Shown piece after piece: positions 1 to 64,000 of a DNA stretch of 64,000 nt. Position 1 is the first letter of the stretch. Every line of letters begins with the position of its first letter. The DNA lies in the NCBI GenBank assembly GCA_963655255.1, contig CAVKEB010000007.1, positions 13,026 to 77,025 on the forward strand, in the 5' to 3' direction. The notes beneath the pieces are model-generated. The model worked only from the letters and a program-made list of their open reading frames with translations, did not search any database and was not told the origin of the DNA. Source of the stretch: a bacterium (GTDB taxonomy: Bacteria > Bacillota > Clostridia > Lachnospirales > Lachnospiraceae). The position numbers were made by a program, and so were the translations under genes.

Positions 1-1241
1 AAAGGCCGAAGGTGCGGTGCAGGACTGAGAGGCCCCTCCACCGGAAGGTCCGTGTTCAACTCCTTCATTTCCAGCGCCGTTCTCCGTGCGCCTCCTGTCA
101 GAAGAAGCCGCCGTTCATCACAGGCATCCAGTACCTTCTCCCCGAATTCCAGGAGACGGTCCGCTGCCGTCTGCGCATTCCAGCTGCCCGTAATCGCCCG
201 GTAAGAGGTTTCCGCAAAGCGCTCACACAGCTCCGGATCGTCAATCAGACGCTCCGTCTTTACCGCAAGATCCTCCAGGTCACCGTCCGCGTAGATATAC
301 CCGTTGACGCCGTTCTGAATCAGATACGGCACAGCTCCCGCCTGTGCATCCGCCACCGGAGCACAGCCGCTGTTCATCGCTTCGTTCAGAACGGCTCCCC
401 AGCCTTCGCCGTGATCACTGGTGAAAACAAAAATGTCACTGTGCTCCATCACATCCCGGACCACCTCCGGCGCGCAGAGGCCATGAAAAATCACCATCTC
501 CTCAAGGCCGTGCTCCGTCACGTAGCGGTGCGCTTCCTCTTCCCGGCCCGCATCCCCGGTGCTGTCTCCTCCGATCACATGCAGAAGGAATTTTTTCCCG
601 TCCTTCTGCAGCCGGTCCGCCAGCTCCAGCACGCGTTCCACATGCTTAAACCCGACAAAGCGTCCCGCCCAGACCAGCTCCGCGGTGTCCCGGCCCCCGC
701 GGCGGCGGATCGGCGGCTTTCCGTCCTCGTATGAAACCAGCGGCGGGAAATAGCCCCAGCAGTACTTTTTGCCGGGGAATGCCCCGATCAGCCCGAAATC
801 CGATGCCACATAGGCACCCGCACACAGAAGGAAATACGGCTCCTTCCGGAACTGCGTAAATGCCCGGTACTTGCTGACGAGTCCCCGCGGAGAGACGGCC
901 TTCCACTGACCGTCCTTGTAAATCCTCTCGCTGATCTGAAAAACAGGCCGGTGAATCCGCAGTCTTTTCGCAAGAAGCTCCTGAATCTCCGGAACCCAGC
1001 CGACAATCAGGATGTCGCAGGACATGATCTCCCGCTCCGCTTCCTTCCTGTCCTCACTCCACTTCAGGACCCAGTCCAGCTCTTTCGAGCGGTCCTTCCA
1101 TCCCATATTCCGCCGCTCCTGTTCCATCTCCTCCATCTGCACGAAAACAAATCCGCTGCCGATCCGGCTTCGCAGAGCCTCGCAGAACGGAATCTGATGA
1201 TGGTTGATGTAATTGGACACAAAGGTTACCGTAAGCGGCAT
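1..1241 (-). CDS. GT4 family glycosyltransferase, 3'-truncated by the window edge (absent from the ORF track)
   Basis: Manual translation from ATG 1241: MPLTVTFVSNYINHHQIPFC...WAGRFVGFKH...FVFTSDHGEGWGAVLNEAMNSGC (GT-B EX7E motif). The frame stays open to base 1. Confidence 0.85.
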   Translation of the reverse strand, partial: MPLTVTFVSNYINHHQIPFCEALRSRIGSGFVFVQMEEMEQERRNMGWKDRSKELDWVLKWSEDRKEAEREIMSCDILIVGWVPEIQELLAKRLRIHRPVFQISERIYKDGQWKAVSPRGLVSKYRAFTQFRKEPYFLLCAGAYVASDFGLIGAFPGKKYCWGYFPPLVSYEDGKPPIRRRGGRDTAELVWAGRFVGFKHVERVLELADRLQKDGKKFLLHVIGGDSTGDAGREEEAHRYVTEHGLEEMVIFHGLCAPEVVRDVMEHSDIFVFTSDHGEGWGAVLNEAMNSGCAPVADAQAGAVPYLIQNGVNGYIYADGDLEDLAVKTERLIDDPELCERFAETSYRAITGSWNAQTAADRLLEFGEKVLDACDERRLLLTGGARRTALEMKELNTDLPVEGPLSPAPHLRP

Positions 1242-1256
1242 CGCGGCTTCCCCCTT

Positions 1257-2564
1257 CTATGTACAGATGCTGCGGTAAATTTCCAGAAGACGCAGATAAT
1301 TCGTGTGCGGATTGTGGCGGACCACGGCCTCCTTATGCGCCGCGCTGGCAAGCCGACAGGCAAACTGATCGTTTTCGAACAGATTGCAGACATCCTCGGC
1401 AATGGCCTGTGAATCCCCGCACGAAAACAGCAGGCCCTCCGCACCGTTTTCCACGAGATCGCCGATACCGCCCACCTTCGCGGCCACCACCGGCATTCCG
1501 AGCAGCATCGCCTCGCACAGGGAATTCGGTGAATTCTCCATCACAGACGGACAGACGAAGACGTGGCTTTTCACGAACTGCGCTTTCATTTCCTCCGCGG
1601 AAAGGGACCCCAGCATAATGACATGCCCTTCCAGATGACCCTCGCGGATCAGCTTCTTCAGATATCTTCCATAAGCGGTAATCCACAGTGCGGAAGGCAG
1701 CTTTTTCGCGGGAATCCTGCCGCCGACATTCCCGATGATGGAATTGCCAGCCACATAGAGCTTCGCGTCCGGATATTCCTTCAGAATCTTCGGCATCGCC
1801 TGCAGAACAAAATGGAAGCCCTTCAGCGGATAGTCGCCCTGGCTCAAGAAAATGCTATGCTTCTCGACTCCGTTGAGATCCCAGCGGCCCTCATAGAATT
1901 CCGGTCGGAGCGTCTCGTTCATCAGATGGTAAACCGCCTCCGGGTGGATGTCAGAGGTTCCCTCCCGGTCGAACGCGGTCCGCCCGGTGATGTGCAGAGC
2001 CTCCCGGATCGTACTGCGTTCGTTCTCCGCGCGCAGGCGGAATTTCTCCTGCTGCTCCCTCAGAGAATCGCGTCGCACGATGTCACGAAAGGTCCGGGAA
2101 CGCTGCACCTTGTACGGGAGTTCCGCCATGTAAGAATCCGCGATTGCCCCGCACAGGCCCTGAATGCCGACCAGCGTCCTCTCCGGGCGCTGAAAGGCGC
2201 GGACCATCGCCAGGGAATGCGGAAACTCCGTTCCGAAAATATGCACCATATCCGGCTTGAAATCCCTCAGAATCTCCAGAAAACGTTCCACCAGGTTCCC
2301 GTCATAGACCTCCGGCGTATCCAGATTCTCGGTATATCCGTAGAACACCGCGCCCTCAATCTCTCTCCGGCAGCCGGCCAGTTGTTCCGGAACAGGGACA
2401 CAGACCCCGAGCTCAATCAGATTTTCACTTTTGCCAGCCTCCACCTTCTCATTGACCAGACGGTGAAAGCTTCCTGTCAGCCACCCCTCCCGGTTGGACG
2501 AAGGAAGTCCCTCCGCCTTTGCAAAAATGGGCAGCATGATATTACAAAGCCATAAAACTCTCAT
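1257..2564 (-). CDS. GT4 family glycosyltransferase
   Basis: MRVLWLCN start; FVCPSVMENSPNSLCEAMLLGMPVVA GT-B motif; operon context. Confidence 0.88.
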   Translation of the reverse strand: MRVLWLCNIMLPIFAKAEGLPSSNREGWLTGSFHRLVNEKVEAGKSENLIELGVCVPVPEQLAGCRREIEGAVFYGYTENLDTPEVYDGNLVERFLEILRDFKPDMVHIFGTEFPHSLAMVRAFQRPERTLVGIQGLCGAIADSYMAELPYKVQRSRTFRDIVRRDSLREQQEKFRLRAENERSTIREALHITGRTAFDREGTSDIHPEAVYHLMNETLRPEFYEGRWDLNGVEKHSIFLSQGDYPLKGFHFVLQAMPKILKEYPDAKLYVAGNSIIGNVGGRIPAKKLPSALWITAYGRYLKKLIREGHLEGHVIMLGSLSAEEMKAQFVKSHVFVCPSVMENSPNSLCEAMLLGMPVVAAKVGGIGDLVENGAEGLLFSCGDSQAIAEDVCNLFENDQFACRLASAAHKEAVVRHNPHTNYLRLLEIYRSICT

Positions 2565-2613
2565 TCTTTCCCAATATCCTGTTTCTCTGCAGACCGTCCA
2601 TAACACTGCGGAA

Positions 2614-2641
2614 GATTTTGCCTCAGCGAGGTATAAACATG
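2614..2641 (+). repeat. Modular palindromic repeat family, copy a (terminal module only)
   Basis: GATTTTGCCTCAGCGAGGTATAAACATG matches the SD-bearing end of the other copies; antisense to the EPS operon. Confidence 0.75.
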
Positions 2642-2673
2642 AATTCTCCGCAGTGGCCGGTTTGTCTGCCTTC

Positions 2674-3486
2674 TCATTTCTTATGATAGATTCGGTTCTT
2701 CACCCAATCATAGCACGCCGCCGTGCGCGGAGAAGACGCCAGCTTCTCCCGAACCGGCTGCAGGCTCAGAATCATCGCCGTGCGGAACAGCCGCACTTCT
2801 TTTTTCGTAAAATACCGCTCCGCGATTTCCCGGTGCTCTCTTGCGGACAGCTCACGGCTTTCCCTCGTCTCGGAGAAGCCTCCGCCCTCGTAATCCGCAA
2901 CGATCCGGTTCATTGCCACCGCCTTTGCACCATGCCGGATCACACACCACAGAAAGTGCTCATAGTCGGCCCGCACGCAATAGCGAAGATCAAAGGCTCT
3001 CGTCTCAAACAGATCTCTGGAATAGAAGCACGCCTGATGGCAGGGAAGATTCCGGTACATGGCAAAATGCGTCATCTCCGGCTTGGCCGCAGCGCGCTGC
3101 CCGGTCTTCTCTTCCAGGACATCTCCATAGAAAATCCGGCCGTCGGATACGTCCTGCTCTTCGGCCTTTCGGATGTCTTCTGCTGTCTTCTCCAGTACAT
3201 CCGGTGCATGCAGCGTATCGCCGCAGTTCAGGAAATACAGATACTCTCCTTTTGCCGCGGCGATCGCCTGGTTCATGCCGTCATAGATTCCGCTGTCCTT
3301 CTCCTGAATGAGACGGATTCTTCTATCCCGGGGCAGGGCCTCAATACTTCCGTCCCTGGAGCCCGCATCCTTCACAATGACCTCGTAATCCGAAAAGGTT
3401 TGTGTCAGGATGCTCTCCATGGTTTTCCGAAGCCGCGGTCCCGCATGAAAGCTTGGCGTGATAATACTGAAAAATGGCGTGTTCAT
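2674..3486 (-). CDS. GT2 family glycosyltransferase (WcaE-like)
   Basis: FSIITPS...DAGSRDGS...DSGIYDGMNQ...FLNCGD GT-A motifs. Confidence 0.88.
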   Translation of the reverse strand: MNTPFFSIITPSFHAGPRLRKTMESILTQTFSDYEVIVKDAGSRDGSIEALPRDRRIRLIQEKDSGIYDGMNQAIAAAKGEYLYFLNCGDTLHAPDVLEKTAEDIRKAEEQDVSDGRIFYGDVLEEKTGQRAAAKPEMTHFAMYRNLPCHQACFYSRDLFETRAFDLRYCVRADYEHFLWCVIRHGAKAVAMNRIVADYEGGGFSETRESRELSAREHREIAERYFTKKEVRLFRTAMILSLQPVREKLASSPRTAACYDWVKNRIYHKK

Positions 3487-3519
3487 TGCATTCTCCGAAC
3501 AGAAAACAGTACATTCCTT

Positions 3520-4719
3520 TTAATAGCCACTTCCTCCGACGCTGGCAGACGGCGTTCGGTTCAAATCGTGAAACAGAAAGCTCTTATAAGGAAGAATTTT
3601 GATCGTGTCACGGTAAGCGGTCCGGAGAAACAGCGCGAAAAACAGCATCACCGCCAGAATCACCAGCACGGTCAGAAGTTTTTTCTCCTTCCGTCCTCTT
3701 CCCTCTTCCGGAATGCGGCTCAGCAGCATCGGAAGATAGAAGATCTGCGTGAAAGTCAGATAATAGCAGATGCGCGAGATCTCCGGGATGAACCAGCCGA
3801 ACACATAGAGAAGGAGTCCGAAATACGTGCTGTTCCAATACAGCGTAAGCTCTCTTTCCCGAAACGCCGTTTCCCGTCCGGCCGCGGGCTGTATCCTGCC
3901 TGTCTCTTCCTGCTGCAGCCCCTTCTCCGCTTCCATGCGTCTTTGCACCGGCAGTGCCAGAAGAAGCACCGCGGCGCAGCGCGCGATGTTGACCCAGGAG
4001 ACACTGGTCCCTGCTGCCAGGTCCACGGTTCCCTCCCAGGAGGGATACAGCTCCAGAAGAAAGTTCAGTGCCTTCTCATGAAAAAGAAGCACCGCCATGC
4101 CAAGAGCCGCACCCGCCGCCAGTTCCCTTTTTCTCCACCTGTGCATGGCGAGCGGATACAGAACAATCGTCACCAGTGCCGACTTGTGAAACAGGGAAGC
4201 CAGAAGAACCAGGGCGGCAAAACCCGCGTAATTTCTCTTCAGGAGGCAGGTCATCGCCGCCAGTGCAAGAGAGAGCGCGAAGTAATACCGCATGGTATTG
4301 AAGCTCTGGTAATAATACCCGAACATCATGAACAGGAAGAAGGAGAAGCAGAAGTTCTCCGCCTGCTTCCGGATGACCGCCAGCATCAGAAGAATGGTCA
4401 GAACCGCGTAAACTGCAAAAATCAGCAGGTAATTCTCATATCCACAGATCCCGTAGAGGAGCTTTGCCAGCCAGTTGAATCCCGCCTCCGTCGGCACATA
4501 GGCATCAATCGACGCGAGATGGAAGAATTCCACATACCGCAGGTAATCGTTGCCGGTTTCCTGCCGAAGAACCGCGGGAAGAATCAGGATCAGCGCAATC
4601 AGGCCGAGGCAGGTTTTCTGCAGAAGCATGCCGCGGCTTCCCCTTCCCATCCCTTCCGTTTTATTCACAACAGCGGCAGCCGCCACCGCAGCTGCCGCGA
4701 TCAGCAGGTAAAGCACCAT
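3520..4719 (-). CDS. EpsG-family polysaccharide polymerase (Wzy-like)
   Basis: Polytopic membrane protein with LRxxTGNDY and ASLFHKSA motifs, inside the glycosyltransferase cluster. Confidence 0.8.
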   Translation of the reverse strand: MVLYLLIAAAAVAAAAVVNKTEGMGRGSRGMLLQKTCLGLIALILILPAVLRQETGNDYLRYVEFFHLASIDAYVPTEAGFNWLAKLLYGICGYENYLLIFAVYAVLTILLMLAVIRKQAENFCFSFFLFMMFGYYYQSFNTMRYYFALSLALAAMTCLLKRNYAGFAALVLLASLFHKSALVTIVLYPLAMHRWRKRELAAGAALGMAVLLFHEKALNFLLELYPSWEGTVDLAAGTSVSWVNIARCAAVLLLALPVQRRMEAEKGLQQEETGRIQPAAGRETAFRERELTLYWNSTYFGLLLYVFGWFIPEISRICYYLTFTQIFYLPMLLSRIPEEGRGRKEKKLLTVLVILAVMLFFALFLRTAYRDTIKILPYKSFLFHDLNRTPSASVGGSGY

Positions 4720-4720
4720 C

Positions 4721-5572
4721 TCAGGCTTCCTTCATTCCTTTTCTCATGATACGGTACGCCCGCCGGACCGGAATCTGCACGCACATGGTCTTCCTGTGCG
4801 CCAGAAGGAACCGCAGGGCCATGCAGCTCTGCAGATGTCCGTACAGGTAGTGATAAAGAACGCCTCTGTCATAGAAGAATTTCTCGTTGTATCCGGAAAA
4901 CCAGGTGGAGGACTCGTCCTCTCTTGCTTCCTCATGGCCGATTCCGATCGGAACCGCCCAGATTCTCAGCCCCTTCTGCAGACAGTCGTGAATGAACAGG
5001 CTGTCCTCTCCATTCGAGTACCGGGCTCCGCCGCCAAAGAGCAGGGAAAACCACACATTCGCCCGGCGCAGGCTGTCAAGCCTTGCCGCCATGGCATAGG
5101 TCGGGTAACGTCCGTAATTGTACCAGCGGACTCTGCGGACCTTCCGGTTCTCATAGGTCCTGCGGCCTTCCACGGCCTTCACATTGAACATCAGAATATC
5201 TGCCTTCGGATTCTCCTGAAAGGCCTTCAGGACGCTGTTCTCGTAGTCATCGTCATAGACAATGTCCTCATCGGCGAACAGCACATACTCCGCATCCGCA
5301 CGTATCAGCGCATTGTTCCGGTTGCGTCCGACCCCGCGCTCATTGAACGCCAACGTCCGGATCAGGCGTCCCTTCCGCTCGAACTCGCGATAGGAAACCT
5401 CCTGACACTGGTTGCAGATCACCGCCTCCGTGGACAGATTCATGTGATCTGCCAGCGTGATGTCATTCTCCTGCACGGCGGCCACCAGAACCTCCAGCAA
5501 GGCCTTGCCTTTTCCGCCCGTCTGATCCGGATTCCGTTCATCAATCCGGTTGTAAACCTTATTTTCGTCCAT
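4721..5572 (-). CDS. GT2 family glycosyltransferase
   Basis: RGVGRNRNNAL...VLFADED (DxD) and GEDSLF motifs. Confidence 0.82.
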   Translation of the reverse strand: MDENKVYNRIDERNPDQTGGKGKALLEVLVAAVQENDITLADHMNLSTEAVICNQCQEVSYREFERKGRLIRTLAFNERGVGRNRNNALIRADAEYVLFADEDIVYDDDYENSVLKAFQENPKADILMFNVKAVEGRRTYENRKVRRVRWYNYGRYPTYAMAARLDSLRRANVWFSLLFGGGARYSNGEDSLFIHDCLQKGLRIWAVPIGIGHEEAREDESSTWFSGYNEKFFYDRGVLYHYLYGHLQSCMALRFLLAHRKTMCVQIPVRRAYRIMRKGMKEA

Positions 5573-6662
5573 AATATTTCTTCAGAAATGTTCCATCCGC
5601 ATCCATCAGAATCAGGCCCGCCGTTGCTTCCTGCCTGGCCTTTCTCTGTGTCAGCAGATGATCCGTTCCGGTTCCGTTTGCCTTTCCGAAAGGAATCGCC
5701 GCAAGAACAGCCCCGGTCTCCTCTCCGCAGACAGAGATTCCGAACTGAGTCCGCAACTTCTCTTCCGCCTTTCTGGTAAGCTCCGGATCCTCCGACACAA
5801 TCCGCACGCCCTTTGGATACCGGGCAAGGAGCTTTGCTGCCTCCCTGCGGTTTTCCTCTCTCAGGAAAGCCGGAAGGCTGTCTTCCGGTTCCTCTTTGTT
5901 TTCCTCCCCGGAAGCGGCCTGCTTCTTCGTTTTTCTATTTCTGCGCGCCCCGCTGCTCTCACTCTCATCGGCGGCCACCAGCAGCACCGGAAGTCCGTAG
6001 CGCCTTGCCGCATCCTCCGGACAATACACGCCGTCATTGAGCAGTTCGCAGATCCACAGCGCTGCCGCACTGATCAGGAATCCGAGAAGTCCTCCCAGAA
6101 TCCCCGCGTTCCGGCTCCGGTCCGTCACCACCACCTGTTCCACATCTCCGGAGGACAGATACTCGATTCTCTGAAACTCCTCTGCCGTGTGGCCGTAGCG
6201 CACGAGGGCATCCTGCACCGCATTCGTCAGCTCCTGCACATTCTGCGGATCCCGGTCCGTCACCTGAATGGTCAGCACCCGGACATCCGAAAGAATCTGC
6301 GCTTCAATGTCCTGCCGCGCCGTTTCCATGTCCATTCCGTCCGGGAGCTCCGCTTCGATGACCTGCGAGATCGCGGGCACCGAGAAAAGAAGATCATTCC
6401 AGGTGTAATCGTTGTAGTAGTCCTGCGGATTCCCCGCGGCGTCATTTCCAAAGGTCAGATAGTATTTGGAGGTCTGCCGGTACTGCCTCTGCCCGGTCAG
6501 CCGGAGCCAGAGTCCGGTATAAATCACCACTGCCGCGAGTGCTCCGATCACCGTCCAGGCCGGAATCCACCACAGCGCCTTCCGAAGCCGCAGCCAGAGG
6601 CTCCGTCGGTTGACGGTTTCCTCCATATGTGCCGGCATCTGTTCTGTCCTGTGCTCCATCAC
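5559..6662 (-). CDS. Polysaccharide chain-length determinant (Wzz/CpsC-like) with a C-terminal cytoplasmic domain
   Basis: Two TM segments flanking a loop; GILGGLLG and YGLPVL motifs; adjacent to the priming transferase. Confidence 0.7.
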   Translation of the reverse strand: MMEHRTEQMPAHMEETVNRRSLWLRLRKALWWIPAWTVIGALAAVVIYTGLWLRLTGQRQYRQTSKYYLTFGNDAAGNPQDYYNDYTWNDLLFSVPAISQVIEAELPDGMDMETARQDIEAQILSDVRVLTIQVTDRDPQNVQELTNAVQDALVRYGHTAEEFQRIEYLSSGDVEQVVVTDRSRNAGILGGLLGFLISAAALWICELLNDGVYCPEDAARRYGLPVLLVAADESESSGARRNRKTKKQAASGEENKEEPEDSLPAFLREENRREAAKLLARYPKGVRIVSEDPELTRKAEEKLRTQFGISVCGEETGAVLAAIPFGKANGTGTDHLLTQRKARQEATAGLILMDADGTFLKKYYGRK

Positions 6663-8158
6663 GAAACTCCCCCGCCCGGCGTTTCCCGCGCTGCTGCAGA
6701 AGCAGACTCCTTCGGCGCTTCCGTCCTCTCCGCATCTGCAGAGGATTCCGAAACCGGCTGCGTCTTCTCCGCGGGGTTCTCCTGCATCGCCGTTACCTGT
6801 CCGTCCGCTACTCCTTCCGTTGCCTCCGGCGTAAAGACAATCTTCAGTGTCAGGAGCATCAGCTTTAGATCCAGGCCAAGCGAATAATTCTGAATATACG
6901 TAAGATCCAGCTTCAGCTTGTCATAAGGCGTCGTGTTGTATTTGCCGTAGACCTGCGCGTACCCGGCAAGTCCTGCCTTGACCTTCATGCGGTAGGCAAA
7001 CTCCGGCATTTCTTCCATATACTGGGCAATGATCTCCGGCCGTTCGGGTCTGGGACCGATGAACGACATCTCGCCCTTCAGAATGTTGATCAGCTGCGGA
7101 AGCTCATCAATCCGCGTCTTGCGGATGAAATGTCCCACCGGCGTGATGCGGTCGTCATGCTCCGAGGCAAGGCGGGCCACACCGTCCTTTTCCGCATCCA
7201 CCTTCATGCTGCGGAACTTGATGATCCTGAACTCTTTCTGATTCAATGTGCAGCGCACCTGCTTGTAAAATACGGGGCCATGATCATACAGCCGGATCAA
7301 AATCGCCGTAATGAGGAAAAACGGTGACGTCAGAACCAGAAGAATCAGCGCGCAGACAATGTCTACCGCCCGCTTGCAGAACCTCTCTCCGAAGGTCAGT
7401 GCATATTCCTTCGTCAGATAAATCGGCGTATCGAACAGATGGAGCTGCGTCGATCCCTTGACCAGAACATCCGGAATCTTCGGCATCATGTACTGCCGCA
7501 CGCCGTTCGCGTAGCAGAACTTCATCAGCTCATTCCGGTCCATGGTAGGAATATCCCACAGAACGACCGCCATTCCGCCGGATTCCAGAATTTCCTGTTT
7601 GATTTTCTCCACGCCTTCGGAAATGCAGACCGTTCTGGTGACATCGTACTTTTCCGGCCGGCTCGCGAACTTCTGCAGAATCGACTCTGCATTCCGCTCG
7701 CCGTAAACCAGAAGGAGCTTCGTCGGCGGGAAGACCTTGTGATAAACCCGGTCGGAAATCCGGATCCACAGCACCGCAAATCCGATCTGAACCAGCGTCG
7801 CCAGAAGAGCCCATCCGATCGGCAGCAGCCAGTTGCGCAGCAGTGAATCCTGCAGATACGTGAAGGCATTGACGATCAGAAGCGAGAAAATCTGCGACAG
7901 GCTGACGTCAAACGGTTTCTGATATCCCACATCCATGCCGCCATAGGTTTTCGTCAGGAACAGGAGCAGCACGAAATATAAAAGAAGCACCAGAATGTGC
8001 CCGTTCAGCCAGAATTTCAGCCGCAGCCGCACCAGCGGATAGTAGATGGAAAACCACAGCCACGCGTAAATCAGCGTCTGAATCAGAATGCCGGCAAGCG
8101 GCATTTCCAGCGCGGCAATGCGCCGCACGGATTGTCGTCGGTTTGTAGTCTGCTTCAT
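6659..8158 (-). CDS. Priming undecaprenyl-phosphate glycosyl-1-phosphate transferase (CpsE/WcaJ family)
   Basis: KFRSM, DDRIT, IDELPQLINILKGEMSFIGPRPE motifs; N-terminal TM helices. Confidence 0.93.
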   Translation of the reverse strand: MKQTTNRRQSVRRIAALEMPLAGILIQTLIYAWLWFSIYYPLVRLRLKFWLNGHILVLLLYFVLLLFLTKTYGGMDVGYQKPFDVSLSQIFSLLIVNAFTYLQDSLLRNWLLPIGWALLATLVQIGFAVLWIRISDRVYHKVFPPTKLLLVYGERNAESILQKFASRPEKYDVTRTVCISEGVEKIKQEILESGGMAVVLWDIPTMDRNELMKFCYANGVRQYMMPKIPDVLVKGSTQLHLFDTPIYLTKEYALTFGERFCKRAVDIVCALILLVLTSPFFLITAILIRLYDHGPVFYKQVRCTLNQKEFRIIKFRSMKVDAEKDGVARLASEHDDRITPVGHFIRKTRIDELPQLINILKGEMSFIGPRPERPEIIAQYMEEMPEFAYRMKVKAGLAGYAQVYGKYNTTPYDKLKLDLTYIQNYSLGLDLKLMLLTLKIVFTPEATEGVADGQVTAMQENPAEKTQPVSESSADAERTEAPKESASAAARETPGGGVS

Positions 8159-9090
8159 CAGTCAAGCTCTTCCTTTGTGATGTAAATCGGGCGGTTCTTC
8201 ACTTCCAGATAGGTTTTGGACAGATACTGGCCGATCACGCCGAGGCACAGCAGCTGAATGCCGCTCACCATCAGAATGATGCAGACCATGCTCGGCCACC
8301 CGCTCGTGGGATCTCCCATCAGAAGCTTCCGGATAATGACAAATACAATCATCAGGAACGCAATGACACAGAACAGAACACCGACAAACGCCGCCATGGC
8401 AAGCGGCACCGTCGAATATGCCACGATTCCGTCCATCGCATAGACAAAAAGCTTCCAGAAGGACCACTTGGTCTCTCCGTATCTGCGTTCCACGTTCTCG
8501 AACTCAATCCAGCGGGTCCGAAAACCCACCCACTCAAAGATGCCCTTTGAGAAGCGGTTGTATTCCTTCACCGAGAGAATTGCGTCCACCACGCAGCGCT
8601 TCATCAGGCGGAAATCTCTCGCACCGTCCACAATTTCCGTCTTCGAGAACTTATTGATCAGCTTATAGAACTGCCTCGCGAAGAAGGAACGGATCGGCGG
8701 TTCTCCCTTTCTCGTCACTCTTCTCGTCGCGGCCTGATCATAGCCGTCCCAGAGATAGCCGAACATTTCCGGAAGGAGCGACGGCGGATCCTGAAGGTCC
8801 GCATCCATCACGGCCACGTAGTCGCCCTTTGCGTGCTCGAGCCCCGCATACATGGCGGCTTCCTTTCCGAAGTTGCGGGAAAAGGAGATCAGATGAACTC
8901 TTCCATCCTTCTGCCGGAGCTCCTTCACCTTCTCCACCGTCCTGTCCTTCGAGCCGTCATCTACATACAGCAGCTCGAATTCCAGATCATGCTCCCGGAA
9001 AAAGGGCTCATTCTTCATGAATTCCTGATAGAAATAATCGATATTTTCCTCTTCGTTGTAACAAGGAACAATTGCTGAAAATAAGCTCAT
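8158..9090 (-). CDS. GT2 polyprenol-phosphate glycosyltransferase (GtrB/YkcC-like)
   Basis: IVPCYNEE, FSRNFGKEAA, DADLQDPP and two C-terminal TMs. Start placed at ATG 9090; the ORF-track extension to 9189 is repeat sequence. Confidence 0.9.
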   Translation of the reverse strand: MSLFSAIVPCYNEEENIDYFYQEFMKNEPFFREHDLEFELLYVDDGSKDRTVEKVKELRQKDGRVHLISFSRNFGKEAAMYAGLEHAKGDYVAVMDADLQDPPSLLPEMFGYLWDGYDQAATRRVTRKGEPPIRSFFARQFYKLINKFSKTEIVDGARDFRLMKRCVVDAILSVKEYNRFSKGIFEWVGFRTRWIEFENVERRYGETKWSFWKLFVYAMDGIVAYSTVPLAMAAFVGVLFCVIAFLMIVFVIIRKLLMGDPTSGWPSMVCIILMVSGIQLLCLGVIGQYLSKTYLEVKNRPIYITKEELD

Positions 9091-9092
9091 TT

Positions 9093-9208
9093 TTATACCC
9101 CGCTGAGGCAAAATCCGCGAAGGCGGTTTTGCCGAATGCGGCAGCACCGATGCTGCAGTTTGAAAGTGACATATCAATGTCACTTTCAAACTTATCCCTC
9201 GCTGAGGC
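9093..9208 (-). repeat. Modular palindromic repeat family, copy b
   Basis: CGCTGAGGC at both ends (99-bp period). Hairpins: GGCAAAATCCGC-GAAG-GCGGTTTTGCC, GCAGCA-CCGA-TGCTGC, and the perfect 16-bp AGTTTGAAAGTGACAT-ATCA-ATGTCACTTTCAAACT (9157-9192). Confidence 0.95.
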
Positions 9209-9226
9209 TTTTACCAAGCCATTTCG

Positions 9227-10402
9227 TCACAGCTCTCTCGGACCGCCGCCGATCTCCAGCGTATAGAAAGACGCCGGATAGCCAACCTTCTTCCGGTACA
9301 CGTCTCCGAGCTTCTCCCGGAATTCTTCCACGGCCTCATCCTTCACGATGCTCACCGTGCAGCCGCCGAAGCCGCCGCCGGTAATCCGGGAACCGAGGAC
9401 CCCCGGAATCTTCCATGCCTCTTCCGCCAGAATATCTGCCTCCGGGCAGGAGGTCTCATAGTCGTCACGAAGCGAAACATGAGATTCGTTCATCAGTCTG
9501 CCGAAACGCGCTACATCACCGGCCTTCAGTGCCGCAACCGCCTCGATGGTCCGCTGATTCTCATAGACCGCGTGCTTCGCTCTGCGGCGGCAGACCTCGT
9601 CCTCAATGAGATCCTTGTTTGCTTCGTACTCCTCAATCGAAAGATCCCCCAGCGTCTTCACAGGAAGCTTCTTCTGCAGATCCCTCAGCGCACGCCCGCA
9701 CTGCTCTCTTCGAAGGTTATACTCGGAATCCACCAGGCTGTGCTTCTTGTTGGTGTTCGTCACCATCAGCTTCATGCCGGTAAGATTCAGCGGGGCATAT
9801 TCAAACTGCATGCTGTTGGTATCAAGGAAAATCGCGTTGCCCTCCCTGCCCATGGCCGATGCAAACTGGTCCATGATGCCACACTTCATGCCGTTGTACT
9901 CGTTCTCCGAGTACTGACCGATGAAGGCAAGATCTTCATTCGTCAGCTCCGCCTCCATTCCGAAAAAGCTGCGCAGCATCTCTCCCGTCAGCACCTCCAG
10001 CGAAGCTGAGGAGGACAGTCCGGATCCGTTCGGAATGTCTCCGTAGATTACCATGTCAAAACCGCTGTCAATCGGATGCCCCTTCTGTGCAAAGGCCCAT
10101 ACCACGCCCTTCGGATAGTTGGTCCATCCTGCCTCTTTGGAAGGTGTGAGATCATCCAGCGACGTCTGAATCACGCCGATTTTCGCGAAATTCACGGAAA
10201 AGAACCGCATCACGCGGTCCTCTCTCTTTCTGGCCGCCGCATAGGTTCCCAGACTGATCGCGCAGGGAAACACATGCCCGCCGTTGTAGTCCGTGTGCTC
10301 TCCGATCAGATTCACACGTCCCGGTGCAAAGAAAAGGCGGACTCCCCTGGTGTCGCCGAATTCCTTCTCAAATGCCTGTAATACTTCTTCCGTCTGTGTC
10401 AT
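9227..10402 (-). CDS. galK: Galactokinase
   Basis: GRVNLIGEHTDYNGG, PNGSGLSSSAS, GGGFGG motifs; GGAGG SD 8 nt before ATG 10402. Confidence 0.96.
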   Translation of the reverse strand: MTQTEEVLQAFEKEFGDTRGVRLFFAPGRVNLIGEHTDYNGGHVFPCAISLGTYAAARKREDRVMRFFSVNFAKIGVIQTSLDDLTPSKEAGWTNYPKGVVWAFAQKGHPIDSGFDMVIYGDIPNGSGLSSSASLEVLTGEMLRSFFGMEAELTNEDLAFIGQYSENEYNGMKCGIMDQFASAMGREGNAIFLDTNSMQFEYAPLNLTGMKLMVTNTNKKHSLVDSEYNLRREQCGRALRDLQKKLPVKTLGDLSIEEYEANKDLIEDEVCRRRAKHAVYENQRTIEAVAALKAGDVARFGRLMNESHVSLRDDYETSCPEADILAEEAWKIPGVLGSRITGGGFGGCTVSIVKDEAVEEFREKLGDVYRKKVGYPASFYTLEIGGGPREL

Positions 10403-10575
10403 TGCCATACCCTCCCAACGACGCCCCACAGGCGGACCATGCCGCTGCTGTGCAAGGCACACTATAACTGAATAATTATACCAAAAAGAGGCGCGCTTCG
10501 CATCCGGAATGCGGCCCTGTAACACGCAAAAGCAGCAGACAGTGCCGCTGCACCGCCTGCTGCCTGCTGTTCATT

Positions 10576-11442
10576 CTAGTCATCGGGATCCCGCATCACC
10601 ACGACGCCGACCAGGCCGGGGCCTGTGTTCAGCGCCAGAGTCGCCGTGATCTGCTCCTCGAAAAGGATCTGCTTGTCCACCAGCTTCTCATGATTCTCCA
10701 GAAGCTCCTGCATTGCGACCGCCTCCGCGTGCGCATCGCCTTCCTTGATAATCATCCAGGTCTTATGACCGAAGCTGTAACGGATCACCTCTTCCGCCAG
10801 CTTGAGCTTCGCCGTCTTCGCTCCGCGGATCTTCGCCACGGTATAATAAGTTCCGTTTTCATCACAGGAAATGATCGGCTTGATCTTCAGCGCTTCGCCG
10901 AGGGTCCCCGCGACCCTTCCGATCCGGCCGCCTCGCTGCAGATATTTCAGCGTATCCATGTAGAACAATGCCTTGCTGTCACCGAGCTTCTCCGGAAGTC
11001 GTTTGCAGATGGCCTCAAAGGACTCGCCTTTCTGCAGACGGGTCGCCGCCCAGATCGCAAAAATACCGCTCGCCGAGGAAATGTTCTTCGTGTCGAAAAC
11101 AAAGATTTCCAGATCCTCATATTCCGATGCCGCCAGCCGGATGGTATTGTACGTTCCGGACAGACCGCTGGAGATGGTAACCGCGATCACCTTCTCATAG
11201 CCCTTGTCTCTCAGTTCATCGAATTTATCCGTTACTTCTGCCAGAGAAGGCGTGGAAGTCGTCGGAATCTCATCCGGAAAGCGCTGATAGATCATCATGG
11301 GATTGATGTCCACACCGTCCTGATAATCCTTCTCCGGATAAATGACGCGCAGCGGAAGAATCTCAATATCATACTTGCGCCGGATTCTCTCGGGAATATC
11401 GCAGCCGGAGTCAATCAGCACCGCAGTTTTCTGTTCATTCAT
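10576..11442 (-). CDS. DegV/FakB family fatty-acid-binding protein
   Basis: DSGCD, TSTPS, SSGLSGT, LQRGGRIG, TGPG motifs. Confidence 0.92.
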   Translation of the reverse strand: MNEQKTAVLIDSGCDIPERIRRKYDIEILPLRVIYPEKDYQDGVDINPMMIYQRFPDEIPTTSTPSLAEVTDKFDELRDKGYEKVIAVTISSGLSGTYNTIRLAASEYEDLEIFVFDTKNISSASGIFAIWAATRLQKGESFEAICKRLPEKLGDSKALFYMDTLKYLQRGGRIGRVAGTLGEALKIKPIISCDENGTYYTVAKIRGAKTAKLKLAEEVIRYSFGHKTWMIIKEGDAHAEAVAMQELLENHEKLVDKQILFEEQITATLALNTGPGLVGVVVMRDPDD

Positions 11443-11871
11443 AGAGGAATGGTCCTTTTCTCATCTGTTGTCAATCAATGTAGTTTTTAAAACTACATAT
11501 CAAGCATACTCTCCGTACAGCCCCCCGTCAATCAGAATACAGCGGCCAATTATAAAAATTCTGTAACATTTGGTGCCTCTGTTCTTTCGAAGGTTCGCCT
11601 GAAATCTGTCCACATCCCCAGTCATCGTACCGTACTATGTCCGATCAAAAACTCCTGAAACCATCTGCTGAAATCATTTGAATCCAGCAGGTGCCGAACC
11701 GCTGCAAATAGTGTAAACTGGAGCAGACGTCGTTCTCTCGCAGTTCCGCGGCGGAAGGCGGCATTTACCTTATAAATTTACCGATATTAACATGATAATG
11801 ATTCCGCACATCCCGAATATCCTTGCGGAATCGGGATGTGCCAGACGGTTGCAAAATGTCACGGATCACCG

Positions 11872-12023
11872 GCAGCCGCATTCGGCAAAACCGTTACATT
11901 CGAAGACGTCTGATGACATCTTCTCCTGCTTAGAGTGCCGCTTGGCGGCACTCTGTATACAGAGAGAATTCGCCTTCGCGAAATTCTCTCTGATATCGCG
12001 GATTTTGCCTCAGCGAGGAATTA
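11872..12023 (+). repeat. Modular palindromic repeat family, copy c (long multibranch form)
   Basis: Three nested hairpins (GAAGACGTC/GACATCTTC, AGAGTGCCGC/GCGGCACTCT, AGAGAGAATT/AATTCTCTCT) inside GGCAAAA...TTTTGCC; ends in CCTCAGCGAGG just before the methyltransferase ATG. Confidence 0.95.
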
Positions 12024-13280
12024 ATGATGACAATCTCTGAATACTTAAATTATGACACCACTTCACCCGAAAGCCTTGTCACAGACGCGCAGGTCCACAT
12101 CAAAAAGCGCGAGGCCCGCGAGTTCAAGGCAGGAGGCGCCTGGATCTATGACAATGAAATTGAACGCGTCACCGGGGAATTTGAAAACGGGGACATTGTG
12201 AGTGTGCTGGATTTTGACGGGTATTTTCTCGGCTATGGTTTTCTCAACACGCATTCCACCATCCGCGTGCGGATGCTTGCCCGCAGGGAAGAGGATGTCA
12301 TCACGCCTGCATTTCTGAAGGCCCGCGTCCGGGCGGCCTGGAATTACCGGAAGGCAGTCATTGACACATCCTCCTGCCGGGTGATCTTCGGCGAAGCGGA
12401 TTTTCTGCCCGGGCTGACCGTAGATAAATATGAAGATGTCCTCGTTGTGGAATCTCTTGCCCTCGGGACCGAGAAGCTCAAAGACCTGCTTCTTGCCAGC
12501 CTCGTTCAGATTCTGAAGGAGGACGGCATCGCCATCCGTGGAATCTTCGAGCGAAGCGATGCCAAGGTCCGTGAAAAAGAAGGGCTTCCCCGCACGAGCG
12601 GCTTTCTCTCCGAGGAATTTGATACCAGCGTTCCCATCACGGAAAACGGCGTAAAATACATCGTTGACGTCAAGGACGGACAGAAAACCGGATTTTTCCT
12701 TGATCAGAAGGAAAACCGCAGGGCGATCTGGCCCATCTGCCGCGGAGCCGAGGTCCTCGACTGCTTCACGCATACCGGATCCTTCGGCCTGAATGCCGCT
12801 GCCGCAGGCGCTGCGCACGTCACCTCCATTGATGCATCGGAGCTTGCCATCACGCAGGCAAAGGAAAATGCCCGGCTGAACGGATTCACCGACCGCATTG
12901 ACTATGTGGTCGGTGATGTGTTTGATTTTCTCCCTTCCCAGCACCGGGAAGGAAGGAAATATGACGTCGTCATTCTGGATCCTCCGGCGTTCACCAAATC
13001 CCGCAGCTCGGTCAAGGCCGCAATCGGAGGATACCGGGAGATCAACCGTCAGGGCCTTGCGCTCGTCCGGGACGGCGGATTCCTTGCGACCTGCTCCTGC
13101 TCCCATTTCATGACGGCAGACCTCTTCCGGCAGGCCATTGCACAGGCCGCCCATGACGCACACAAGCGTCTCCGTCAGGTGGAATTCCGTCAGCAGGGCC
13201 CGGATCACCCGATTCTGTGGGCGAACGATGCCTCCTATTACCTGAAGTTCTACATCTTCCAGGTTGTGGATGAGAAATAG
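12024..13280 (+). CDS. rlmI: Class I SAM-dependent rRNA methyltransferase, RlmI (23S m5C1962)-like
   Basis: N-terminal PUA-like WIYDNEI; GQKTGFFLDQ; ILDPPAF; TCSCS. Confidence 0.82.
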   Translation: MMTISEYLNYDTTSPESLVTDAQVHIKKREAREFKAGGAWIYDNEIERVTGEFENGDIVSVLDFDGYFLGYGFLNTHSTIRVRMLARREEDVITPAFLKARVRAAWNYRKAVIDTSSCRVIFGEADFLPGLTVDKYEDVLVVESLALGTEKLKDLLLASLVQILKEDGIAIRGIFERSDAKVREKEGLPRTSGFLSEEFDTSVPITENGVKYIVDVKDGQKTGFFLDQKENRRAIWPICRGAEVLDCFTHTGSFGLNAAAAGAAHVTSIDASELAITQAKENARLNGFTDRIDYVVGDVFDFLPSQHREGRKYDVVILDPPAFTKSRSSVKAAIGGYREINRQGLALVRDGGFLATCSCSHFMTADLFRQAIAQAAHDAHKRLRQVEFRQQGPDHPILWANDASYYLKFYIFQVVDEK

Positions 13281-13498
13281 GCCCCGCTTGCGGGTTGATC
13301 TTTCCTGCACGTTTGGGCGAGCCCAGGACTTTTCGTGTCTGTTCTGCAGAAGCGTTCGAGCCGTAGAACTTCCCTGCACGAACAATATGAGCATCCCGCT
13401 TCTGACTTTCCGATGGCGAGGGAAATCATGAACACCGTTTGCCAAACCGCGATTTATTGTGCTGATGCCTGACAGAATTTGAGACAGGGTACCTCTCT

Positions 13499-14614
13499 CT
13501 ACTCCGGGAACGTGTACGCATCCTCAAAATGCCACAGCGCATCCGCGTCATAGGAATCCGGCAGCTTCTCCCAGCCGTCTCCGGTATCAATGTACCACAA
13601 CCCTTCGCCGTCATCGTACTCCATCCATCCGTAATCGCCGTAGTCATCGGAGATTCCTTCCACCCAGTACTGCCATTGAGCCGGTGATACATCGGTATTG
13701 AACCAGAAATACGTTCCGGTTTCACTGTCATAGTAATTGCCATCTGAGCCGAGTGGGCAGGATCTTCCGATCGCATCCACATAGAGTTCCTCCGGCAGCT
13801 CCGCCGGATAGTCAGAATCCGACGAATCCGTTTCCTGATCCCACTGAGAATCCTCTTCCGAAACGTTCACCTCCTGCACCTGCATGCTGCCGGTTTCTTC
13901 TTCATTCCAAAGAGAGACAAATGTCCACGCGAATTTTATGAAGAATAAGACGACCACAATGCCGATGATGATTCCCGCCAGAGAGGATTTTCCCTTTCCT
14001 GTCTCCTCTGAAGAAGCCGTCCCGTTCCCCTCTTTTGCTGACGTTCTTTCCTGCCTCCCGGCTTCGTCCGTAGCCTGCACGGACAGCGGCGCTCCGCAAT
14101 TCGGGCAGTTCGGCAGTGCGCCGCCTTCCCACTTGATCTTGACGGTGGATCCGCAGTATTCACACTTGCAGATCGTCTGTTCATCCTTGATCAGGACGCT
14201 GTCGTAATGGTTTCCGTCCTCATCGTAATATCCCGCCTTGTAGCGGGTTCCTTCACTTTCCCACCCGATCGGATAATATACGTAGTCGTGGTGATGGCAG
14301 GCATACCGGGTCGGATCCGGCCCCTGGTAGAACCTCGGCTGATTCCGTCTGGAGCGATACACCGGCACATAGGTGTGATCACCGCGGTTTCCGGCCGTCC
14401 AGGTCTTCCTCGCTGAAGCGGAATAGGAAGAATGACTGGTCTGCGAATGCCGACTGGCAGAAGAACCCGAGGAATGCCTCGAAGGTCCTCCGGAGGAGCG
14501 CCCTGATGAGAATCCGGACGAATGGCTGGAAGAACTCGACGAAAAGCTCGATGAGTGACTCGACGAAGAATGACTCGATGAGGAATGGCTGGAAGAAGAA
14601 TGTCCGCTCGGCAT
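13499..14614 (-). CDS. Hypothetical membrane protein: Ser/His-rich N-terminus, double CxxC zinc ribbon, one TM, acidic/aromatic C-domain
   Basis: 371-aa ORF with a purine-rich SD (AAAGGAAA); CEYC...CPNC; TM segment IIIGIVVVLFFIKFAWTFVSLW. Confidence 0.75.
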   Translation of the reverse strand: MPSGHSSSSHSSSSHSSSSHSSSFSSSSSSHSSGFSSGRSSGGPSRHSSGSSASRHSQTSHSSYSASARKTWTAGNRGDHTYVPVYRSRRNQPRFYQGPDPTRYACHHHDYVYYPIGWESEGTRYKAGYYDEDGNHYDSVLIKDEQTICKCEYCGSTVKIKWEGGALPNCPNCGAPLSVQATDEAGRQERTSAKEGNGTASSEETGKGKSSLAGIIIGIVVVLFFIKFAWTFVSLWNEEETGSMQVQEVNVSEEDSQWDQETDSSDSDYPAELPEELYVDAIGRSCPLGSDGNYYDSETGTYFWFNTDVSPAQWQYWVEGISDDYGDYGWMEYDDGEGLWYIDTGDGWEKLPDSYDADALWHFEDAYTFPE

Positions 14615-14777
14615 GATATCGTTTCCTTTCTTTATGTTATTCTTTATCCCAATATATCATAGGAAAATCTGAATACAGGAAAACTCTGTAAACAGGATTT
14701 TCCGTGATGAAAGCGCAATTTTTCTCACGGGAGACGGCCGCGCTCACTGCCTGTTCTGAACTTTTCTCACAAAACAG

Positions 14778-16406
14778 CTAAAATCTCCCGTATACTTCCC
14801 GTTCCGAGGCAAGAAGTGCCTCTTCTTCCTCACGGAACTTCTGAAGGAACGGCGTATCCAGAAGATCCTCCAGTTCCTTCTGATCCCGAGCCGCACCCTC
14901 CGGGGTCATGTTCCAGTATTTTTCCGGAGCGCCCTTCAGGCCCATTTTCTCCAGTTCCTGCCGAAGGTTCCCGTATCTGCTGCAGAAGTTCTCGTAATCA
15001 TGTTCTGTCCTGCAGCTGTCTTCGCGCTGATTCGCGGCGGCCTCACAAGCCGCCCCCTGCTTCTTTTTTTCTTCCCCGCCCTGCGTATCTTCCGAATTCC
15101 GCATGATCCCCGCGTTCTGTACGTGATCCGTCGAGGGTGCTTTCGTCCAGGCTTTCTCCGCCATAGCGGAAAGACGCGGAAACAGCTGGAATGCAGCACG
15201 ATTCAAATCCGTCACCCGCTCCGCCCAGAGCGGGCACTCAATTCCCCAGACCTGCTCTTCCCGGTCCTTCAGGTAGTCCGGAACCGGGTCAAAAGCGATG
15301 ATTTTCTTCACATCAATGGTTGAATACGGATAATCCAGATAGCAGAAATCCGTTGTGGACTGAACGATCCTTCCGCCGCGCGATGTGAATTCCTCGATCA
15401 GATCCTTGTCTCCAAGCCACATCTGAACAGCGATTTTCGGAGAGAGCTTCTCTCCCCGGAGAACATCATTCCAGACCAGTGCATGCCGCCCCTTCTCTTC
15501 CAGGTAATCCGCCATGCTCCGCACCAGCCACTGCTGCAGCGCATTCTCGTCAGAAAGGCCGAGCTCCCGGATTTTCGCCTGGCACCTCGGGCAGTTTCTC
15601 CAGTGGACCTTCACCGCTTCGTCTCCTCCAAGATGAAGATAGGAATACGGGAACAGCTCCATGTATTCATCGAGAATGTCCCGCAGCAGGAAGGCCGTTT
15701 TCTCATTTCCCGCACACAGAATTTCTCTGAAAATGCCGCCGGTGATCTGAACCTGCAGTTCTCCGGGATCCGTTCCCTCACAGCTGTATTCCGGATACGC
15801 AGCAAGGAGCGCGCTCTCGTGCCCCGGAATTTCCAGCTCCGGCACGACATCAATGAAGCGATCCGCCGCATATGCCACAATCTCGCGGATATCGTCCTGC
15901 GTAAAAAAGTCGTGCGTCTCTTTCGGTTCCGGGATCCTGGCAAAATCCGCTTTTCCTCTTCTGGCTCCGATTTCGGTCAGTTTCGGATATTTGCGGATTT
16001 CGATCCGCCATCCCTGATCATCCGTAAGATGCCAGTGAAACTTATTGAGCTTCAGGAGCGCTGCCGCATCCAGAAGTCGCTTGATGTCCTCTTTCGGCAG
16101 GAAGTGGCGGCTGGAATCCAGCATAAAGCCGCGATACGAAAAGCGCGGCGCATCCGTGATCTCCATGCAGGGAATCTCCCCGCCGAACTGATTCTTCAGC
16201 TGGCAGAGAGTCTGTTTTCCATAGAAAATTCCGGCAGGCGCCCCCGCAAGCCGGATGCCATCCTCACAAATGTCCAGGCGATAACCTTCCGGATTGTCCT
16301 GAACCTCTTTTTCCTTAACCTGCAGGCGATCACTGCACCTGCACCATCCTTCCTTCCGGATTACCTCATTCGGATACGGAATCAGCTGTAAAATTGTATG
16401 ATCCAT
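14778..16406 (-). CDS. GH20 beta-N-acetylhexosaminidase (cytoplasmic)
   Basis: RGFMLDSSRHF, HWHLTDDQGWR, HLGGDEA catalytic motif; no signal peptide. Confidence 0.93.
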   Translation of the reverse strand: MDHTILQLIPYPNEVIRKEGWCRCSDRLQVKEKEVQDNPEGYRLDICEDGIRLAGAPAGIFYGKQTLCQLKNQFGGEIPCMEITDAPRFSYRGFMLDSSRHFLPKEDIKRLLDAAALLKLNKFHWHLTDDQGWRIEIRKYPKLTEIGARRGKADFARIPEPKETHDFFTQDDIREIVAYAADRFIDVVPELEIPGHESALLAAYPEYSCEGTDPGELQVQITGGIFREILCAGNEKTAFLLRDILDEYMELFPYSYLHLGGDEAVKVHWRNCPRCQAKIRELGLSDENALQQWLVRSMADYLEEKGRHALVWNDVLRGEKLSPKIAVQMWLGDKDLIEEFTSRGGRIVQSTTDFCYLDYPYSTIDVKKIIAFDPVPDYLKDREEQVWGIECPLWAERVTDLNRAAFQLFPRLSAMAEKAWTKAPSTDHVQNAGIMRNSEDTQGGEEKKKQGAACEAAANQREDSCRTEHDYENFCSRYGNLRQELEKMGLKGAPEKYWNMTPEGAARDQKELEDLLDTPFLQKFREEEEALLASEREVYGRF

Positions 16407-16605
16407 TTCATTGTCCCCCTCTGAAAAAGCTTCTCTTTTCAGTTTATACTCTGCCCTCCGTTTTTCCTATAGATAAATGACAGGTAACCATTCCGCAGGC
16501 TGATTTCAATCGTAAATGTGCCCACAGGCGGTCAATTCCTCCTTGAAATCAATATTGTGCTTTTCAAAAAAAGAAAAAATTCATTTTTTGAAAGTGAGCA
16601 GCTAT

Positions 16606-16695
16606 ATGAAGACAATAACGCGAGCCAAACATCCGAAATATAGCTATGAAGGAATCGAAATTCATGATATAGCCGATTGGCTGCTGCAAGAATAA
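16606..16695 (+). pseudogene. Probable 3' remnant of an AAA-family ATPase (DUF4143-type C-terminus)
   Basis: MKTITRAKHPKYSYEGIEIHDIADWLLQE* in an AT-rich spacer. Resembles, from memory, the ...YEGIxIxDIADWLL terminus of such ATPases. Confidence 0.4.
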
Positions 16696-16780
16696 GCAAG
16701 AAAATATCTCCATCATTCTCTTTTGAAATGATGGAGATATTTTTATGTCTATGGAGATCCGGATCCTCCGGCTTTCCTTT

Positions 16781-17392
16781 TCAGCCGGTCAGAAGTTCCG
16801 GATGTTTCTGCAAATACTGCTGTGCGATGATTTTCTGCACCGGATCGAAATTGCTGAAGTCAACCTTTTCCGATACCGGGTCCACCAGAAAAATATAATC
16901 CGATTTTCCCCGGACACAGAAGGTTGGTTCCGCAATATATACCTGATCGGCAACGGATTCCTCTAGGTGGCAGCGGCGCAGCACCTTCCGGATGGTATGA
17001 TCCAGCTGCATCTGCTGCTGAATCTCCCGATCCGTATCTTCCGTACTGCGGTTCACATTGATGAGCTTCTCTGCGGGCAGTTCCCGTGTTTCCAGCATGA
17101 AATTCCGCCCGCTGCTGCTCCCGGGAAGGGCCATGACCGCGATATTCTCGCTCACACAGCTGCACAGGAACTGAAATTCTTCTCCGGTTTCCCGAACCCG
17201 GAAAATCTTCCTCCGATACGGAATGTAATACGTATCATCCGGATAGATTCTGGTTCTGCCGTATTTCAGAATCGCCGGAACCGTGCTCAGAAATGCCGAC
17301 AGGATTTTAATCGGATCTTTCCCGTTTTTTCTCGCAAGAACGATGTGTTCCATGTAAATCTTCCTCAGAATCCATTGTCTGGTCTGCCTCAA
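16781..17392 (-). CDS. Hypothetical protein (start uncertain: TTG 17392 or ATG 17353)
   Basis: About 200-aa ORF starting 4 nt after the symporter stop; no recognised motif. Confidence 0.6.
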   Translation of the reverse strand: MRQTRQWILRKIYMEHIVLARKNGKDPIKILSAFLSTVPAILKYGRTRIYPDDTYYIPYRRKIFRVRETGEEFQFLCSCVSENIAVMALPGSSSGRNFMLETRELPAEKLINVNRSTEDTDREIQQQMQLDHTIRKVLRRCHLEESVADQVYIAEPTFCVRGKSDYIFLVDPVSEKVDFSNFDPVQKIIAQQYLQKHPELLTG

Positions 17393-17396
17393 TCCG

Positions 17397-19031
17397 TCAG
17401 ATCAGAGACAACACGATCACAATCACAATGAAGTACGCAATCAGGGCATAGCTGATCTTGTCCACCTTGCCCGGAATGACATAATAGCCATCCTCATCCT
17501 TCTCTGCAATCTTGCCTGCTGCAGCAAGTTTGGTGACGTAGCCGATGGTCAGTTCACTTCCAACTGCAGTGTCGAACCGGAAATTCTCGTCCAGAGCCTC
17601 GCGGGCCTGCTTCTTCTCATCCGTGATCCGGCTCACGATATAGCCGACTGCGACAGCGAACAGGAAACCGAGGAAGTTCCACCACAGTGAACCGATGGAC
17701 GTGAACTTGAACATATACAGGTCAATGGCAAGTCCCGCGATGACTGCCGCAATGCAGCCCTTCTGATTTGCCTTCTTGCAGAATACCGCCAGCACAAAGG
17801 CAGAGAGCAGGCAGGGATAGAACAGCGGTCCGATCGTATTGATGATATCCAGAACGCCGCCGAGACCGCCGAGGAACAGGGCGACCACTGTGGCAAAAAC
17901 ACCCCACACCAGCGTCATCAGCCGGGAAACCTTCAGGCACTTCTCATCATCCGCCTTCGGATTGATCTTCTTGTAAATGTCGTTGACGCTGACCGTTGCA
18001 AGAGAATTCAGTGCCGAATCCAGACTGGACATACCTGCGGCAAAGACGCCCGCAGTGACAAGTCCCGCAATACCGACCGGAAGATATTTCGATACGAAAG
18101 TCAGCATAACCATGTCGGAATTCTCGAACTGCTGTCCGTTGTAGGCACTGTACAGGCAGATTCCGGAGAACAGGAACAGCAGCGTCTGCAGCGGTGCGAT
18201 GAAACCGGAGAATGCAAGAGACAGCTTGGATTCACGGATGTTCTTGGCCGTCAGCACTCTCTGAATCTGGCTCTGGTCTGTGCCAAGGTAAGCCAGATAC
18301 AGGAAGCCCGATCCGAACAATCCGCCCCAGAAGGTGTAGGAATCCTTCATGTTGAAGGAATAATCCAGTCCGGTCAGAAGGCCGGCTCCCGACGCATTGG
18401 AGAGGATCGTTCCAAGGCCTCCGTCCACCGTAAAGATCGGGATCACGATAGCCAGGACAACACCGAAATAGATGATGAACATCTGCACGACATCCGTCCA
18501 GATGACTGCGGAAATGCCGCCCGTTACGGTATAGATGATGGCGATGATTCCCATCAGAAGAACCGCGGTCTTGGTCGGCAGGCCCGTGATGGTGGACAGC
18601 GCGAGCGCAGGAGCGAACAGCACGACTGCCGTCTGCAGGCCTCTGGAAAGCAGGAAAATCACGGCCAGCAGCGTTCTTGATTTGGATCCGAACCGCTTCT
18701 CCAGATATTCATAGACACTGACCACCTTTGTGTTATAGAAAAACGGAACAAACGTGGTCATCAGAATTGCCATGACAACCGGGAACTGGAACATGAACGT
18801 CACACGGTGCAGGCCGCTGGTATAGCCCCATCCCGGCATACCGATGAAGGATGCCGCCGAGCACTGTGTTGCCAGAACGGACAGGCCGATCGCCCACCAT
18901 GGAATTCTTCTTCCTCCAAGGAAATAATCCCTGGTTGTCTTGTTCGTTTTCCCCATCTTCGAGCCAAGATACATCATGGCCGCAAAGTACAGAATCAGAA
19001 CAGCCCAGTTTACTACTCCGAAACTACTCAT
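17397..19031 (-). CDS. Sodium:solute symporter (SSS), probably sugar
   Basis: DYFLGGR, YEYLEKRFG, GGISAVIWTDVVQ, DQSQIQR, AAGMSSLDSALNS motifs. Confidence 0.93.
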   Translation of the reverse strand: MSSFGVVNWAVLILYFAAMMYLGSKMGKTNKTTRDYFLGGRRIPWWAIGLSVLATQCSAASFIGMPGWGYTSGLHRVTFMFQFPVVMAILMTTFVPFFYNTKVVSVYEYLEKRFGSKSRTLLAVIFLLSRGLQTAVVLFAPALALSTITGLPTKTAVLLMGIIAIIYTVTGGISAVIWTDVVQMFIIYFGVVLAIVIPIFTVDGGLGTILSNASGAGLLTGLDYSFNMKDSYTFWGGLFGSGFLYLAYLGTDQSQIQRVLTAKNIRESKLSLAFSGFIAPLQTLLFLFSGICLYSAYNGQQFENSDMVMLTFVSKYLPVGIAGLVTAGVFAAGMSSLDSALNSLATVSVNDIYKKINPKADDEKCLKVSRLMTLVWGVFATVVALFLGGLGGVLDIINTIGPLFYPCLLSAFVLAVFCKKANQKGCIAAVIAGLAIDLYMFKFTSIGSLWWNFLGFLFAVAVGYIVSRITDEKKQAREALDENFRFDTAVGSELTIGYVTKLAAAGKIAEKDEDGYYVIPGKVDKISYALIAYFIVIVIVLSLI

Positions 19032-19132
19032 TTTGTTATTCCCCTCCTTGTTGTGAATGCGTTCCGCGCTGCCGTTTCCCGCTCTGTCCGCCCCTGCCTG
19101 CGGGCCCCCGCGTGAAACCGCGCGTGAAACCT

Positions 19133-21181
19133 TTATCTATTGCCGAGAAGATCCGCCAGCTCTCTGGTTCTGGCGTAGACAGGAATCACATCAAGCGGTG
19201 CTTTGACCGCCGCGCGTCCTCCACCAGCCACTTCACTGCCGTCTTCTACTGCAAACCAGTTTCCCTCCGGGAACCACACTTCTCTCTCCTGCGTTCCCTG
19301 TTCCGTTACCGGCGCGACCAGAAGCTCGTTTCCGAACATGTACTGATCCTCCGCCTCGTACGCTTCGCGCCGGTCCGGATAGACATAGAACATCGGCCGG
19401 ATCAGGGGCGTTCCCTTTTCATGCGCCTCTGTCATAAGCTCCGCTACATACGGCCGCATTCTTTCTCTCATCAGAAGATATTTCTTCAGAATTTCATAGA
19501 CATCCTCGCCGTAGGACCAGAGCTCATTCGGTGAGCCCGATGTGTACTTCCACGCCTTCGCATTCCCAGCCACGAACGACTTTCCTTCCACCGCGCTGAC
19601 CTTCGGCTCCCGGAATCCATGCATCCGCAGGACCGGACAAAACGCCGCGAACTCGAACCACCGCACGAGACATTCCCGAAAAACAGGATCCGCTGCGTTT
19701 CCTCCGTGGAACCCGCCGATATCCGTTGTCCACCACGGCATCCCGGCGATGCTCATGCTCTGCGCCGCGTAAATCTGTGTTTTCAGAATCTCGAAATTGG
19801 ATGCCACATCCCCGGTCCATACGAGAGCGCCGTACCGTTGGGATCCGGCCCAGGCACAGCGGCAAAGACTTACAATGTCCGTCTCTCCCTCGCGCTTTCT
19901 TCCCTCATACACCATTCTCGCGAATTCTCTCGGATAGATATTGCCGCTCTCCAGATCGCTGCCCGCATAGAAACGGTAATTCCGATAGGTATATCCGGAG
20001 ACCTCCGGCTCACATTCATCCAGCCAGAAAAGATGAATGCCCTTGTCATAGTAATCGCGCTTCAGATGATCCCAGACATAGTCCCGTGCCGCCGGATTGG
20101 TCGCATCGAAATAAGTGTCCTTATTCTTGATGCCCAGCCTCGGCCCGTATTCCGTTCGCAGCAGATATCCTTTTTCTTCCAGCTCGCGGTAATTCTCACT
20201 TTCCTCTTCGACCGTCGGCCACACCGAAATCATGACCTCGATCCCCATCTCCCGCAGTTCTTTTACCATCTGCTCCGGATCCGGCCAGAGTTCCGGGTCG
20301 AATTTCCAGTCCCCCTGTGCCGTCCAATGGAAGAAGTCAATGACAATGACGCTGAGCGGAAGATTTCTTCTCTTGTATTCCCGGGCAACCTCCAGAACCT
20401 CCTTCTGGGTGCGGTAACGAAGCTTGCTCTGCCAAAGCCCGGTCCCATATGACGGCATCTGCGGAACATGTCCGGCTGCGTCCGCAAAGTGCTCTTCAAT
20501 TTCTTCCGGACTGTCCCCCGCCGTGATCCAGTAATCCAGCTGCTTCGTCGACTCTGCCCGCCACTCCGTCATGTTGCGCCCGAACGAAGCGTATCCGATC
20601 GCCGGATTGTTCCACAAAAAGCCATAGCCTTCCGAAGAAATCAGAAACGGCACACTGACCTGCGAATTTCTCTGCGCGAGCTCCAGCTTGCAGCCCTTCA
20701 GATTCAAAAACGGCAGGCCATACTGCCCCATGCCATAGAACCTTTCGCCTTCCTTTGCCACAAAATGCGCCGTCAGCATGTAATCATTCGTCCCGAGGTG
20801 CGGCTCATACTGCCTGGACGGAATTTCCAAAGCGCTGTCCGGATCCTGTTCATAATTTCTCCGGCGAAAGCGGTTTTTATCGTATTCTTCCAGTAAAACC
20901 TTCCCGTCCGCTTTTCGGAAAATCAGCCTTCCCGTAGAACAGATCTCGCAGATCAGTTTCCCATTCCGGATGGTCCCCCGGTCATTTTCCTCATCAATTT
21001 CGATTTCGGCCTTCTGCCTGTCCACAGGAAGCAGCGCGGACAGACTTGCCTCTTCCCCGTCCTCACGAAAACGGTTGTTCTGCGTTGCCCGGATGCGAAA
21101 GCTGTCTGCCCCCCACGGCTCTATCCGAAGCAGTTCCTTGTCAAAGCGCCTGCAAAGTGCCTGTTCCTCTCTCCAAATCAT
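19133..21181 (-). CDS. GH31 alpha-glycosidase (alpha-xylosidase/glucosidase-like)
   Basis: VIDFFHW, WLDECEP nucleophile motif, WTGD, DIGGF; GGAGG SD before ATG 21181. Confidence 0.92.
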   Translation of the reverse strand: MIWREEQALCRRFDKELLRIEPWGADSFRIRATQNNRFREDGEEASLSALLPVDRQKAEIEIDEENDRGTIRNGKLICEICSTGRLIFRKADGKVLLEEYDKNRFRRRNYEQDPDSALEIPSRQYEPHLGTNDYMLTAHFVAKEGERFYGMGQYGLPFLNLKGCKLELAQRNSQVSVPFLISSEGYGFLWNNPAIGYASFGRNMTEWRAESTKQLDYWITAGDSPEEIEEHFADAAGHVPQMPSYGTGLWQSKLRYRTQKEVLEVAREYKRRNLPLSVIVIDFFHWTAQGDWKFDPELWPDPEQMVKELREMGIEVMISVWPTVEEESENYRELEEKGYLLRTEYGPRLGIKNKDTYFDATNPAARDYVWDHLKRDYYDKGIHLFWLDECEPEVSGYTYRNYRFYAGSDLESGNIYPREFARMVYEGRKREGETDIVSLCRCAWAGSQRYGALVWTGDVASNFEILKTQIYAAQSMSIAGMPWWTTDIGGFHGGNAADPVFRECLVRWFEFAAFCPVLRMHGFREPKVSAVEGKSFVAGNAKAWKYTSGSPNELWSYGEDVYEILKKYLLMRERMRPYVAELMTEAHEKGTPLIRPMFYVYPDRREAYEAEDQYMFGNELLVAPVTEQGTQEREVWFPEGNWFAVEDGSEVAGGGRAAVKAPLDVIPVYARTRELADLLGNR

Positions 21182-21261
21182 TGCTGCCCTCCGCATATTT
21201 TTTCTTCTGAACTGGATTTCATGATAATTTTCATCGTCATCATATTCAATATTGTTTCGTT

Positions 21262-21305
21262 TTAACACGTGTAAATTCATCGCTTTGCATAGTTACACGT
21301 GTTAA
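21262..21305. promoter_or_regulatory. Pair of palindromic LacI-type operators
   Basis: TTAACACGTGTAAA (21262-21275) and GTTACACGTGTTAA (21292-21305) with central CG, between GH31 and the divergent LacI gene. Confidence 0.65.
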
Positions 21306-21598
21306 CTTTTGTTCACAAAACCATAGCCTCGCGTTATACTGTATTTATTTCATCCGACCATGGATTTCATTTAAACCTGATGCTTATTTACAACTGCCGG
21401 CCCCATCGTGCCCGGCCCGCAGGGAGCCATCCACATCAGGATTTGCTATATGTCCATGGCCGTAAAAGATACCATCCGGTATCTTCGAGTGTCAGGGACT
21501 CTGACCGACAACGTTAAGGATTCCCGCTGGGATATTCGAAATGTGTTGAACCGTTACCTCGAAAATAGTAAAGATTTGATTCAGAAGGGAGCTGACTT

Positions 21599-22660
21599 AT
21601 GTCTGGCGAAAGCTATCGGCGCATGACACTGGAGGAGATTGCAGAGAAAATTCATGTCTCCCGGACAACGATCTATAACGTTGTAAACAACAAAGGCTCC
21701 GTCAGTCAGAAAACACGCCGGATCGTTCTGGATGCTCTGAAGGAATGTCACTACATTCCCAATCAAAACGCCAGAGACCTTGCCATGAACAAGCGGATTC
21801 CCATTGCCCTCCTCGATTACGATTCCCTGAATGCCACTTATTTCCGGCCCGCGATTACCAAGGGTGTGGAACAGGCTCTGGAGAAATACGGCGACAACGG
21901 AATGGAAGTCAAGGTCTACACGGCCAACCAGAATGTCCCGGAGGAGCAGAGGGATTTCCTTCATATTGCAAGACAGCAGGGCATCCGGAATTTCGTCATT
22001 GTCGCCGCCAATCCCGGTGAGATGAAGGAAGAAGCGAGAAACCTCCGCGCAGAGGGATGTCACGTGGTCATGCTGAGCAAACCTGTCCCGGGCAATGACT
22101 ACGACGCCTTCATCGGCATTGACGATTACAAGACCGGAACCATCGCCGGTGAACTCATGGGAAAAATGCTGCCGGAGCACGGGACCGTTCAGATTCTGAT
22201 GGGAAAGCGCTCTTATTCCAGCACTGATTCTCTCATCGCGCGCTGCAACGGCTTTTCGGATGTACTGAAAAGCGATTTCCGGAATCTTACTCTGCTTCAT
22301 CCCATTGAAGAGCTGAACACCCGGAATGACATTTACCTGGCTCTGGACCGTATTCTTGACTTTACCGAGATCAAGGGAATTTTCGATCTGACCTATCACC
22401 CGGACATCGTGGCGTCCTATATTCGCGAAAACTGCTCAAAGCGTCCCCGGTTGATCTGCATGGACCTTTTCCCGGAGCTCATTCCCTATGTTTCCGACGG
22501 AACCGTGGATGCCGTTATTTTTCAGGATATTGCAAAGCAAGCCGAAACAGCATGTGAAATGCTGTTCCGGCTTGCATGCTACGGCGAGGAAATTCTCTCC
22601 GGGAATCACGATTCCAAACTGTCTATTGTGATTAAAAGCAATCTGTCATGCTTCCGCTGA
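21599..22660 (+). CDS. LacI-family transcriptional regulator
   Basis: TLEEIAEKIHVSRTTIYNVVN HTH, YIPNQNARDL hinge, periplasmic-binding-protein-like sugar domain. Confidence 0.88.
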   Translation: MSGESYRRMTLEEIAEKIHVSRTTIYNVVNNKGSVSQKTRRIVLDALKECHYIPNQNARDLAMNKRIPIALLDYDSLNATYFRPAITKGVEQALEKYGDNGMEVKVYTANQNVPEEQRDFLHIARQQGIRNFVIVAANPGEMKEEARNLRAEGCHVVMLSKPVPGNDYDAFIGIDDYKTGTIAGELMGKMLPEHGTVQILMGKRSYSSTDSLIARCNGFSDVLKSDFRNLTLLHPIEELNTRNDIYLALDRILDFTEIKGIFDLTYHPDIVASYIRENCSKRPRLICMDLFPELIPYVSDGTVDAVIFQDIAKQAETACEMLFRLACYGEEILSGNHDSKLSIVIKSNLSCFR

Positions 22661-24625
22661 GCCGGAGGTTTCCACATTCAGGCTGGCATCCATCATCCAG
22701 ACCTGCATCTCACCTTTTCCGCGGTTGTTCCAGCTGCAGTACGGGATTGCACGCAGTCTTGTTTCCCGGTAAACCGGCTTCTCCGGGCTGTACAGCCGGT
22801 CCGATGCCTTACTGTAATCAATCCGTTCTCCGCTGACTTCTGCACAGAGTGTTCCGCCCAGAAGGTTGGAGTCGCGACTCTCATGGATCGGCTGATCTGT
22901 TCTTATCCGGCATCCTGCCAGATACGGGCCATTATCCGCCTCCTCAAAGCAATACACCATCGGCCCACGCATAATGCAAACCTTGCCGATGTCGTCCCGC
23001 ACCTTCGGATTGCAATAAACAAAACGAAATTGAACATCTAATATAAGCTGAATAACATCTCTCGCCGCCCATACTCGTGTGAGATATAAATATCCTTTTG
23101 AAACATTACAGCTTATTTTTTCTCCATTTATTAAAACTTCCCAGTGATTTCCTATATATCCGGGAATTCGAAGAGCAATGGTCTGTTCCGTCCCGGCCGC
23201 TTCCTGCACTTGCAGCTGAATCTTACCAGACTCTGGATAGTTTGCCTGAACAGAAAGCTTCAGATCACCGTGCTCCAAGGATGCATCAATATCGCTGGAT
23301 ATATATAAATTTACAAAACAAGTATCACCCTCTACATCGAACATGTAATTTCCCATTGAAGCCAATGTTCGCGTAATATTCGGCGGACAGCAGGCTACAC
23401 CAAACCACAGTTGCCGTTCAGTTTTCACATGTCGCATCGTCGGATTGTTCTCCGCTACTTCCGGTACCACCTCCAGCGGATTTACATAAAAGAAATGTTT
23501 GCCGTCCAGTGCAATTCCGGCAAGGAGCGTATTGTACAGTGCCCGTTCCACCGTATCCATATACTTTCCATCCCGTGTATTCTGGAACATTCGGTTTGAA
23601 AACATCGCAAGGCCAATCGTTGCACAGGATTCAGAATAATTCGTATTGTTCGGAAGATCATAATCAATGGTGAAACGTTCGCCATACGCCGCAGATCCAA
23701 TGCTTCCTGTTACATACATCTGCCGATTCACAATGTCCTTCCACAGCGTCTCGCACTGTGCCAGAAGCGCGGCATCCTGTTTCTCCCAGGCAAGATCAGC
23801 CATCGCACTATACAGATATACCGCGCGAACAGCATGTCCTTCCGCTACCTTCTGATCTTTCAGTGGTTTGTCTGCCTGGCAATAATCAAACGGGAAATCC
23901 TTAAATTCCGGGAAAATAAATGTTCCGTTTCGATAATTTTCTTCTGATTCAAAATAACACGGCTGCTTTCCCCTGTTCTGTATAAAATAGTCCGCAAGCG
24001 CCAGATAGTTTTCTTTTCCAGTCAGGCGGTACAGACGGATCAGCGCAAGCTCGACTTCCGGATGTCCGGGATATCCGTGCATTTTATCCTCTTCTGGTCC
24101 AAATACTTCACAAAGATTGTCCGCCATGCGGCAAACAACATCCAGAATCTTCCGCTTTCCTGTAGCCTCATAGTAAGCCACCGCTGCTTCGATCAGATGC
24201 CCGGCCGTATATAACTCGTGTCCTTCGAACAGGTCACTCCAGCGCTTTTTCCCGCTAATTGTATAGTAAGTATTCAGATAGCCATCTTCACACTGTGCTC
24301 CCGCAATTAAATCTATCGCCTCATCCGCAATTTTTTCCAGCTGCGGATTCGGTTTCTTCGCAAGCGAATAGGCCACCGCCTCCAGCCACTTGGCGACATC
24401 CGTATCCTGAAACACCATTCCCTGATGTTCGCCCTTTTTCAATCCGCAGGCAACACGGAAATTATGCATGCAATAGCTCTTCTCCGCCCCGGGAACCCGA
24501 TCATTGATCAGTTCCCACTCAAAGGGAAGAATCACATCTTCCACCAGGTTGATATATCTGTCCCAAAATATGTCATGAATCCGTATATTTTTAAGTGCAA
24601 TATTCCGGAGTCTCTTTTCCTTCAT
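22646..24625 (-). CDS. GH127 beta-L-arabinofuranosidase-like glycoside hydrolase
   Basis: DTDVAKWLEA, HELYTAGHLIEAAVA, GHAVRAVY, YSESCA, ACCPPN motifs. Confidence 0.92.
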   Translation of the reverse strand: MKEKRLRNIALKNIRIHDIFWDRYINLVEDVILPFEWELINDRVPGAEKSYCMHNFRVACGLKKGEHQGMVFQDTDVAKWLEAVAYSLAKKPNPQLEKIADEAIDLIAGAQCEDGYLNTYYTISGKKRWSDLFEGHELYTAGHLIEAAVAYYEATGKRKILDVVCRMADNLCEVFGPEEDKMHGYPGHPEVELALIRLYRLTGKENYLALADYFIQNRGKQPCYFESEENYRNGTFIFPEFKDFPFDYCQADKPLKDQKVAEGHAVRAVYLYSAMADLAWEKQDAALLAQCETLWKDIVNRQMYVTGSIGSAAYGERFTIDYDLPNNTNYSESCATIGLAMFSNRMFQNTRDGKYMDTVERALYNTLLAGIALDGKHFFYVNPLEVVPEVAENNPTMRHVKTERQLWFGVACCPPNITRTLASMGNYMFDVEGDTCFVNLYISSDIDASLEHGDLKLSVQANYPESGKIQLQVQEAAGTEQTIALRIPGYIGNHWEVLINGEKISCNVSKGYLYLTRVWAARDVIQLILDVQFRFVYCNPKVRDDIGKVCIMRGPMVYCFEEADNGPYLAGCRIRTDQPIHESRDSNLLGGTLCAEVSGERIDYSKASDRLYSPEKPVYRETRLRAIPYCSWNNRGKGEMQVWMMDASLNVETSGSAEA

Positions 24626-24692
24626 AGCTTATATTCCTTCCAACAGCTAGAATCCAATACACGTAAACATCATTTGATAATATTTATAACTG

Positions 24693-25796
24693 TTACAAAC
24701 CTTTTCTTGTTTCACCTTGTATATCAGCAACGGAATTTCCCTCTATAATTTTGCAGGAATAAGTTACATTTAATGCTTCGCTCTCTTCGCCTTGAATTCT
24801 TTGAATTAAAAGATCCAGAGCACGATATCCCATTTGATGAAGCGGTCTCTCTACCGTGGTCAGTGGCGGAACAAGATGTTGTGCAAAATCTGCATTATCA
24901 AATCCCGTCACCGATAAATCTTCTGGAATTCTTAATCCAAGTTCAGCCGCAGCTGTATAAACACCTACTGCCATTTCATCATTCATACATACAATAACAG
25001 ATGGCCGAAGTTCTTCTGGAAGAAGATCTTTTTGAGTTCCAGCATCGTTTCCTGTTAATAGACGTATCGCTGCATTTCTTCCTCCCTGAAAGTTCCAATT
25101 TCCCTGCTCATTCCAGTTATTTGGAAGATCAATTTCTGCATCCCGCAGGGCCTTACAGAATCCCTGAAAGCGTAGCTGCGCAGGTTCTGATCCTTTCGCG
25201 CCATTTATAACTGCTATTCGTTTATGGCCACGGCTCACAATCTCTCGTGTCAGCAAATTTACAACTTTCTCATTGTCATATCGAATCGAGGCTTCTTTTT
25301 CGTCCTCTGTATAGCAGTAACAATATACGACTGGTTTATCTGATCCCGCCAAAACATTTTCCATACGGCGATCATGCATTCCGATATATATGATCCCATC
25401 TACTTGCAGTGACAATAATGTTTCCATCGAACGTTGAATACTGTCACGATATTCTTCAATTTCATCAAAATGAGAACTGATTTTGCTCTGCAGTCTCAGA
25501 TTTCCCAAAATCGTATTATAATTTTTTTCTTCGGCATATCGATTGATTCCGTCGATAATAAACGCAGTGTGCGGGACAGTAATATCCTCTACAAGAATTC
25601 CGATCAGTCCGCTCCGACTTTTACGTAAACTCCCTGCAAGCATATTAGAGCGATATCCTTTTTCTTTAATTACCTTCCGGACTCGGTCTTTTGTTTTGCT
25701 GCTGATTCTGGAAGAATCACTCATTACAAGAGAAACTGTTGCAGTCGATACTCCAGCCTCTTCCGCAATCTCTTTAAGTGTCATACTGTCCCCCAT
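24693..25796 (-). CDS. LacI-family transcriptional regulator
   Basis: TLKEIAEEAGVSTATVS HTH; IPEDLSVTGFDN; PPLTTV. Confidence 0.93.
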   Translation of the reverse strand: MGDSMTLKEIAEEAGVSTATVSLVMSDSSRISSKTKDRVRKVIKEKGYRSNMLAGSLRKSRSGLIGILVEDITVPHTAFIIDGINRYAEEKNYNTILGNLRLQSKISSHFDEIEEYRDSIQRSMETLLSLQVDGIIYIGMHDRRMENVLAGSDKPVVYCYCYTEDEKEASIRYDNEKVVNLLTREIVSRGHKRIAVINGAKGSEPAQLRFQGFCKALRDAEIDLPNNWNEQGNWNFQGGRNAAIRLLTGNDAGTQKDLLPEELRPSVIVCMNDEMAVGVYTAAAELGLRIPEDLSVTGFDNADFAQHLVPPLTTVERPLHQMGYRALDLLIQRIQGEESEALNVTYSCKIIEGNSVADIQGETRKGL

Positions 25797-25800
25797 TCCT

Positions 25801-26646
25801 TTACTTCAAACCGGACGTCTTAATTCCTCCTGTCAGATATTTTCCCGCAACCAGATACAATACCATTGGCGGTATGATCATCAGTGAGGATGCTGCCATG
25901 ATTGACGGCCAGTTAATAACAAATGCGTTACCTGAAGTATACATGTAAGAGGTCATCAACGCTATTGTCAAAGTCCGCCATTTATCTGAATTGATGTAAA
26001 ATACTGGCTGCGTCAACTCATTCCACCAGAAAACTGCAGATAATACTCCGATGGTTACAAAAGTAGGCTTGGATATCGGCACGATAATTTTTGAGAACAC
26101 CTGAAAACGAGAGCATCCGTCGATGATTGCGGCCTCATCTAATTCCTTTGGAATGGATCGGAAATACTGCCGCAGAAGGAAAATATTGTACGGATACGCA
26201 AAAAAAGCAGGAACTATCATCGGGAGCAGTGAATCCAACCAGCCTATTTTTCCAAACATGATGTACTGTGGAATAATCAGTGCAATATTTGGTATCATCA
26301 TCGTTGCCACGATGATTGAAAAAATAACATTTTTAAGTTTGAAATCCATTCGGGCTAGGGCATAAGCCACCAGGGAGGATGACAATAAAGTGCCTGTTGT
26401 ATTTCCTATAATCAGCAGTACAGTATTTCTTGTATAGAGCCATATGTTCGATTGTGTAAAAATATAAATATAATTCTCTAATGTGCTCTTTTTGGGAATA
26501 ATATTAGCCGATGTTGTAAATTCAGTTATCGTCTTGAATCCACCAGAAAAGATCCAGATGATTGGACTGAACATAACAATCGCAACCACAACCATTATCA
26601 GATACAAGAGAATTCGTGTAATGATTCTTTTCTTTGATACGGCCAT
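25801..26646 (-). CDS. Carbohydrate ABC transporter permease
   Basis: ELDEAAIIDG EAA motif; about 6 TMs. Confidence 0.92.
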   Translation of the reverse strand: MAVSKKRIITRILLYLIMVVVAIVMFSPIIWIFSGGFKTITEFTTSANIIPKKSTLENYIYIFTQSNIWLYTRNTVLLIIGNTTGTLLSSSLVAYALARMDFKLKNVIFSIIVATMMIPNIALIIPQYIMFGKIGWLDSLLPMIVPAFFAYPYNIFLLRQYFRSIPKELDEAAIIDGCSRFQVFSKIIVPISKPTFVTIGVLSAVFWWNELTQPVFYINSDKWRTLTIALMTSYMYTSGNAFVINWPSIMAASSLMIIPPMVLYLVAGKYLTGGIKTSGLK

Positions 26647-26661
26647 TTTGACTCCTTTCCA

Positions 26662-27558
26662 TCAGGTTTCGTAATATACGGTCTTCTTTGAAATAGCAAA
26701 AATGACGATTCCAAACAGAGCAGCTATTACGAACAATACCACTGACAATGCGCAGGCGTATCCTACCTTCATATTGCTAAATGCTTCCTTGTAAATCAGA
26801 AGGCTGAGTACCTGAGTCATCCCATTCGGGTCTCCATTCTCTCCGGATAAAGGATACAGAAGGGCAAATGATCCGTTCAATGCGCTAATTGCGCCGTTAA
26901 CAACATTAAAAAGGACCAACGGAGAAATCATCGGCATCGTAATATGCCAGAACTTAACCCATGCGTTTGCACCATCCAGTCTTGCCGCCTCATAGAGTTC
27001 CTGTGGAACATCCGACAATCCAGATCTGAAAATAAGCATCATCTGCCCAGTGTTATACGTGAACAATGTCACAAAGAATACCGCAATGTAAACTGTCCCA
27101 GGATTCATCAGCCAGTTGATTACTACATTTTTTCCGCTGATTCCACTTAAAAGCGCATTTAAAAGTCCGCTATCTTTTCCAAAAATTGTACGGAAGGCAT
27201 ATGCCAATGCAACCGTCGGAACAACAGAGGGAAGGAAATAGCAAAATTGAAAAATTCCTCTCAATTTCACTTTCTGATTCAAAAGTAGTGCCAGAATCAC
27301 CGCCCACACTGCTGTGATAATGACCATAACAATAGTAAAGAAAAGGGTTACTTTCAAAGAATTCAGAAATACATCACTCTTAAACATATTTCTGTAATTC
27401 GCAAGTCCAACAAAATTTCCAGTACCGGTTAATTTTCTGTTGGTCAGCGAATTCTTCACCATGAATCCAATAGGAAATAATGTGAAGCAGACAAATCCAA
27501 TAAACCAGGGAAGACAAAACAAATAAGCAATAGATGGCTTTTTTTTGGTTTGGTTCAT
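26662..27558 (-). CDS. Carbohydrate ABC transporter permease
   Basis: FVGLANY; ELYEAARLDGA EAA motif. Confidence 0.92.
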   Translation of the reverse strand: MNQTKKKPSIAYLFCLPWFIGFVCFTLFPIGFMVKNSLTNRKLTGTGNFVGLANYRNMFKSDVFLNSLKVTLFFTIVMVIITAVWAVILALLLNQKVKLRGIFQFCYFLPSVVPTVALAYAFRTIFGKDSGLLNALLSGISGKNVVINWLMNPGTVYIAVFFVTLFTYNTGQMMLIFRSGLSDVPQELYEAARLDGANAWVKFWHITMPMISPLVLFNVVNGAISALNGSFALLYPLSGENGDPNGMTQVLSLLIYKEAFSNMKVGYACALSVVLFVIAALFGIVIFAISKKTVYYET

Positions 27559-27584
27559 TTTAATACCTCGTGCTTTTCTATAAA

Positions 27585-27623
27585 ATAAGCGGGACCTTCC
27601 TCGTCGTGGAAGAGACCCGCTTA
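27585..27623 (-). terminator. Intergenic stem-loop between the SBP and permease genes (mRNA stabiliser or attenuator)
   Basis: ATAAGCGGG...CCCGCTTAT inverted repeat. Confidence 0.55.
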
Positions 27624-27685
27624 TACTTATGATGTATTATCTGCCATCATCCGCAGGCTGGTTTATAGAAAACCAATATCTTTTT

Positions 27686-29002
27686 TCAATAGCCAATTGT
27701 CTCTGCAGCATACTGAGATGCCTTATCTACAGCATCTGCAGGTGTTTCCTGTCCAAGAAGTGCATTATTGAACTCAGAAACTGCATTGCTCGTTACACCG
27801 GACGGCAAGCATGTGTATCCGAATACGCCGGCCTGAAGAGAATCCGTAATCGCATCCCAATTCTCAATCGGTGTTCCTTCTACCTTCCATGCGCCTTCAT
27901 CTGCGATCGACTTAATTGCAGACATATTACCGGATGCCTTGGAATTGATCGTCTGGCCTTCCTCACCCATCAGGTACTCGATAACTTTAAATGCAGCATC
28001 CTGTTTCTTAGAATTTGCATTAATCGTATAGAAGCCAGTGTGAAGAGTATTGTACTTCACTTTGTTAGTAGGAATTGTAGCGACATCCCACTTGAAAGGA
28101 AGCGTATCCTTATAGGTTCCGATTACCCATGTGCCCTGCCAGCTCATAGCGGCCTTTCCCGCTCCGAAGAGATCCGCCGTATCCGAAGACGGCTCAGGCA
28201 TTACACCTTTCGAAACCAGCTCTGCGCAATCCGATACAAACGAAACTGCTCCATCTCCAATAACCATCTGTCCATTGGAAGGATCATATACCTGATCACC
28301 TGCTCCTCCGATTCCTGCCCACCAGGTCTGGAGATTCGGGAGGTCCATGCCATAAACAGCAGTTGTTCCGTCATCATTCTTCTGTGTCAGCTTCTCAGCC
28401 GCGGCCAGGAAATCGCTATAAGACCAGTCATTCGTAGGATAATCAATTCCTGCTGCATCAAACAGGTCCTTGTTATAGTACATAACCTCTGCTGCAGCAC
28501 ACCACGGAAGGCCATAGGTTCCGCCCAGGCCATCACTTAATTTAGTAACAGCATCGATCATGTCATCTGTCTTAATATCCGAATTTGCAAGGTAGTCATC
28601 CATATTAATAATTCCACCGGCCTCTGCAAAATTCTTGATATCATTCTCCCAGACCACATAAATATCAGTGGAAGAATCTCCTGTAGAAACCATCTGGTTT
28701 AACTTGGAGGAATAATCGCTTTCCGGAATGACCGTCACATCAATATGAATCCCGGTTGCTTTTTCACAAGCCTTATACATGTTCAGGCTGTCGTCAGAAT
28801 TAGGCTCATTCCAGACTGCCAGAGTAACGCTTTCGCCATCCGCGCTCTGATCCGATGTGGTGTCCGCTGCTTCCGATGTAGTTGCTGTAGAGGCTGCGGT
28901 ATCAGCAGTATTATCACTGCTCGTACTTGATCCGCATCCGGCAAGCATACCTACTGCCAAAATTCCCACAAGACCGATTGAAAAAAGCTTTTTCTTTTTC
29001 AT
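27686..29002 (-). CDS. Sugar ABC transporter substrate-binding lipoprotein
   Basis: MKKKK...LAGC lipobox, Ser/Thr linker, YYNKDLFDAAGI. Confidence 0.93.
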   Translation of the reverse strand: MKKKKLFSIGLVGILAVGMLAGCGSSTSSDNTADTAASTATTSEAADTTSDQSADGESVTLAVWNEPNSDDSLNMYKACEKATGIHIDVTVIPESDYSSKLNQMVSTGDSSTDIYVVWENDIKNFAEAGGIINMDDYLANSDIKTDDMIDAVTKLSDGLGGTYGLPWCAAAEVMYYNKDLFDAAGIDYPTNDWSYSDFLAAAEKLTQKNDDGTTAVYGMDLPNLQTWWAGIGGAGDQVYDPSNGQMVIGDGAVSFVSDCAELVSKGVMPEPSSDTADLFGAGKAAMSWQGTWVIGTYKDTLPFKWDVATIPTNKVKYNTLHTGFYTINANSKKQDAAFKVIEYLMGEEGQTINSKASGNMSAIKSIADEGAWKVEGTPIENWDAITDSLQAGVFGYTCLPSGVTSNAVSEFNNALLGQETPADAVDKASQYAAETIGY

Positions 29003-29098
29003 GTCATCCTCCTTAATTTATCGTTTAACTTTTGTTCTTTCATATACTTGCACTTTGTTTTACGTTTTGTCGTTTAATCGGTTAACCTTGTAATTGAT

Positions 29099-29127
29099 AC
29101 AATAGTACTCCTTTACCTATTTGTCAA
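29099..29127 (-). promoter_or_regulatory. Sigma-A promoter of the SBP-permease-LacI-GH127 operon
   Basis: TTGACA-17 nt-TATTGT on the minus strand; LacI-like palindrome TTAATCGGTTAA just downstream (about 29074-29085). Confidence 0.6.
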
Positions 29128-29304
29128 TATTGTCATATCCTCTATATTTCCCATTCATTTTTTGGGCACATTTCATATTCTTGAGTTTCAACTTCTGTAT
29201 CCAGGCAACAAAAAACAAGCCTCTGAGGCAGACGTGTTCTTCTCTTACACATCATTGCTTCAAAGGCCTGTTCCCACAGGATTATTCCATAACCGTAATT
29301 GTCT

Positions 29305-29994
29305 CTACCTATCCGTTTTCTCTGTCACCAGACATATTCTGCCTGGTATATTCTGCTGCATCACCCATGCAAAGGCTTTTGCCGTACGGAGTGCAGGATC
29401 TTTAAAATGATTGCCCTGATTCCATTCCAGAATGCAGTGAATTCCATGATGTTCCAGCCAGTCATATCCCTTCCGCATGCAGTCACCCACACAGGAAAGT
29501 GCCGGTTTTTTTGTTTTCTCTTCCCGATCTCCCAGACTCAGATATACCCTGGGACTGTAAATTTTGTGCCCTTCCATATATGGGAGAAAGCCGGGGAACC
29601 AGACCGATGGAGATGCCGCGGCAACGCCCTGAAACCGGTCTGTCTGATACGCCGCCCACAGGGAAAAGAGCCCGGCAAGGGAATACCCGCCGATGTAACA
29701 GGTTTTCTCCGGATCTGCACATAGTTTCAGAAGGTACTTCAGCGTGCCCTCCGCGCCCTCTCCAAAGGTTTCGTTTCCAAACACAGCAGGTGCCTTCCAT
29801 GGAGACAGATCCCGATTCCAGTTGTCCACGACCGCAGCCGTCAGACAGAATTTCATTCCTGTCCGTCTTCGGATTTCGGCAGCCTCCGCCTCCATATCTT
29901 TCACTTCTCCGGTTCCGATCGGCTGAATCAGAACAATGGGCGAGAACGGATCCCCATACTGAATCAATGTCATTTCATTCCACTCTGTAATCAT
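29305..29994 (-). CDS. Alpha/beta hydrolase (esterase)
   Basis: GYSLAG nucleophile elbow; SPSVW; GNHF. Confidence 0.85.
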   Translation of the reverse strand: MITEWNEMTLIQYGDPFSPIVLIQPIGTGEVKDMEAEAAEIRRRTGMKFCLTAAVVDNWNRDLSPWKAPAVFGNETFGEGAEGTLKYLLKLCADPEKTCYIGGYSLAGLFSLWAAYQTDRFQGVAAASPSVWFPGFLPYMEGHKIYSPRVYLSLGDREEKTKKPALSCVGDCMRKGYDWLEHHGIHCILEWNQGNHFKDPALRTAKAFAWVMQQNIPGRICLVTEKTDR

Positions 29995-30006
29995 TTTTCA
30001 ATCAAA

Positions 30007-30048
30007 AGAAAAGCCCTCAGAAACATTGATTTCTCAACATTTCTGAGG
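30007..30048 (-). terminator. Stem-loop downstream of tRNA-Pro
   Basis: CCTCAGAAA...TTTCTGAGG inverted repeat followed by CTTTTCTTTT on the minus strand. Confidence 0.6.
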
Positions 30049-30058
30049 ACCCACACCA

Positions 30059-30132
30059 TCGAGGCGACAAGATTCGAACTTGCGGCCTCCGCGTCCCGAA
30101 CGCGGCGCTCTACCAAACTGAGCCACGCCTCG
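30059..30132 (-). tRNA. tRNA-Pro (anticodon CGG), CCA not encoded
   Basis: CGAGGCG acceptor stem, GCTCAGTTTGGTAGAGC D arm, CCGCG-TTCGGGA-CGCGG anticodon arm, GTTCGAATC T loop. Confidence 0.97.
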
Positions 30133-30175
30133 ATTTATTTCTGCTCCCGCGATCCTTTCGCCCGAAGCGAAGATT

Positions 30176-30204
30176 ATCATACAATACAATTCTATCTGCG
30201 TCAA
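30176..30204 (-). promoter_or_regulatory. Sigma-A promoter of tRNA-Pro
   Basis: TTGACG-17 nt-TATGAT. Confidence 0.7.
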
Positions 30205-30410
30205 GCCCGATTTTACATTTCGGGTCTTTGTCATCCCTTATAAGCTATTTCTTCTCTTGGTACACCGTTATAAACCACGTTGACTCTTCGCTCATTCCGG
30301 TCCTGTTCCTTTGCCCGTGCTTTCTTCCGACATTCATCCTGCATCATGCCGGAAACACCACCGCTTTCCGGTCCAGAACGGAACACCTCAAAATTTCAAA
30401 GGTCTCTTCC

Positions 30411-31679
30411 TTAATTGGAGACCAGCTTCATCTCCATCTGTTCGAAGTCATATTCCGCCTGCTCTTCCGGGGTCCAGGACTTCCTCCCGGCGCTCTTTTT
30501 ATCTGCTTTCTTTCTTCCTGCGGCATTCCCGGAGGGTTCTGCCGGTTTCCGTGCGTTTTTACGACCACCGGTTCCATTGTCCGGTTTCTCCAGATCTTCC
30601 CCGGAGCTCTCCGACTCTGCGGAAGACTTCTGCTCCTGCGGATTGCAGGTAAAATTCTTCTCGCAAGCCGCCTTCAGCCACCCGGTGCGATTCAGAATCT
30701 TCTGCTTCTGCCTGCAGAGCATGTCATATTTTTCCCGTACCAGCGCCGCATTGTAATGTGCGGAATCACAGATGGAGCGGACATCATTCAGCGTAAAATC
30801 GCCGTCAAGAATATCCAGCACTTCCAGCACAACAGCCTTCTTCTCCGCTTCCGAAAGCTGCCCCGGTTCATCCAGCACGAGAATCTTCTCGTCCGCGTTC
30901 TCTTTTCGCGAAACGGCAAAACGGATTGCCCGGACCGCTCCGTGTGCCGCCTTGACGGGTTCATAATCCACATGCAGCGACGTAATCTCATTGATCTCCG
31001 TTGTCGCACGGTCCAGTACGCGCTTCCGGAAATCCGAATAGACCTTAAACGGCTCATTTGCCTTCTCGCCACGGGAGGCCTTCACCGGAATCACTCCGAT
31101 CAACTTGCGGAGCTCCTGATAATCATAGGTGATGTAATAGATCGGGCCGTTGTTCCCCGTGATGGCCCGCTCCTTGTCAATTTCACTCTTGAACACCTCA
31201 TAGAGCTTGATGGAATAGGACGAAGTCAACCGGACCACCTGATCAATCGACAGGACGGTATAATCCCCCTGCAGGTTATAAATATCATTCGTGATGCTCT
31301 TATTGTATTCCAGCCGGAGTTCTCCGTTTTCGAATGCCGCGTTGGTGATGACATTGATGCCTTCGATCCGCTGGTTCGCATCGTCCTGCTTATAGATGCG
31401 CCAGTCCAGGATGGATGCCTTCCGGTCGCTGGTCGGCTTGATGATCTCCTTCACCTGCGTGTAAAAGGAGCCGGAATTGGTACGAAAAATCCGCCGCAGC
31501 TCCGACAGCGTAATCACGGAAGTCAGGGATCCGTCCTCATTGACCTTCAGGTTCCGGATCCCGATATCAAAGAGCTTCAGTCCCATCGCCGGAGATTTCC
31601 CCTTCGCATTGATGATCTTGTTACTCTTGGAATACGTCAGCTCATTGCTGAGTTCGTTCTTTTTCTTTGCTCGTGGCAT
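30411..31679 (-). CDS. Rep_3 family (RepB-type, iteron-binding) replication initiator protein
   Basis: KSNKIINA N-terminus, LTSSYSIKLYEVFK, ELRKLIG, YSDFRKRVLDRATTEINE (WH1/WH2 signatures); start MPRAK at 31679. Confidence 0.85.
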   Translation of the reverse strand: MPRAKKKNELSNELTYSKSNKIINAKGKSPAMGLKLFDIGIRNLKVNEDGSLTSVITLSELRRIFRTNSGSFYTQVKEIIKPTSDRKASILDWRIYKQDDANQRIEGINVITNAAFENGELRLEYNKSITNDIYNLQGDYTVLSIDQVVRLTSSYSIKLYEVFKSEIDKERAITGNNGPIYYITYDYQELRKLIGVIPVKASRGEKANEPFKVYSDFRKRVLDRATTEINEITSLHVDYEPVKAAHGAVRAIRFAVSRKENADEKILVLDEPGQLSEAEKKAVVLEVLDILDGDFTLNDVRSICDSAHYNAALVREKYDMLCRQKQKILNRTGWLKAACEKNFTCNPQEQKSSAESESSGEDLEKPDNGTGGRKNARKPAEPSGNAAGRKKADKKSAGRKSWTPEEQAEYDFEQMEMKLVSN

Positions 31680-31774
31680 CACTTTTCTCCCGGCCGACGG
31701 CCCGATTCCGTGCCCGCCGCAGGTTTCCTTCCTGCTCCGGGTTTCCGAATAAATAAAATCACCTCTGATATCTG

Positions 31775-32701
31775 TCCGTATTTGTCCACAGGAGACGTTT
31801 ACAGAACACATGTTTGTCAATATCTGACATCTTACGCTTCGAATCCAATTTTGACAAGATCTGGAGCCCATCTTTGTCCATATCTGGTACCTTTTATATC
31901 GTTTTTATGCCTCGCTGAGGCAAAATCCGTGCTATCAGAGAGAAGATGTCATCAGACATCTTCGAGTGCAGCGGTTTTGCCGAATGCGGCAGCCGGTGCT
32001 TCAGCACCGATGCTGCTGTTTGAAAGCGACATATCAATGTCACTTTCAAACGCGCCCCTTTTCAGTCCGTATCTGTCCACTTCTGATGCAGCTGTGGACA
32101 ATCCCGGATTTATTTCGATGGGTGGACAAATATGGATTCATTTTCATGCGGGGAGCGTGCTTATCCCTGCTCCTGTCCGTACTGACAAATACTCTCGGGG
32201 AAATATTCGTGCTGAACAATCCTTGGGAGAGCATCTGCCCTCCGTTTCCCGATATTTTCCGGCACTTCTTCTCCAATCATTCATCGGAAAATCCATGATC
32301 GTTCCGCAGAAAGTCCGTATCTGTCCACACCTGCCTTTTAGCTATGGACAACTTCGGATTTATGCAAAGAGCAGTCCCTCCGTTTCCCGGTATTTTCTGG
32401 TACTTCTTCTCCGATTATTCATCGAGAAATTCATGATCATTCATCAAAGAATTCCATATCTGTCCACATCTGCATTCCAGCTATGGACAATTCCAGATTT
32501 ATTTGGAAGATTGGACGGCTGCGGATAAAACTACCTGTGGACAAATACGGATTCCGGATCTGTCCCCCGCTGCATCCGTCTCTGTCCGTATCCGGTTCCA
32601 TTTTTGTCCACCTCTGGGATCCGCTGCCCGCTGTTCCTGCGTCCGTCTTCGTCCATTTCTGAATCCGGTTTTGTCCTCTGCACCGCCCGTTTTTGTCCAT
32701 A
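31775..32701. repeat. Iteron-like repeat field (consensus TCCRTATYTGTCCAYA) upstream of rep
   Basis: Forward copies at about 31775, 32066, 32314, 32453, 32553, 32575, 32597, 32664, 32686; reverse copies at about 32093, 32122, 32343, 32482, 32536. Confidence 0.8.
31905..32051 (-). repeat. Modular palindromic repeat family, copy d
   Basis: TTATGCCTCGCTGAGGCAAAATCC...GAAGATGTC/GACATCTTC...TTTTGCCGAATGCGGCAGC...TTTGAAAGCGACATATCAATGTCACTTTCAAAC, sitting inside the iteron field. Confidence 0.95.
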
Positions 32702-32711
32702 TCTGAAAGCC

Positions 32712-32745
32712 AAAAGTGCCGGAAACATCGCGTTTCCGGCACTTT
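32712..32745 (-). terminator. Probable intrinsic terminator of the MATE gene
   Basis: AAAGTGCCGGAAAC...GTTTCCGGCACTTT perfect inverted repeat. Confidence 0.7.
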
Positions 32746-32804
32746 CTAACAAGAATAATATTGTTGTAAATTGAAAAAACGTTGTTGTTATTACGGCTTC
32801 TCCC

Positions 32805-34130
32805 TTAATCCTCTTCCTCCGGTAAAGGCCTCCCGCGGTCTGTCATCTGCTTGATCACAAAGGCAATCACGCCGGAGAGGACCTGGGAGCAGGGAACCGC
32901 AATCCACACACCGCCAAGGCCCAGCTTCCGCGGCAGAAGAAGGCACGCGGCAAAGGACAGAACCGGTTCGGTATACACCAGAATGTAGGACAATGCCGCC
33001 TTCTCCGTCGCATACAGATACGAGGTTGTAACACGGATGAAGGCAACGAAGATGAGGGTCCCCAGGAACAGTGGAAGCCGCTTTTCCACTTCCAGGCAGG
33101 TCTCCGCCGAGGCTCCGAACAAAACGCCCACCTGTCCCCGCGCGAGGAACAGGCCAGCCATGCATACCACGGTGATGACTCCCGCCGTAAGATACGCCAT
33201 CGCGCGGTAGGTTCTGGCAAGCGGAAGATTTCCCTCTCCATAGTGCTCGCTGATGATCGGCTGACTTCCGTCACCGACGCCCTGCAGGAGCAGATAGATC
33301 ACCGCCACCACGTAATCAATGCATCCGTAGACGGCAACCGCCTGTTCTCCGCCGTACATCAGAAGGAAACGGTTCATGAGAACCAGCGTCACCGTCGGAG
33401 AGAGCGTCATGCCGAACGGTGCGATTCCAACCTTGATCATCGTTCCCCAGATCCGCAGCATCTCTCCTAGTCCCGGAAGGCGCAGCCCCGGCTTTTTCCG
33501 GATCAGAAATAGAATGGCCGCCACCGTCGTTGTGGCCTGCCCGATCACCGTGGCCCATGCGGCCCCCGCCATCCCGAACGGGAATTTCCACACGAAAACG
33601 TAGTCCAGAATGATGTTGACCACGAACCCGAGGATCATGGAGACCATGGCATAGGTCGTGCCGCCCATGTTCCGGATGAACGGGACCAGCCCCGTTGCCA
33701 AGAGCTGCAGAATCGTCCCGATCGCGAGCACGCGGACATAATCTGCCGTCATTTCCAGAAGATCCCCCTCCGCTCCGAGGAATCCGAGAATCGGATACAG
33801 CTGCGAAAGGAACAGAATCGTCAGCACGATACTGACCAGCGTCAGGAACAGAAGTGCCGCTGTGTAGCATTTTTCCTGGTCTTCCTTCCGTCCCTGCGCC
33901 CCCCAGATCGTATAGCGGATGGCTCCCGCGAGACCGAGCCCTGTCCCGACGGCCTGAATCAGGACCGCCAGAGGATACCCGATCGTCACCGAGGCAAGGC
34001 CCGCGTCACCGAGGCACTGCCCGATGAAAAAACCATCGACGATGCTGTAAACTCCCGCAAGCGCAAAGGCCAGGACGGATGGGATTACGAAGGAATAGTA
34101 TTCTTTTTTCTGTCTGGACGTCATTTTCAA
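32805..34130 (-). CDS. MATE family efflux transporter
   Basis: YSIVDGFFIG, NIILDYVFV, GMAGAAWATVIGQ; about 12 TMs. Confidence 0.93.
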   Translation of the reverse strand: MKMTSRQKKEYYSFVIPSVLAFALAGVYSIVDGFFIGQCLGDAGLASVTIGYPLAVLIQAVGTGLGLAGAIRYTIWGAQGRKEDQEKCYTAALLFLTLVSIVLTILFLSQLYPILGFLGAEGDLLEMTADYVRVLAIGTILQLLATGLVPFIRNMGGTTYAMVSMILGFVVNIILDYVFVWKFPFGMAGAAWATVIGQATTTVAAILFLIRKKPGLRLPGLGEMLRIWGTMIKVGIAPFGMTLSPTVTLVLMNRFLLMYGGEQAVAVYGCIDYVVAVIYLLLQGVGDGSQPIISEHYGEGNLPLARTYRAMAYLTAGVITVVCMAGLFLARGQVGVLFGASAETCLEVEKRLPLFLGTLIFVAFIRVTTSYLYATEKAALSYILVYTEPVLSFAACLLLPRKLGLGGVWIAVPCSQVLSGVIAFVIKQMTDRGRPLPEEED

Positions 34131-34225
34131 CCTTTCCTTCCATTCTCCTTTTTTGGGGGCGGCAATATTTCCCCCATAATGTCAAAAAGCGGGCCCCCGT
34201 ATCACCGGGTGCCCGTATGTATTCT

Positions 34226-35779
34226 CTATTTATACCGTTTTTCCGTACTTTTGTCAAAATTGCCTGCATTTTCCCGGTATTCCAGTGGCGTCATATTCGT
34301 GTATTTCCGGAATTTTTTATAGAAGTAGTCCACATTCCGGTAGCCGACCCGCTCCGAGATCTCGTAGATATGGAGATTTCCCCTTGCAATCATGGACGCC
34401 GCATGCCGGATCCGGACGCGGTCCAGATAGGTATTGAAACTTTCACCGGTTTTTCGCGCGAAAAGCTTTCCCAGATAGGAACTGCTGTAGCCGAACAAAG
34501 GAGCCAGTGTCTCCAGCTTCAGGCTCTTCTCATAATTATGGTCAATGTAGTACAGAATATCGGTCATGATGTCCGAATTTCCGGACGAGGAGCACAGATT
34601 CAGCTGCTCCGAGAAATAACGGATGATTTCGTACAGGTAATCCTTCTGTTCGATTGCCAGAATAACCTCCCGATTGGCCGGGAGCAGTGCGTCCGTCTGG
34701 AAATCGCTGCGGATCAGCTTCTGCTTGATCTGCAGAAAGAGATCCACCATCATCTGACGAATGGCCTCTTCCTCGGCGTGCGAGAGGAACAATTCCTCTT
34801 CCAACTGTTCCAGATCCTCCGCCAGCCGGTACCGGTTATGGGCCAGGATACTGTCCGTCAGTCTCTCCGCGTTTTCTTCCACAAGCGGAAGTCGCGTTGC
34901 TGCCCCGGGGTCCGGAAGCTCCGAATAGGAGAGCACGTGCTGAAACGGACTGCAGAAAAACCGCCGCTTCTGGAGTTTTTTCACATCCTCAAAGGAGAGC
35001 GGCAGCTCCTCCAGAGAAGTCACCGCCCTCCCGTAGATCAGGAAAATGCCATCCAGCGGGGAACCGGCCTCCGGAAGCGTCTGGTAATGCGTCAAAAGAC
35101 GGTGAAACCGCCGGATGATGGATGTTCCCTTGAGCAGCAGATATTCTTCTCCATTCATCATCACGCAGTCCATCGCCGTATCTGCGTCCCGTGCCGAACT
35201 CGCCAGAATTTCCCGAAGATCCCAGGGGATTCTCGCCATGTCTTTATTGTATTTCTCATAAAAAACAACCATGTACTGATCCGCATTCAGCGACAGGTCC
35301 GTAAGGTCATAGGAAGCCGGGGCCGCCTGCCTTGTCATCAGCTTCATCAGGATCTCACCCCTGGCGTTTTCCCGGTACTGCGTCAGCTTGTTCTCCATGC
35401 TCTGATGCTGCAGAATCTCATTGCGCACCTTCACGACCGCGGCAGCCAGATCGTCCTCATCCACCGGCTTCACGAGATAGTCGCTGACGCCCAGACCGAC
35501 CGCCGTCTGCGCATAGCTGAAATCCGAATAGCCGCTCAGAATAATGAATCGTCCCCGGTATCCGTTCTCTCTTGCCCGTTCAATGATTTCAAAGCCGGTG
35601 TACTGCGGCATCCGGATGTCCAGAAGCACCAGCTCCGGATCATAGACCCGGATTTTCTGCAGTGCTTCCTCTCCGCTTCTGGCATCGCTGCACACCGTAA
35701 ATCCCAGCTTTTCCCAATGTATGATCTTCTTGAGGCCAAGAAGGACCTCTTCTTCATCGTCCGCAATCAGAACATTCAT
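34226..35779 (-). CDS. YesN-type response regulator (REC + AraC)
   Basis: VLIADDE, LLDIRMP, DYLVKP; C-terminal AraC double HTH. Confidence 0.93.
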   Translation of the reverse strand: MNVLIADDEEEVLLGLKKIIHWEKLGFTVCSDARSGEEALQKIRVYDPELVLLDIRMPQYTGFEIIERARENGYRGRFIILSGYSDFSYAQTAVGLGVSDYLVKPVDEDDLAAAVVKVRNEILQHQSMENKLTQYRENARGEILMKLMTRQAAPASYDLTDLSLNADQYMVVFYEKYNKDMARIPWDLREILASSARDADTAMDCVMMNGEEYLLLKGTSIIRRFHRLLTHYQTLPEAGSPLDGIFLIYGRAVTSLEELPLSFEDVKKLQKRRFFCSPFQHVLSYSELPDPGAATRLPLVEENAERLTDSILAHNRYRLAEDLEQLEEELFLSHAEEEAIRQMMVDLFLQIKQKLIRSDFQTDALLPANREVILAIEQKDYLYEIIRYFSEQLNLCSSSGNSDIMTDILYYIDHNYEKSLKLETLAPLFGYSSSYLGKLFARKTGESFNTYLDRVRIRHAASMIARGNLHIYEISERVGYRNVDYFYKKFRKYTNMTPLEYRENAGNFDKSTEKRYK

Positions 35780-35909
35780 CTTCGTCTCTCTTTCTGCTCC
35801 GCCTGCCCCTGTGAAAGACTCCCTGTTTCTATTCCATTCTGCGGCGGATTTTCATCCCCACAACATCCCTTCACAGATCCGTGGTTCTTCGAACCCAAAC
35901 CATCAGCAT

Positions 35910-37703
35910 CTAAACCATCAGCACCGGAAGCTTCAGGATCACGGTTGTGCCTTCCCCTTTCCTGCTGTCGATGGTCATACCGTAGGTCTCTCCATAGCGG
36001 AGCCGGATTCTTCGCTCGATGTTGGAAAGGCCGATGCTCTTTTTCGGGATCTCCTCCTGATTCTTCATCATCTCCCGCAGGTGCTCCAGTTCTTCCTCTG
36101 TCATTCCTTCTCCGTTGTCCGTGATCCGGATCCGGAGATCGTCTTCCTCCTCCACGCAGATCACCAGCTCCCCATGGTCCGTGATGCCCTCCAATCCGTG
36201 CAGAACCGCGTTCTCCGCAATCGGCTGCAGGAGGAACGGCATGATTTTCAGCTGTTCCGTATCAATGCCGTCCGCCACGCGGATTTCATAGTTCACCCGG
36301 TCCTTGAACCGGAGCTTCTGAATCTGCAGGTACAGCTCCATATAGGAGAGTTCCCTTTTCAGTGTGGTCTCCGTCTCCCCCATGCTCTCCAGCGCATAGT
36401 GAAGATATTTTCCCAGAAGCTTGATGGCATTGGCCACCTCGTGATCGTCCTCAATGAAAGCCTTCATGCGGATGCTTTCCAATGTGTTGTAGAGAAAATG
36501 CGGATTGATCTGACTCGCCAGCACGCGGTATTCGATCTGCTGCTGCCGGTTCTCCAGCTCCTGCTGCCGGTTGATGAGCTGCTGCTCCCGCAGCCTTGCC
36601 CGGTAGATGTCCGCCTCCTTTTCCTGAATCTCATGAATCACCAGCTTCATATCCCGGAAGGTTTCCGACAGCTCATCATCCCCACGGTAGACCTCCATGA
36701 CATTGTAATCGCCCTGGCTCGCCTGATGCATCGCCATCCGGAGCACATCAATCCGCGCGGAGAAATACCCGGTATAGAAATACAGGAGAAAGCAGGGGAT
36801 CAGAAACGCCGCGAGAACGAGCAGCGCATACAGAAGAGTCTGATGAAGAATATCGTACCAGGCTTTCCCGCTGTAAGTCAGCGCATAGATGAAGTCGTCG
36901 CACCGGTACGGGATCAGCGTGGTGACCGAGGTGACATAGCGCTTCCCCCGGATCTGTTCCACCCTCGCCATCTGGTAATACTGCTCACTGGTAAGATTCC
37001 CCAGCGGAAAATCCTCTTCCTGTGCAAGATCTCCTCCGTTATAGAAGCATTTGTCTCCGTTTACGGTAATGACGCTCGGCATGTAGCTGTTCTTCAGACG
37101 ATTGTTCAGATAATTCGCACTGACGGTAAGCTTGAGAATCGCAAAATCCCCGGAAAGCGGAATCGGAATCAGCCGGTACAGACACAGCACATAGGCTGTT
37201 CTTACGTTTTCCGGTGCCTTCTCCGTACACCAGACGGCGTTTCGCGTGCGGGTGACCGACTGATACCAGTCCGTCTGCTGAACCTGCGCATCACAGAAAA
37301 CAAAACAGGAATGCCCAGCCAGCTTCTCATTATTCGTATAAACCGTAATGCTGCTGAGGGAGCTCTCCTGTCCCAGAATCTTCTTGACCGCTCCGTAGCC
37401 GTCCGCGCTTTTCCGTGCATCCTGTTCCGACGAATAGGATTCGGACAGAAGAGATACCAGGTCCCCATCGGAAATAAAACGGTCGGAAAGAGAATACAGA
37501 TTGGTTGTGAGATCAAACAGAACAGAGCGCACCCGCAGATTCTCCTGCCGGACCAGCTCCTGGTAATGCGCCGTCAATTTCCGGTAAGATCCGAAAACCA
37601 GGAAAAATCCCAGAATCATAATAGGAACAGAAAAAAACAGCAGAAGCCGGGAAAACATCTGCCTCTGAATCCGAATATTGTGAAATAGTTTGTCCTGTTT
37701 CAA
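35910..37703 (-). CDS. YesM-type sensor histidine kinase
   Basis: Two TMs, HAMP, SQINPHFLYNTLE, ENAVLHG, DNGEG. TTG start at 37703 with an SD supplied by repeat copy e. Confidence 0.93.
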   Translation of the reverse strand: MKQDKLFHNIRIQRQMFSRLLLFFSVPIMILGFFLVFGSYRKLTAHYQELVRQENLRVRSVLFDLTTNLYSLSDRFISDGDLVSLLSESYSSEQDARKSADGYGAVKKILGQESSLSSITVYTNNEKLAGHSCFVFCDAQVQQTDWYQSVTRTRNAVWCTEKAPENVRTAYVLCLYRLIPIPLSGDFAILKLTVSANYLNNRLKNSYMPSVITVNGDKCFYNGGDLAQEEDFPLGNLTSEQYYQMARVEQIRGKRYVTSVTTLIPYRCDDFIYALTYSGKAWYDILHQTLLYALLVLAAFLIPCFLLYFYTGYFSARIDVLRMAMHQASQGDYNVMEVYRGDDELSETFRDMKLVIHEIQEKEADIYRARLREQQLINRQQELENRQQQIEYRVLASQINPHFLYNTLESIRMKAFIEDDHEVANAIKLLGKYLHYALESMGETETTLKRELSYMELYLQIQKLRFKDRVNYEIRVADGIDTEQLKIMPFLLQPIAENAVLHGLEGITDHGELVICVEEEDDLRIRITDNGEGMTEEELEHLREMMKNQEEIPKKSIGLSNIERRIRLRYGETYGMTIDSRKGEGTTVILKLPVLMV

Positions 37704-37706
37704 GCC

Positions 37707-37752
37707 AATACCTCGCTGAGGCAGCCGGTGCGGCAGCAACGATGCTGCAGTT
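37707..37752 (-). repeat. Modular palindromic repeat family, copy e (internally deleted)
   Basis: ATACCTCGCTGAGGCAGCCGGTGCGGCAGCAACGATGCTGCAGTT; the central stem is missing between two GGCA microhomologies. Confidence 0.85.
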
Positions 37753-37824
37753 CCTCCCCGCCTACTGCCATTATATCGAAAGCTCCCTTACGTCAAAACT
37801 GCAATAATCCGCCTTTTTTCCTGT

Positions 37825-37873
37825 AAAAAACAGACCGCGGCCCGATCTCTCGGGGCCGCAGCCTGTTCTTTTT
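37825..37873. terminator. Intrinsic terminator (possibly bidirectional) after the SBP gene
   Basis: A-tract, ACAGaCcGCGGCCC...GGGCCGCaGcCTGT, T-tract. Confidence 0.7.
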
Positions 37874-37880
37874 CCGTTTT

Positions 37881-37998
37881 AAGTTTGAAAGCGACATCGA
37901 TATGTCACTTTCAAGCAGCAGCATCGGTGCTGACGCACCGGCTGCCACATTCGGCAAAACCGGCTTCGCGGTTTTTGCCTCAGTGAGGAAAGTTTGAA
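37881..37998 (+). repeat. Modular palindromic repeat family, copy f
   Basis: AGTTTGAAAGCGACATCGATATGTCACTTTCAAG...TTCGGCAAAACC...TTTTGCCTCAGTGAGG, followed by the start of another unit (AGTTTGAA). Confidence 0.92.
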
Positions 37999-38049
37999 AA
38001 ACACCGTCTTTGAATCAGAATCCCTGCGGAACCTTTTCCGGCGTCCTCA

Positions 38050-39864
38050 TCAGTGATTTTCCTCGTAAAGACTTACGACATCCTCTCTTGCCTGCACACG
38101 GGCCTGCGCCTGCTCCTTGTCATGCGCGAACAGGGTCTCGAAATTCAGTCCTTCTTCTGCCGTCTGCAGTTCCTCATAGAGGCTGTTGAACGCGTCCTCG
38201 CTGTCCGCGAACGCAATCTTCCAGGAGTACTCGGTCAGCGTATCGCCGCACTGGGAGCGGAGATTGGTGATCTGGGAATCCTCCTCCGGTGCCACGAAGG
38301 AGTCGCCCGGTGCCACTTCCAGCATATCATGATCCTTCAGATAGCCGATTGCGGAATCTGCATTCATCTGTGCGTCCCAGTCCTCATCCAGTGCCGTCTT
38401 GTTGTCATTGATGGTGGACTTCCACAGACTGAACATATAAGGCTGATTCGTATCCGGATTAAGGTCTACCGTATTGACGAAAGTGATGTTCAGCGCGGAT
38501 ACGCCGTCCGCCCAGGAGCCGCCGCCCCATTCCTCCGGAACACTCACTTCATCGCCGTTCAGGGCTTTTTTGCCGAAATCCGTCAGAGCCGGCTCACCGT
38601 CGCTTCCCTTTTCCCAGGTCAGGCCTTCCGGTCCGCAGGATCCGGACGTTCCGTTCGCCTGGCTCGCCATAATGCCCTCCGGAGAATACAGCCAGCCGAT
38701 GAAGTCCGCGATTCTCTGCGGATCTTCCGCCTTGCTGCCGATCATAACGGCAATTTCATCATTTCCGAGAATGCGGCAGCCGTTGACGCCGATCTTCATA
38801 TCGCCGACCGGTGCCAGCTTGAAGCCCTTCCCTTCCGCGGTATTCTCCGTCGTATTGAACGCTCCCTGACCCATCCAGGACCAGAAGGAGAACAGGACCT
38901 TTCCGGACTGCATCTTCTGATACATGGTGTCATAGGCCTGCGTCGTGGAATCGGGATCCACCAGTCCTCTCTGATTGGCCTCATAGAGGAACCGGAGGGC
39001 CGTTTTATATTCGGAATTCTCGTCCACGGGACTCTGAATCTCCGAGCCGTCATTGGCAAGAAGCGTGATGCCCTGCTCGTCAAATCCGTACATGCATGTC
39101 AGGTTCCTGGCCAGTGTCATCATGTTGCGGTCCCAGTCCTTGAACAGTGACAGCGCATAAATGTCATTGCTGCCGGCATCTTCTCTTGCCTGCGCCTGCA
39201 TTTTCTCCAGTACATCCAGAAGATCGTCCAGATTCTTCATTTCCGGATAGCCGACTTCTTTATAAACATCCCACCGAAGGTACGGACCGTAGTTCGGCTC
39301 CAGACCGGTGGATGCCTCCGTCGGAGAATTGGTGGAAACCTCCGTCGGAATCGCGTAAATTCCTTCCTCGGAACCTGCGACCGTCTTCATGTTGTCAATG
39401 GCATCCTGATAGGCGCTGACATATTCCGCATCCGCAAGATAATCCGTCATATCCACCACGAGTCCCGCCTTGACGAGCTGTGAGAGCTTGCCGTTGGATG
39501 TATTGCAGATAATCAGATCACCCAGATCTCCCGCCGCCGATCTTGTCTGGAACAGGGTATCTCCGCCGCCCGCGACATTCGGTGCGATGATATTCAGCTC
39601 CATATTGAAACGGTCCTTCACGATTTTGGCAAACCAGCCGGTCTGGATCCCCTGATAGTTTGCTTCCGAATCATACACATCAATCGTGATCTCTTTGTCA
39701 TAGGTGCCCGCTGCCGCGGAAGCGGTATCCGCTCCGCCTTCACTCTGCGTGCTGTCCTCTGCGCTCTGCGTCCCGGAAGACGATGCGCTCTGTGTGCCGC
39801 AGCCCGCCAGAAGTCCCAGCGACATCGCTGCTGCCAATACCAGTGCCAGTGTTCTTTTTTTCAT
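38050..39864 (-). CDS. Carbohydrate ABC transporter substrate-binding lipoprotein (LplA-like, large)
   Basis: MKKRT...LAGC lipobox; GGAGG SD; follows two permeases. Confidence 0.9.
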   Translation of the reverse strand: MKKRTLALVLAAAMSLGLLAGCGTQSASSSGTQSAEDSTQSEGGADTASAAAGTYDKEITIDVYDSEANYQGIQTGWFAKIVKDRFNMELNIIAPNVAGGGDTLFQTRSAAGDLGDLIICNTSNGKLSQLVKAGLVVDMTDYLADAEYVSAYQDAIDNMKTVAGSEEGIYAIPTEVSTNSPTEASTGLEPNYGPYLRWDVYKEVGYPEMKNLDDLLDVLEKMQAQAREDAGSNDIYALSLFKDWDRNMMTLARNLTCMYGFDEQGITLLANDGSEIQSPVDENSEYKTALRFLYEANQRGLVDPDSTTQAYDTMYQKMQSGKVLFSFWSWMGQGAFNTTENTAEGKGFKLAPVGDMKIGVNGCRILGNDEIAVMIGSKAEDPQRIADFIGWLYSPEGIMASQANGTSGSCGPEGLTWEKGSDGEPALTDFGKKALNGDEVSVPEEWGGGSWADGVSALNITFVNTVDLNPDTNQPYMFSLWKSTINDNKTALDEDWDAQMNADSAIGYLKDHDMLEVAPGDSFVAPEEDSQITNLRSQCGDTLTEYSWKIAFADSEDAFNSLYEELQTAEEGLNFETLFAHDKEQAQARVQAREDVVSLYEENH

Positions 39865-39933
39865 ATTCCCTCCTTGCATGTTTCATTGTATGTCAATCCG
39901 CCTGTGAATGCAGAACGGAATTGATCCGGTGCT

Positions 39934-40905
39934 TTACCCCTTGACGGAACCGATCATGATTCCCTTGACGAAATACTTCTGGAAAAACGGATAGACGAAC
40001 AGAATCGGCAGAACGACTACCACGGCTACCGTAACGCGCACCGAGGTTCCGGTCAGCTGGGTCGCCGCATTGGCAAGCCCGGCTGTATTGCCGTTTTTGG
40101 CCATGGATGCGATGGAGTTCGCCTGATTGATGTAGGTGTACAGAAGGTACTGCAGGGAGTACAGCTTCTGATCGGTGATATACAAGAGCGTGTCCTGGAA
40201 TGAATTCCACTGTCCGACCGCAGAGAAGATTGCAACCGTCGACAGGATCGGCTTGCAGATCGGCAGCATGATTTTCCAGAACACCTGGTACACACTCGCT
40301 CCGTCCATCTCCGCCGCTTCCTGCAGAGATTTCGGAATGGATTCCACATAGGTCTTCACCAGAATGATATTGAAGGGCGCTACGATGGAAGGAAGAATGT
40401 ATACGAGGAAGCTGTTCGTCAGATGCAGCAGCTGCATCGTAATGTAGGTCGGAATGACTCCGGCGTTGAAATACATCGTGACGACGACAAAACGGTACCA
40501 GAGTTTTCTCTTCCACAGATTTTCCTGTGTGAACATAAATCCAAGATACGCGGAAGTCAGTACCGTCAGCGTCGTTCCGATCACGGTTCTGGCCACGGAA
40601 ATCAGCATCGAGGTGCTCAGTCCGCTCAGTCCGAGGACCTGCCTGTAGTTGTCAAAATGGATCTTTTCCGGCAGCCACAGGACCTTTCCGGAAGCTGCAA
40701 GATCATTGGCGCTGACCGAATTGATGATCAGATAGTAAAACGGATAAAAGCACAGGATTGTCAGAAGCCCGAACAATACATAGATCAGAACCAGAAACCA
40801 CAGATCCTCCGGATACTTTTTCCGGGCTTTTCCGGAAACGGCCTGCATGTTTTTCATGATTGCCTCCTGCCGCCTGCTTTGCGGCTCTTCGAAGTTGTTG
40901 GACAT
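39934..40905 (-). CDS. Carbohydrate ABC permease (LplC/YtcP-like)
   Basis: SLQEAAEMDGA; YPFFQKYFVKGIMIGSVKG C-terminus. Confidence 0.92.
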   Translation of the reverse strand: MSNNFEEPQSRRQEAIMKNMQAVSGKARKKYPEDLWFLVLIYVLFGLLTILCFYPFYYLIINSVSANDLAASGKVLWLPEKIHFDNYRQVLGLSGLSTSMLISVARTVIGTTLTVLTSAYLGFMFTQENLWKRKLWYRFVVVTMYFNAGVIPTYITMQLLHLTNSFLVYILPSIVAPFNIILVKTYVESIPKSLQEAAEMDGASVYQVFWKIMLPICKPILSTVAIFSAVGQWNSFQDTLLYITDQKLYSLQYLLYTYINQANSIASMAKNGNTAGLANAATQLTGTSVRVTVAVVVVLPILFVYPFFQKYFVKGIMIGSVKG

Positions 40906-40967
40906 TTTCTCCCGGGTTGCGTCAGGGTCCGCTCTCGCGGCAGCCTTTGCGGCACTCGTTCCGCCAT

Positions 40968-41909
40968 TCAGATCAGAGAGACCCCGCGGATTTTCTTCGA
41001 CGCGAAATTCACAATCGTCAGGAGCGTCACCGATACGATGCTCTTGAGCATGCTGATGACCGTTGCGAGGGAGATGCTCCCTCCCGTCATGCCGACGTTG
41101 TACACATAAAGATCCAGGACCTGAATTTTGTTTTTATTGAACGCATTCTGGAAAACGTAGTACTGGTCCATGCCGTTGTTCAGGAAATTGGCCACCGCCA
41201 GCATCAGGAGAACGAAGAAGGTCGGCAGGAGCTGCGGAAGCGTAATATGCCTCATCAGTGCAAAGCGCCCTGCGCCGTCCACCTTGGCCGCGTCATACAG
41301 TTCCTGATCGATTCCCGCAAGCGAGGCGAGATACATAATGGCGTTCCATCCGAGGGTCTTCCAGATCTGCCAGAGGATCATAGCGAGATACACATGCGCA
41401 TCGCTGTCCAGAAACCGCAGCGGCTGTTCGAGAATTCCCGCTTCCTGGAGGAGATTGTTGACGACGCCGTCACTCGCGAAAAACGAAAAGGCAATCGCAT
41501 AGACCAGAACCCAGCTGATAAAATTGGGCAGTGTGGTCAGCGTCTGAACAATCTTCCGATACCACGGCGTCTCGATTTCATTCAGCAGAATTGCGAAGAA
41601 CAGCGGCAGGATCGAGGATGCAATACCCAGAAGGCTCATCGCGAACGTGTTCTGCATCACCTGAGCCAGCTGCTTCACCTGGGTCGGCGACTGTACCAGC
41701 GTCCGGAACCACTGAAGTCCCACGAATTCGCACTGGGAGAGCTTCAGCGGCGGCTTGTAGTCAAAAAACGCGTAAACCCACCCGTACAGCTGAAAATAGC
41801 TGAACAGCGCACACAAAATCAGGAATGGAAGAATTCCGAGAAACAGCTTCTTTCCTTCCGCCGCCTTTGCATTTCTGATTTTTTCGGTCTTCCTCTGACT
41901 GACTGTCAT
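40968..41909 (-). CDS. Carbohydrate ABC permease (LplB/YteP-like)
   Basis: LPNFISWV; ELYDAAKVDGAGR. Confidence 0.92.
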   Translation of the reverse strand: MTVSQRKTEKIRNAKAAEGKKLFLGILPFLILCALFSYFQLYGWVYAFFDYKPPLKLSQCEFVGLQWFRTLVQSPTQVKQLAQVMQNTFAMSLLGIASSILPLFFAILLNEIETPWYRKIVQTLTTLPNFISWVLVYAIAFSFFASDGVVNNLLQEAGILEQPLRFLDSDAHVYLAMILWQIWKTLGWNAIMYLASLAGIDQELYDAAKVDGAGRFALMRHITLPQLLPTFFVLLMLAVANFLNNGMDQYYVFQNAFNKNKIQVLDLYVYNVGMTGGSISLATVISMLKSIVSVTLLTIVNFASKKIRGVSLI

Positions 41910-42232
41910 AGACAATCCCCCTCTCTCTGACGCATCCTGTCCTCTCCGGCATCTGCCATTCTCGGACATCTGCGCTTCCTTTTCCCTTGCTGCTTCTCCA
42001 GAATACACACAATGCTTTTTTTCAAAAATCGGACGGATCCGCCAGGTTTTCTGTAAAAATTCACTCTTTTTGATTTTTTCTGTCGGCGATGGCGGATTTT
42101 TACAGGAATGATGTCCGTTTTTTTCATGGTTTGAGCCGCAGACACCCTGTACGCTTACAGAGAACTTCAGAGAATTACCGCCGGCAGCACGCCGGGAACG
42201 GGCAGGAAGAAGAGATCATCAGGAGGTGCACG

Positions 42233-43339
42233 ATGTTATATGAGAAGTTTCACAACGGCATTAATTTCGGAGGATGGCTTTCGCAATATGAATGGATTGC
42301 CCGTCAGCCGCTCTCACCGGAACATTTGAAGGAACACTTCGATACTTTTATTACCGAAGCGGATGTACAGCAGGTCTGTGACTGGGGCTTTGACCATATT
42401 CGCCTTCCCGTCAGCGGATATCTTCTGTACGATCCGGAGCAGGACCGCCTGAACCCGGACACCGTGTCCCGCATCCGCCGGTTTCTCTCCTGGTGCAGTG
42501 TGCGGAAGCTCTCTGTGATTCTGGATCTTCATGATGTATGGGGAAATGAATACGGGGCCATGGACTATGTGATGCCTCTTCTGAAGGATCCGTCCCTGCA
42601 GGATCGTTTCTGCAGAATCTGGCAGCTGATTGCAGCGCAGTTTCAGGATGTGACAGAGCCGCTTCTGATGTATGAGCTTCTGAATGAGGTTTCCGACGGA
42701 AGCGGTGCCTATCCTTCTTCGGATGTGACAGGGGAACATTTCGACCTCTCCGGCAGGGATGGATTTCTCTGGAACCGTCTCTGGACCAGAGCGCTCTCCG
42801 TCATCCGGCGTATCGATCCGGACCGTTTTATTCTGATCGGCGGGAGCGGACAGAACAGCGTTGTCTATCTGAAGGAGCTCTCTCTGGTTTCAGACCCGCA
42901 TGTTTTCGCCGGCTTCCACTATTACGATCCGCAGGTCTTCACACACCAGCGGGCCGGTTTTTCGGAAGAGATGAGTGAATTCAACCATGTGGTTCACTAT
43001 CCGGATGATATTTCCGACTTTGTCACCTATCTGAAAGAACATCCCCAGTGGCAGACCAAGTACGCACTGGTCGGCAGGGAAACCCGGAACGACCATGCTC
43101 TCATGGAAAAGCTGCTCTCCCATGCCTTCCGGTTTCAGGAGGAGACTGGAAAAGAGGTGTACTGCGGCGAGTTCGGCGTCATCGGCATTGCTCCCGGAAA
43201 GGCTGCGAGATCCTGGCTGACCGACCTCACAAATCTTATGGATGCACACGGCATCGGACATGCTCTCTGGAATTACAAATATCTGGACTTCGGCCTTCTC
43301 GATCTGGATGGGAAGCCCATGAGCAGTCTTTTGTCCTGA
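42233..43339 (+). CDS. GH5 family glycoside hydrolase (intracellular cellodextrinase/endoglucanase-like)
   Basis: GINFGGWLSQ, GFDHIRLP, YELLNE, FHYYDP, CGEFG; AGGAGG SD before ATG 42233. Confidence 0.92.
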   Translation: MLYEKFHNGINFGGWLSQYEWIARQPLSPEHLKEHFDTFITEADVQQVCDWGFDHIRLPVSGYLLYDPEQDRLNPDTVSRIRRFLSWCSVRKLSVILDLHDVWGNEYGAMDYVMPLLKDPSLQDRFCRIWQLIAAQFQDVTEPLLMYELLNEVSDGSGAYPSSDVTGEHFDLSGRDGFLWNRLWTRALSVIRRIDPDRFILIGGSGQNSVVYLKELSLVSDPHVFAGFHYYDPQVFTHQRAGFSEEMSEFNHVVHYPDDISDFVTYLKEHPQWQTKYALVGRETRNDHALMEKLLSHAFRFQEETGKEVYCGEFGVIGIAPGKAARSWLTDLTNLMDAHGIGHALWNYKYLDFGLLDLDGKPMSSLLS

Positions 43340-43344
43340 CCGTT

Positions 43345-43392
43345 TAAGAACCCGCTAAGAACCGTCCGGCCTCCGTTAACGATCCGCCAAGA
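43345..43392 (+). promoter_or_regulatory. Four direct-repeat half-sites (TAAGA-like), candidate OmpR-family binding array
   Basis: TAAGA 43345, TAAGA 43356, TAACG 43377, CAAGA 43388 (spacing 11/21/11); TGcTATGGT extended -10 at 43427-43435. Confidence 0.5.
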
Positions 43393-43556
43393 AGGCGGCG
43401 GCATCCGATACAAATGTTTTTCACCATGCTATGGTAGAGAAAACCCGCCGAAGGGACATCCGGTTCACGAAATCCGTGCTCTGATTTGTGCTCCGCAGGC
43501 TCATTCCGGATGACGCTCCGGCGGGAAAATCCATTCAGCAGGGGGAGGCAAAAGAG

Positions 43557-43652
43557 ATGAGCGGAAACGGTGTTTTTATCATCGACTGCATTGTGACAGG
43601 CGTGATTATCTTCGCGATTTACCTGTACAATAAAAAACACGACGGCAAATAA
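43557..43652 (+). CDS. Small single-TM protein, 31 aa (below the ORF-track cutoff)
   Basis: GGGAGG SD; MSGNGVFIIDCIVTGVIIFAIYLYNKKHDGK* (hydrophobic core plus basic tail). Confidence 0.65.
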   Translation: MSGNGVFIIDCIVTGVIIFAIYLYNKKHDGK

Positions 43653-43775
43653 GCTGCAACAGACTGTCTGTGTGCCGGTCCGGTCGGATACGGCATCAGG
43701 TTTTCTCCATCAGAAAAGAGATTTTCCGGTCCTGCCCTTCAACCGGAAAATCTCTTCTTTTTCCCAAAAATATTC

Positions 43776-45527
43776 TCACATCACCCGTATGCGGTTCTGC
43801 AGCATGGTTCCCACGGCCTCTGCAAACAAATCCAGCTGCCGGATTCTGGTGAAGTCCTGTTCATAAATCCGGTGCACGTTCGGCATTGCATCATCCTCAC
43901 CGGTGAAGACACACAGAACCGTGATGCCTGCCATTCTCGCCCGGTGCACCTCTGCCGCCGTATCCTCCACGCCAAGCGACGCGGCGTAATCCCTGTACTG
44001 GCCTGTCGATGTCCGCACCTTGATGACGTCATTCGGCTTGCAGTCGGACAGAACAATCAGGATGCGGTGCTCCGCGTGATTGTCCTTCATCATGCCGGCC
44101 GCCAGCCGGATCGCCAAACCGTCGCGGTTGGCTCCCGCCGTAAAGTAATCGAAAATCTTCCGGTTACGGCCCGTCTCCTGGTAATCCCGGTACAGATTCA
44201 TGATGGTATAACCGTTCAGTGAACAGAACGAATACATCCGGACCGGAATCCCGCAGTTCGTCAGGCTCTGCGCAATCATGTAGCCCTGCGCCGCCACCGT
44301 CTCCTGACGGTGAATCTGTGAGGTGGACGCATCCAGCAGAAGGTCCACCGTAATATTGCCGGTATCTCCCAGAATCTTTTTCTCAAAGACCTTGCTGTCA
44401 TCCAGATACAAAGCCCGCCAGATGCGGTCCGCGCGAAGATTCCCCGATGCCGACTTCACAATCTGATCGTCCAGATGCGTGAGAATCGAATTGCGGATTC
44501 TTCCGGTCAGCTTCTCCACCTGCACGCGATAGATGCCTTCATGAGCCGCGTAGGCCTTCCGGTTGGCCTCTCCCTGTTTCAGGGCCTCCTGGTGCATTTT
44601 GCCCGCAAACCCTGCGTGCAGCATCTCCTCCGTGTACTCACCCCGCGTGATATGAAGCTTGACATCGGTGTGATTGCCCCAGCAGTACTCCTTCTGGAGC
44701 TTCGCCGTCTCCTTCGCGTCATAGATGGAACGTCCGAAATAGTTGGTGATGTACTCCTTCAGGCCTTCATCCGTCTGCGCCGTATAATTGGCAAACGCAA
44801 CGCTCAGGTGACTCTGATCCAGAACCTCGCTCCCGTATTCCGATACGTGCTCGCCGAAGCCGAACGACATCCGGCGGACCGGCCCCATCTCTGCATAGCC
44901 GTTTTTCCTTCGTCTTCGCAGGGAGAACAGGGAGAACGGGTTCAGGATTTTCTTCTCTCCGCCCGGGAGGTCCGGTCCGTCCGGACGGTAGGTAAAAAAC
45001 CTCTCCAGCGTTTTCGTCAGCTGTGCAATGATCTCATCCGTGGTAAGGTCCGGCCCCAGTTCAATCGCATCCAGGAGCTTGCGGTCCACCGCGTCCGGAA
45101 GGCCGCAGTCTTCCCCGATCGCCCGGCGGAAATGCCCCATCGTGATGGCAAGAAGCCGCTGCCCCGCGGAATCCTCCAATGAGAACTCACCGTGCATGGA
45201 GTCCAGCTTGGTCAGCGCGTACTGCCTGCGCAGATACGGGAAAACCGGGCGCAGATTCTTCTCCTTCTCGTAGACTGCATTCTCCAGCGCCAGCCAGAAC
45301 AGGCTCTCATAGACTTCCTGATTGATTCTCTCATGGAAGGTGTTGTAGAACGCGAGAAGCTTGTTCCAGTCATAGTGCAGATGGATGGCTCCCACGATAC
45401 TGTTCCAGTAGACATCGGCCTTTCCGTCCGCGTCATACACGCGGAACCCCGTCTCAATGGTATAATCGTGCGCGCTGTTCCAGATCAGATTCGCAGCACG
45501 TTTTTTCTCAAATTCTGTGATTTCCAT
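43776..45527 (-). CDS. vWA-domain protein (NorD/CobT-like partner of a MoxR ATPase)
   Basis: LLLDASTSQ MIDAS, NRDGLAIR, IVLSDCKPND; overlaps the ATPase stop. Confidence 0.85.
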   Translation of the reverse strand: MEITEFEKKRAANLIWNSAHDYTIETGFRVYDADGKADVYWNSIVGAIHLHYDWNKLLAFYNTFHERINQEVYESLFWLALENAVYEKEKNLRPVFPYLRRQYALTKLDSMHGEFSLEDSAGQRLLAITMGHFRRAIGEDCGLPDAVDRKLLDAIELGPDLTTDEIIAQLTKTLERFFTYRPDGPDLPGGEKKILNPFSLFSLRRRRKNGYAEMGPVRRMSFGFGEHVSEYGSEVLDQSHLSVAFANYTAQTDEGLKEYITNYFGRSIYDAKETAKLQKEYCWGNHTDVKLHITRGEYTEEMLHAGFAGKMHQEALKQGEANRKAYAAHEGIYRVQVEKLTGRIRNSILTHLDDQIVKSASGNLRADRIWRALYLDDSKVFEKKILGDTGNITVDLLLDASTSQIHRQETVAAQGYMIAQSLTNCGIPVRMYSFCSLNGYTIMNLYRDYQETGRNRKIFDYFTAGANRDGLAIRLAAGMMKDNHAEHRILIVLSDCKPNDVIKVRTSTGQYRDYAASLGVEDTAAEVHRARMAGITVLCVFTGEDDAMPNVHRIYEQDFTRIRQLDLFAEAVGTMLQNRIRVM

Positions 45528-46444
45528 TATGCAAAAATACTCTCTTTGCCGAGATCTCCCGGGAAGCGGACCGCAATCATATCGCTGACCAGCTGTCTTT
45601 CGTAATCGTCAAAGCACTTGTTGACGATGCCGAGCTGCAGGGCCTGTACCGCAGGAAGGCCGCGGTGCATCATCCGAATTGCCGCCAGAAGGCCGCGCAG
45701 ATCCAGCGCCTTTGTGGAAATCTCACCGCCCTCGCACTTGCGGCGGATGTCGCCAAAGAGCTTCGCGAACTGATCCTTATAATCCTCCCGGATGTCCGGG
45801 TACTTCTCCTGAATCAGCTTCTTCAGATTCTCCTCTGTAATGACCGGCATCTGAATGATCATGAAACGGGACGCCAGTGCCTCATTGATCTCCCGGGTTC
45901 CGGCGTAGCCGTAGTTCATCGTCCCGATGAAGCGCGTCGCGTCATTCAGCACGATCCTGTCATATCCGGGAACATCAATGATCCGGCGGAAGTCCAGCGT
46001 CGCATGAAGAACGGCAAGCGATTCATTCTTCGCCATGTTGATCTCATCCAGAATGCCGAAGCCGCCTTCCTCCGCACACTGCAGAATCGGCCCCTTCCGA
46101 AGCGTCACCTTTCCGTTTTCAAACGTATCGGTTCCAATGAGCGATGCCGCATCCGTGTTGATGTAGAAGGACACATCCCACTCGGGTCTTCGCAGCGCCG
46201 CCGAGAGTCCCTCCGCCAGCACATTCTTGCCGGTCGCCTTGGGTCCCACGAGGAGCAGGTTCTCGCCTGCAAGGAGCGTGGAAAGTGCCTGTTCCCAGAT
46301 CTCTTTCCCGTAATACGAATACTGCGGTGTAGGGATCCGTCTCTCCATTCCGTCATGTAACTGATAAAAGCTCCGAAAATGCTCCACCTCAGAGAGAATG
46401 CTCTCCGAGATTCCTTCCTGCCGTAAAAAATCCAGTATTTCCAT
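45527..46444 (-). CDS. MoxR/NorQ-type AAA+ ATPase
   Basis: GPKATGKN Walker A, ILDEINMA Walker B, NEALASRF. Start at ATG 46444; the extension to 46609 is repeat sequence. Confidence 0.9.
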   Translation of the reverse strand: MEILDFLRQEGISESILSEVEHFRSFYQLHDGMERRIPTPQYSYYGKEIWEQALSTLLAGENLLLVGPKATGKNVLAEGLSAALRRPEWDVSFYINTDAASLIGTDTFENGKVTLRKGPILQCAEEGGFGILDEINMAKNESLAVLHATLDFRRIIDVPGYDRIVLNDATRFIGTMNYGYAGTREINEALASRFMIIQMPVITEENLKKLIQEKYPDIREDYKDQFAKLFGDIRRKCEGGEISTKALDLRGLLAAIRMMHRGLPAVQALQLGIVNKCFDDYERQLVSDMIAVRFPGDLGKESIFA

Positions 46445-46446
46445 TG

Positions 46447-46598
46447 TTATACCTCGCTGAGGCAAAATCCGCTCTATCAGAGAGAATTTCGCGAAGGCGA
46501 ATTCTCTCTGTATACAGAGTGCCGCTAAGCGGCACTCTAAGCAGGAGAAGATGTCATCAGACATCTTCGAGTGCAGCGATTTTGCCGAATGCGGCAGC
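46447..46598 (-). repeat. Modular palindromic repeat family, copy g (long multibranch form)
   Basis: Near-identical reverse complement of copy c, with the three nested hairpins. Confidence 0.95.
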
Positions 46599-46711
46599 TC
46601 TGCCGCCAATTCCTGTAGATAACGAAAGAACCGCTGAACGTACCCAGTCCAGCGGTTCCTCTTTCCAGTGTTTGCAGATCTTCCGGATTGTGCCCGTCAG
46701 ATACGTTATGT

Positions 46712-48277
46712 TCAGGCAGCAGCCTTTGCCTTGTTCTTGCCGTTGATAATGCAGACAATAATATAAACAACGGTAAAGATCGCGCCGACCGTATATGCAA
46801 TCGGCCAATCCTGTCTGAGACCGATCTGTGCATTCACGATGAAGGTGCAGGTTGCGAATGCATAGAATGCAGCCGGAATCAGCGGAATCCATACAAACTT
46901 TGCCTTGCCGTTCTTGAACATCCATGCAGTGATGCATGCCAGAGCGAACAGCGAGATCATCTGGTTGGACCATGCGAAGTATCTCCACAGAGTGTTGAAG
47001 CCCTGAGAATCGAACTTAGCCCAGATCAGGATGATATAAACCAGTGCGAAGACCGGAATTGCCAGGCCGATGCGCTGCTTGTTGTTCTCCTGCTTGATGT
47101 GCAGGGAATCCGACAGAGTCAGACGAAGAGCACGCAGTGCAGTATCGCCGGAGGTGATCGGAAGGATGATAACGCCAATCAGTGCGATAACGCCGCCGAC
47201 CGGTCCCAGAGCGTTCTTGCAGATGACGCCGACAACGGAGGTAGCACCGATCTGCATCATCGCTCCGTCCTTCAGGACATTGAAAGTCCATGCGTTATCA
47301 GTGAATGCCATCGTAACACCGCCGTTGGAAGCGCCGAGGTTGATCATAGCCATGGTTCCTGCTGCCCAGCACATCGCGATGAAGCCCTCTACAACCATCA
47401 TGTTGTAGTAGGTCATGCGGCCTGCCTTCTCGGACTCAATGGTACGGGAAACCAGAGCAGTCTGGGTGCTGTGGAATCCGGAAAGGATACCGCAGGCAAC
47501 CGTCAGGAAGAAGATCGGGATGAAGTGTCCGCCGGAGAAAGCGCTCGGTCCGAAGTATGCTCCGAAATCAAAGCCGCCGTCTGCCGCGAAGACACCGGTG
47601 GTGTTCCAGTTATCCCATACATTGATCAGCGGATATCCCTTTGCAAAGATGGCGATGAAGATGCCGATTGCGGAGAATACCAGGATCAGACCGAAGATCG
47701 GGTATACGCGGCCGATGATCTTATCGATCGGGAATACCGTGGCGATCAGGTAGTATACGAAGATAACGGAGTAAATCACCCAGGTAGAAACTTCCTGCGG
47801 AGTGCCGCCGAAGCCGAATACCTGCGTCGCTGCGATGTCGCCGGGCGTGTAGATGAATACCGCGCCGACCAGGAGCAGCAGGATGCAGATGAAGATGTCA
47901 TACAGAATGTAAACAGCCTTGTTCGTGTAGTTCTTGACGAACTCGGGCATCTGAGCGCCGCCGTCACGGGTGCAGATCATTCCGCTGAAATAATCGTGCA
48001 TAGATCCGCCGATGACGTTTCCGATCGGGATTGCAAGGAATGCAATGGGTCCGAACAGAATACCCTGGACAGGTCCAAGGATGGGGCCGGTTCCTGCGAT
48101 GTTCAGCAGGTTGATCAGGCTGTTCTTCCATGTCTTCATAGGAACGTAGTCAACGCCGTCCTGCTTTGCATATGCAGGCGTCTCGCGATCGTCCGGTCCG
48201 AAGACGTTCTCGCAGAACTTACCGTACAGGAGTCCCCCGCCGATAAGGATTACGAGGCCAATTAAAAATGTTGCCAT
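46712..48277 (-). CDS. cstA: Carbon starvation protein A family transporter
   Basis: TPAYAKQDGVDYVP, NIAGTGPILGP, CGILSGFHSTQ, ITSGDTALR; AGGAGG SD. Confidence 0.92.
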   Translation of the reverse strand: MATFLIGLVILIGGGLLYGKFCENVFGPDDRETPAYAKQDGVDYVPMKTWKNSLINLLNIAGTGPILGPVQGILFGPIAFLAIPIGNVIGGSMHDYFSGMICTRDGGAQMPEFVKNYTNKAVYILYDIFICILLLLVGAVFIYTPGDIAATQVFGFGGTPQEVSTWVIYSVIFVYYLIATVFPIDKIIGRVYPIFGLILVFSAIGIFIAIFAKGYPLINVWDNWNTTGVFAADGGFDFGAYFGPSAFSGGHFIPIFFLTVACGILSGFHSTQTALVSRTIESEKAGRMTYYNMMVVEGFIAMCWAAGTMAMINLGASNGGVTMAFTDNAWTFNVLKDGAMMQIGATSVVGVICKNALGPVGGVIALIGVIILPITSGDTALRALRLTLSDSLHIKQENNKQRIGLAIPVFALVYIILIWAKFDSQGFNTLWRYFAWSNQMISLFALACITAWMFKNGKAKFVWIPLIPAAFYAFATCTFIVNAQIGLRQDWPIAYTVGAIFTVVYIIVCIINGKNKAKAAA

Positions 48278-48368
48278 ATCTCCTCCTTCCTGGTCACACA
48301 ATGATTGTGGGTACATGCGACCAGCTCATAACATATATTCTTACTAAACAGAATCATAAATATTGGCC

Positions 48369-49370
48369 TTATTTATAATCCTGTACAGTAAACATGGGTT
48401 TGATGGTGACGACCTGTTTGAAATCGTCGCCGGAAAGTGCAACGCTGGAATCCATGGATTTCAGATCCGCCTTCAGAACCTCCAGCGCCTCCTCTACCGT
48501 CTGCGCCCGCTCCTCCTGAAGAATCCGGATCATGCGGTCAAACGTATACGGATGTGCATAGCAGCAGGGAATCGGGAAATCCGGAAGGTGCTTCAGCGAA
48601 TTCTTCATCGCGCCCAGTGCTTCCTCATATTCCTTATCCCGGAGCTTCCGGTTCGTCATCTTACTGGGAAGTCCCTTGCTGTTGACGGCGAGGAACACCA
48701 GCATAATCCCGAACAGCGCGGCAACCACACCGACACTCCGGTTCGCATTCCTCATGATCACAATGCCTGCCAGAGTCACAAGAATGCCTGCCGCCAGAAG
48801 TCCCACGGCGATGTAACGGACGGACGGCTTCATCAGATCCGCATGCCGCTTTATCTTCGCCATGGCGGCGAGCTTCTCATACAGAGCGGGGCGCTTGTGC
48901 ACCTCCCACCTTGCATCCTCCAGGATCTTCCTGCTGCGAAGCGCTTCCTTCGACAGCGCATTGGCCTGGATTCTCGCCTCCGTGGCCTCCCGTTCCTTCT
49001 TCCTGCGAAGTCCTTCCGGAGACAGAAGCGGGATCTCCGGATGATTCTTCTCCAGATCGTCCAGCATCTTGTCAGCGTCCTGCAGATAACGGAAGGAGCA
49101 TTCCTGTTCCCTGCCATCGTCATAGCGGACGACAATGAACAGAACCGGGGCAAGGAATCCCTTCCCCTCCGGGTTGCTCGCACCGACCCGCTTGAACACA
49201 TTGGTGATGGCTTCATACGGAATATAATAATTCCGGGGATGCATTGTGCTTCCCATGTAGACGGCCTTCTCACCGAGTCCGCACTGATCATACTTCCGGC
49301 ATTTCTTCCGGTCCGCTCTGACCTGCGCTTCTTCGATCGTGATCCGGCTCAATGGCTTTACTATACCCAT
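48369..49370 (-). CDS. Hypothetical membrane protein (two TMs)
   Basis: 333-aa ORF with a hydrophobic hairpin and genome-typical codon use. Confidence 0.75.
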   Translation of the reverse strand: MGIVKPLSRITIEEAQVRADRKKCRKYDQCGLGEKAVYMGSTMHPRNYYIPYEAITNVFKRVGASNPEGKGFLAPVLFIVVRYDDGREQECSFRYLQDADKMLDDLEKNHPEIPLLSPEGLRRKKEREATEARIQANALSKEALRSRKILEDARWEVHKRPALYEKLAAMAKIKRHADLMKPSVRYIAVGLLAAGILVTLAGIVIMRNANRSVGVVAALFGIMLVFLAVNSKGLPSKMTNRKLRDKEYEEALGAMKNSLKHLPDFPIPCCYAHPYTFDRMIRILQEERAQTVEEALEVLKADLKSMDSSVALSGDDFKQVVTIKPMFTVQDYK

Positions 49371-49703
49371 CTCTTACGGTTTATCCTTCGTTATCCATAT
49401 AGAAATCCATACAATCATAGCATGAATCCGGCAAAGTGGATTCATAATATTTAGAAAAATTTTAGGCAGTTTTCATATTTTGTTACTTTTTCATATGAAA
49501 TTCTGCCAGATATATCTTCTTTGTATGTCGTTTGTTTATACTAACTGTTAAATTCTCTCTGCATCCTGCGGCCGGGCCGACCGACACATTTTCCATTCCG
49601 CACATTCCGGAATGCAGAAACCGTCCTCCATTTTCCGCTTCTCCGGCAGACCGTAACCGTGTACTGCCTGTTCCAACAGCCAGTCAAAAAATGCATTCTC
49701 TGC

Positions 49704-49763
49704 TAGGGTTTTGCTAAGAAACCTTCCCGCACGGTCAAGCCTTCGTTAAGACTCTGGTATAAT
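49704..49763 (+). promoter_or_regulatory. Direct-repeat array plus -10 box upstream of the small-ORF/kinase/regulator operon
   Basis: TAGGG 49704, TAAGA 49715, CAAGC 49736, TAAGA 49747 (spacing 11/21/11); TGgTATAAT at 49755-49763. Confidence 0.55.
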
Positions 49764-49826
49764 CATAGAAGAGTCCGATTCGCTGTGCTATCCTCTCGCT
49801 GATTCAATTTATGGAGGTGCTGTACA

Positions 49827-49967
49827 ATGAATTTGCTGATTCTGCTGATGATGATTATTGAAGTGATTTCCGGTGTCTGCGCAACGCTCTATGTTGTCAT
49901 TACGCTTCCCGTCTATATCATCTGGAAGATTGTTCAATGGAAGCGCACCGGAGAGCCGATTATCTGA
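49827..49967 (+). CDS. Small membrane protein, 46 aa (below the ORF-track cutoff)
   Basis: GGAGGT SD; MNLLILLMMIIEVISGVCATLYVVITLPVYIIWKIVQWKRTGEPII*. Confidence 0.72.
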   Translation: MNLLILLMMIIEVISGVCATLYVVITLPVYIIWKIVQWKRTGEPII

Positions 49968-50040
49968 TTTCCACCGGACCTGGAGGACACTGCCGCACCG
50001 CTGCGGCAATGCGGCCGGACCGGAAGAAGGGGAGCTTTTC

Positions 50041-51129
50041 ATGATAAAACTTCCAAATGCCGGAAACGGCCCGCAGGATCCTCACCCGGTCCGCAGGAAT
50101 ATCGCGATTACCTGCGGCGTGCTCCTTCTGACCGCAGGGGTCTGCGCCGTTCTGCATCAGTTCGTCTCCACAGACTCACATGTGCCGCTTATTTTCGTAC
50201 TGGCCATCGTCGTCATTTCCCGCTTTACCGATGGCTATCTGTACGGCATCGCGGCTTCGTTTCTCGCGGTATTCGGGGTGAACTGTCTTTTTACCTATCC
50301 GTATTTCCGTCTGAATTTCTCCATCACGGGATATCCCCTGACCTTCGCCGTGATGCTGACAGTCACCGTGATCGTCAGTGCACTGACGACGCAGATCAAG
50401 CAGCAGGAGCAGATCAAGCTCCAGATGGAACGGGAGCAGATGCGCGCGAATCTCCTGCGCTCCGTTTCTCATGACATCCGGACGCCCCTGACCTCCATCG
50501 TAGGCTCCGCCTCAGCCATTCTCGACAATTACGACTGTCTCGATGATGAGCAGAAGAAAACTTTGACCGGCGATATCCGAACCGAGGCACAGTGGCTGAA
50601 CCGCATCGTGGAGAATATCCTCTCCATCACGCGCATCAGCGGCGGCAGCACACAGATCATGAAATCCGACGAGCTCGCGGAGGAGGTGGTCAGCAGCGCC
50701 GTCCAGAAATTCCGCAAGCACAGTCCCGGCATTCCGGTTCAGGTGGATGTGCCCGGAGAGGTCCTGCTCGTCCCGATGGATCCGGTTCTCATCGAGCAGG
50801 TTCTTCTGAATCTGATGGACAACTCGGTGATGCATGGCGGACATATTTCACGCATCGGCATTCATGTCACTCACCGCCCGGGCTGTGCAGTCTTCTCCGT
50901 GGAGGATGACGGCGTCGGCATTGACCCGCAGGTGCTCCCGCATCTGTTCGACGGAACGCTGCCGCTTCATTCCCGCGATACCGACTCCTCGCATCACAAT
51001 ATGCAGATCGGGCTTTCCGTCTGCATGTCCATCGTCCGGGCACACCACGGCACCATGCAGGCGGAAAATCTCTCCGGAGGCGGTGCCCGGGTCTGGTTCG
51101 AACTTCCTCTGGAGGACGCGAATTCCTGA
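50041..51129 (+). CDS. KdpD-like sensor kinase (DUF4118 4-TM + HisKA/HATPase), lacking the N-terminal KdpD/USP and GAF domains
   Basis: Four-TM block; RANLLRSVSHDIRTPL; IEQVLLNLMDN; DDGVG; start at ATG 50041. Confidence 0.87.
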   Translation: MIKLPNAGNGPQDPHPVRRNIAITCGVLLLTAGVCAVLHQFVSTDSHVPLIFVLAIVVISRFTDGYLYGIAASFLAVFGVNCLFTYPYFRLNFSITGYPLTFAVMLTVTVIVSALTTQIKQQEQIKLQMEREQMRANLLRSVSHDIRTPLTSIVGSASAILDNYDCLDDEQKKTLTGDIRTEAQWLNRIVENILSITRISGGSTQIMKSDELAEEVVSSAVQKFRKHSPGIPVQVDVPGEVLLVPMDPVLIEQVLLNLMDNSVMHGGHISRIGIHVTHRPGCAVFSVEDDGVGIDPQVLPHLFDGTLPLHSRDTDSSHHNMQIGLSVCMSIVRAHHGTMQAENLSGGGARVWFELPLEDANS

Positions 51130-51152
51130 TTCGCAGAAAGGAGCATTCCACA

Positions 51153-51857
51153 ATGCAGATCCGCGACAGTATTCTGATCATCGAAGACGACAACAGCATC
51201 ATCAATCTGATGAAGGCCGTTCTGCGCGCCAACAATTATGAGGTTTTCATCGCCCGTACCGGTTCCGAAGCGCTGACCATTGCAGGTTCCCAGTGTCCGA
51301 ATCTGGTAATTCTGGATCTGGGACTCCCGGATATGGACGGTGTGGAGATCATCCGTCAGATCCGCAGCTGGTCCACCCTGCCGATTCTGGTGGTTTCCGC
51401 GCGCGATCACGAGAGCGACAAGGTGCAGGCATTCGATCTCGGTGCGGACGATTACATCACCAAACCGTTCGGGACCTCCGAGCTTCTCGCAAGAATCCGC
51501 ACCGCGCTCCGTCACTCCCACACGGTTGTGCAGAGTTCTCTGTCTGAGAGCGAGCAGTTTCAGGCGGGCGATCTGCGCATTAATTTCAACAAGCATCAGG
51601 TCTTCGTCCGCGGCGAGGATGTCCATCTGACGCAGAATGAGTACCGCATTGTTGCCCTCCTCGCCAAGTACTCCGGCCGCGTCATCACCTATGACGCCAT
51701 CATGCAGGAAATCTGGGGGCCGAACATGAAATCCGACAACAAGATTCTGCGCGTCAACATGGCGAATATCCGGCGTAAGATCGAGAAAAACCCTGCCGAG
51801 CCCGAGTTTATTTTCACGGAGGCCGGGGTCGGATACCGTCTCATCGAAGCGACCTGA
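51153..51857 (+). CDS. KdpE-like OmpR-family response regulator
   Basis: ILDLGLPDMDG, GADDYITKPF, LRVNMANIRRKIE, TEAGVGYR. Confidence 0.92.
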   Translation: MQIRDSILIIEDDNSIINLMKAVLRANNYEVFIARTGSEALTIAGSQCPNLVILDLGLPDMDGVEIIRQIRSWSTLPILVVSARDHESDKVQAFDLGADDYITKPFGTSELLARIRTALRHSHTVVQSSLSESEQFQAGDLRINFNKHQVFVRGEDVHLTQNEYRIVALLAKYSGRVITYDAIMQEIWGPNMKSDNKILRVNMANIRRKIEKNPAEPEFIFTEAGVGYRLIEAT

Positions 51858-51876
51858 CCTTCCGCAATTGCCCCGA

Positions 51877-51973
51877 TGCCGCATTCGGCAAAACCACGGC
51901 ACTCTTTATACAGAGAGGATTCGTCTTCGCGAAACTGATATCGCATATTTTTCCTCAACGATGTATCAATATG
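51877..51973 (+). repeat. Modular palindromic repeat family, copy h (degenerate)
   Basis: TGCCGCATTCGGCAAAACC...GGCACTCTTTATACAGAGAGGATTCGTCTTCGCGAAA...TTTTCCTCAACGATGTATCAATATG. Confidence 0.8.
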
Positions 51974-51995
51974 CGCCGCCGGGCATACCGCAGAC

Positions 51996-52045
51996 AAAAA
52001 GGCTGCAGCATCGGATTTTCTCTCTGATGCTACAGCCTTCTTTTA
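51996..52045. terminator. Bidirectional intrinsic terminator between convergent genes
   Basis: AAAAAGGCTGcAGCATCgGA...TCtGATGCTaCAGCCTTCTTTT. Confidence 0.75.
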
Positions 52046-52107
52046 TGTAACCGCTGCAATTGTTAAATTCTGAGCTCCGTATTCGTCCCGGAAGCTCCTG
52101 TTACCTC

Positions 52108-54102
52108 TTATTTCTTCCTGTGCGTCAGATGCGCAATCGCCCCGAGCGCCACGGCAACCGCAGCTCCTGTCGCCAGTGCCGTCTTATTCTCCTCCACAAG
52201 CTCCTTTGCTTCCTCCGCATTCTTCGGAAGTTTCTCCTTCACTGCATCAATGCCGTCCTTTGCCTTCTGAACGCCGTCCGTCACCGTATCCCGCAGGACC
52301 GTCTGCATGTCCTTTTTCTCCGGATCCACGATGACGTGATATTCCTTCAGAAGTTTCTCAATCTCCGTCCCGCGGATCTTGAGCATCGCTGCCTTCAGCG
52401 CGGCATCCACAACCGGTCCCATGGATCCGTCATTCAGCGGTCTTCCATCGCGAAGTGCTACGGTCGCATGAAGAAGATCCCGGATATCAAAGGTGCTGCC
52501 CCAGACCTCCGGCACGCCGCGGTCAATGTTCAGGAGCGTATAAACTGCCTCCATGCCGGTGCGGATGGAGTATTCGGTCGTGAAAATAGTGTCTCTGGGC
52601 GTCTCGGCAAACTGACCGAGGAACGCGAAGTTCACGGCACCTTCCGGAACAACATCCGGGCGGTCGCCCGCCTCGCGGGGCATGAAGAATGCCGTGATAT
52701 ACGGCATCATGACCGGAACGGTATTGCAGCTGTTCCCGGCCAGGTCTTCGATCTCATCCATCGGAACGCCGAGATGATACAGCCACTCCTCACAGATTTC
52801 CTTACCGGTGCACTCCCGCATCGGCTTGTTCACATAATCGCCGGGCTTGTCGGAGAACAGCGCATATACCCATACCAGGCACTGATCCTTTGGCTGATCT
52901 TTGAACTGCGGCTGACGGTTGATGGTCCAGGACAGAAGCCAGGACGAATCTCTGGCCGTCACAATGCCGCCTGTCACAACACCGCCGCTGAAAGGATCCC
53001 TATGGCAGATATTCTTGATATACGGAATCACCTTGTCATCCAGCGTCGTCACCGTCGCACTCATCCAGTTCGTCTGCTCCGGATCGTAGTCAAACTTCTC
53101 CGGATGTCCGAAGGACGGATCCTGCAGGGCGATGCGGTGCCACATATCCCAGCCGCCGCCTTCATGCAGGGATGCATCGAAGGGCGCAGGCTTGTTCTGG
53201 CTTCCGATTGCCGCATTCTCCACGCAGCCGCCGTTGGTGATGAAGACCAGATCGTTCTCGGTCAGCGGAATGAACTCCTTCCTGCCGTCCCGGGTCACCT
53301 CAATGGCAGTCGCCACCTTCTTCTCCTGCTGAATATCGAACTTGACGTTGTCCACCTTCACGCCGTACTCAAAGCTTACGCCGAAGCCTTCCAGATACTT
53401 GATCATCGGAAGAATCATCGACTCGTACTGGTTGTAGCGCGTGAAGCGGAGCGCCGTGAAGTCCGGAAGTCCGCCGATGTGATGCACGTATCTCTGCAGA
53501 TACCGCTTCATTTCCAGAGCGGAATGCCAGTTCTCAAACGCGAACATGGTCCGCCAGTACATCCAGAAATTGCTCTCGAAGACCTCCTCGTCGAAGACCT
53601 CGTTGATTCTCTTGTTGTACAGATCCTCATCCGGTGTCAGGTAGAGCTTCATAATCTCTTCCGCACCCTTGTCCGAGAGGCCGAACTTCTTGTCGGTGTG
53701 CGCATCCTGTCCGCGCTTCTCCGTCGCACGGCAGAGTGAGAAGTTCGGATCCTTCTTGTTCAGCCAGTAGTACTCATCCAGAACGCTGACTCCCGGCGTC
53801 TCAATGGACGGGATGGAACGAAACAGATCCCACATGCACTCGAAGTGATTATCCATCTCACGTCCGCCGCGCATGACATAACCGACATCATTGATGTACA
53901 GGCCGTCGCAGGCACCCCCCGGGACATCTTCCTTCTCCAGAACATGGACATGGGAGCCCTTCATCTGTCCGTCGCGCACCAGAAAGCACGCCGCTGAGAG
54001 CGCCGCCAGTCCGGAGCCTACAATATATGCCGATTTCTTATCCACGCCTTCCGGTTTCAGGGGGCGAACAAATGCTTCATAATTTCCGCTTGAATAATAC
54101 AT
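52108..54102 (-). CDS. ohyA: Oleate hydratase (myosin-cross-reactive antigen family)
   Basis: MYYSSGNYEAF start, GSGLAALSAA FAD motif, RGGREM, YNQYES, FTTEYS. Confidence 0.95.
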   Translation of the reverse strand: MYYSSGNYEAFVRPLKPEGVDKKSAYIVGSGLAALSAACFLVRDGQMKGSHVHVLEKEDVPGGACDGLYINDVGYVMRGGREMDNHFECMWDLFRSIPSIETPGVSVLDEYYWLNKKDPNFSLCRATEKRGQDAHTDKKFGLSDKGAEEIMKLYLTPDEDLYNKRINEVFDEEVFESNFWMYWRTMFAFENWHSALEMKRYLQRYVHHIGGLPDFTALRFTRYNQYESMILPMIKYLEGFGVSFEYGVKVDNVKFDIQQEKKVATAIEVTRDGRKEFIPLTENDLVFITNGGCVENAAIGSQNKPAPFDASLHEGGGWDMWHRIALQDPSFGHPEKFDYDPEQTNWMSATVTTLDDKVIPYIKNICHRDPFSGGVVTGGIVTARDSSWLLSWTINRQPQFKDQPKDQCLVWVYALFSDKPGDYVNKPMRECTGKEICEEWLYHLGVPMDEIEDLAGNSCNTVPVMMPYITAFFMPREAGDRPDVVPEGAVNFAFLGQFAETPRDTIFTTEYSIRTGMEAVYTLLNIDRGVPEVWGSTFDIRDLLHATVALRDGRPLNDGSMGPVVDAALKAAMLKIRGTEIEKLLKEYHVIVDPEKKDMQTVLRDTVTDGVQKAKDGIDAVKEKLPKNAEEAKELVEENKTALATGAAVAVALGAIAHLTHRKK

Positions 54103-54279
54103 ATGCCATTACCTCCGTTGGTCACGCTGATTCTCATTCTGCATCTTCTGACAGGAGCAGGGTATCCGCAGCGGTCCCGCCGCCAACATGCAGCCTGATC
54201 TCTCTGTCCTGTTTTTATTATACAAAATATGACCATTGGTCACAATCTGTTTTTCATAAACAATCTGTGAATATTTTCT

Positions 54280-54309
54280 AAAAAAGGGCGCGGATCCTGT
54301 CCGCGCCCT
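54280..54309 (-). terminator. Intrinsic terminator of mntP
   Basis: AGGGCGCGGA...TCCGCGCCCT plus a T-tract on the minus strand. Confidence 0.75.
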
Positions 54310-54352
54310 GCAAATTGTTCTTCTCCGTGTCTTTCACAGACGGTACGCAGGA

Positions 54353-54961
54353 TCAGAATACACCCTTGATAAAAATTTCCAGACCAATTGCGATCAAAAT
54401 CAGACCGCCGCAGATGGTTGCCTTGTCTGCCAGCTTCTCTCCGAATTTCTTTCCGAAAAGAAGTCCCGCCATACAGATGACAAAGGTGGTCACTGCGACC
54501 AGGAGAGAACAGGCCGTTGCCATCCATGTCCCGTATTCCGCAATCGTAAAGCCGACGGACAACGCATCAATGGAAGTCGCGATTCCCTGAATCATCAGCG
54601 TCCCGAAGCCAAGACAGGCCGCTGATTCCGCCTTCACGAGGCCATCTTCCAGGCTCCTGCCTTCCCGGACACTCCGGATTCCTTCCACCAGCATTTTCCC
54701 GCCGATCCATGCCAGAAGGATCAGTGCGATCCAGGGTATGAACTTCCGGAAAGCCGCGAACTGCTCCGCGATGGTATGAACACAGAACCAGCCGATCATT
54801 GGCATCGCAAACTGATATCCCGCATAGGTCCCGGCAATGCCGCACATTTTTCTTCTCGACATATGCGGCTCATTCAGTCCGTTTGCAATCGACACGGAAA
54901 ACGCATCCATCGCCAGCCCGACGCCCAGTGCAATACTGTTTAATACGAAAACAAAATTCAT
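54353..54961 (-). CDS. mntP: Manganese efflux pump MntP
   Basis: LAMDAFSVS and ATSIDALSVG motifs; GGAGG SD; upstream Mn riboswitch. Confidence 0.93.
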   Translation of the reverse strand: MNFVFVLNSIALGVGLAMDAFSVSIANGLNEPHMSRRKMCGIAGTYAGYQFAMPMIGWFCVHTIAEQFAAFRKFIPWIALILLAWIGGKMLVEGIRSVREGRSLEDGLVKAESAACLGFGTLMIQGIATSIDALSVGFTIAEYGTWMATACSLLVAVTTFVICMAGLLFGKKFGEKLADKATICGGLILIAIGLEIFIKGVF

Positions 54962-55121
54962 GATCTCCTCCCAACCCGGTTCATTACTGTCTCCGCTCTC
55001 ATCTGATTTCACATGGAGAATCTCCGATCCTCTGCATGAAGCATGAAACAGAACATGCCTCTTTCCGCGCAGCCGGATTGCTTTCCTGTAAGGAATTCTC
55101 CATTGCAGAAATCAAGAGCAG

Positions 55122-55160
55122 AAAACATAAAACAGGCATAGCCTCTTTGGCCATGCCTGT
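55122..55160 (-). terminator. Riboswitch-controlled intrinsic terminator
   Basis: ACAGGCATGGCC-AAAGA-GGCTATGCCTGT followed by TTTATGTTTT on the minus strand. Confidence 0.8.
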
Positions 55161-55202
55161 CTGAAATCTTCTTATTCCCATGCATAGCCGTATTCACAGA
55201 TA

Positions 55203-55292
55203 CACATGAGTCTCGCATTTTAAAGTAAGCCAGATTCCACAGGAATCAGTATGTTGACTTACTGCAGCAGGTGCTTGCTACTCCCTCACTGG
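55203..55292 (-). ncRNA. yybP-ykoY manganese riboswitch aptamer
   Basis: GAGGGAGTAGC...GTCAACATACT...GGC...GCGAGACTC conserved blocks upstream of mntP. Confidence 0.9.
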
Positions 55293-56695
55293 GAGTGATT
55301 GTCGCATTCCGCCCCGGAATTAGTCAATTCTAATTGTTTCTTTTTCTCAGAATTCGCCCGGGCGGCCGTCTTCACCGCTTTCTTCACCCCCCCCCAGGCA
55401 GGTTCGTTCTTCCGGATGATGTCATTGTTGAGCGTTTTCACACGGCTCTCGAACCAGTCCGCCAGAGGATCAATGATCCCCTTGCTGGTAAAACAGATCA
55501 TATAGTTCGTCCGGTCATACGGGACGAAGGCTGCGACCTGCCGCCCGATGAGAAACATCTGCCATTCCTTCGGAACATGAACCCGGTTCTCATTCAGGAC
55601 AAACGAAATCCGGTCACGATGATCATTCAGCGTCCTGCGGATCTTCCGCATATCTCCCGCCTCAATCTGCAGGTTCACGCCGGCTTCCTGGATCTTCGCA
55701 TCCTTCCGGAAATTCTCCAGACCGGTCGGCGTGGTAAATTCCAGAATGTTCAGGTTCCGGTACATCTGACCATACTGAATAAAATCATCGCTCTTCATGT
55801 ATTTTGCGACAAGCTCATCCGTAGAACAGAGCCACAGACAGGGTCTCGGCGTCAGCAGATACACCGGCTCCTTTCCGATGGTCATCCAGTGGCGGATGAA
55901 AAACTGCATGATCGACATATAGTCCGTATCCGTGGAAGCGATCTCTGCAGCGTCCTTCAGAACCTTGTCAAAATTGTTCCGGTATGCATTCACCACGCTC
56001 TGATCATGGACCATCACGACCTGCTTCTCACTGTAGCTGATCAGGAGCATCGTTCTCTCTCCGACAATATAATACGGAAAAGCAATGGTATTCAGTCCCG
56101 TCATGGTCTTGCCGAGCGAATATGCGTGAAAGCGCGTGGTCTGATTCTTCAGATAAGAGAACCATTCCGCCATTCGAAGATAGAGATGAGAAGAACTGCT
56201 GGACCGGCGCCCGCCTTCTTCCGCCACCAGCTGCCGGATATCCGGGACCTTCCCGGCCACGTGGACATTGTTCTCCACCGCCCAGAAAAGCTCTGTCGTT
56301 CTCCTGCTGCCGGAAGGGAGGAACAATCGGTAGCTGTCATTCCCCGCCACAGTCTCCTGCGCGATAAAATCGGAAATCAGCTCGCTCTCTTTCGTCTTCT
56401 TGATAACCGGCACATCCTCCGAAAGTGAATTGAAAAAGCGCTTTACCTGCTGACGCTGTTCAAACGTCTTCTCATCCACCCGTTCTCTTTCATAACAGTC
56501 CACCAACTCTTCATAAGTGGCAGAATCCAGCTGAACATGCTGGCAGATCGCCTTCAGCTGTCCCTCTGTCGCAATGCGGTTACCGCGCAGAATCTGATAA
56601 AACGTGGAACGGTCAATGCCCGTCTCCTTGATGATATAATTTTTGGACTCACTGGCCTGACTCAACAGATCAGAAAGCATGCTTCCAACACTCAC
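55286..56695 (-). CDS. Hypothetical protein with an N-terminal XRE-like HTH (putative regulator)
   Basis: TGIDRSTFYQILRGNR HTH-like segment; GTG start at 56695 with an SD from repeat copy i. Confidence 0.7.
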   Translation of the reverse strand: MSVGSMLSDLLSQASESKNYIIKETGIDRSTFYQILRGNRIATEGQLKAICQHVQLDSATYEELVDCYERERVDEKTFEQRQQVKRFFNSLSEDVPVIKKTKESELISDFIAQETVAGNDSYRLFLPSGSRRTTELFWAVENNVHVAGKVPDIRQLVAEEGGRRSSSSSHLYLRMAEWFSYLKNQTTRFHAYSLGKTMTGLNTIAFPYYIVGERTMLLISYSEKQVVMVHDQSVVNAYRNNFDKVLKDAAEIASTDTDYMSIMQFFIRHWMTIGKEPVYLLTPRPCLWLCSTDELVAKYMKSDDFIQYGQMYRNLNILEFTTPTGLENFRKDAKIQEAGVNLQIEAGDMRKIRRTLNDHRDRISFVLNENRVHVPKEWQMFLIGRQVAAFVPYDRTNYMICFTSKGIIDPLADWFESRVKTLNNDIIRKNEPAWGGVKKAVKTAARANSEKKKQLELTNSGAECDNHSQ

Positions 56696-56697
56696 TG

Positions 56698-56820
56698 TTA
56701 TACCTCGCTGAGGCAAAAATCTCTGTATACAGAGATTCTGCCGAATGCGGCAGCCGGTGCGGCAGCACCGATGCTGCAGTTTGAAAGCGACATATCAATG
56801 TCACTTTCAAACTTGTACCT
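56698..56820 (-). repeat. Modular palindromic repeat family, copy i
   Basis: TTATACCTCGCTGAGGCAAA, perfect palindrome AATCTCTGTATACAGAGATT, then the GCAGC and TTTGAAAG...CTTTCAAAC hairpins. Confidence 0.95.
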
Positions 56821-57035
56821 CTCAAAGAATTCTCCCCCTGGCCGATACAATTTGTGTTCTCATTTTACCATCATATTTTTCCGCCGCAGAGTGGCACGCA
56901 CCAAATCAGTCTTTGCCACTCCATTTCTGCCGTTTCCAGTCCATCGTCTCACAGCTTCATCTTCTTTTTCTTATGTTTAAAAAAATAATCATTTTCGATA
57001 TTTCGTGACAATTCCTTTCCGCTTTGCATGCACGC

Positions 57036-57079
57036 AAAAGGACGTGCCCAAGGGGTTTTCTTCCCCTCGGACACGTCCC
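57036..57079 (-). terminator. Intrinsic terminator of the epimerase gene
   Basis: GGACGTG-CC-AGGGG...CCCCT-GG-CACGTCC stem plus a T-tract on the minus strand. Confidence 0.7.
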
Positions 57080-57091
57080 TGTGAAGTAAGC

Positions 57092-58351
57092 TTACCTTTC
57101 GGCCCTGCGATTATCTTTTACGGCTTTTGCGATGGAAAGATCCGCCGCATAAAGCGGGATCAGAGTCGCCTGCGTGGCATGATACAGATCCGATTTTCCC
57201 GGCCATACCGTATCCAGCACGCGGTTGCTGCGGTCCAGCTGATGGAACCATGAACCGTGTACGTGGTCCATGACCTTCTCATCCAGATACTTCATGAACC
57301 AGCTGTAATAATCCGCGTAGAGTTCCTTGCCGGTCACCTGATAGAGCGATGCGGAGGTATTGATGGCCTCCGCCAGCGTCCAGTGCATCCTGTCATGAAC
57401 CACCGGTCTGCCGTTCCAGTCCGTGGTATAGACAATTCCTGGTGCACCGTCACTGTCCCAGGCATCCAGTGCGGCGCGGTTGAACAGCTCCTCCGCCGCG
57501 GAAAGATACGGTGCTGCCTGTTCGGATACGGCTCCGTTCTCTTCTCCCGGATAAGTGGACAGTGCCCACTGGGTAATCAGTCTCGCCCACTCGATGCCGT
57601 GTCCCGGAGTTGCTCCGTACGGCTTGAACTGATCGTCCGGCTTGTCCTTGTTGCAGTCAAGATCCGCCACCCAGTCACTGCTGTAATGCTCCGGTATTCT
57701 CCAGTTGTTCGCGGATGCCCAGCCGATCACGTGATCAATGATCCTGCCTGCGCGAACCCGGTATTCCTCTTCGCCCGCGGCATCCGCCACGGCCAGAAAC
57801 GCTTCCACGGTATGCATGTTCGCGTTCAGTCCGCGGTACGGATCCAGCTCGGTGAACTCCGTATTCCAGGTATCCACGGAAAGTCCCAGGTCTTCCTTCC
57901 AGAAATACTTGTCATAGACGGCCTTCGCCTTCTCAAAAAGCTCCTCTGCGGCCGGTCTTCCCGCCAGCATTCCGCTTGTCGCTGCCAGAATCACAAAGGC
58001 ATGTGCGTAGCACTGCTTCGGTCCGAGCGGCTGTCCGTCTGCGGTCACCGCCGCATACCAGCCGTCATGCTCCTTGTCGTGCAGCTCTCCGAGAAGTCCC
58101 TTCAGGCCCGCATCTGCCAGTGCCTCGCTTCCCGGATGTCCCAGAAGCGTCCCCAGACTGTACACGTGCACCATCCGTGCCGTAATCCAGGTCTCACGGT
58201 TTCTCTCCTTCCACGGAGTACCGTCGTCCCCCAGCCAGTAGGAGCCGCCCTCCGGCGACGGAAATTCATGTCCGAACGCAAGAAGATTGTCCCTTGCTCC
58301 CTGCAGAAATGCCTTGTTCTCGTCCGTTCCGATCCGATACTTTCGATCCAT
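57092..58351 (-). CDS. AGE-family sugar epimerase/isomerase (YihS/mannose-isomerase-like)
   Basis: ITARMVH, YAHAFV, NANMHTVEAF, TPGHGIEW, DLYHA; start MDRKY at 58351. Confidence 0.88.
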   Translation of the reverse strand: MDRKYRIGTDENKAFLQGARDNLLAFGHEFPSPEGGSYWLGDDGTPWKERNRETWITARMVHVYSLGTLLGHPGSEALADAGLKGLLGELHDKEHDGWYAAVTADGQPLGPKQCYAHAFVILAATSGMLAGRPAAEELFEKAKAVYDKYFWKEDLGLSVDTWNTEFTELDPYRGLNANMHTVEAFLAVADAAGEEEYRVRAGRIIDHVIGWASANNWRIPEHYSSDWVADLDCNKDKPDDQFKPYGATPGHGIEWARLITQWALSTYPGEENGAVSEQAAPYLSAAEELFNRAALDAWDSDGAPGIVYTTDWNGRPVVHDRMHWTLAEAINTSASLYQVTGKELYADYYSWFMKYLDEKVMDHVHGSWFHQLDRSNRVLDTVWPGKSDLYHATQATLIPLYAADLSIAKAVKDNRRAER

Positions 58352-58394
58352 AGCTTCCTTTCCTGCCGCAGCCCGTCTGCAGCAACACGCAAAA

Positions 58395-58417
58395 GATTTC
58401 GCGAAGACGAATTCTCT
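58395..58417 (-). repeat. Modular palindromic repeat family, copy j (single hairpin remnant)
   Basis: GATTTCGCGAAGACGAATTCTCT matches the AATTTCGCGAAGGCGAATTCTCT module. Confidence 0.55.
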
Positions 58418-58779
58418 GATGTGCAGGCCGGTCACCACGCCGTGTCCGCCCTTTCTGCGTCCCCTCGCATTGCACCGCCTTGATATTCTTATTGTGTCAC
58501 ATCTGTCCTGCCTTTTCTATTCTTTTTCTTATTTAGTTTTATTTAATATCGCAGTCTTTTCGTTCTCTTTTCCGGCCAGAAGAAGCTTCTCCTCTGCTTT
58601 CTGTCCAGTAGTGCATGAATATTAAGTTTTTATGCGCTTAATTTAATTTATTTGTTTCTTTCACGCAGGAGGTACCGCTCCTCCGGATTGGTGTCCGGCC
58701 ATCCGTTTTACTCTTTTTCACCGTTCCTTCTGCGCAGAGCATACGGCAGCACAGCCGGATCCGGTTCTTCCCTTTTTCC

Positions 58780-60117
58780 CTACTCTGCTCCTTCCGCGTA
58801 TGAGATACAGTTATCCTGGAAGGTCTGCAGGGCGGCCATCAGATCGGCATCACTGGTTTTCGTGTTCAGCGTCTTCGTGTTGACATCATCCCCCAGCCCC
58901 GTTGCCAGGGTCCAGTAATCTCCTGGATACTGTCCCTGCGGCCTGTCGATCAGCATCTGTTCATTCAGGGCACACAGTGCTGCATCCGCCCGGACCTCCT
59001 CCGACTGCTGAGCCTTCCGGTTGGACGGCCCCCAGCCGATTGCCTTGTAGCGGGCAAGCTGAACCTCTTCCCCGGAAAGGTATGCCGCGAGCGCGTGGCA
59101 GACCTTTTCCTTCTCCTCATCCTCCTGCGGCTTCACGCCAATGAGCCGGTACCCGGAAAATCCGGACATCTGATACGTGTTCCCATCCGATCCCTGGAAC
59201 GAGGGAAGCTTTGCGCAGGCGTAATGGTCTCCCAGTGCCTCCCGGATGATTTCCGCATCCCAGGTTCCGTCCACAATGACGCCGATGTCCTCCGCATCTC
59301 CCGCCGCGGACCCGTTTACAAAGGAAGAAGAGCTCTTCAGGCGGATCATTTCCCGGAGTGCCGTCAGTCCCTTGCCGGAAGCGTAGTTCACCTCCGCTCC
59401 GGTGAAATTCCCGGCGTTGTCGGTCTCATAGGAGAGCTCGCACCCGGTCCCGAAAAAGAAGGCCGTCTGATACCAGCCGGAATTGATCTCCATATAGAAA
59501 TTCTTCCCCGCCTTCTCACAGTCATCGAGGATTGCATCCAGATCGGAAGGATCCGTGACCACGCTCTTGTCATAGTACATCAGATATCCGTTGTCAGAGG
59601 TCAGCGGGTAAGCATACAGCGTCGTCCCGACAGCTGCCGCCAGAACCGATCCCTCGTCATTGTCTGCCTGCACTGTCTCTGCGTACGCCGGCGCAGCCTC
59701 CGCAAGCGTCCCCGCTGCGGCGAGGCGTGCGAGCTGATCCTGCGCGAAGACGTAAACATCCGCGCCATCCCCATCACCTGCAGACATCCGGTCCGCCGCA
59801 TCGCTTTCACTGACTGCCTCTACGGTAAAAACGGTATTGGCAATCCCCGGATTCGCCTTCTGGAATTTCTCAATCTGCTCCATCGTGAAATTCACTGCAC
59901 TGTCCGCAGTCCACACCCGGATCTCTCCGTCATAACCAAGCTTTCCTTTCGCCGTCTCTTCTGACGACGCGGCGTCCTCCGCAGAGTCTCCTGCGGTTTC
60001 CGTCTCTTCTCCGGTATCTCCATCCCCGGCTGCGGGTGCCTTGGAAGTTCCGCATCCCGCAAGCACTGCAGATGCCAAAACACCCGCAATGAATATCGAA
60101 GCCATCCTTTTCTTCAT
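58780..60117 (-). CDS. Orphan sugar-binding lipoprotein (maltodextrin/cellodextrin-binding family)
   Basis: LAGC lipobox, ADVYVFAQDQ, YAYPLTSDNGYLMYYDKS; no adjacent permeases. Confidence 0.85.
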   Translation of the reverse strand: MKKRMASIFIAGVLASAVLAGCGTSKAPAAGDGDTGEETETAGDSAEDAASSEETAKGKLGYDGEIRVWTADSAVNFTMEQIEKFQKANPGIANTVFTVEAVSESDAADRMSAGDGDGADVYVFAQDQLARLAAAGTLAEAAPAYAETVQADNDEGSVLAAAVGTTLYAYPLTSDNGYLMYYDKSVVTDPSDLDAILDDCEKAGKNFYMEINSGWYQTAFFFGTGCELSYETDNAGNFTGAEVNYASGKGLTALREMIRLKSSSSFVNGSAAGDAEDIGVIVDGTWDAEIIREALGDHYACAKLPSFQGSDGNTYQMSGFSGYRLIGVKPQEDEEKEKVCHALAAYLSGEEVQLARYKAIGWGPSNRKAQQSEEVRADAALCALNEQMLIDRPQGQYPGDYWTLATGLGDDVNTKTLNTKTSDADLMAALQTFQDNCISYAEGAE

Positions 60118-60305
60118 ACTGTTCCTCCGAAATAATGCCGTCTTCTCCGACTCGTTCTGTTCTCTCCCCGGCTAAGCCGCCTGAGGTTTTCCCGCTTTTC
60201 GTTCGATATCAAAGCCGCAGACAGTGTAACATAAAATACAGAATCCGGTATCCGGTGCAGCCGACCGTTTTCATTTCAAAGGCGGCAGTTCTCAGAAGAT
60301 TCCGG

Positions 60306-60334
60306 TTGAGCGAGAACATATGTTCTGTTAGAAT
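60306..60334 (+). promoter_or_regulatory. SOS promoter with a Firmicute LexA box
   Basis: TTGAGC-17 nt-TAGAAT with the perfect palindrome AGAACATATGTTCT (60313-60326) in the spacer. Confidence 0.85.
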
Positions 60335-60454
60335 ACAAGAGAACTTGTTTGAATTCCCCACGGCAGGAACATCGTCTGCTCACTCCCTTTCCGGTCTGAT
60401 AGATTACAGGAGCCGCGGGAATGGAGGGAACGCACGGTTCCCGGAAAGCTGTCT

Positions 60455-61975
60455 ATGTCCTCCCGTACTTACATTGCCATTGATTTAAAATCTTTCTATG
60501 CCTCCGTGGAATGCATGGAGCACCGGCGCGATCCTCTGACCACGCACCTTGTCGTGGCAGATCCTTCCCGCACCGAGAAGACCATCTGCCTTGCGGTCTC
60601 ACCTTCTCTGAAGGCCTACGGTCTTCCCGGCCGCGTGCGCCTGTTCGAGGTTGTACAGAAGGTGCGCGAAATCAACGCCCAAAGGCTCCTGCATGCCCCC
60701 GGCCACCGCTTCCTCGGAAGCTCCGACGATGCAGACCTTCTTGCAAGAGATCCTTCTCTTTCTCTTTCCTATATCATCGCTCCGCCGCAGATGGCTCATT
60801 ACATGCAGATCAGCACGAAGATTTACCAGATCTACCTGCGCTACATCGCACCGGAGGATATCCACGTCTATTCCATTGATGAGGTCTTTCTGGATGCCAC
60901 CGCGTATCTTCGCACGTATCATCTTTCCGCGCGTGACCTTGCAGGGAAGATGATTCTGGATGTCCTGCGTGAGACCGGCATCACGGCAACCGCCGGCATC
61001 GGAACCAACCTGTATCTCGCCAAGGTGGCAATGGATGTAGAGGCAAAACACATCGCCCCGGATGAAAACGGCGTCCGCATCGCCGAGCTGGATGAGCTTT
61101 CCTACCGACGGAGTCTCTGGTCCCACCGTCCTCTCACGGATTTCTGGAGAGTGGGCCGCGGCTATGCGCGAAGGCTCGAAGAGGCCGGGCTTCACACGAT
61201 GGGAGACATCGCGCGCTGCTCGCTCGGCGGTCCTTCCGATTTCTATAATGAAGAACTTCTATACCGCATGTTCGGTGTCAATGCCGAACTTCTGATCGAC
61301 CATGCCTGGGGCTGGGAGCCCTGCACCATGGCAGATATCAAGGCGTACCACCCCGCCTCCCACAGCAGCGGATCCGGTCAGGTTCTCTCCTGTCCGTACC
61401 CCTCCGACAAGGCCCGGCTTATCGTTCGGGAAATGGCGGATCAGCTAGCCCTTGATCTTGCTGCACGTCACCAGGTCACGGACCAGATCGTTCTGACGGT
61501 CGGCTATGACGTCTCCTCGCTTACGGATCCGTCCATCCGGAAATCCTACCACGGGCCTGTCACCTCCGACCGCTACGGCAAACCTGTTCCGAAACCGGCC
61601 CACGGGACGGAACATCTGTCCTCCCTGACATCCTCCTCCCGCCGGATCCTGGATGCGGCGACGACTCTCTATGACAGGATCATCAATCCCTCTCTCCTGA
61701 TCCGCCGGCTGTATCTCACCGCAGGATCCGTGGTCCCGGAGAGTGCTGCTTCCGGTCCGGTCTTTCAGCAGATGGATCTTTTCACGGACTATGCCGCCAA
61801 AGAGGCTCGTGAAAAGGAAGTGAAGGAAATGGAGAAACGCGACCGGAGAATCCAGGACGCTCTGCTGTCCATCAAAGAGAAATACGGGAAAAATGCCGTC
61901 CTTCGCGGCATGAATCTCGAAGAGGGCGCCACCGCGCGAGAACGCAACGAACAGATCGGAGGACACAAGGCATGA
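60455..61975 (+). CDS. Y-family DNA polymerase (UmuC/ImpB/UvrX-like)
   Basis: IDLKSFYASVEC, YSIDEVF, GIGTNLYLAK, QMDLF clamp-binding motif. Confidence 0.93.
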   Translation: MSSRTYIAIDLKSFYASVECMEHRRDPLTTHLVVADPSRTEKTICLAVSPSLKAYGLPGRVRLFEVVQKVREINAQRLLHAPGHRFLGSSDDADLLARDPSLSLSYIIAPPQMAHYMQISTKIYQIYLRYIAPEDIHVYSIDEVFLDATAYLRTYHLSARDLAGKMILDVLRETGITATAGIGTNLYLAKVAMDVEAKHIAPDENGVRIAELDELSYRRSLWSHRPLTDFWRVGRGYARRLEEAGLHTMGDIARCSLGGPSDFYNEELLYRMFGVNAELLIDHAWGWEPCTMADIKAYHPASHSSGSGQVLSCPYPSDKARLIVREMADQLALDLAARHQVTDQIVLTVGYDVSSLTDPSIRKSYHGPVTSDRYGKPVPKPAHGTEHLSSLTSSSRRILDAATTLYDRIINPSLLIRRLYLTAGSVVPESAASGPVFQQMDLFTDYAAKEAREKEVKEMEKRDRRIQDALLSIKEKYGKNAVLRGMNLEEGATARERNEQIGGHKA

Positions 61976-62038
61976 ACACCAGCATGTTCTGCGCGGGCAG
62001 CCTGATCACGCCGGCTCCCCGGACAAGAGGATTTGTTT

Positions 62039-62470
62039 ATGAGCACTGATTCCTATGAGGATATCCTTCACCTTCCGCACCATGTATCGCATACGCATCC
62101 ACCCATGCCGAGGCAGGACCGCGCCGCACAGTTTGCTCCCTTTGCCGCGCTCTCCGGCTACGAGGACGCCATCCGTGAGGCCGCAAGACGCACGGTTCCC
62201 CGCATGGACCTGGAGGAAGACGAGAAAGAGGAACTGGACCGGACGTTCTCCCTTCTTGCCTCCCAGGTCCGGGCACGCGGCTTCTCACAGACCGTGCAGG
62301 TCACATTTTTCCTCCCGGACCAACGGAAAACCGGAGGAAACTATCTCGTCTCCTCCGGTATTGTCCGTAAAATTCATATGGATTCCCGCATTCTGGATCT
62401 GGAAGAGGCAGGCGGTACCGTCCGCACCATTCCTCTTGCCGACATCTGTCAGCTCGAACTCCTGTCGTGA
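62039..62470 (+). CDS. YolD-like protein
   Basis: YEDILHLPHHVS..HPPM..DRAAQFAPFAALSGY; directly follows the Y polymerase. Confidence 0.82.
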   Translation: MSTDSYEDILHLPHHVSHTHPPMPRQDRAAQFAPFAALSGYEDAIREAARRTVPRMDLEEDEKEELDRTFSLLASQVRARGFSQTVQVTFFLPDQRKTGGNYLVSSGIVRKIHMDSRILDLEEAGGTVRTIPLADICQLELLS

Positions 62471-62480
62471 GCTTCGTTCT

Positions 62481-63680
62481 TCATTCGATCTCCGAGTTTA
62501 CGATATTGCGGATTTCTCTCGTCAGCCGGTCCGTTCCGTGGTCCTTCTTGTTCATCATCAGGAGGAGTGTCTGTCCGGCCTCCGGATCATTATCGAAGTA
62601 CACGCCGAGCCAGCCGTCCCAGCCGTACTCTCCCTTGTGTCCGATGGTCACCGCCTGCGAAGGGTCCACCATGACACGGTTCAGATTGGCATAGGAATGT
62701 CCCGCAAGGCCGGACCAGGTGTCAAATCTTGCCTGCTGTCTTGCGTTCAGCCTTTCTGAGGACAGGAAGCGGACCGTTCCTGGCCGCAGGACCTGTCTGC
62801 CGCTCTCTGCCTTTCCATGGTTCATGAGCATGCCGGTGAATTTCCGGTAGTCATCCAGGGTCGAGAACAGTCCCGCTCCGCCGGATTCAAACGGATTCTC
62901 ACCGCCGTTGTTGCGGATTGCCAGGTGATTGCCTGTGTACGGAACAAGCTCCGCACCGGGCTCATCATTCCGGTTCCCGTATGCCGTAACGAGCCGGCTC
63001 TTCTTCTCTTCCGGGACATAGAAGGCTGTGTCCGTCATCCCTGCCGGATCCAGAATGCTCTCTTTCAGATATTCCCCGAAGGTCATGCCGGTGATCTTCT
63101 CGATTACGGCACCCAGAATATCCGCCGACACGCCATAGTTCCAGCTCGTTCCCGGTGCGAACAGAAGAGTGCACTCTCCGATTCTCTCCGCGAATTCCAT
63201 CGTTGTCATGGCATGGTCGGTTCCAAGACGAGCGATCGCGTCATCATAGATCACACCGGTTTCTCTCCCGGGCCTTGTCACCTCATCCGGATAAACGAGG
63301 CCTGACGTCATGTTCAGCAGATCACGGACCCGCATCGGGTTGTCCGCCGGTACCGGACGAAGCTGTCCGCCTTCTGTCATATAGTTTTGTCTGCGGTAGC
63401 TCTCCAGATACCGTGAAACCGGATCCTGCAGATCCACATAGCCATCCTCGACGAGTTTCAGAAAAGCGGCCGCCGTCACAGGCTTGGACATGGAATACAT
63501 GCGGTAAATGCTGTCCCGCGAAATCTTTTTCCCCTTTTCCTTATCGGCATAGCCGCTCTCCAGATAGAACTGTTCCTCTCCGTCACGCACCAGGCAGAAC
63601 GTGCATCCTGCCATTTCATTTCCGGCAACGGCGCGGTCCATGCATTTCTGCAGAACTTCCTTGATTTCTGTCACTGACAT
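62481..63680 (-). CDS. Serine hydrolase, beta-lactamase/family VIII esterase fold
   Basis: SMSK SxxK motif, LLNMTSG, WNYG, WDGWLG. Start at ATG 63680; the extension to 63872 is repeat sequence. Confidence 0.9.
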   Translation of the reverse strand: MSVTEIKEVLQKCMDRAVAGNEMAGCTFCLVRDGEEQFYLESGYADKEKGKKISRDSIYRMYSMSKPVTAAAFLKLVEDGYVDLQDPVSRYLESYRRQNYMTEGGQLRPVPADNPMRVRDLLNMTSGLVYPDEVTRPGRETGVIYDDAIARLGTDHAMTTMEFAERIGECTLLFAPGTSWNYGVSADILGAVIEKITGMTFGEYLKESILDPAGMTDTAFYVPEEKKSRLVTAYGNRNDEPGAELVPYTGNHLAIRNNGGENPFESGGAGLFSTLDDYRKFTGMLMNHGKAESGRQVLRPGTVRFLSSERLNARQQARFDTWSGLAGHSYANLNRVMVDPSQAVTIGHKGEYGWDGWLGVYFDNDPEAGQTLLLMMNKKDHGTDRLTREIRNIVNSEIE

Positions 63681-63682
63681 TC

Positions 63683-63945
63683 TTATACCTCCCTGAGGCA
63701 AAATCCGCGAAGGCGGTTTTGCCGAATGTGGCAGCCGGTGCATCAGCACCGATGCTGCAGTTTGAAAGCGACATATCGATGTCACTTTCAAACTTATCCC
63801 TCCCTGAAGCAAAATCCGAGATACCAGAGAGAATTTCTCGAAGGCGGATTCTCTCTGTATACAGAGTGCCACTTAGCGGTACTCTAAGCAAGAGAAGATG
63901 TCATCCGGCATCTTCAAATGCAGCGGTTTTGCCGAATGTGGCCGC
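63683..63945 (-). repeat. Modular palindromic repeat family, copy k (head-to-tail short + long unit)
   Basis: A 111-bp short unit (like copy b) followed directly by TTATCCCTCCCTGAAGCAAAATCCG and the long multibranch unit (like copies c and g). Confidence 0.95.
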
Positions 63946-64000
63946 CTGTACCATGTTTTCTTCGTCTTCCCGGTTCACATTTCTCTCTCCAAAACCCGCT

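What the first reader, a model, noticed from the sequence alone, without database searches (positions are those of the whole stretch)
2614..63945. Dispersed modular hairpin element that supplies the ribosome-binding site of unrelated genes at a fixed +18 spacing
Seen: 11 intergenic loci (2614, 9093, 11872, 31905, 37707, 37881, 46447, 51877, 56698, 58395, 63683) share modules, most ending in GATTTTGCCTCAGCGAGGTATAA. Counting from the first C of CCTCAG, the likely start codon is at exactly +18 for five unrelated genes: GtrB-like GT (ATG 9090), YesM kinase (TTG 37703), MoxR ATPase (ATG 46444), HTH protein (GTG 56695) and serine hydrolase (ATG 63680). For the RlmI-like gene it is at +16/+19. The element's GAGG/GGGG/GGAGG is the only SD-like sequence at these starts. 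Even the two copies with no real gene downstream (2614, 51877) have ATG at +18, and copy d has ACG there. No transposase is visible in the window. Inference: a non-autonomous mobile element (REP/BOX/MITE-like) that targets, or is selectively retained at, translation starts and replaces the native RBS, placing a structured RNA leader on many genes. I do not recognise it as a named family.
Basis: partly seen in the sequence, partly recalled or inferred. Interest (0 to 1): 0.9.

Follow-up and report, generated by a model that had tools for sequence, protein, structure and literature searches.

The report
Hairpin repeat that supplies ribosome-binding sites
A short, hairpin-rich repeated DNA element has landed just in front of the start codon of well over a hundred unrelated genes in this gut/rumen-type bacterium and brings its own ribosome-binding site, so about one gene in twenty starts translation from the same borrowed sequence.

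Summary
The 3' module T (GATTTTGCCTCAGCGAGGTATAA) occurs 252 times in the 2.8 Mb genome. In 107 copies a long ORF starts exactly 18 nt after the first C of CCTCAG (3.5 expected); 146 start within 16-21 nt. T ends a collinear modular repeat, A-B-b-C-D-E-F-T, mostly hairpins, with at least 349 loci. The commonest form, ABbCT, is a uniform 111 nt.

Sister species carry empty sites. The unit sits without target duplication in the purine-rich spacer between a gene's own Shine-Dalgarno (SD) sequence and its unchanged start codon, usually 2-4 nt before it. The native SD is displaced upstream and T supplies GAGG at a 7-nt spacing.

The SD core is intact in 142 of 146 start-linked copies against 69 of 87 others. 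Copies away from genes also lie after SD-like tracts and are enriched for ATG at +18, which argues for site preference, not only selection.

No Rfam, plasmid or phage match was found. No transposase tracks the element, so how it spreads is unresolved. The closest known idea is the Neisseria REP2 repeat; the architecture resembles BIME/BOX. I call it a new variant of a known kind.

The parts
2614..2636 (+). Solo T module, antisense to both flanking genes. ATG at +18 (2639-2641) opens only 15 codons.
   Evidence: G011 lacks it; G053 has a diverged sequence at the same place.
9093..9208 (-). Composite: partial T (9192-9208), hairpin A (9158-9191), B, C, short F tip, then T (9093-9115). It fills the spacer between a galactokinase-like gene (stop 9227-9229) and a GT2 gene (ATG 9090-9092).
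   Evidence: G068 has a 24-nt spacer with its own SD and the same start codon; G011 has a shorter form of the element. RNA fold -57 kcal/mol, z -5.3.
11867..12023 (+). b-remnant, then C-D-E-F-T, in front of the RlmI-like methyltransferase. T is at 12001-12023 and the real start is ATG 12027 (+19).
   Evidence: G053 and G011 keep only the b-like remnant plus GCGAGGAAAT. G068 has an unrelated native RBS.
31905..32051 (-). A-B-b-C-D-T copy with ACG at +18, about 34 nt upstream of a Rep3-type initiator gene.
37707..37750 (-). Short form: B, b and the 3' part of T. TTG at +18 (37701-37703) opens a 597-codon histidine kinase ORF.
   Evidence: The next in-frame ATG is 45 nt further downstream, so this start is the least certain of the five.
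37881..37993 (+). A-B-b-C-T copy that faces the 3' end of a convergent gene, with no gene start after it.
46447..46598 (-). C-D-E-F-T copy. T is at 46447-46469, and ATG 46442-46444 starts an AAA_5 (MoxR-like) gene.
   Evidence: Fold -84.3 kcal/mol, z -8.0, with the SD left unpaired. G053 has only GAGAGGTATAACAA before the same ATG; G068 has a native GAAGGAGAGAG SD.
51877..51973 (+). Decayed copy: C, E/F fragments and a degenerate T. ATG at +18 (51971-51973) has no long ORF.
56698..56814 (-). A-B-b-C, short palindrome, then T. GTG 56693-56695 starts a 469-codon ORF.
   Evidence: There is a clean empty site in both G053 and G011: GAGAGGTACAG|AACAGTGAG.
58395..58421 (.). Isolated fragment of hairpin F.
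   Evidence: Solo F loci and solo D loci are common genome-wide.
63683..63793 (-). 111-nt ABbCT unit. ATG 63678-63680 starts a beta-lactamase-family serine hydrolase.
63794..63945 (-). C-D-E-F-T unit abutting the previous one head to tail (tandem).
   Evidence: T followed directly by A occurs 19 times in the genome.

Best explanation
It is a family of small non-coding repeats built from up to eight collinear modules, A-B-b-C-D-E-F-T, most of them hairpins. It has multiplied in a few species of one Lachnospiraceae genus.

A discrete unit has been inserted, without target duplication, into the purine-rich stretch between a gene's own SD and its start codon, typically 2-4 nt before the start. The commonest unit is 111 nt, 5'-AAGTTTGAAAG...GCCTCAGCGAGGTAT-3'.

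The native SD is pushed 50-250 nt upstream. The 3' module T puts a new GAGG 7 nt before the same start codon. The gene is then translated from the element's SD, and its mRNA carries a very stable multi-hairpin domain directly 5' of that unpaired SD.

The element prefers SD-like purine tracts, which resemble its own 3' end. This explains both the tandem arrays and the fixed +18 spacing. It can be lost again by recombination between the two SD-like repeats that flank it, which leaves a TATAA-type spacer as a scar.

Shown here: the repeat family, the spacing, the empty sites, the displaced SD and the conservation of the SD core. Inferred: use of T as the working RBS, site preference rather than selection alone, and the loss route. 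Unknown: the enzyme or process that moves it.
For: Scale and spacing
- 252 T copies; 107 have a long ORF starting at exactly +18 (3.5 expected); 146 start-linked in all.
- The 146 downstream proteins are unrelated; the largest similarity cluster has 3 members.
- One module order across 349 loci. 54 of 55 ABbCT copies are exactly 111 nt, with mean pairwise identity 0.92.

Empty sites
- In a 1.03 Mb sample of sister species G053 (about 93% DNA identity), 59 oriented G000 loci had both flanks located. 27 have 30 nt or less in place of the element, 22 have other sequence, and 10 are of similar length.
- Clean 110-113-nt insertions lie at C2:71165, C5:53421, C10:3349, C12:6201, C42:8644 and window 56698, and in the reverse direction at G053 C15:1088.
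- The HTH-locus site is empty in both G053 and G011, so by parsimony it is a gain.
- Start codons are conserved and a native SD sits in the empty alleles.

Site preference
- The left flanks of 114 A-first elements are purine-rich at -9 to -4, with AA at -2 and -1.
- An SD-like 4-mer is present in 39 of 51 start-linked and 22 of 43 non-start elements, against 16.8% of random non-ORF positions.
- ATG at +18 followed by 50 codons or fewer occurs in 18 of 89 non-start copies, against a 1.8% background.

Function
- The SD core is GAGG or GGGG in 142 of 146 start-linked copies against 69 of 87 others (Fisher p = 1e-5). The 5' part of T is similarly conserved in both groups.
- The TATAA spacer is not a native habit: 0 of 59 RAGG-N7-ATG starts in the nearly element-free G068 sample use it.
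- Folds have z -5.3 and -8.0 and leave the SD unpaired.

Distribution
- T is present in 16 of 86 genomes of the genus, in very unequal numbers: 209, 109, 79, 42, then 13 or fewer. The close relative G068 has 5.
- It was found in none of 12 genomes of other families.
Against: - No transposase or recombinase is tied to it. The one IS200 tnpA in the genome has unrelated ends. Y1_Tnp is in 59 of 86 genomes of the genus but in none of G011 (109 copies), G057, G008, G066 or G085.
- It has no terminal inverted repeats and no target duplication.
- Many filled/empty pairs are replacements rather than clean insertions. The MoxR locus lost about 21 nt including a -10-like box, and 22 of 59 compared loci hold other sequence.
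- At two G053-filled sites the empty G000 allele reads ATA where the filled one reads ATG. That fits recombination better than cut-and-paste.
- Some 'empty' alleles keep pieces of the element, so the direction of change is often unclear.
- G-T versus A-C mismatches in the stems give no strand signal, 104 against 84, so RNA-level selection on the hairpins is not shown.
- No expression or translation data exist.
- Gene calls come from my own simple ORF scorer.
- The relatives are draft assemblies that break at these repeats; 20 of 131 start-linked loci touch a contig end.
Confidence: 0.6

Rival explanations
1. Spread by recombination rather than transposition. Because the unit is flanked by RBS-like sequence on both sides (a T-like tract before A, and T plus the start region after it), it may be copied into other ribosome-binding sites. 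The route would be short-homology recombination, single-strand annealing or template switching, in register with the start codon. No dedicated enzyme would be needed.
For: - No target duplication, no inverted ends and no linked transposase.
- The target resembles the element's own 3' end.
- The GAGG-to-start distance stays at 7 nt although the apparent junction moves within the spacer.
- Replacement-type events occur, and two sites differ ATA versus ATG.
- Sister species hold different module sets at the same locus (items 9, 30, 34).
- Half-T scars are flanked by 7-nt SD repeats (items 119 and 309).
Against: - Unit length is very uniform, 111 nt in 54 of 55 ABbCT copies. The 5' boundary at AAGTTTGAAAG is sharp, and several insertions are clean with 0-1 nt changed.
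- The homologies available, 5-9 nt of degenerate purines, are very short for recombination to have produced well over a hundred events.
- The patchy spread between species with a near-identical consensus looks like bursts of an active element.
Confidence: 0.22
2. Random insertion into intergenic DNA followed by selection. The element has no site preference; only copies that happen to restore a working RBS next to a start codon survive, and the rest are purged.
For: - The SD core is better kept in start-linked copies, so selection does act.
- An insertion between SD and start would be harmful without a replacement SD.
Against: - Insertions further upstream of a native RBS should be harmless and common, yet 146 of 233 non-internal T copies sit at +16 to +21.
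- Copies away from genes still follow SD-like purine tracts (22 of 43 against 16.8%) and still show ATG at +18 (18 of 89 against 1.8%).
- Tandem units abut exactly, with T followed by A in 19 cases.
Confidence: 0.1
3. Not mobile DNA at all, but a conserved cis-regulatory leader, such as a binding site for a protein or a riboswitch-like RNA, that marks a regulon and is inherited vertically.
For: - Stable, conserved hairpins next to the SD.
- In another species the inner stem of hairpin A is replaced by a different self-complementary sequence (L093, L094, L136).
Against: - Presence or absence differs at most loci between species about 93% identical.
- T was found in 16 of 86 genomes of the genus and in none of 12 outside the family.
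- The downstream genes are unrelated in function.
- Copies also lie in gene-free and antisense contexts.
- No Rfam family matches.
Confidence: 0.05

Closest known systems
Neisseria REP2 repeats, and the similar Borrelia plasmid inverted-repeat (IR) sequences
   Same: A dispersed intergenic repeat of about 120-150 bp with internal stem-loops and no terminal inverted repeats. It lies immediately upstream of ORFs and brings the ribosome-binding site and start region. Its mode of spread is unknown. Source: Delihas 2011, PMC3184786, passages and section 11 read.
   Different: - REP2 is described as also carrying a promoter and the ATG. Here a consensus scan of window 44001-64000 placed no promoter-like site inside the three sense-oriented copies in that stretch. 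Also 95 of 111 start-linked loci with a called upstream neighbour follow a co-directional gene, and the start codon is the gene's own.
- REP2 has 23-26 copies and 14 linked genes. This family has 252 T copies and about 146 linked genes.
- This element is modular with optional hairpins.
- Sequence likeness to REP2 was not tested, because no REP2 sequence was at hand.
BIMEs (mosaics of REP palindromic units) of enterobacteria, and pneumococcal BOX elements (boxA-boxB(n)-boxC)
   Same: Mosaic, collinear combinations of short hairpin-forming modules, with optional modules, in intergenic DNA. They are co-transcribed with neighbouring genes and affect expression. For BOX I read passages of PMC3049150. 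The BIME architecture is recalled, with only a mention seen.
   Different: - As recalled, REP/BIME lie mostly 3' of genes and go with RAYT transposases; no RAYT-like gene tracks this element.
- In the passages read, BOX-borne ORFs lacked good SD candidates. This element's defining feature is an SD at fixed spacing.
- No Rfam match.
IS200/IS605-derived palindrome-associated elements (PATEs)
   Same: No terminal inverted repeats, no target duplication, hairpins near the ends, and insertion next to a short preferred sequence. The family features are recalled, not taken from a call.
   Different: The only Y1 transposase in the genome is an ordinary IS200 with unrelated ends. G011 has 109 T copies and no Y1 gene. 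The preferred target is a loose purine tract, not a fixed tetra- or pentanucleotide.
Mycobacterial interspersed repetitive units (MIRUs)
   Same: Repeats that sit in the spacers between genes of an operon, oriented with the genes and tied to their stop and start codons (recalled, not read here). In this genome 51 of 131 start-linked loci begin within 60 nt of the end of the upstream co-directional ORF.
   Different: MIRUs are tandem minisatellite units thought to act through small overlapping ORFs. This element is a hairpin mosaic that supplies an SD. It was not tested against MIRU sequences.

Membership tests
MITE (miniature inverted-repeat transposable element) | Terminal inverted repeats | tested here: not met
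   The ends are 5'-AAGTTTGAAAG and GCCTCAGCGAGGTAT-3', which are not complementary. The inverted repeats are internal hairpins.
MITE (miniature inverted-repeat transposable element) | Target-site duplication of fixed length | tested here: not met
   Clean filled/empty pairs show 0-1 nt of ambiguity and no duplication. The 7-nt SD repeats at two loci (items 119 and 309) involve the element's own SD.
MITE (miniature inverted-repeat transposable element) | A parent insertion sequence with the same ends in the genome or in relatives | tested here: not met
   No pair of modules in G000 encloses a transposase-like gene. There is no transposase among 44 window ORFs. The IS200 ends are unrelated. Only two transposase families were searched by profile.
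REP/BIME with RAYT | A RAYT (Y1 HUH) gene associated with the repeats | tested here: not met
   PF01797 gives one IS200-type gene and one fragment in G000 and none in G011, which has 109 T copies.
REP/BIME with RAYT | Mosaic of palindromic units with linker motifs in a set order | tested here: met
   Module order A-B-b-C-D-E-F-T, with optional modules, across 349 loci. This is a likeness of architecture only.
Neisseria REP2-type repeat | Carries a ribosome-binding site directly upstream of ORFs | tested here: met
   GAGG lies 7 nt before the start in 107 copies, and 146 copies are start-linked.
Neisseria REP2-type repeat | Carries a promoter | tested here: not met
   A consensus scan of window 44001-64000 puts no promoter-like site inside the three sense-oriented copies. 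Most copies follow a co-directional gene. A consensus scan is a weak test.
Neisseria REP2-type repeat | Carries the ATG itself | tested here: inconclusive
   In clean pairs the start codon and the 2-4 nt before it are native. However, ATG or ACG recurs at +18 away from genes, and two sites differ ATA versus ATG.
Neisseria REP2-type repeat | Sequence homology to REP2 | not tested
   No REP2 sequence was available from a tool. The hosts are different phyla, so homology is unlikely.
IS200/IS605-derived PATE | Ends matching a resident IS200/IS605 element, with a Y1 transposase present | tested here: not met
Any Rfam RNA family | Match at the gathering score | tested here: not met
   The only hit in the 64 kb window is a tRNA.

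The most novel reading that the evidence does not exclude
A mobile element that homes to ribosome-binding sites. It would recognise the SD-like purine tract, and its register to the start codon, at the DNA level because that tract mimics its own 3' end. It inserts 2-4 nt before the start codon and pays for the damage by carrying a replacement SD.

It would do this without any known transposase family, possibly through a host replication or repair route. The result is that 5-7% of the genes in a genome share one translation-initiation cassette with a common structured leader, which could act as a single handle for translational control or mRNA stability.
Probability: 0.3. Interest if true: 0.9.

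Novelty: new variant of a known kind. Interest (0 to 1): 0.72.

Why it matters
Insertions next to genes usually damage expression. This element appears to have solved that problem by bringing a working SD at the right spacing, which lets it occupy a niche that is closed to most mobile DNA.

It rewrites the translation start region of roughly one gene in twenty in one species, while close relatives keep their native sites. That is a natural experiment on how far RBS context can be swapped.

There are practical consequences:
- The gene's reading frame stays open through most copies (44 of 55 ABbCT), with in-frame TTG and GTG codons, so gene callers that prefer long ORFs may place starts inside the element.
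- Assemblies break at these repeats.
- The unit looks like a natural insulated RBS cassette for Lachnospiraceae, a group with few genetic parts.

The mode of spread is open, as it is for Neisseria REP2. Here there are hundreds of copies and many filled/empty pairs to work with.

Tried and rejected
- RNA evidence: the look-up of sequencing runs listed no RNA holder for window 6700-13300, so nothing could be laid on the locus.
- Y1 (IS200/RAYT) link: rejected.
- Y2/IS91 link: PF04986 gave no hit in G000, G011, G053, G054 or G068. The control genomes did not ring either, so this says little.
- Autonomous copy: no pair of element loci within 3.5 kb in G000 encloses anything but ordinary-looking ORFs. 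The 146 downstream proteins contain no multi-copy family.
- Carriers: no match in plasmids or phages (distant blastn) or in viral contigs (exact T).
- Strand test for RNA-level selection: G-T against A-C mismatches in stems A, D, E and F came out 104 to 84, which is uninformative.
- T's 3' half as native target sequence: I first suspected this from the RlmI, MoxR and C58 loci. I rejected it as the general rule because the TATAA spacer is absent from 59 native starts in G068 and is brought in at the clean insertions. Those loci are better read as scars.
- A 2-nt AA target duplication: considered and not supported by the clean pairs.
- Comparison with G068 alone (about 80% identity) was too distant to define junctions; G053 and G011 were needed.
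- Three literature searches found no description of this element. The library lacks most subscription journals, so this is not proof of absence.

Full report
**What is in the window.** The motif GATTTTGCCTCAGCGAGGTATAA (module T) has 8 matches with up to 3 mismatches in the 64 kb window, against none in 100 shuffles. Reading the 11 cited loci on the strand of the downstream gene shows one collinear set of modules:
- A, a 34-nt perfect hairpin, GTTTGAAAGTGACAT...ATGTCACTTTCAAAC.
- B and b, a GC-rich hairpin.
- C, CGCATTCGGCAAAAC, whose GGCAAAAC pairs with the GATTTTGCC of T.
- The optional inner hairpins D, E and F.
- T.

The six downstream proteins are unrelated: GT2, His_kinase, AAA_5, no family, Beta-lactamase family, and a PUA/SAM methyltransferase. 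For the RlmI-like gene, orthologues show that the second ATG (+19) is the start. Rfam gives only a tRNA in the window. None of the 44 window ORFs scanned is a transposase.

**Genome-wide.** The window is part of a 2.80 Mb draft of 92 contigs.
- T occurs 252 times with up to 4 mismatches: 39 exact, 88 with one mismatch, 61 with two, 42 with three and 22 with four. The reversed pattern occurs 0 times.
- The first start codon that opens at least 60 codons lies at offset 25 from the start of T (= +18) in 107 of 252 copies. It lies at offsets 23-27 in 143 copies. No other offset between 28 and 57 holds more than 6, and 64 copies have none within 60 nt.
- A random position has such a start with probability 0.014, giving 3.5 expected. 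For a 6-nt window the figure is 0.080, giving 20 expected.
- With my own ORF scorer (2052 open frames of at least 80 codons), 132 T copies sit 23-28 nt before a called gene, 36 at other offsets up to 60, 65 at none, and 19 are internal, meaning followed directly by module A.
- By ORF length alone, 146 copies are start-linked. That is about 7% of my 2052 called frames, and about 5% if the true gene count is nearer 2,600 (my estimate from genome size).
- The 146 proteins are unrelated; the largest similarity cluster has 3 members.

**Architecture.** Merging module hits gives 349 loci covering 30.8 kb. The modules always appear in the order A-B-b-C-D-E-F-T, with modules optionally missing. The commonest forms are ABbCT (55), solo T (38), CT (13), ABCT (11) and CDEFT (11), and there are tandem forms such as ABbCT-ABbCT.
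- 54 of 55 ABbCT copies are exactly 111 nt, with 2-13 differences from the consensus and mean pairwise identity 0.92.
- As RNA, the 9093 copy folds at -57 kcal/mol (z -5.3). The 46447 copy folds at -84.3 kcal/mol (z -8.0) into an outer C:T stem that closes a three-hairpin junction. In both, GAGG and the start codon are left unpaired just 3' of the structure.
- G-T versus A-C mismatches in the stems, 104 against 84, do not show which strand is selected.
- In another species the inner stem of hairpin A is replaced by a different self-complementary sequence (L093, L094, L136).

**Where the copies sit.** Of the 131 start-linked loci:
- 51 begin within 60 nt of the end of the upstream co-directional ORF.
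- 27 begin within 61-200 nt of it, and 17 further away.
- 16 have a divergent neighbour.
- 20 touch a contig end.

Most copies therefore lie inside operon-like arrays. A consensus scan of window 44001-64000 places no promoter-like site inside the three sense-oriented copies.

**Relatives and distribution.** T, with up to 2 mismatches, is found in 16 of 86 genomes of the genus, in very unequal numbers: G000 209, G011 109, G053 79, G054 42, G057 13, G008 13, G007 10, and the rest 8 or fewer. The close relative G068 has 5.
- None of 12 genomes from other families of the order has it.
- Across one genome per prokaryote species, the exact 23-mer occurs only in records titled Lachnospiraceae or Lachnoclostridium: 53 stretches with 54 matches. 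Of those matches, 27 have ATG at +18.
- There is no match in plasmids, phages or viral contigs.

**Empty sites.** G068 (about 80% DNA identity) lacks the element at nearly all compared loci. It keeps the same start codon preceded by its own SD, but it is too distant to define junctions. G053 (about 93% identity) and G011 (about 87%) are close enough.

In a 1.03 Mb sample of G053, 77 G000 loci had both flanks located, and 59 of these could be oriented. Of the 59, 27 have 30 nt or less in place of the element, 22 have other sequence, and 10 are of similar length. In the reverse direction, 9 of 24 oriented G053 loci are absent from G000.

Clean cases, written empty then filled:
- GGAAGGAA|AGAAATG becomes ...[AAGTTTGAAAG...GGGAGGTAT]AGAAATG (C2:71165).
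- GGCAGGAA|GAAAATG (C12:6201).
- GGAGAGGAA|ACGGATG (C10:3349).
- CAGGTGA|GAAAATG (C20:6509).
- GAGAAGGAT|AAAAATA (G053 C15:1088, empty in G000).
- A site with no gene after it, GAAGAAAAG|AAAAAAG (C5:53421).

The window's own HTH locus is empty in both G053 and G011, GAGAGGTACAG|AACAGTGAG, so by parsimony it is a gain in the G000 line.

In these pairs the insert begins at (A)AGTTTGAAAG and ends at GAGGTAT. There is no target duplication. The start codon and the 2-4 nt before it are native, and the native SD stays on the 5' side of the insert. The element contributes GAGG plus about 3 nt and the gene about 4 nt. That gives the 7-nt spacing, which is the +18 rule.

**Site preference or selection?** The left flanks of 114 A-first elements are purine-rich at -9 to -4 and have A at -2 in 106 of 114 and at -1 in 94 of 114.
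- An SD-like 4-mer lies at -14 to -3 in 39 of 51 start-linked elements. It also lies there in 22 of 43 elements with no gene start behind them, against 16.8% of 5000 random non-ORF positions.
- Among 101 T copies not at a called start, 30 have ATG at +18. Twelve of these open at least 75 codons, so they are genes my caller missed or offset. The other 18 open 50 codons or fewer. That makes 18 of 89, against a background ATG frequency of 1.8%. A further 11 have ACG.
- T followed directly by A occurs 19 times, so T's own end is a target.

These results favour a preference for RBS-like DNA over selection alone.

Selection also acts. The SD core is GAGG or GGGG in 142 of 146 start-linked copies against 69 of 87 others (Fisher p = 1e-5). 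The first 13 nt of T carry 0.42 and 0.57 mismatches per copy in the two groups.

**Loss and scars.** Some 'empty' alleles keep the 3' part of T.
- G053 has GAGAGGTATAACAA before the MoxR start where G000 has the whole CDEFT copy.
- G053 and G011 keep a b-like remnant plus GCGAGGAAAT at the RlmI locus.
- At two loci the missing segment is bounded by 7-nt SD repeats, AGGGAGG and AGCAAGG (items 119 and 309).
- The TATAA spacer is not a native habit. It occurs in 0 of 59 RAGG-N7-ATG starts in the G068 sample, and in 9 of 329 non-T starts in G000, with TATCA in another 9.

I read these alleles as deletions between the displaced native SD and T's SD, which leave the element's spacer behind. Sister species can also hold different module sets at one locus (items 9, 30, 34), so the modules turn over in place.

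**How it moves is not settled.** The one Y1 transposase in G000 is an ordinary IS200 with unrelated ends. Y1 genes are present in 59 of 86 genomes but absent from G011, which has 109 T copies, and from four other carriers. A Y2 profile found nothing, but its controls were silent too. No pair of element loci encloses a candidate gene.

Several features keep short-homology recombination or template switching between RBS regions as a serious rival: the lack of inverted ends and of duplication, the replacement-type events (22 of 59 loci), and two sites where the empty allele reads ATA and the filled one ATG.

**Comparison with what is known.** A review (Delihas 2011, PMC3184786; passages and section 11 read) describes Neisseria REP2. 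These are 120-150 bp repeats with two stem-loops and no inverted ends. They carry a promoter, an RBS and an ATG, number 23-26 copies, sit directly upstream of 14 co-regulated genes, and spread by an unknown route. Borrelia plasmid repeats are described as similar. That is the nearest concept.

The element here differs in five ways:
- Its scale is far larger.
- It has a modular hairpin architecture, which resembles BIME and pneumococcal BOX (PMC3049150, passages).
- It lacks a detectable promoter.
- It uses the gene's own start codon.
- Filled/empty pairs are available that show where it lands.

It fails the defining tests for a MITE, for REP/RAYT and for an IS200-derived element. Three full-text searches found no description of it. 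The library lacks most subscription journals.

**Verdict.** I file it as a new variant of a known kind: RBS-bearing dispersed repeats. The most interesting open point is an apparent homing to the SD-to-start spacer with no recognisable transposase.

Noticed in passing
window 30414-31871 (-), with tRNA at 30059-30132 (-) and low G+C at 24001-28000: A Rep3-type plasmid replication initiator gene (Rep3_N and Rep3_C) lies next to a tRNA gene. Repeated GTGGACA/TGTCCAC words lie around 31790-32130. Nearby is a stretch of 41.6% G+C in a genome region of about 53%. This looks like an integrated plasmid-like segment or island.
   Followed up: no
window 13280-13459: A second, unrelated repeat of about 180 nt lies just after the RlmI-like gene. 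Besides its own locus, 6 further full or partial matches of 36-180 nt lie on 6 other G000 contigs (C6, C55, C66, C19, C23, C24), and there are many hits on different contigs of G011 and G053.
   Followed up: partly
all start-linked copies, e.g. window 8161-9189, 45530-46609, 62484-63872: The gene's reading frame stays open through the element in most copies (44 of 55 ABbCT, 10 of 11 ABCT, 12 of 13 CT), with in-frame TTG and GTG codons. Longest-ORF rules therefore extend the genes by 7-64 codons into the repeat.
   Followed up: partly
G000 contig ends (e.g. C5:3-104, C6:3-81, C9:7-101, C18:29-51, C30:34-56): 20 of 131 start-linked loci touch a contig end, and G053 contigs also end in the element. 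The repeat breaks short-read assemblies, so copy numbers are lower bounds.
   Followed up: no
G000 C47:2446-2868: A single intact IS200-type tnpA. A long hairpin (GCCTCCACTGTAT / ATACAGTGGAGGC) spans its own GGAGG just before the ATG. A Y1 fragment lies at C3:114148-114237.
   Followed up: partly
G000 genome-wide; window 58395-58421: Hairpins D (29 loci) and F (17 loci) also occur alone, away from any T or C module. Single modules may therefore move or survive independently.
   Followed up: no
L093, L094, L136 (records of another species): A variant of hairpin A keeps the outer stem GTTTGAAAG...CTTTC but has a wholly different, still self-complementary inner stem (TCCTGC...GCAGGA).
   Followed up: no
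window 46600-46640 compared with G053 (alignment A2): At the MoxR locus G053 has a TGTATAAT (-10-like) box about 20 nt before its SD. That box is missing in G000, where the element sits, so in G000 the gene may depend on read-through from the upstream CstA-like gene.
   Followed up: no
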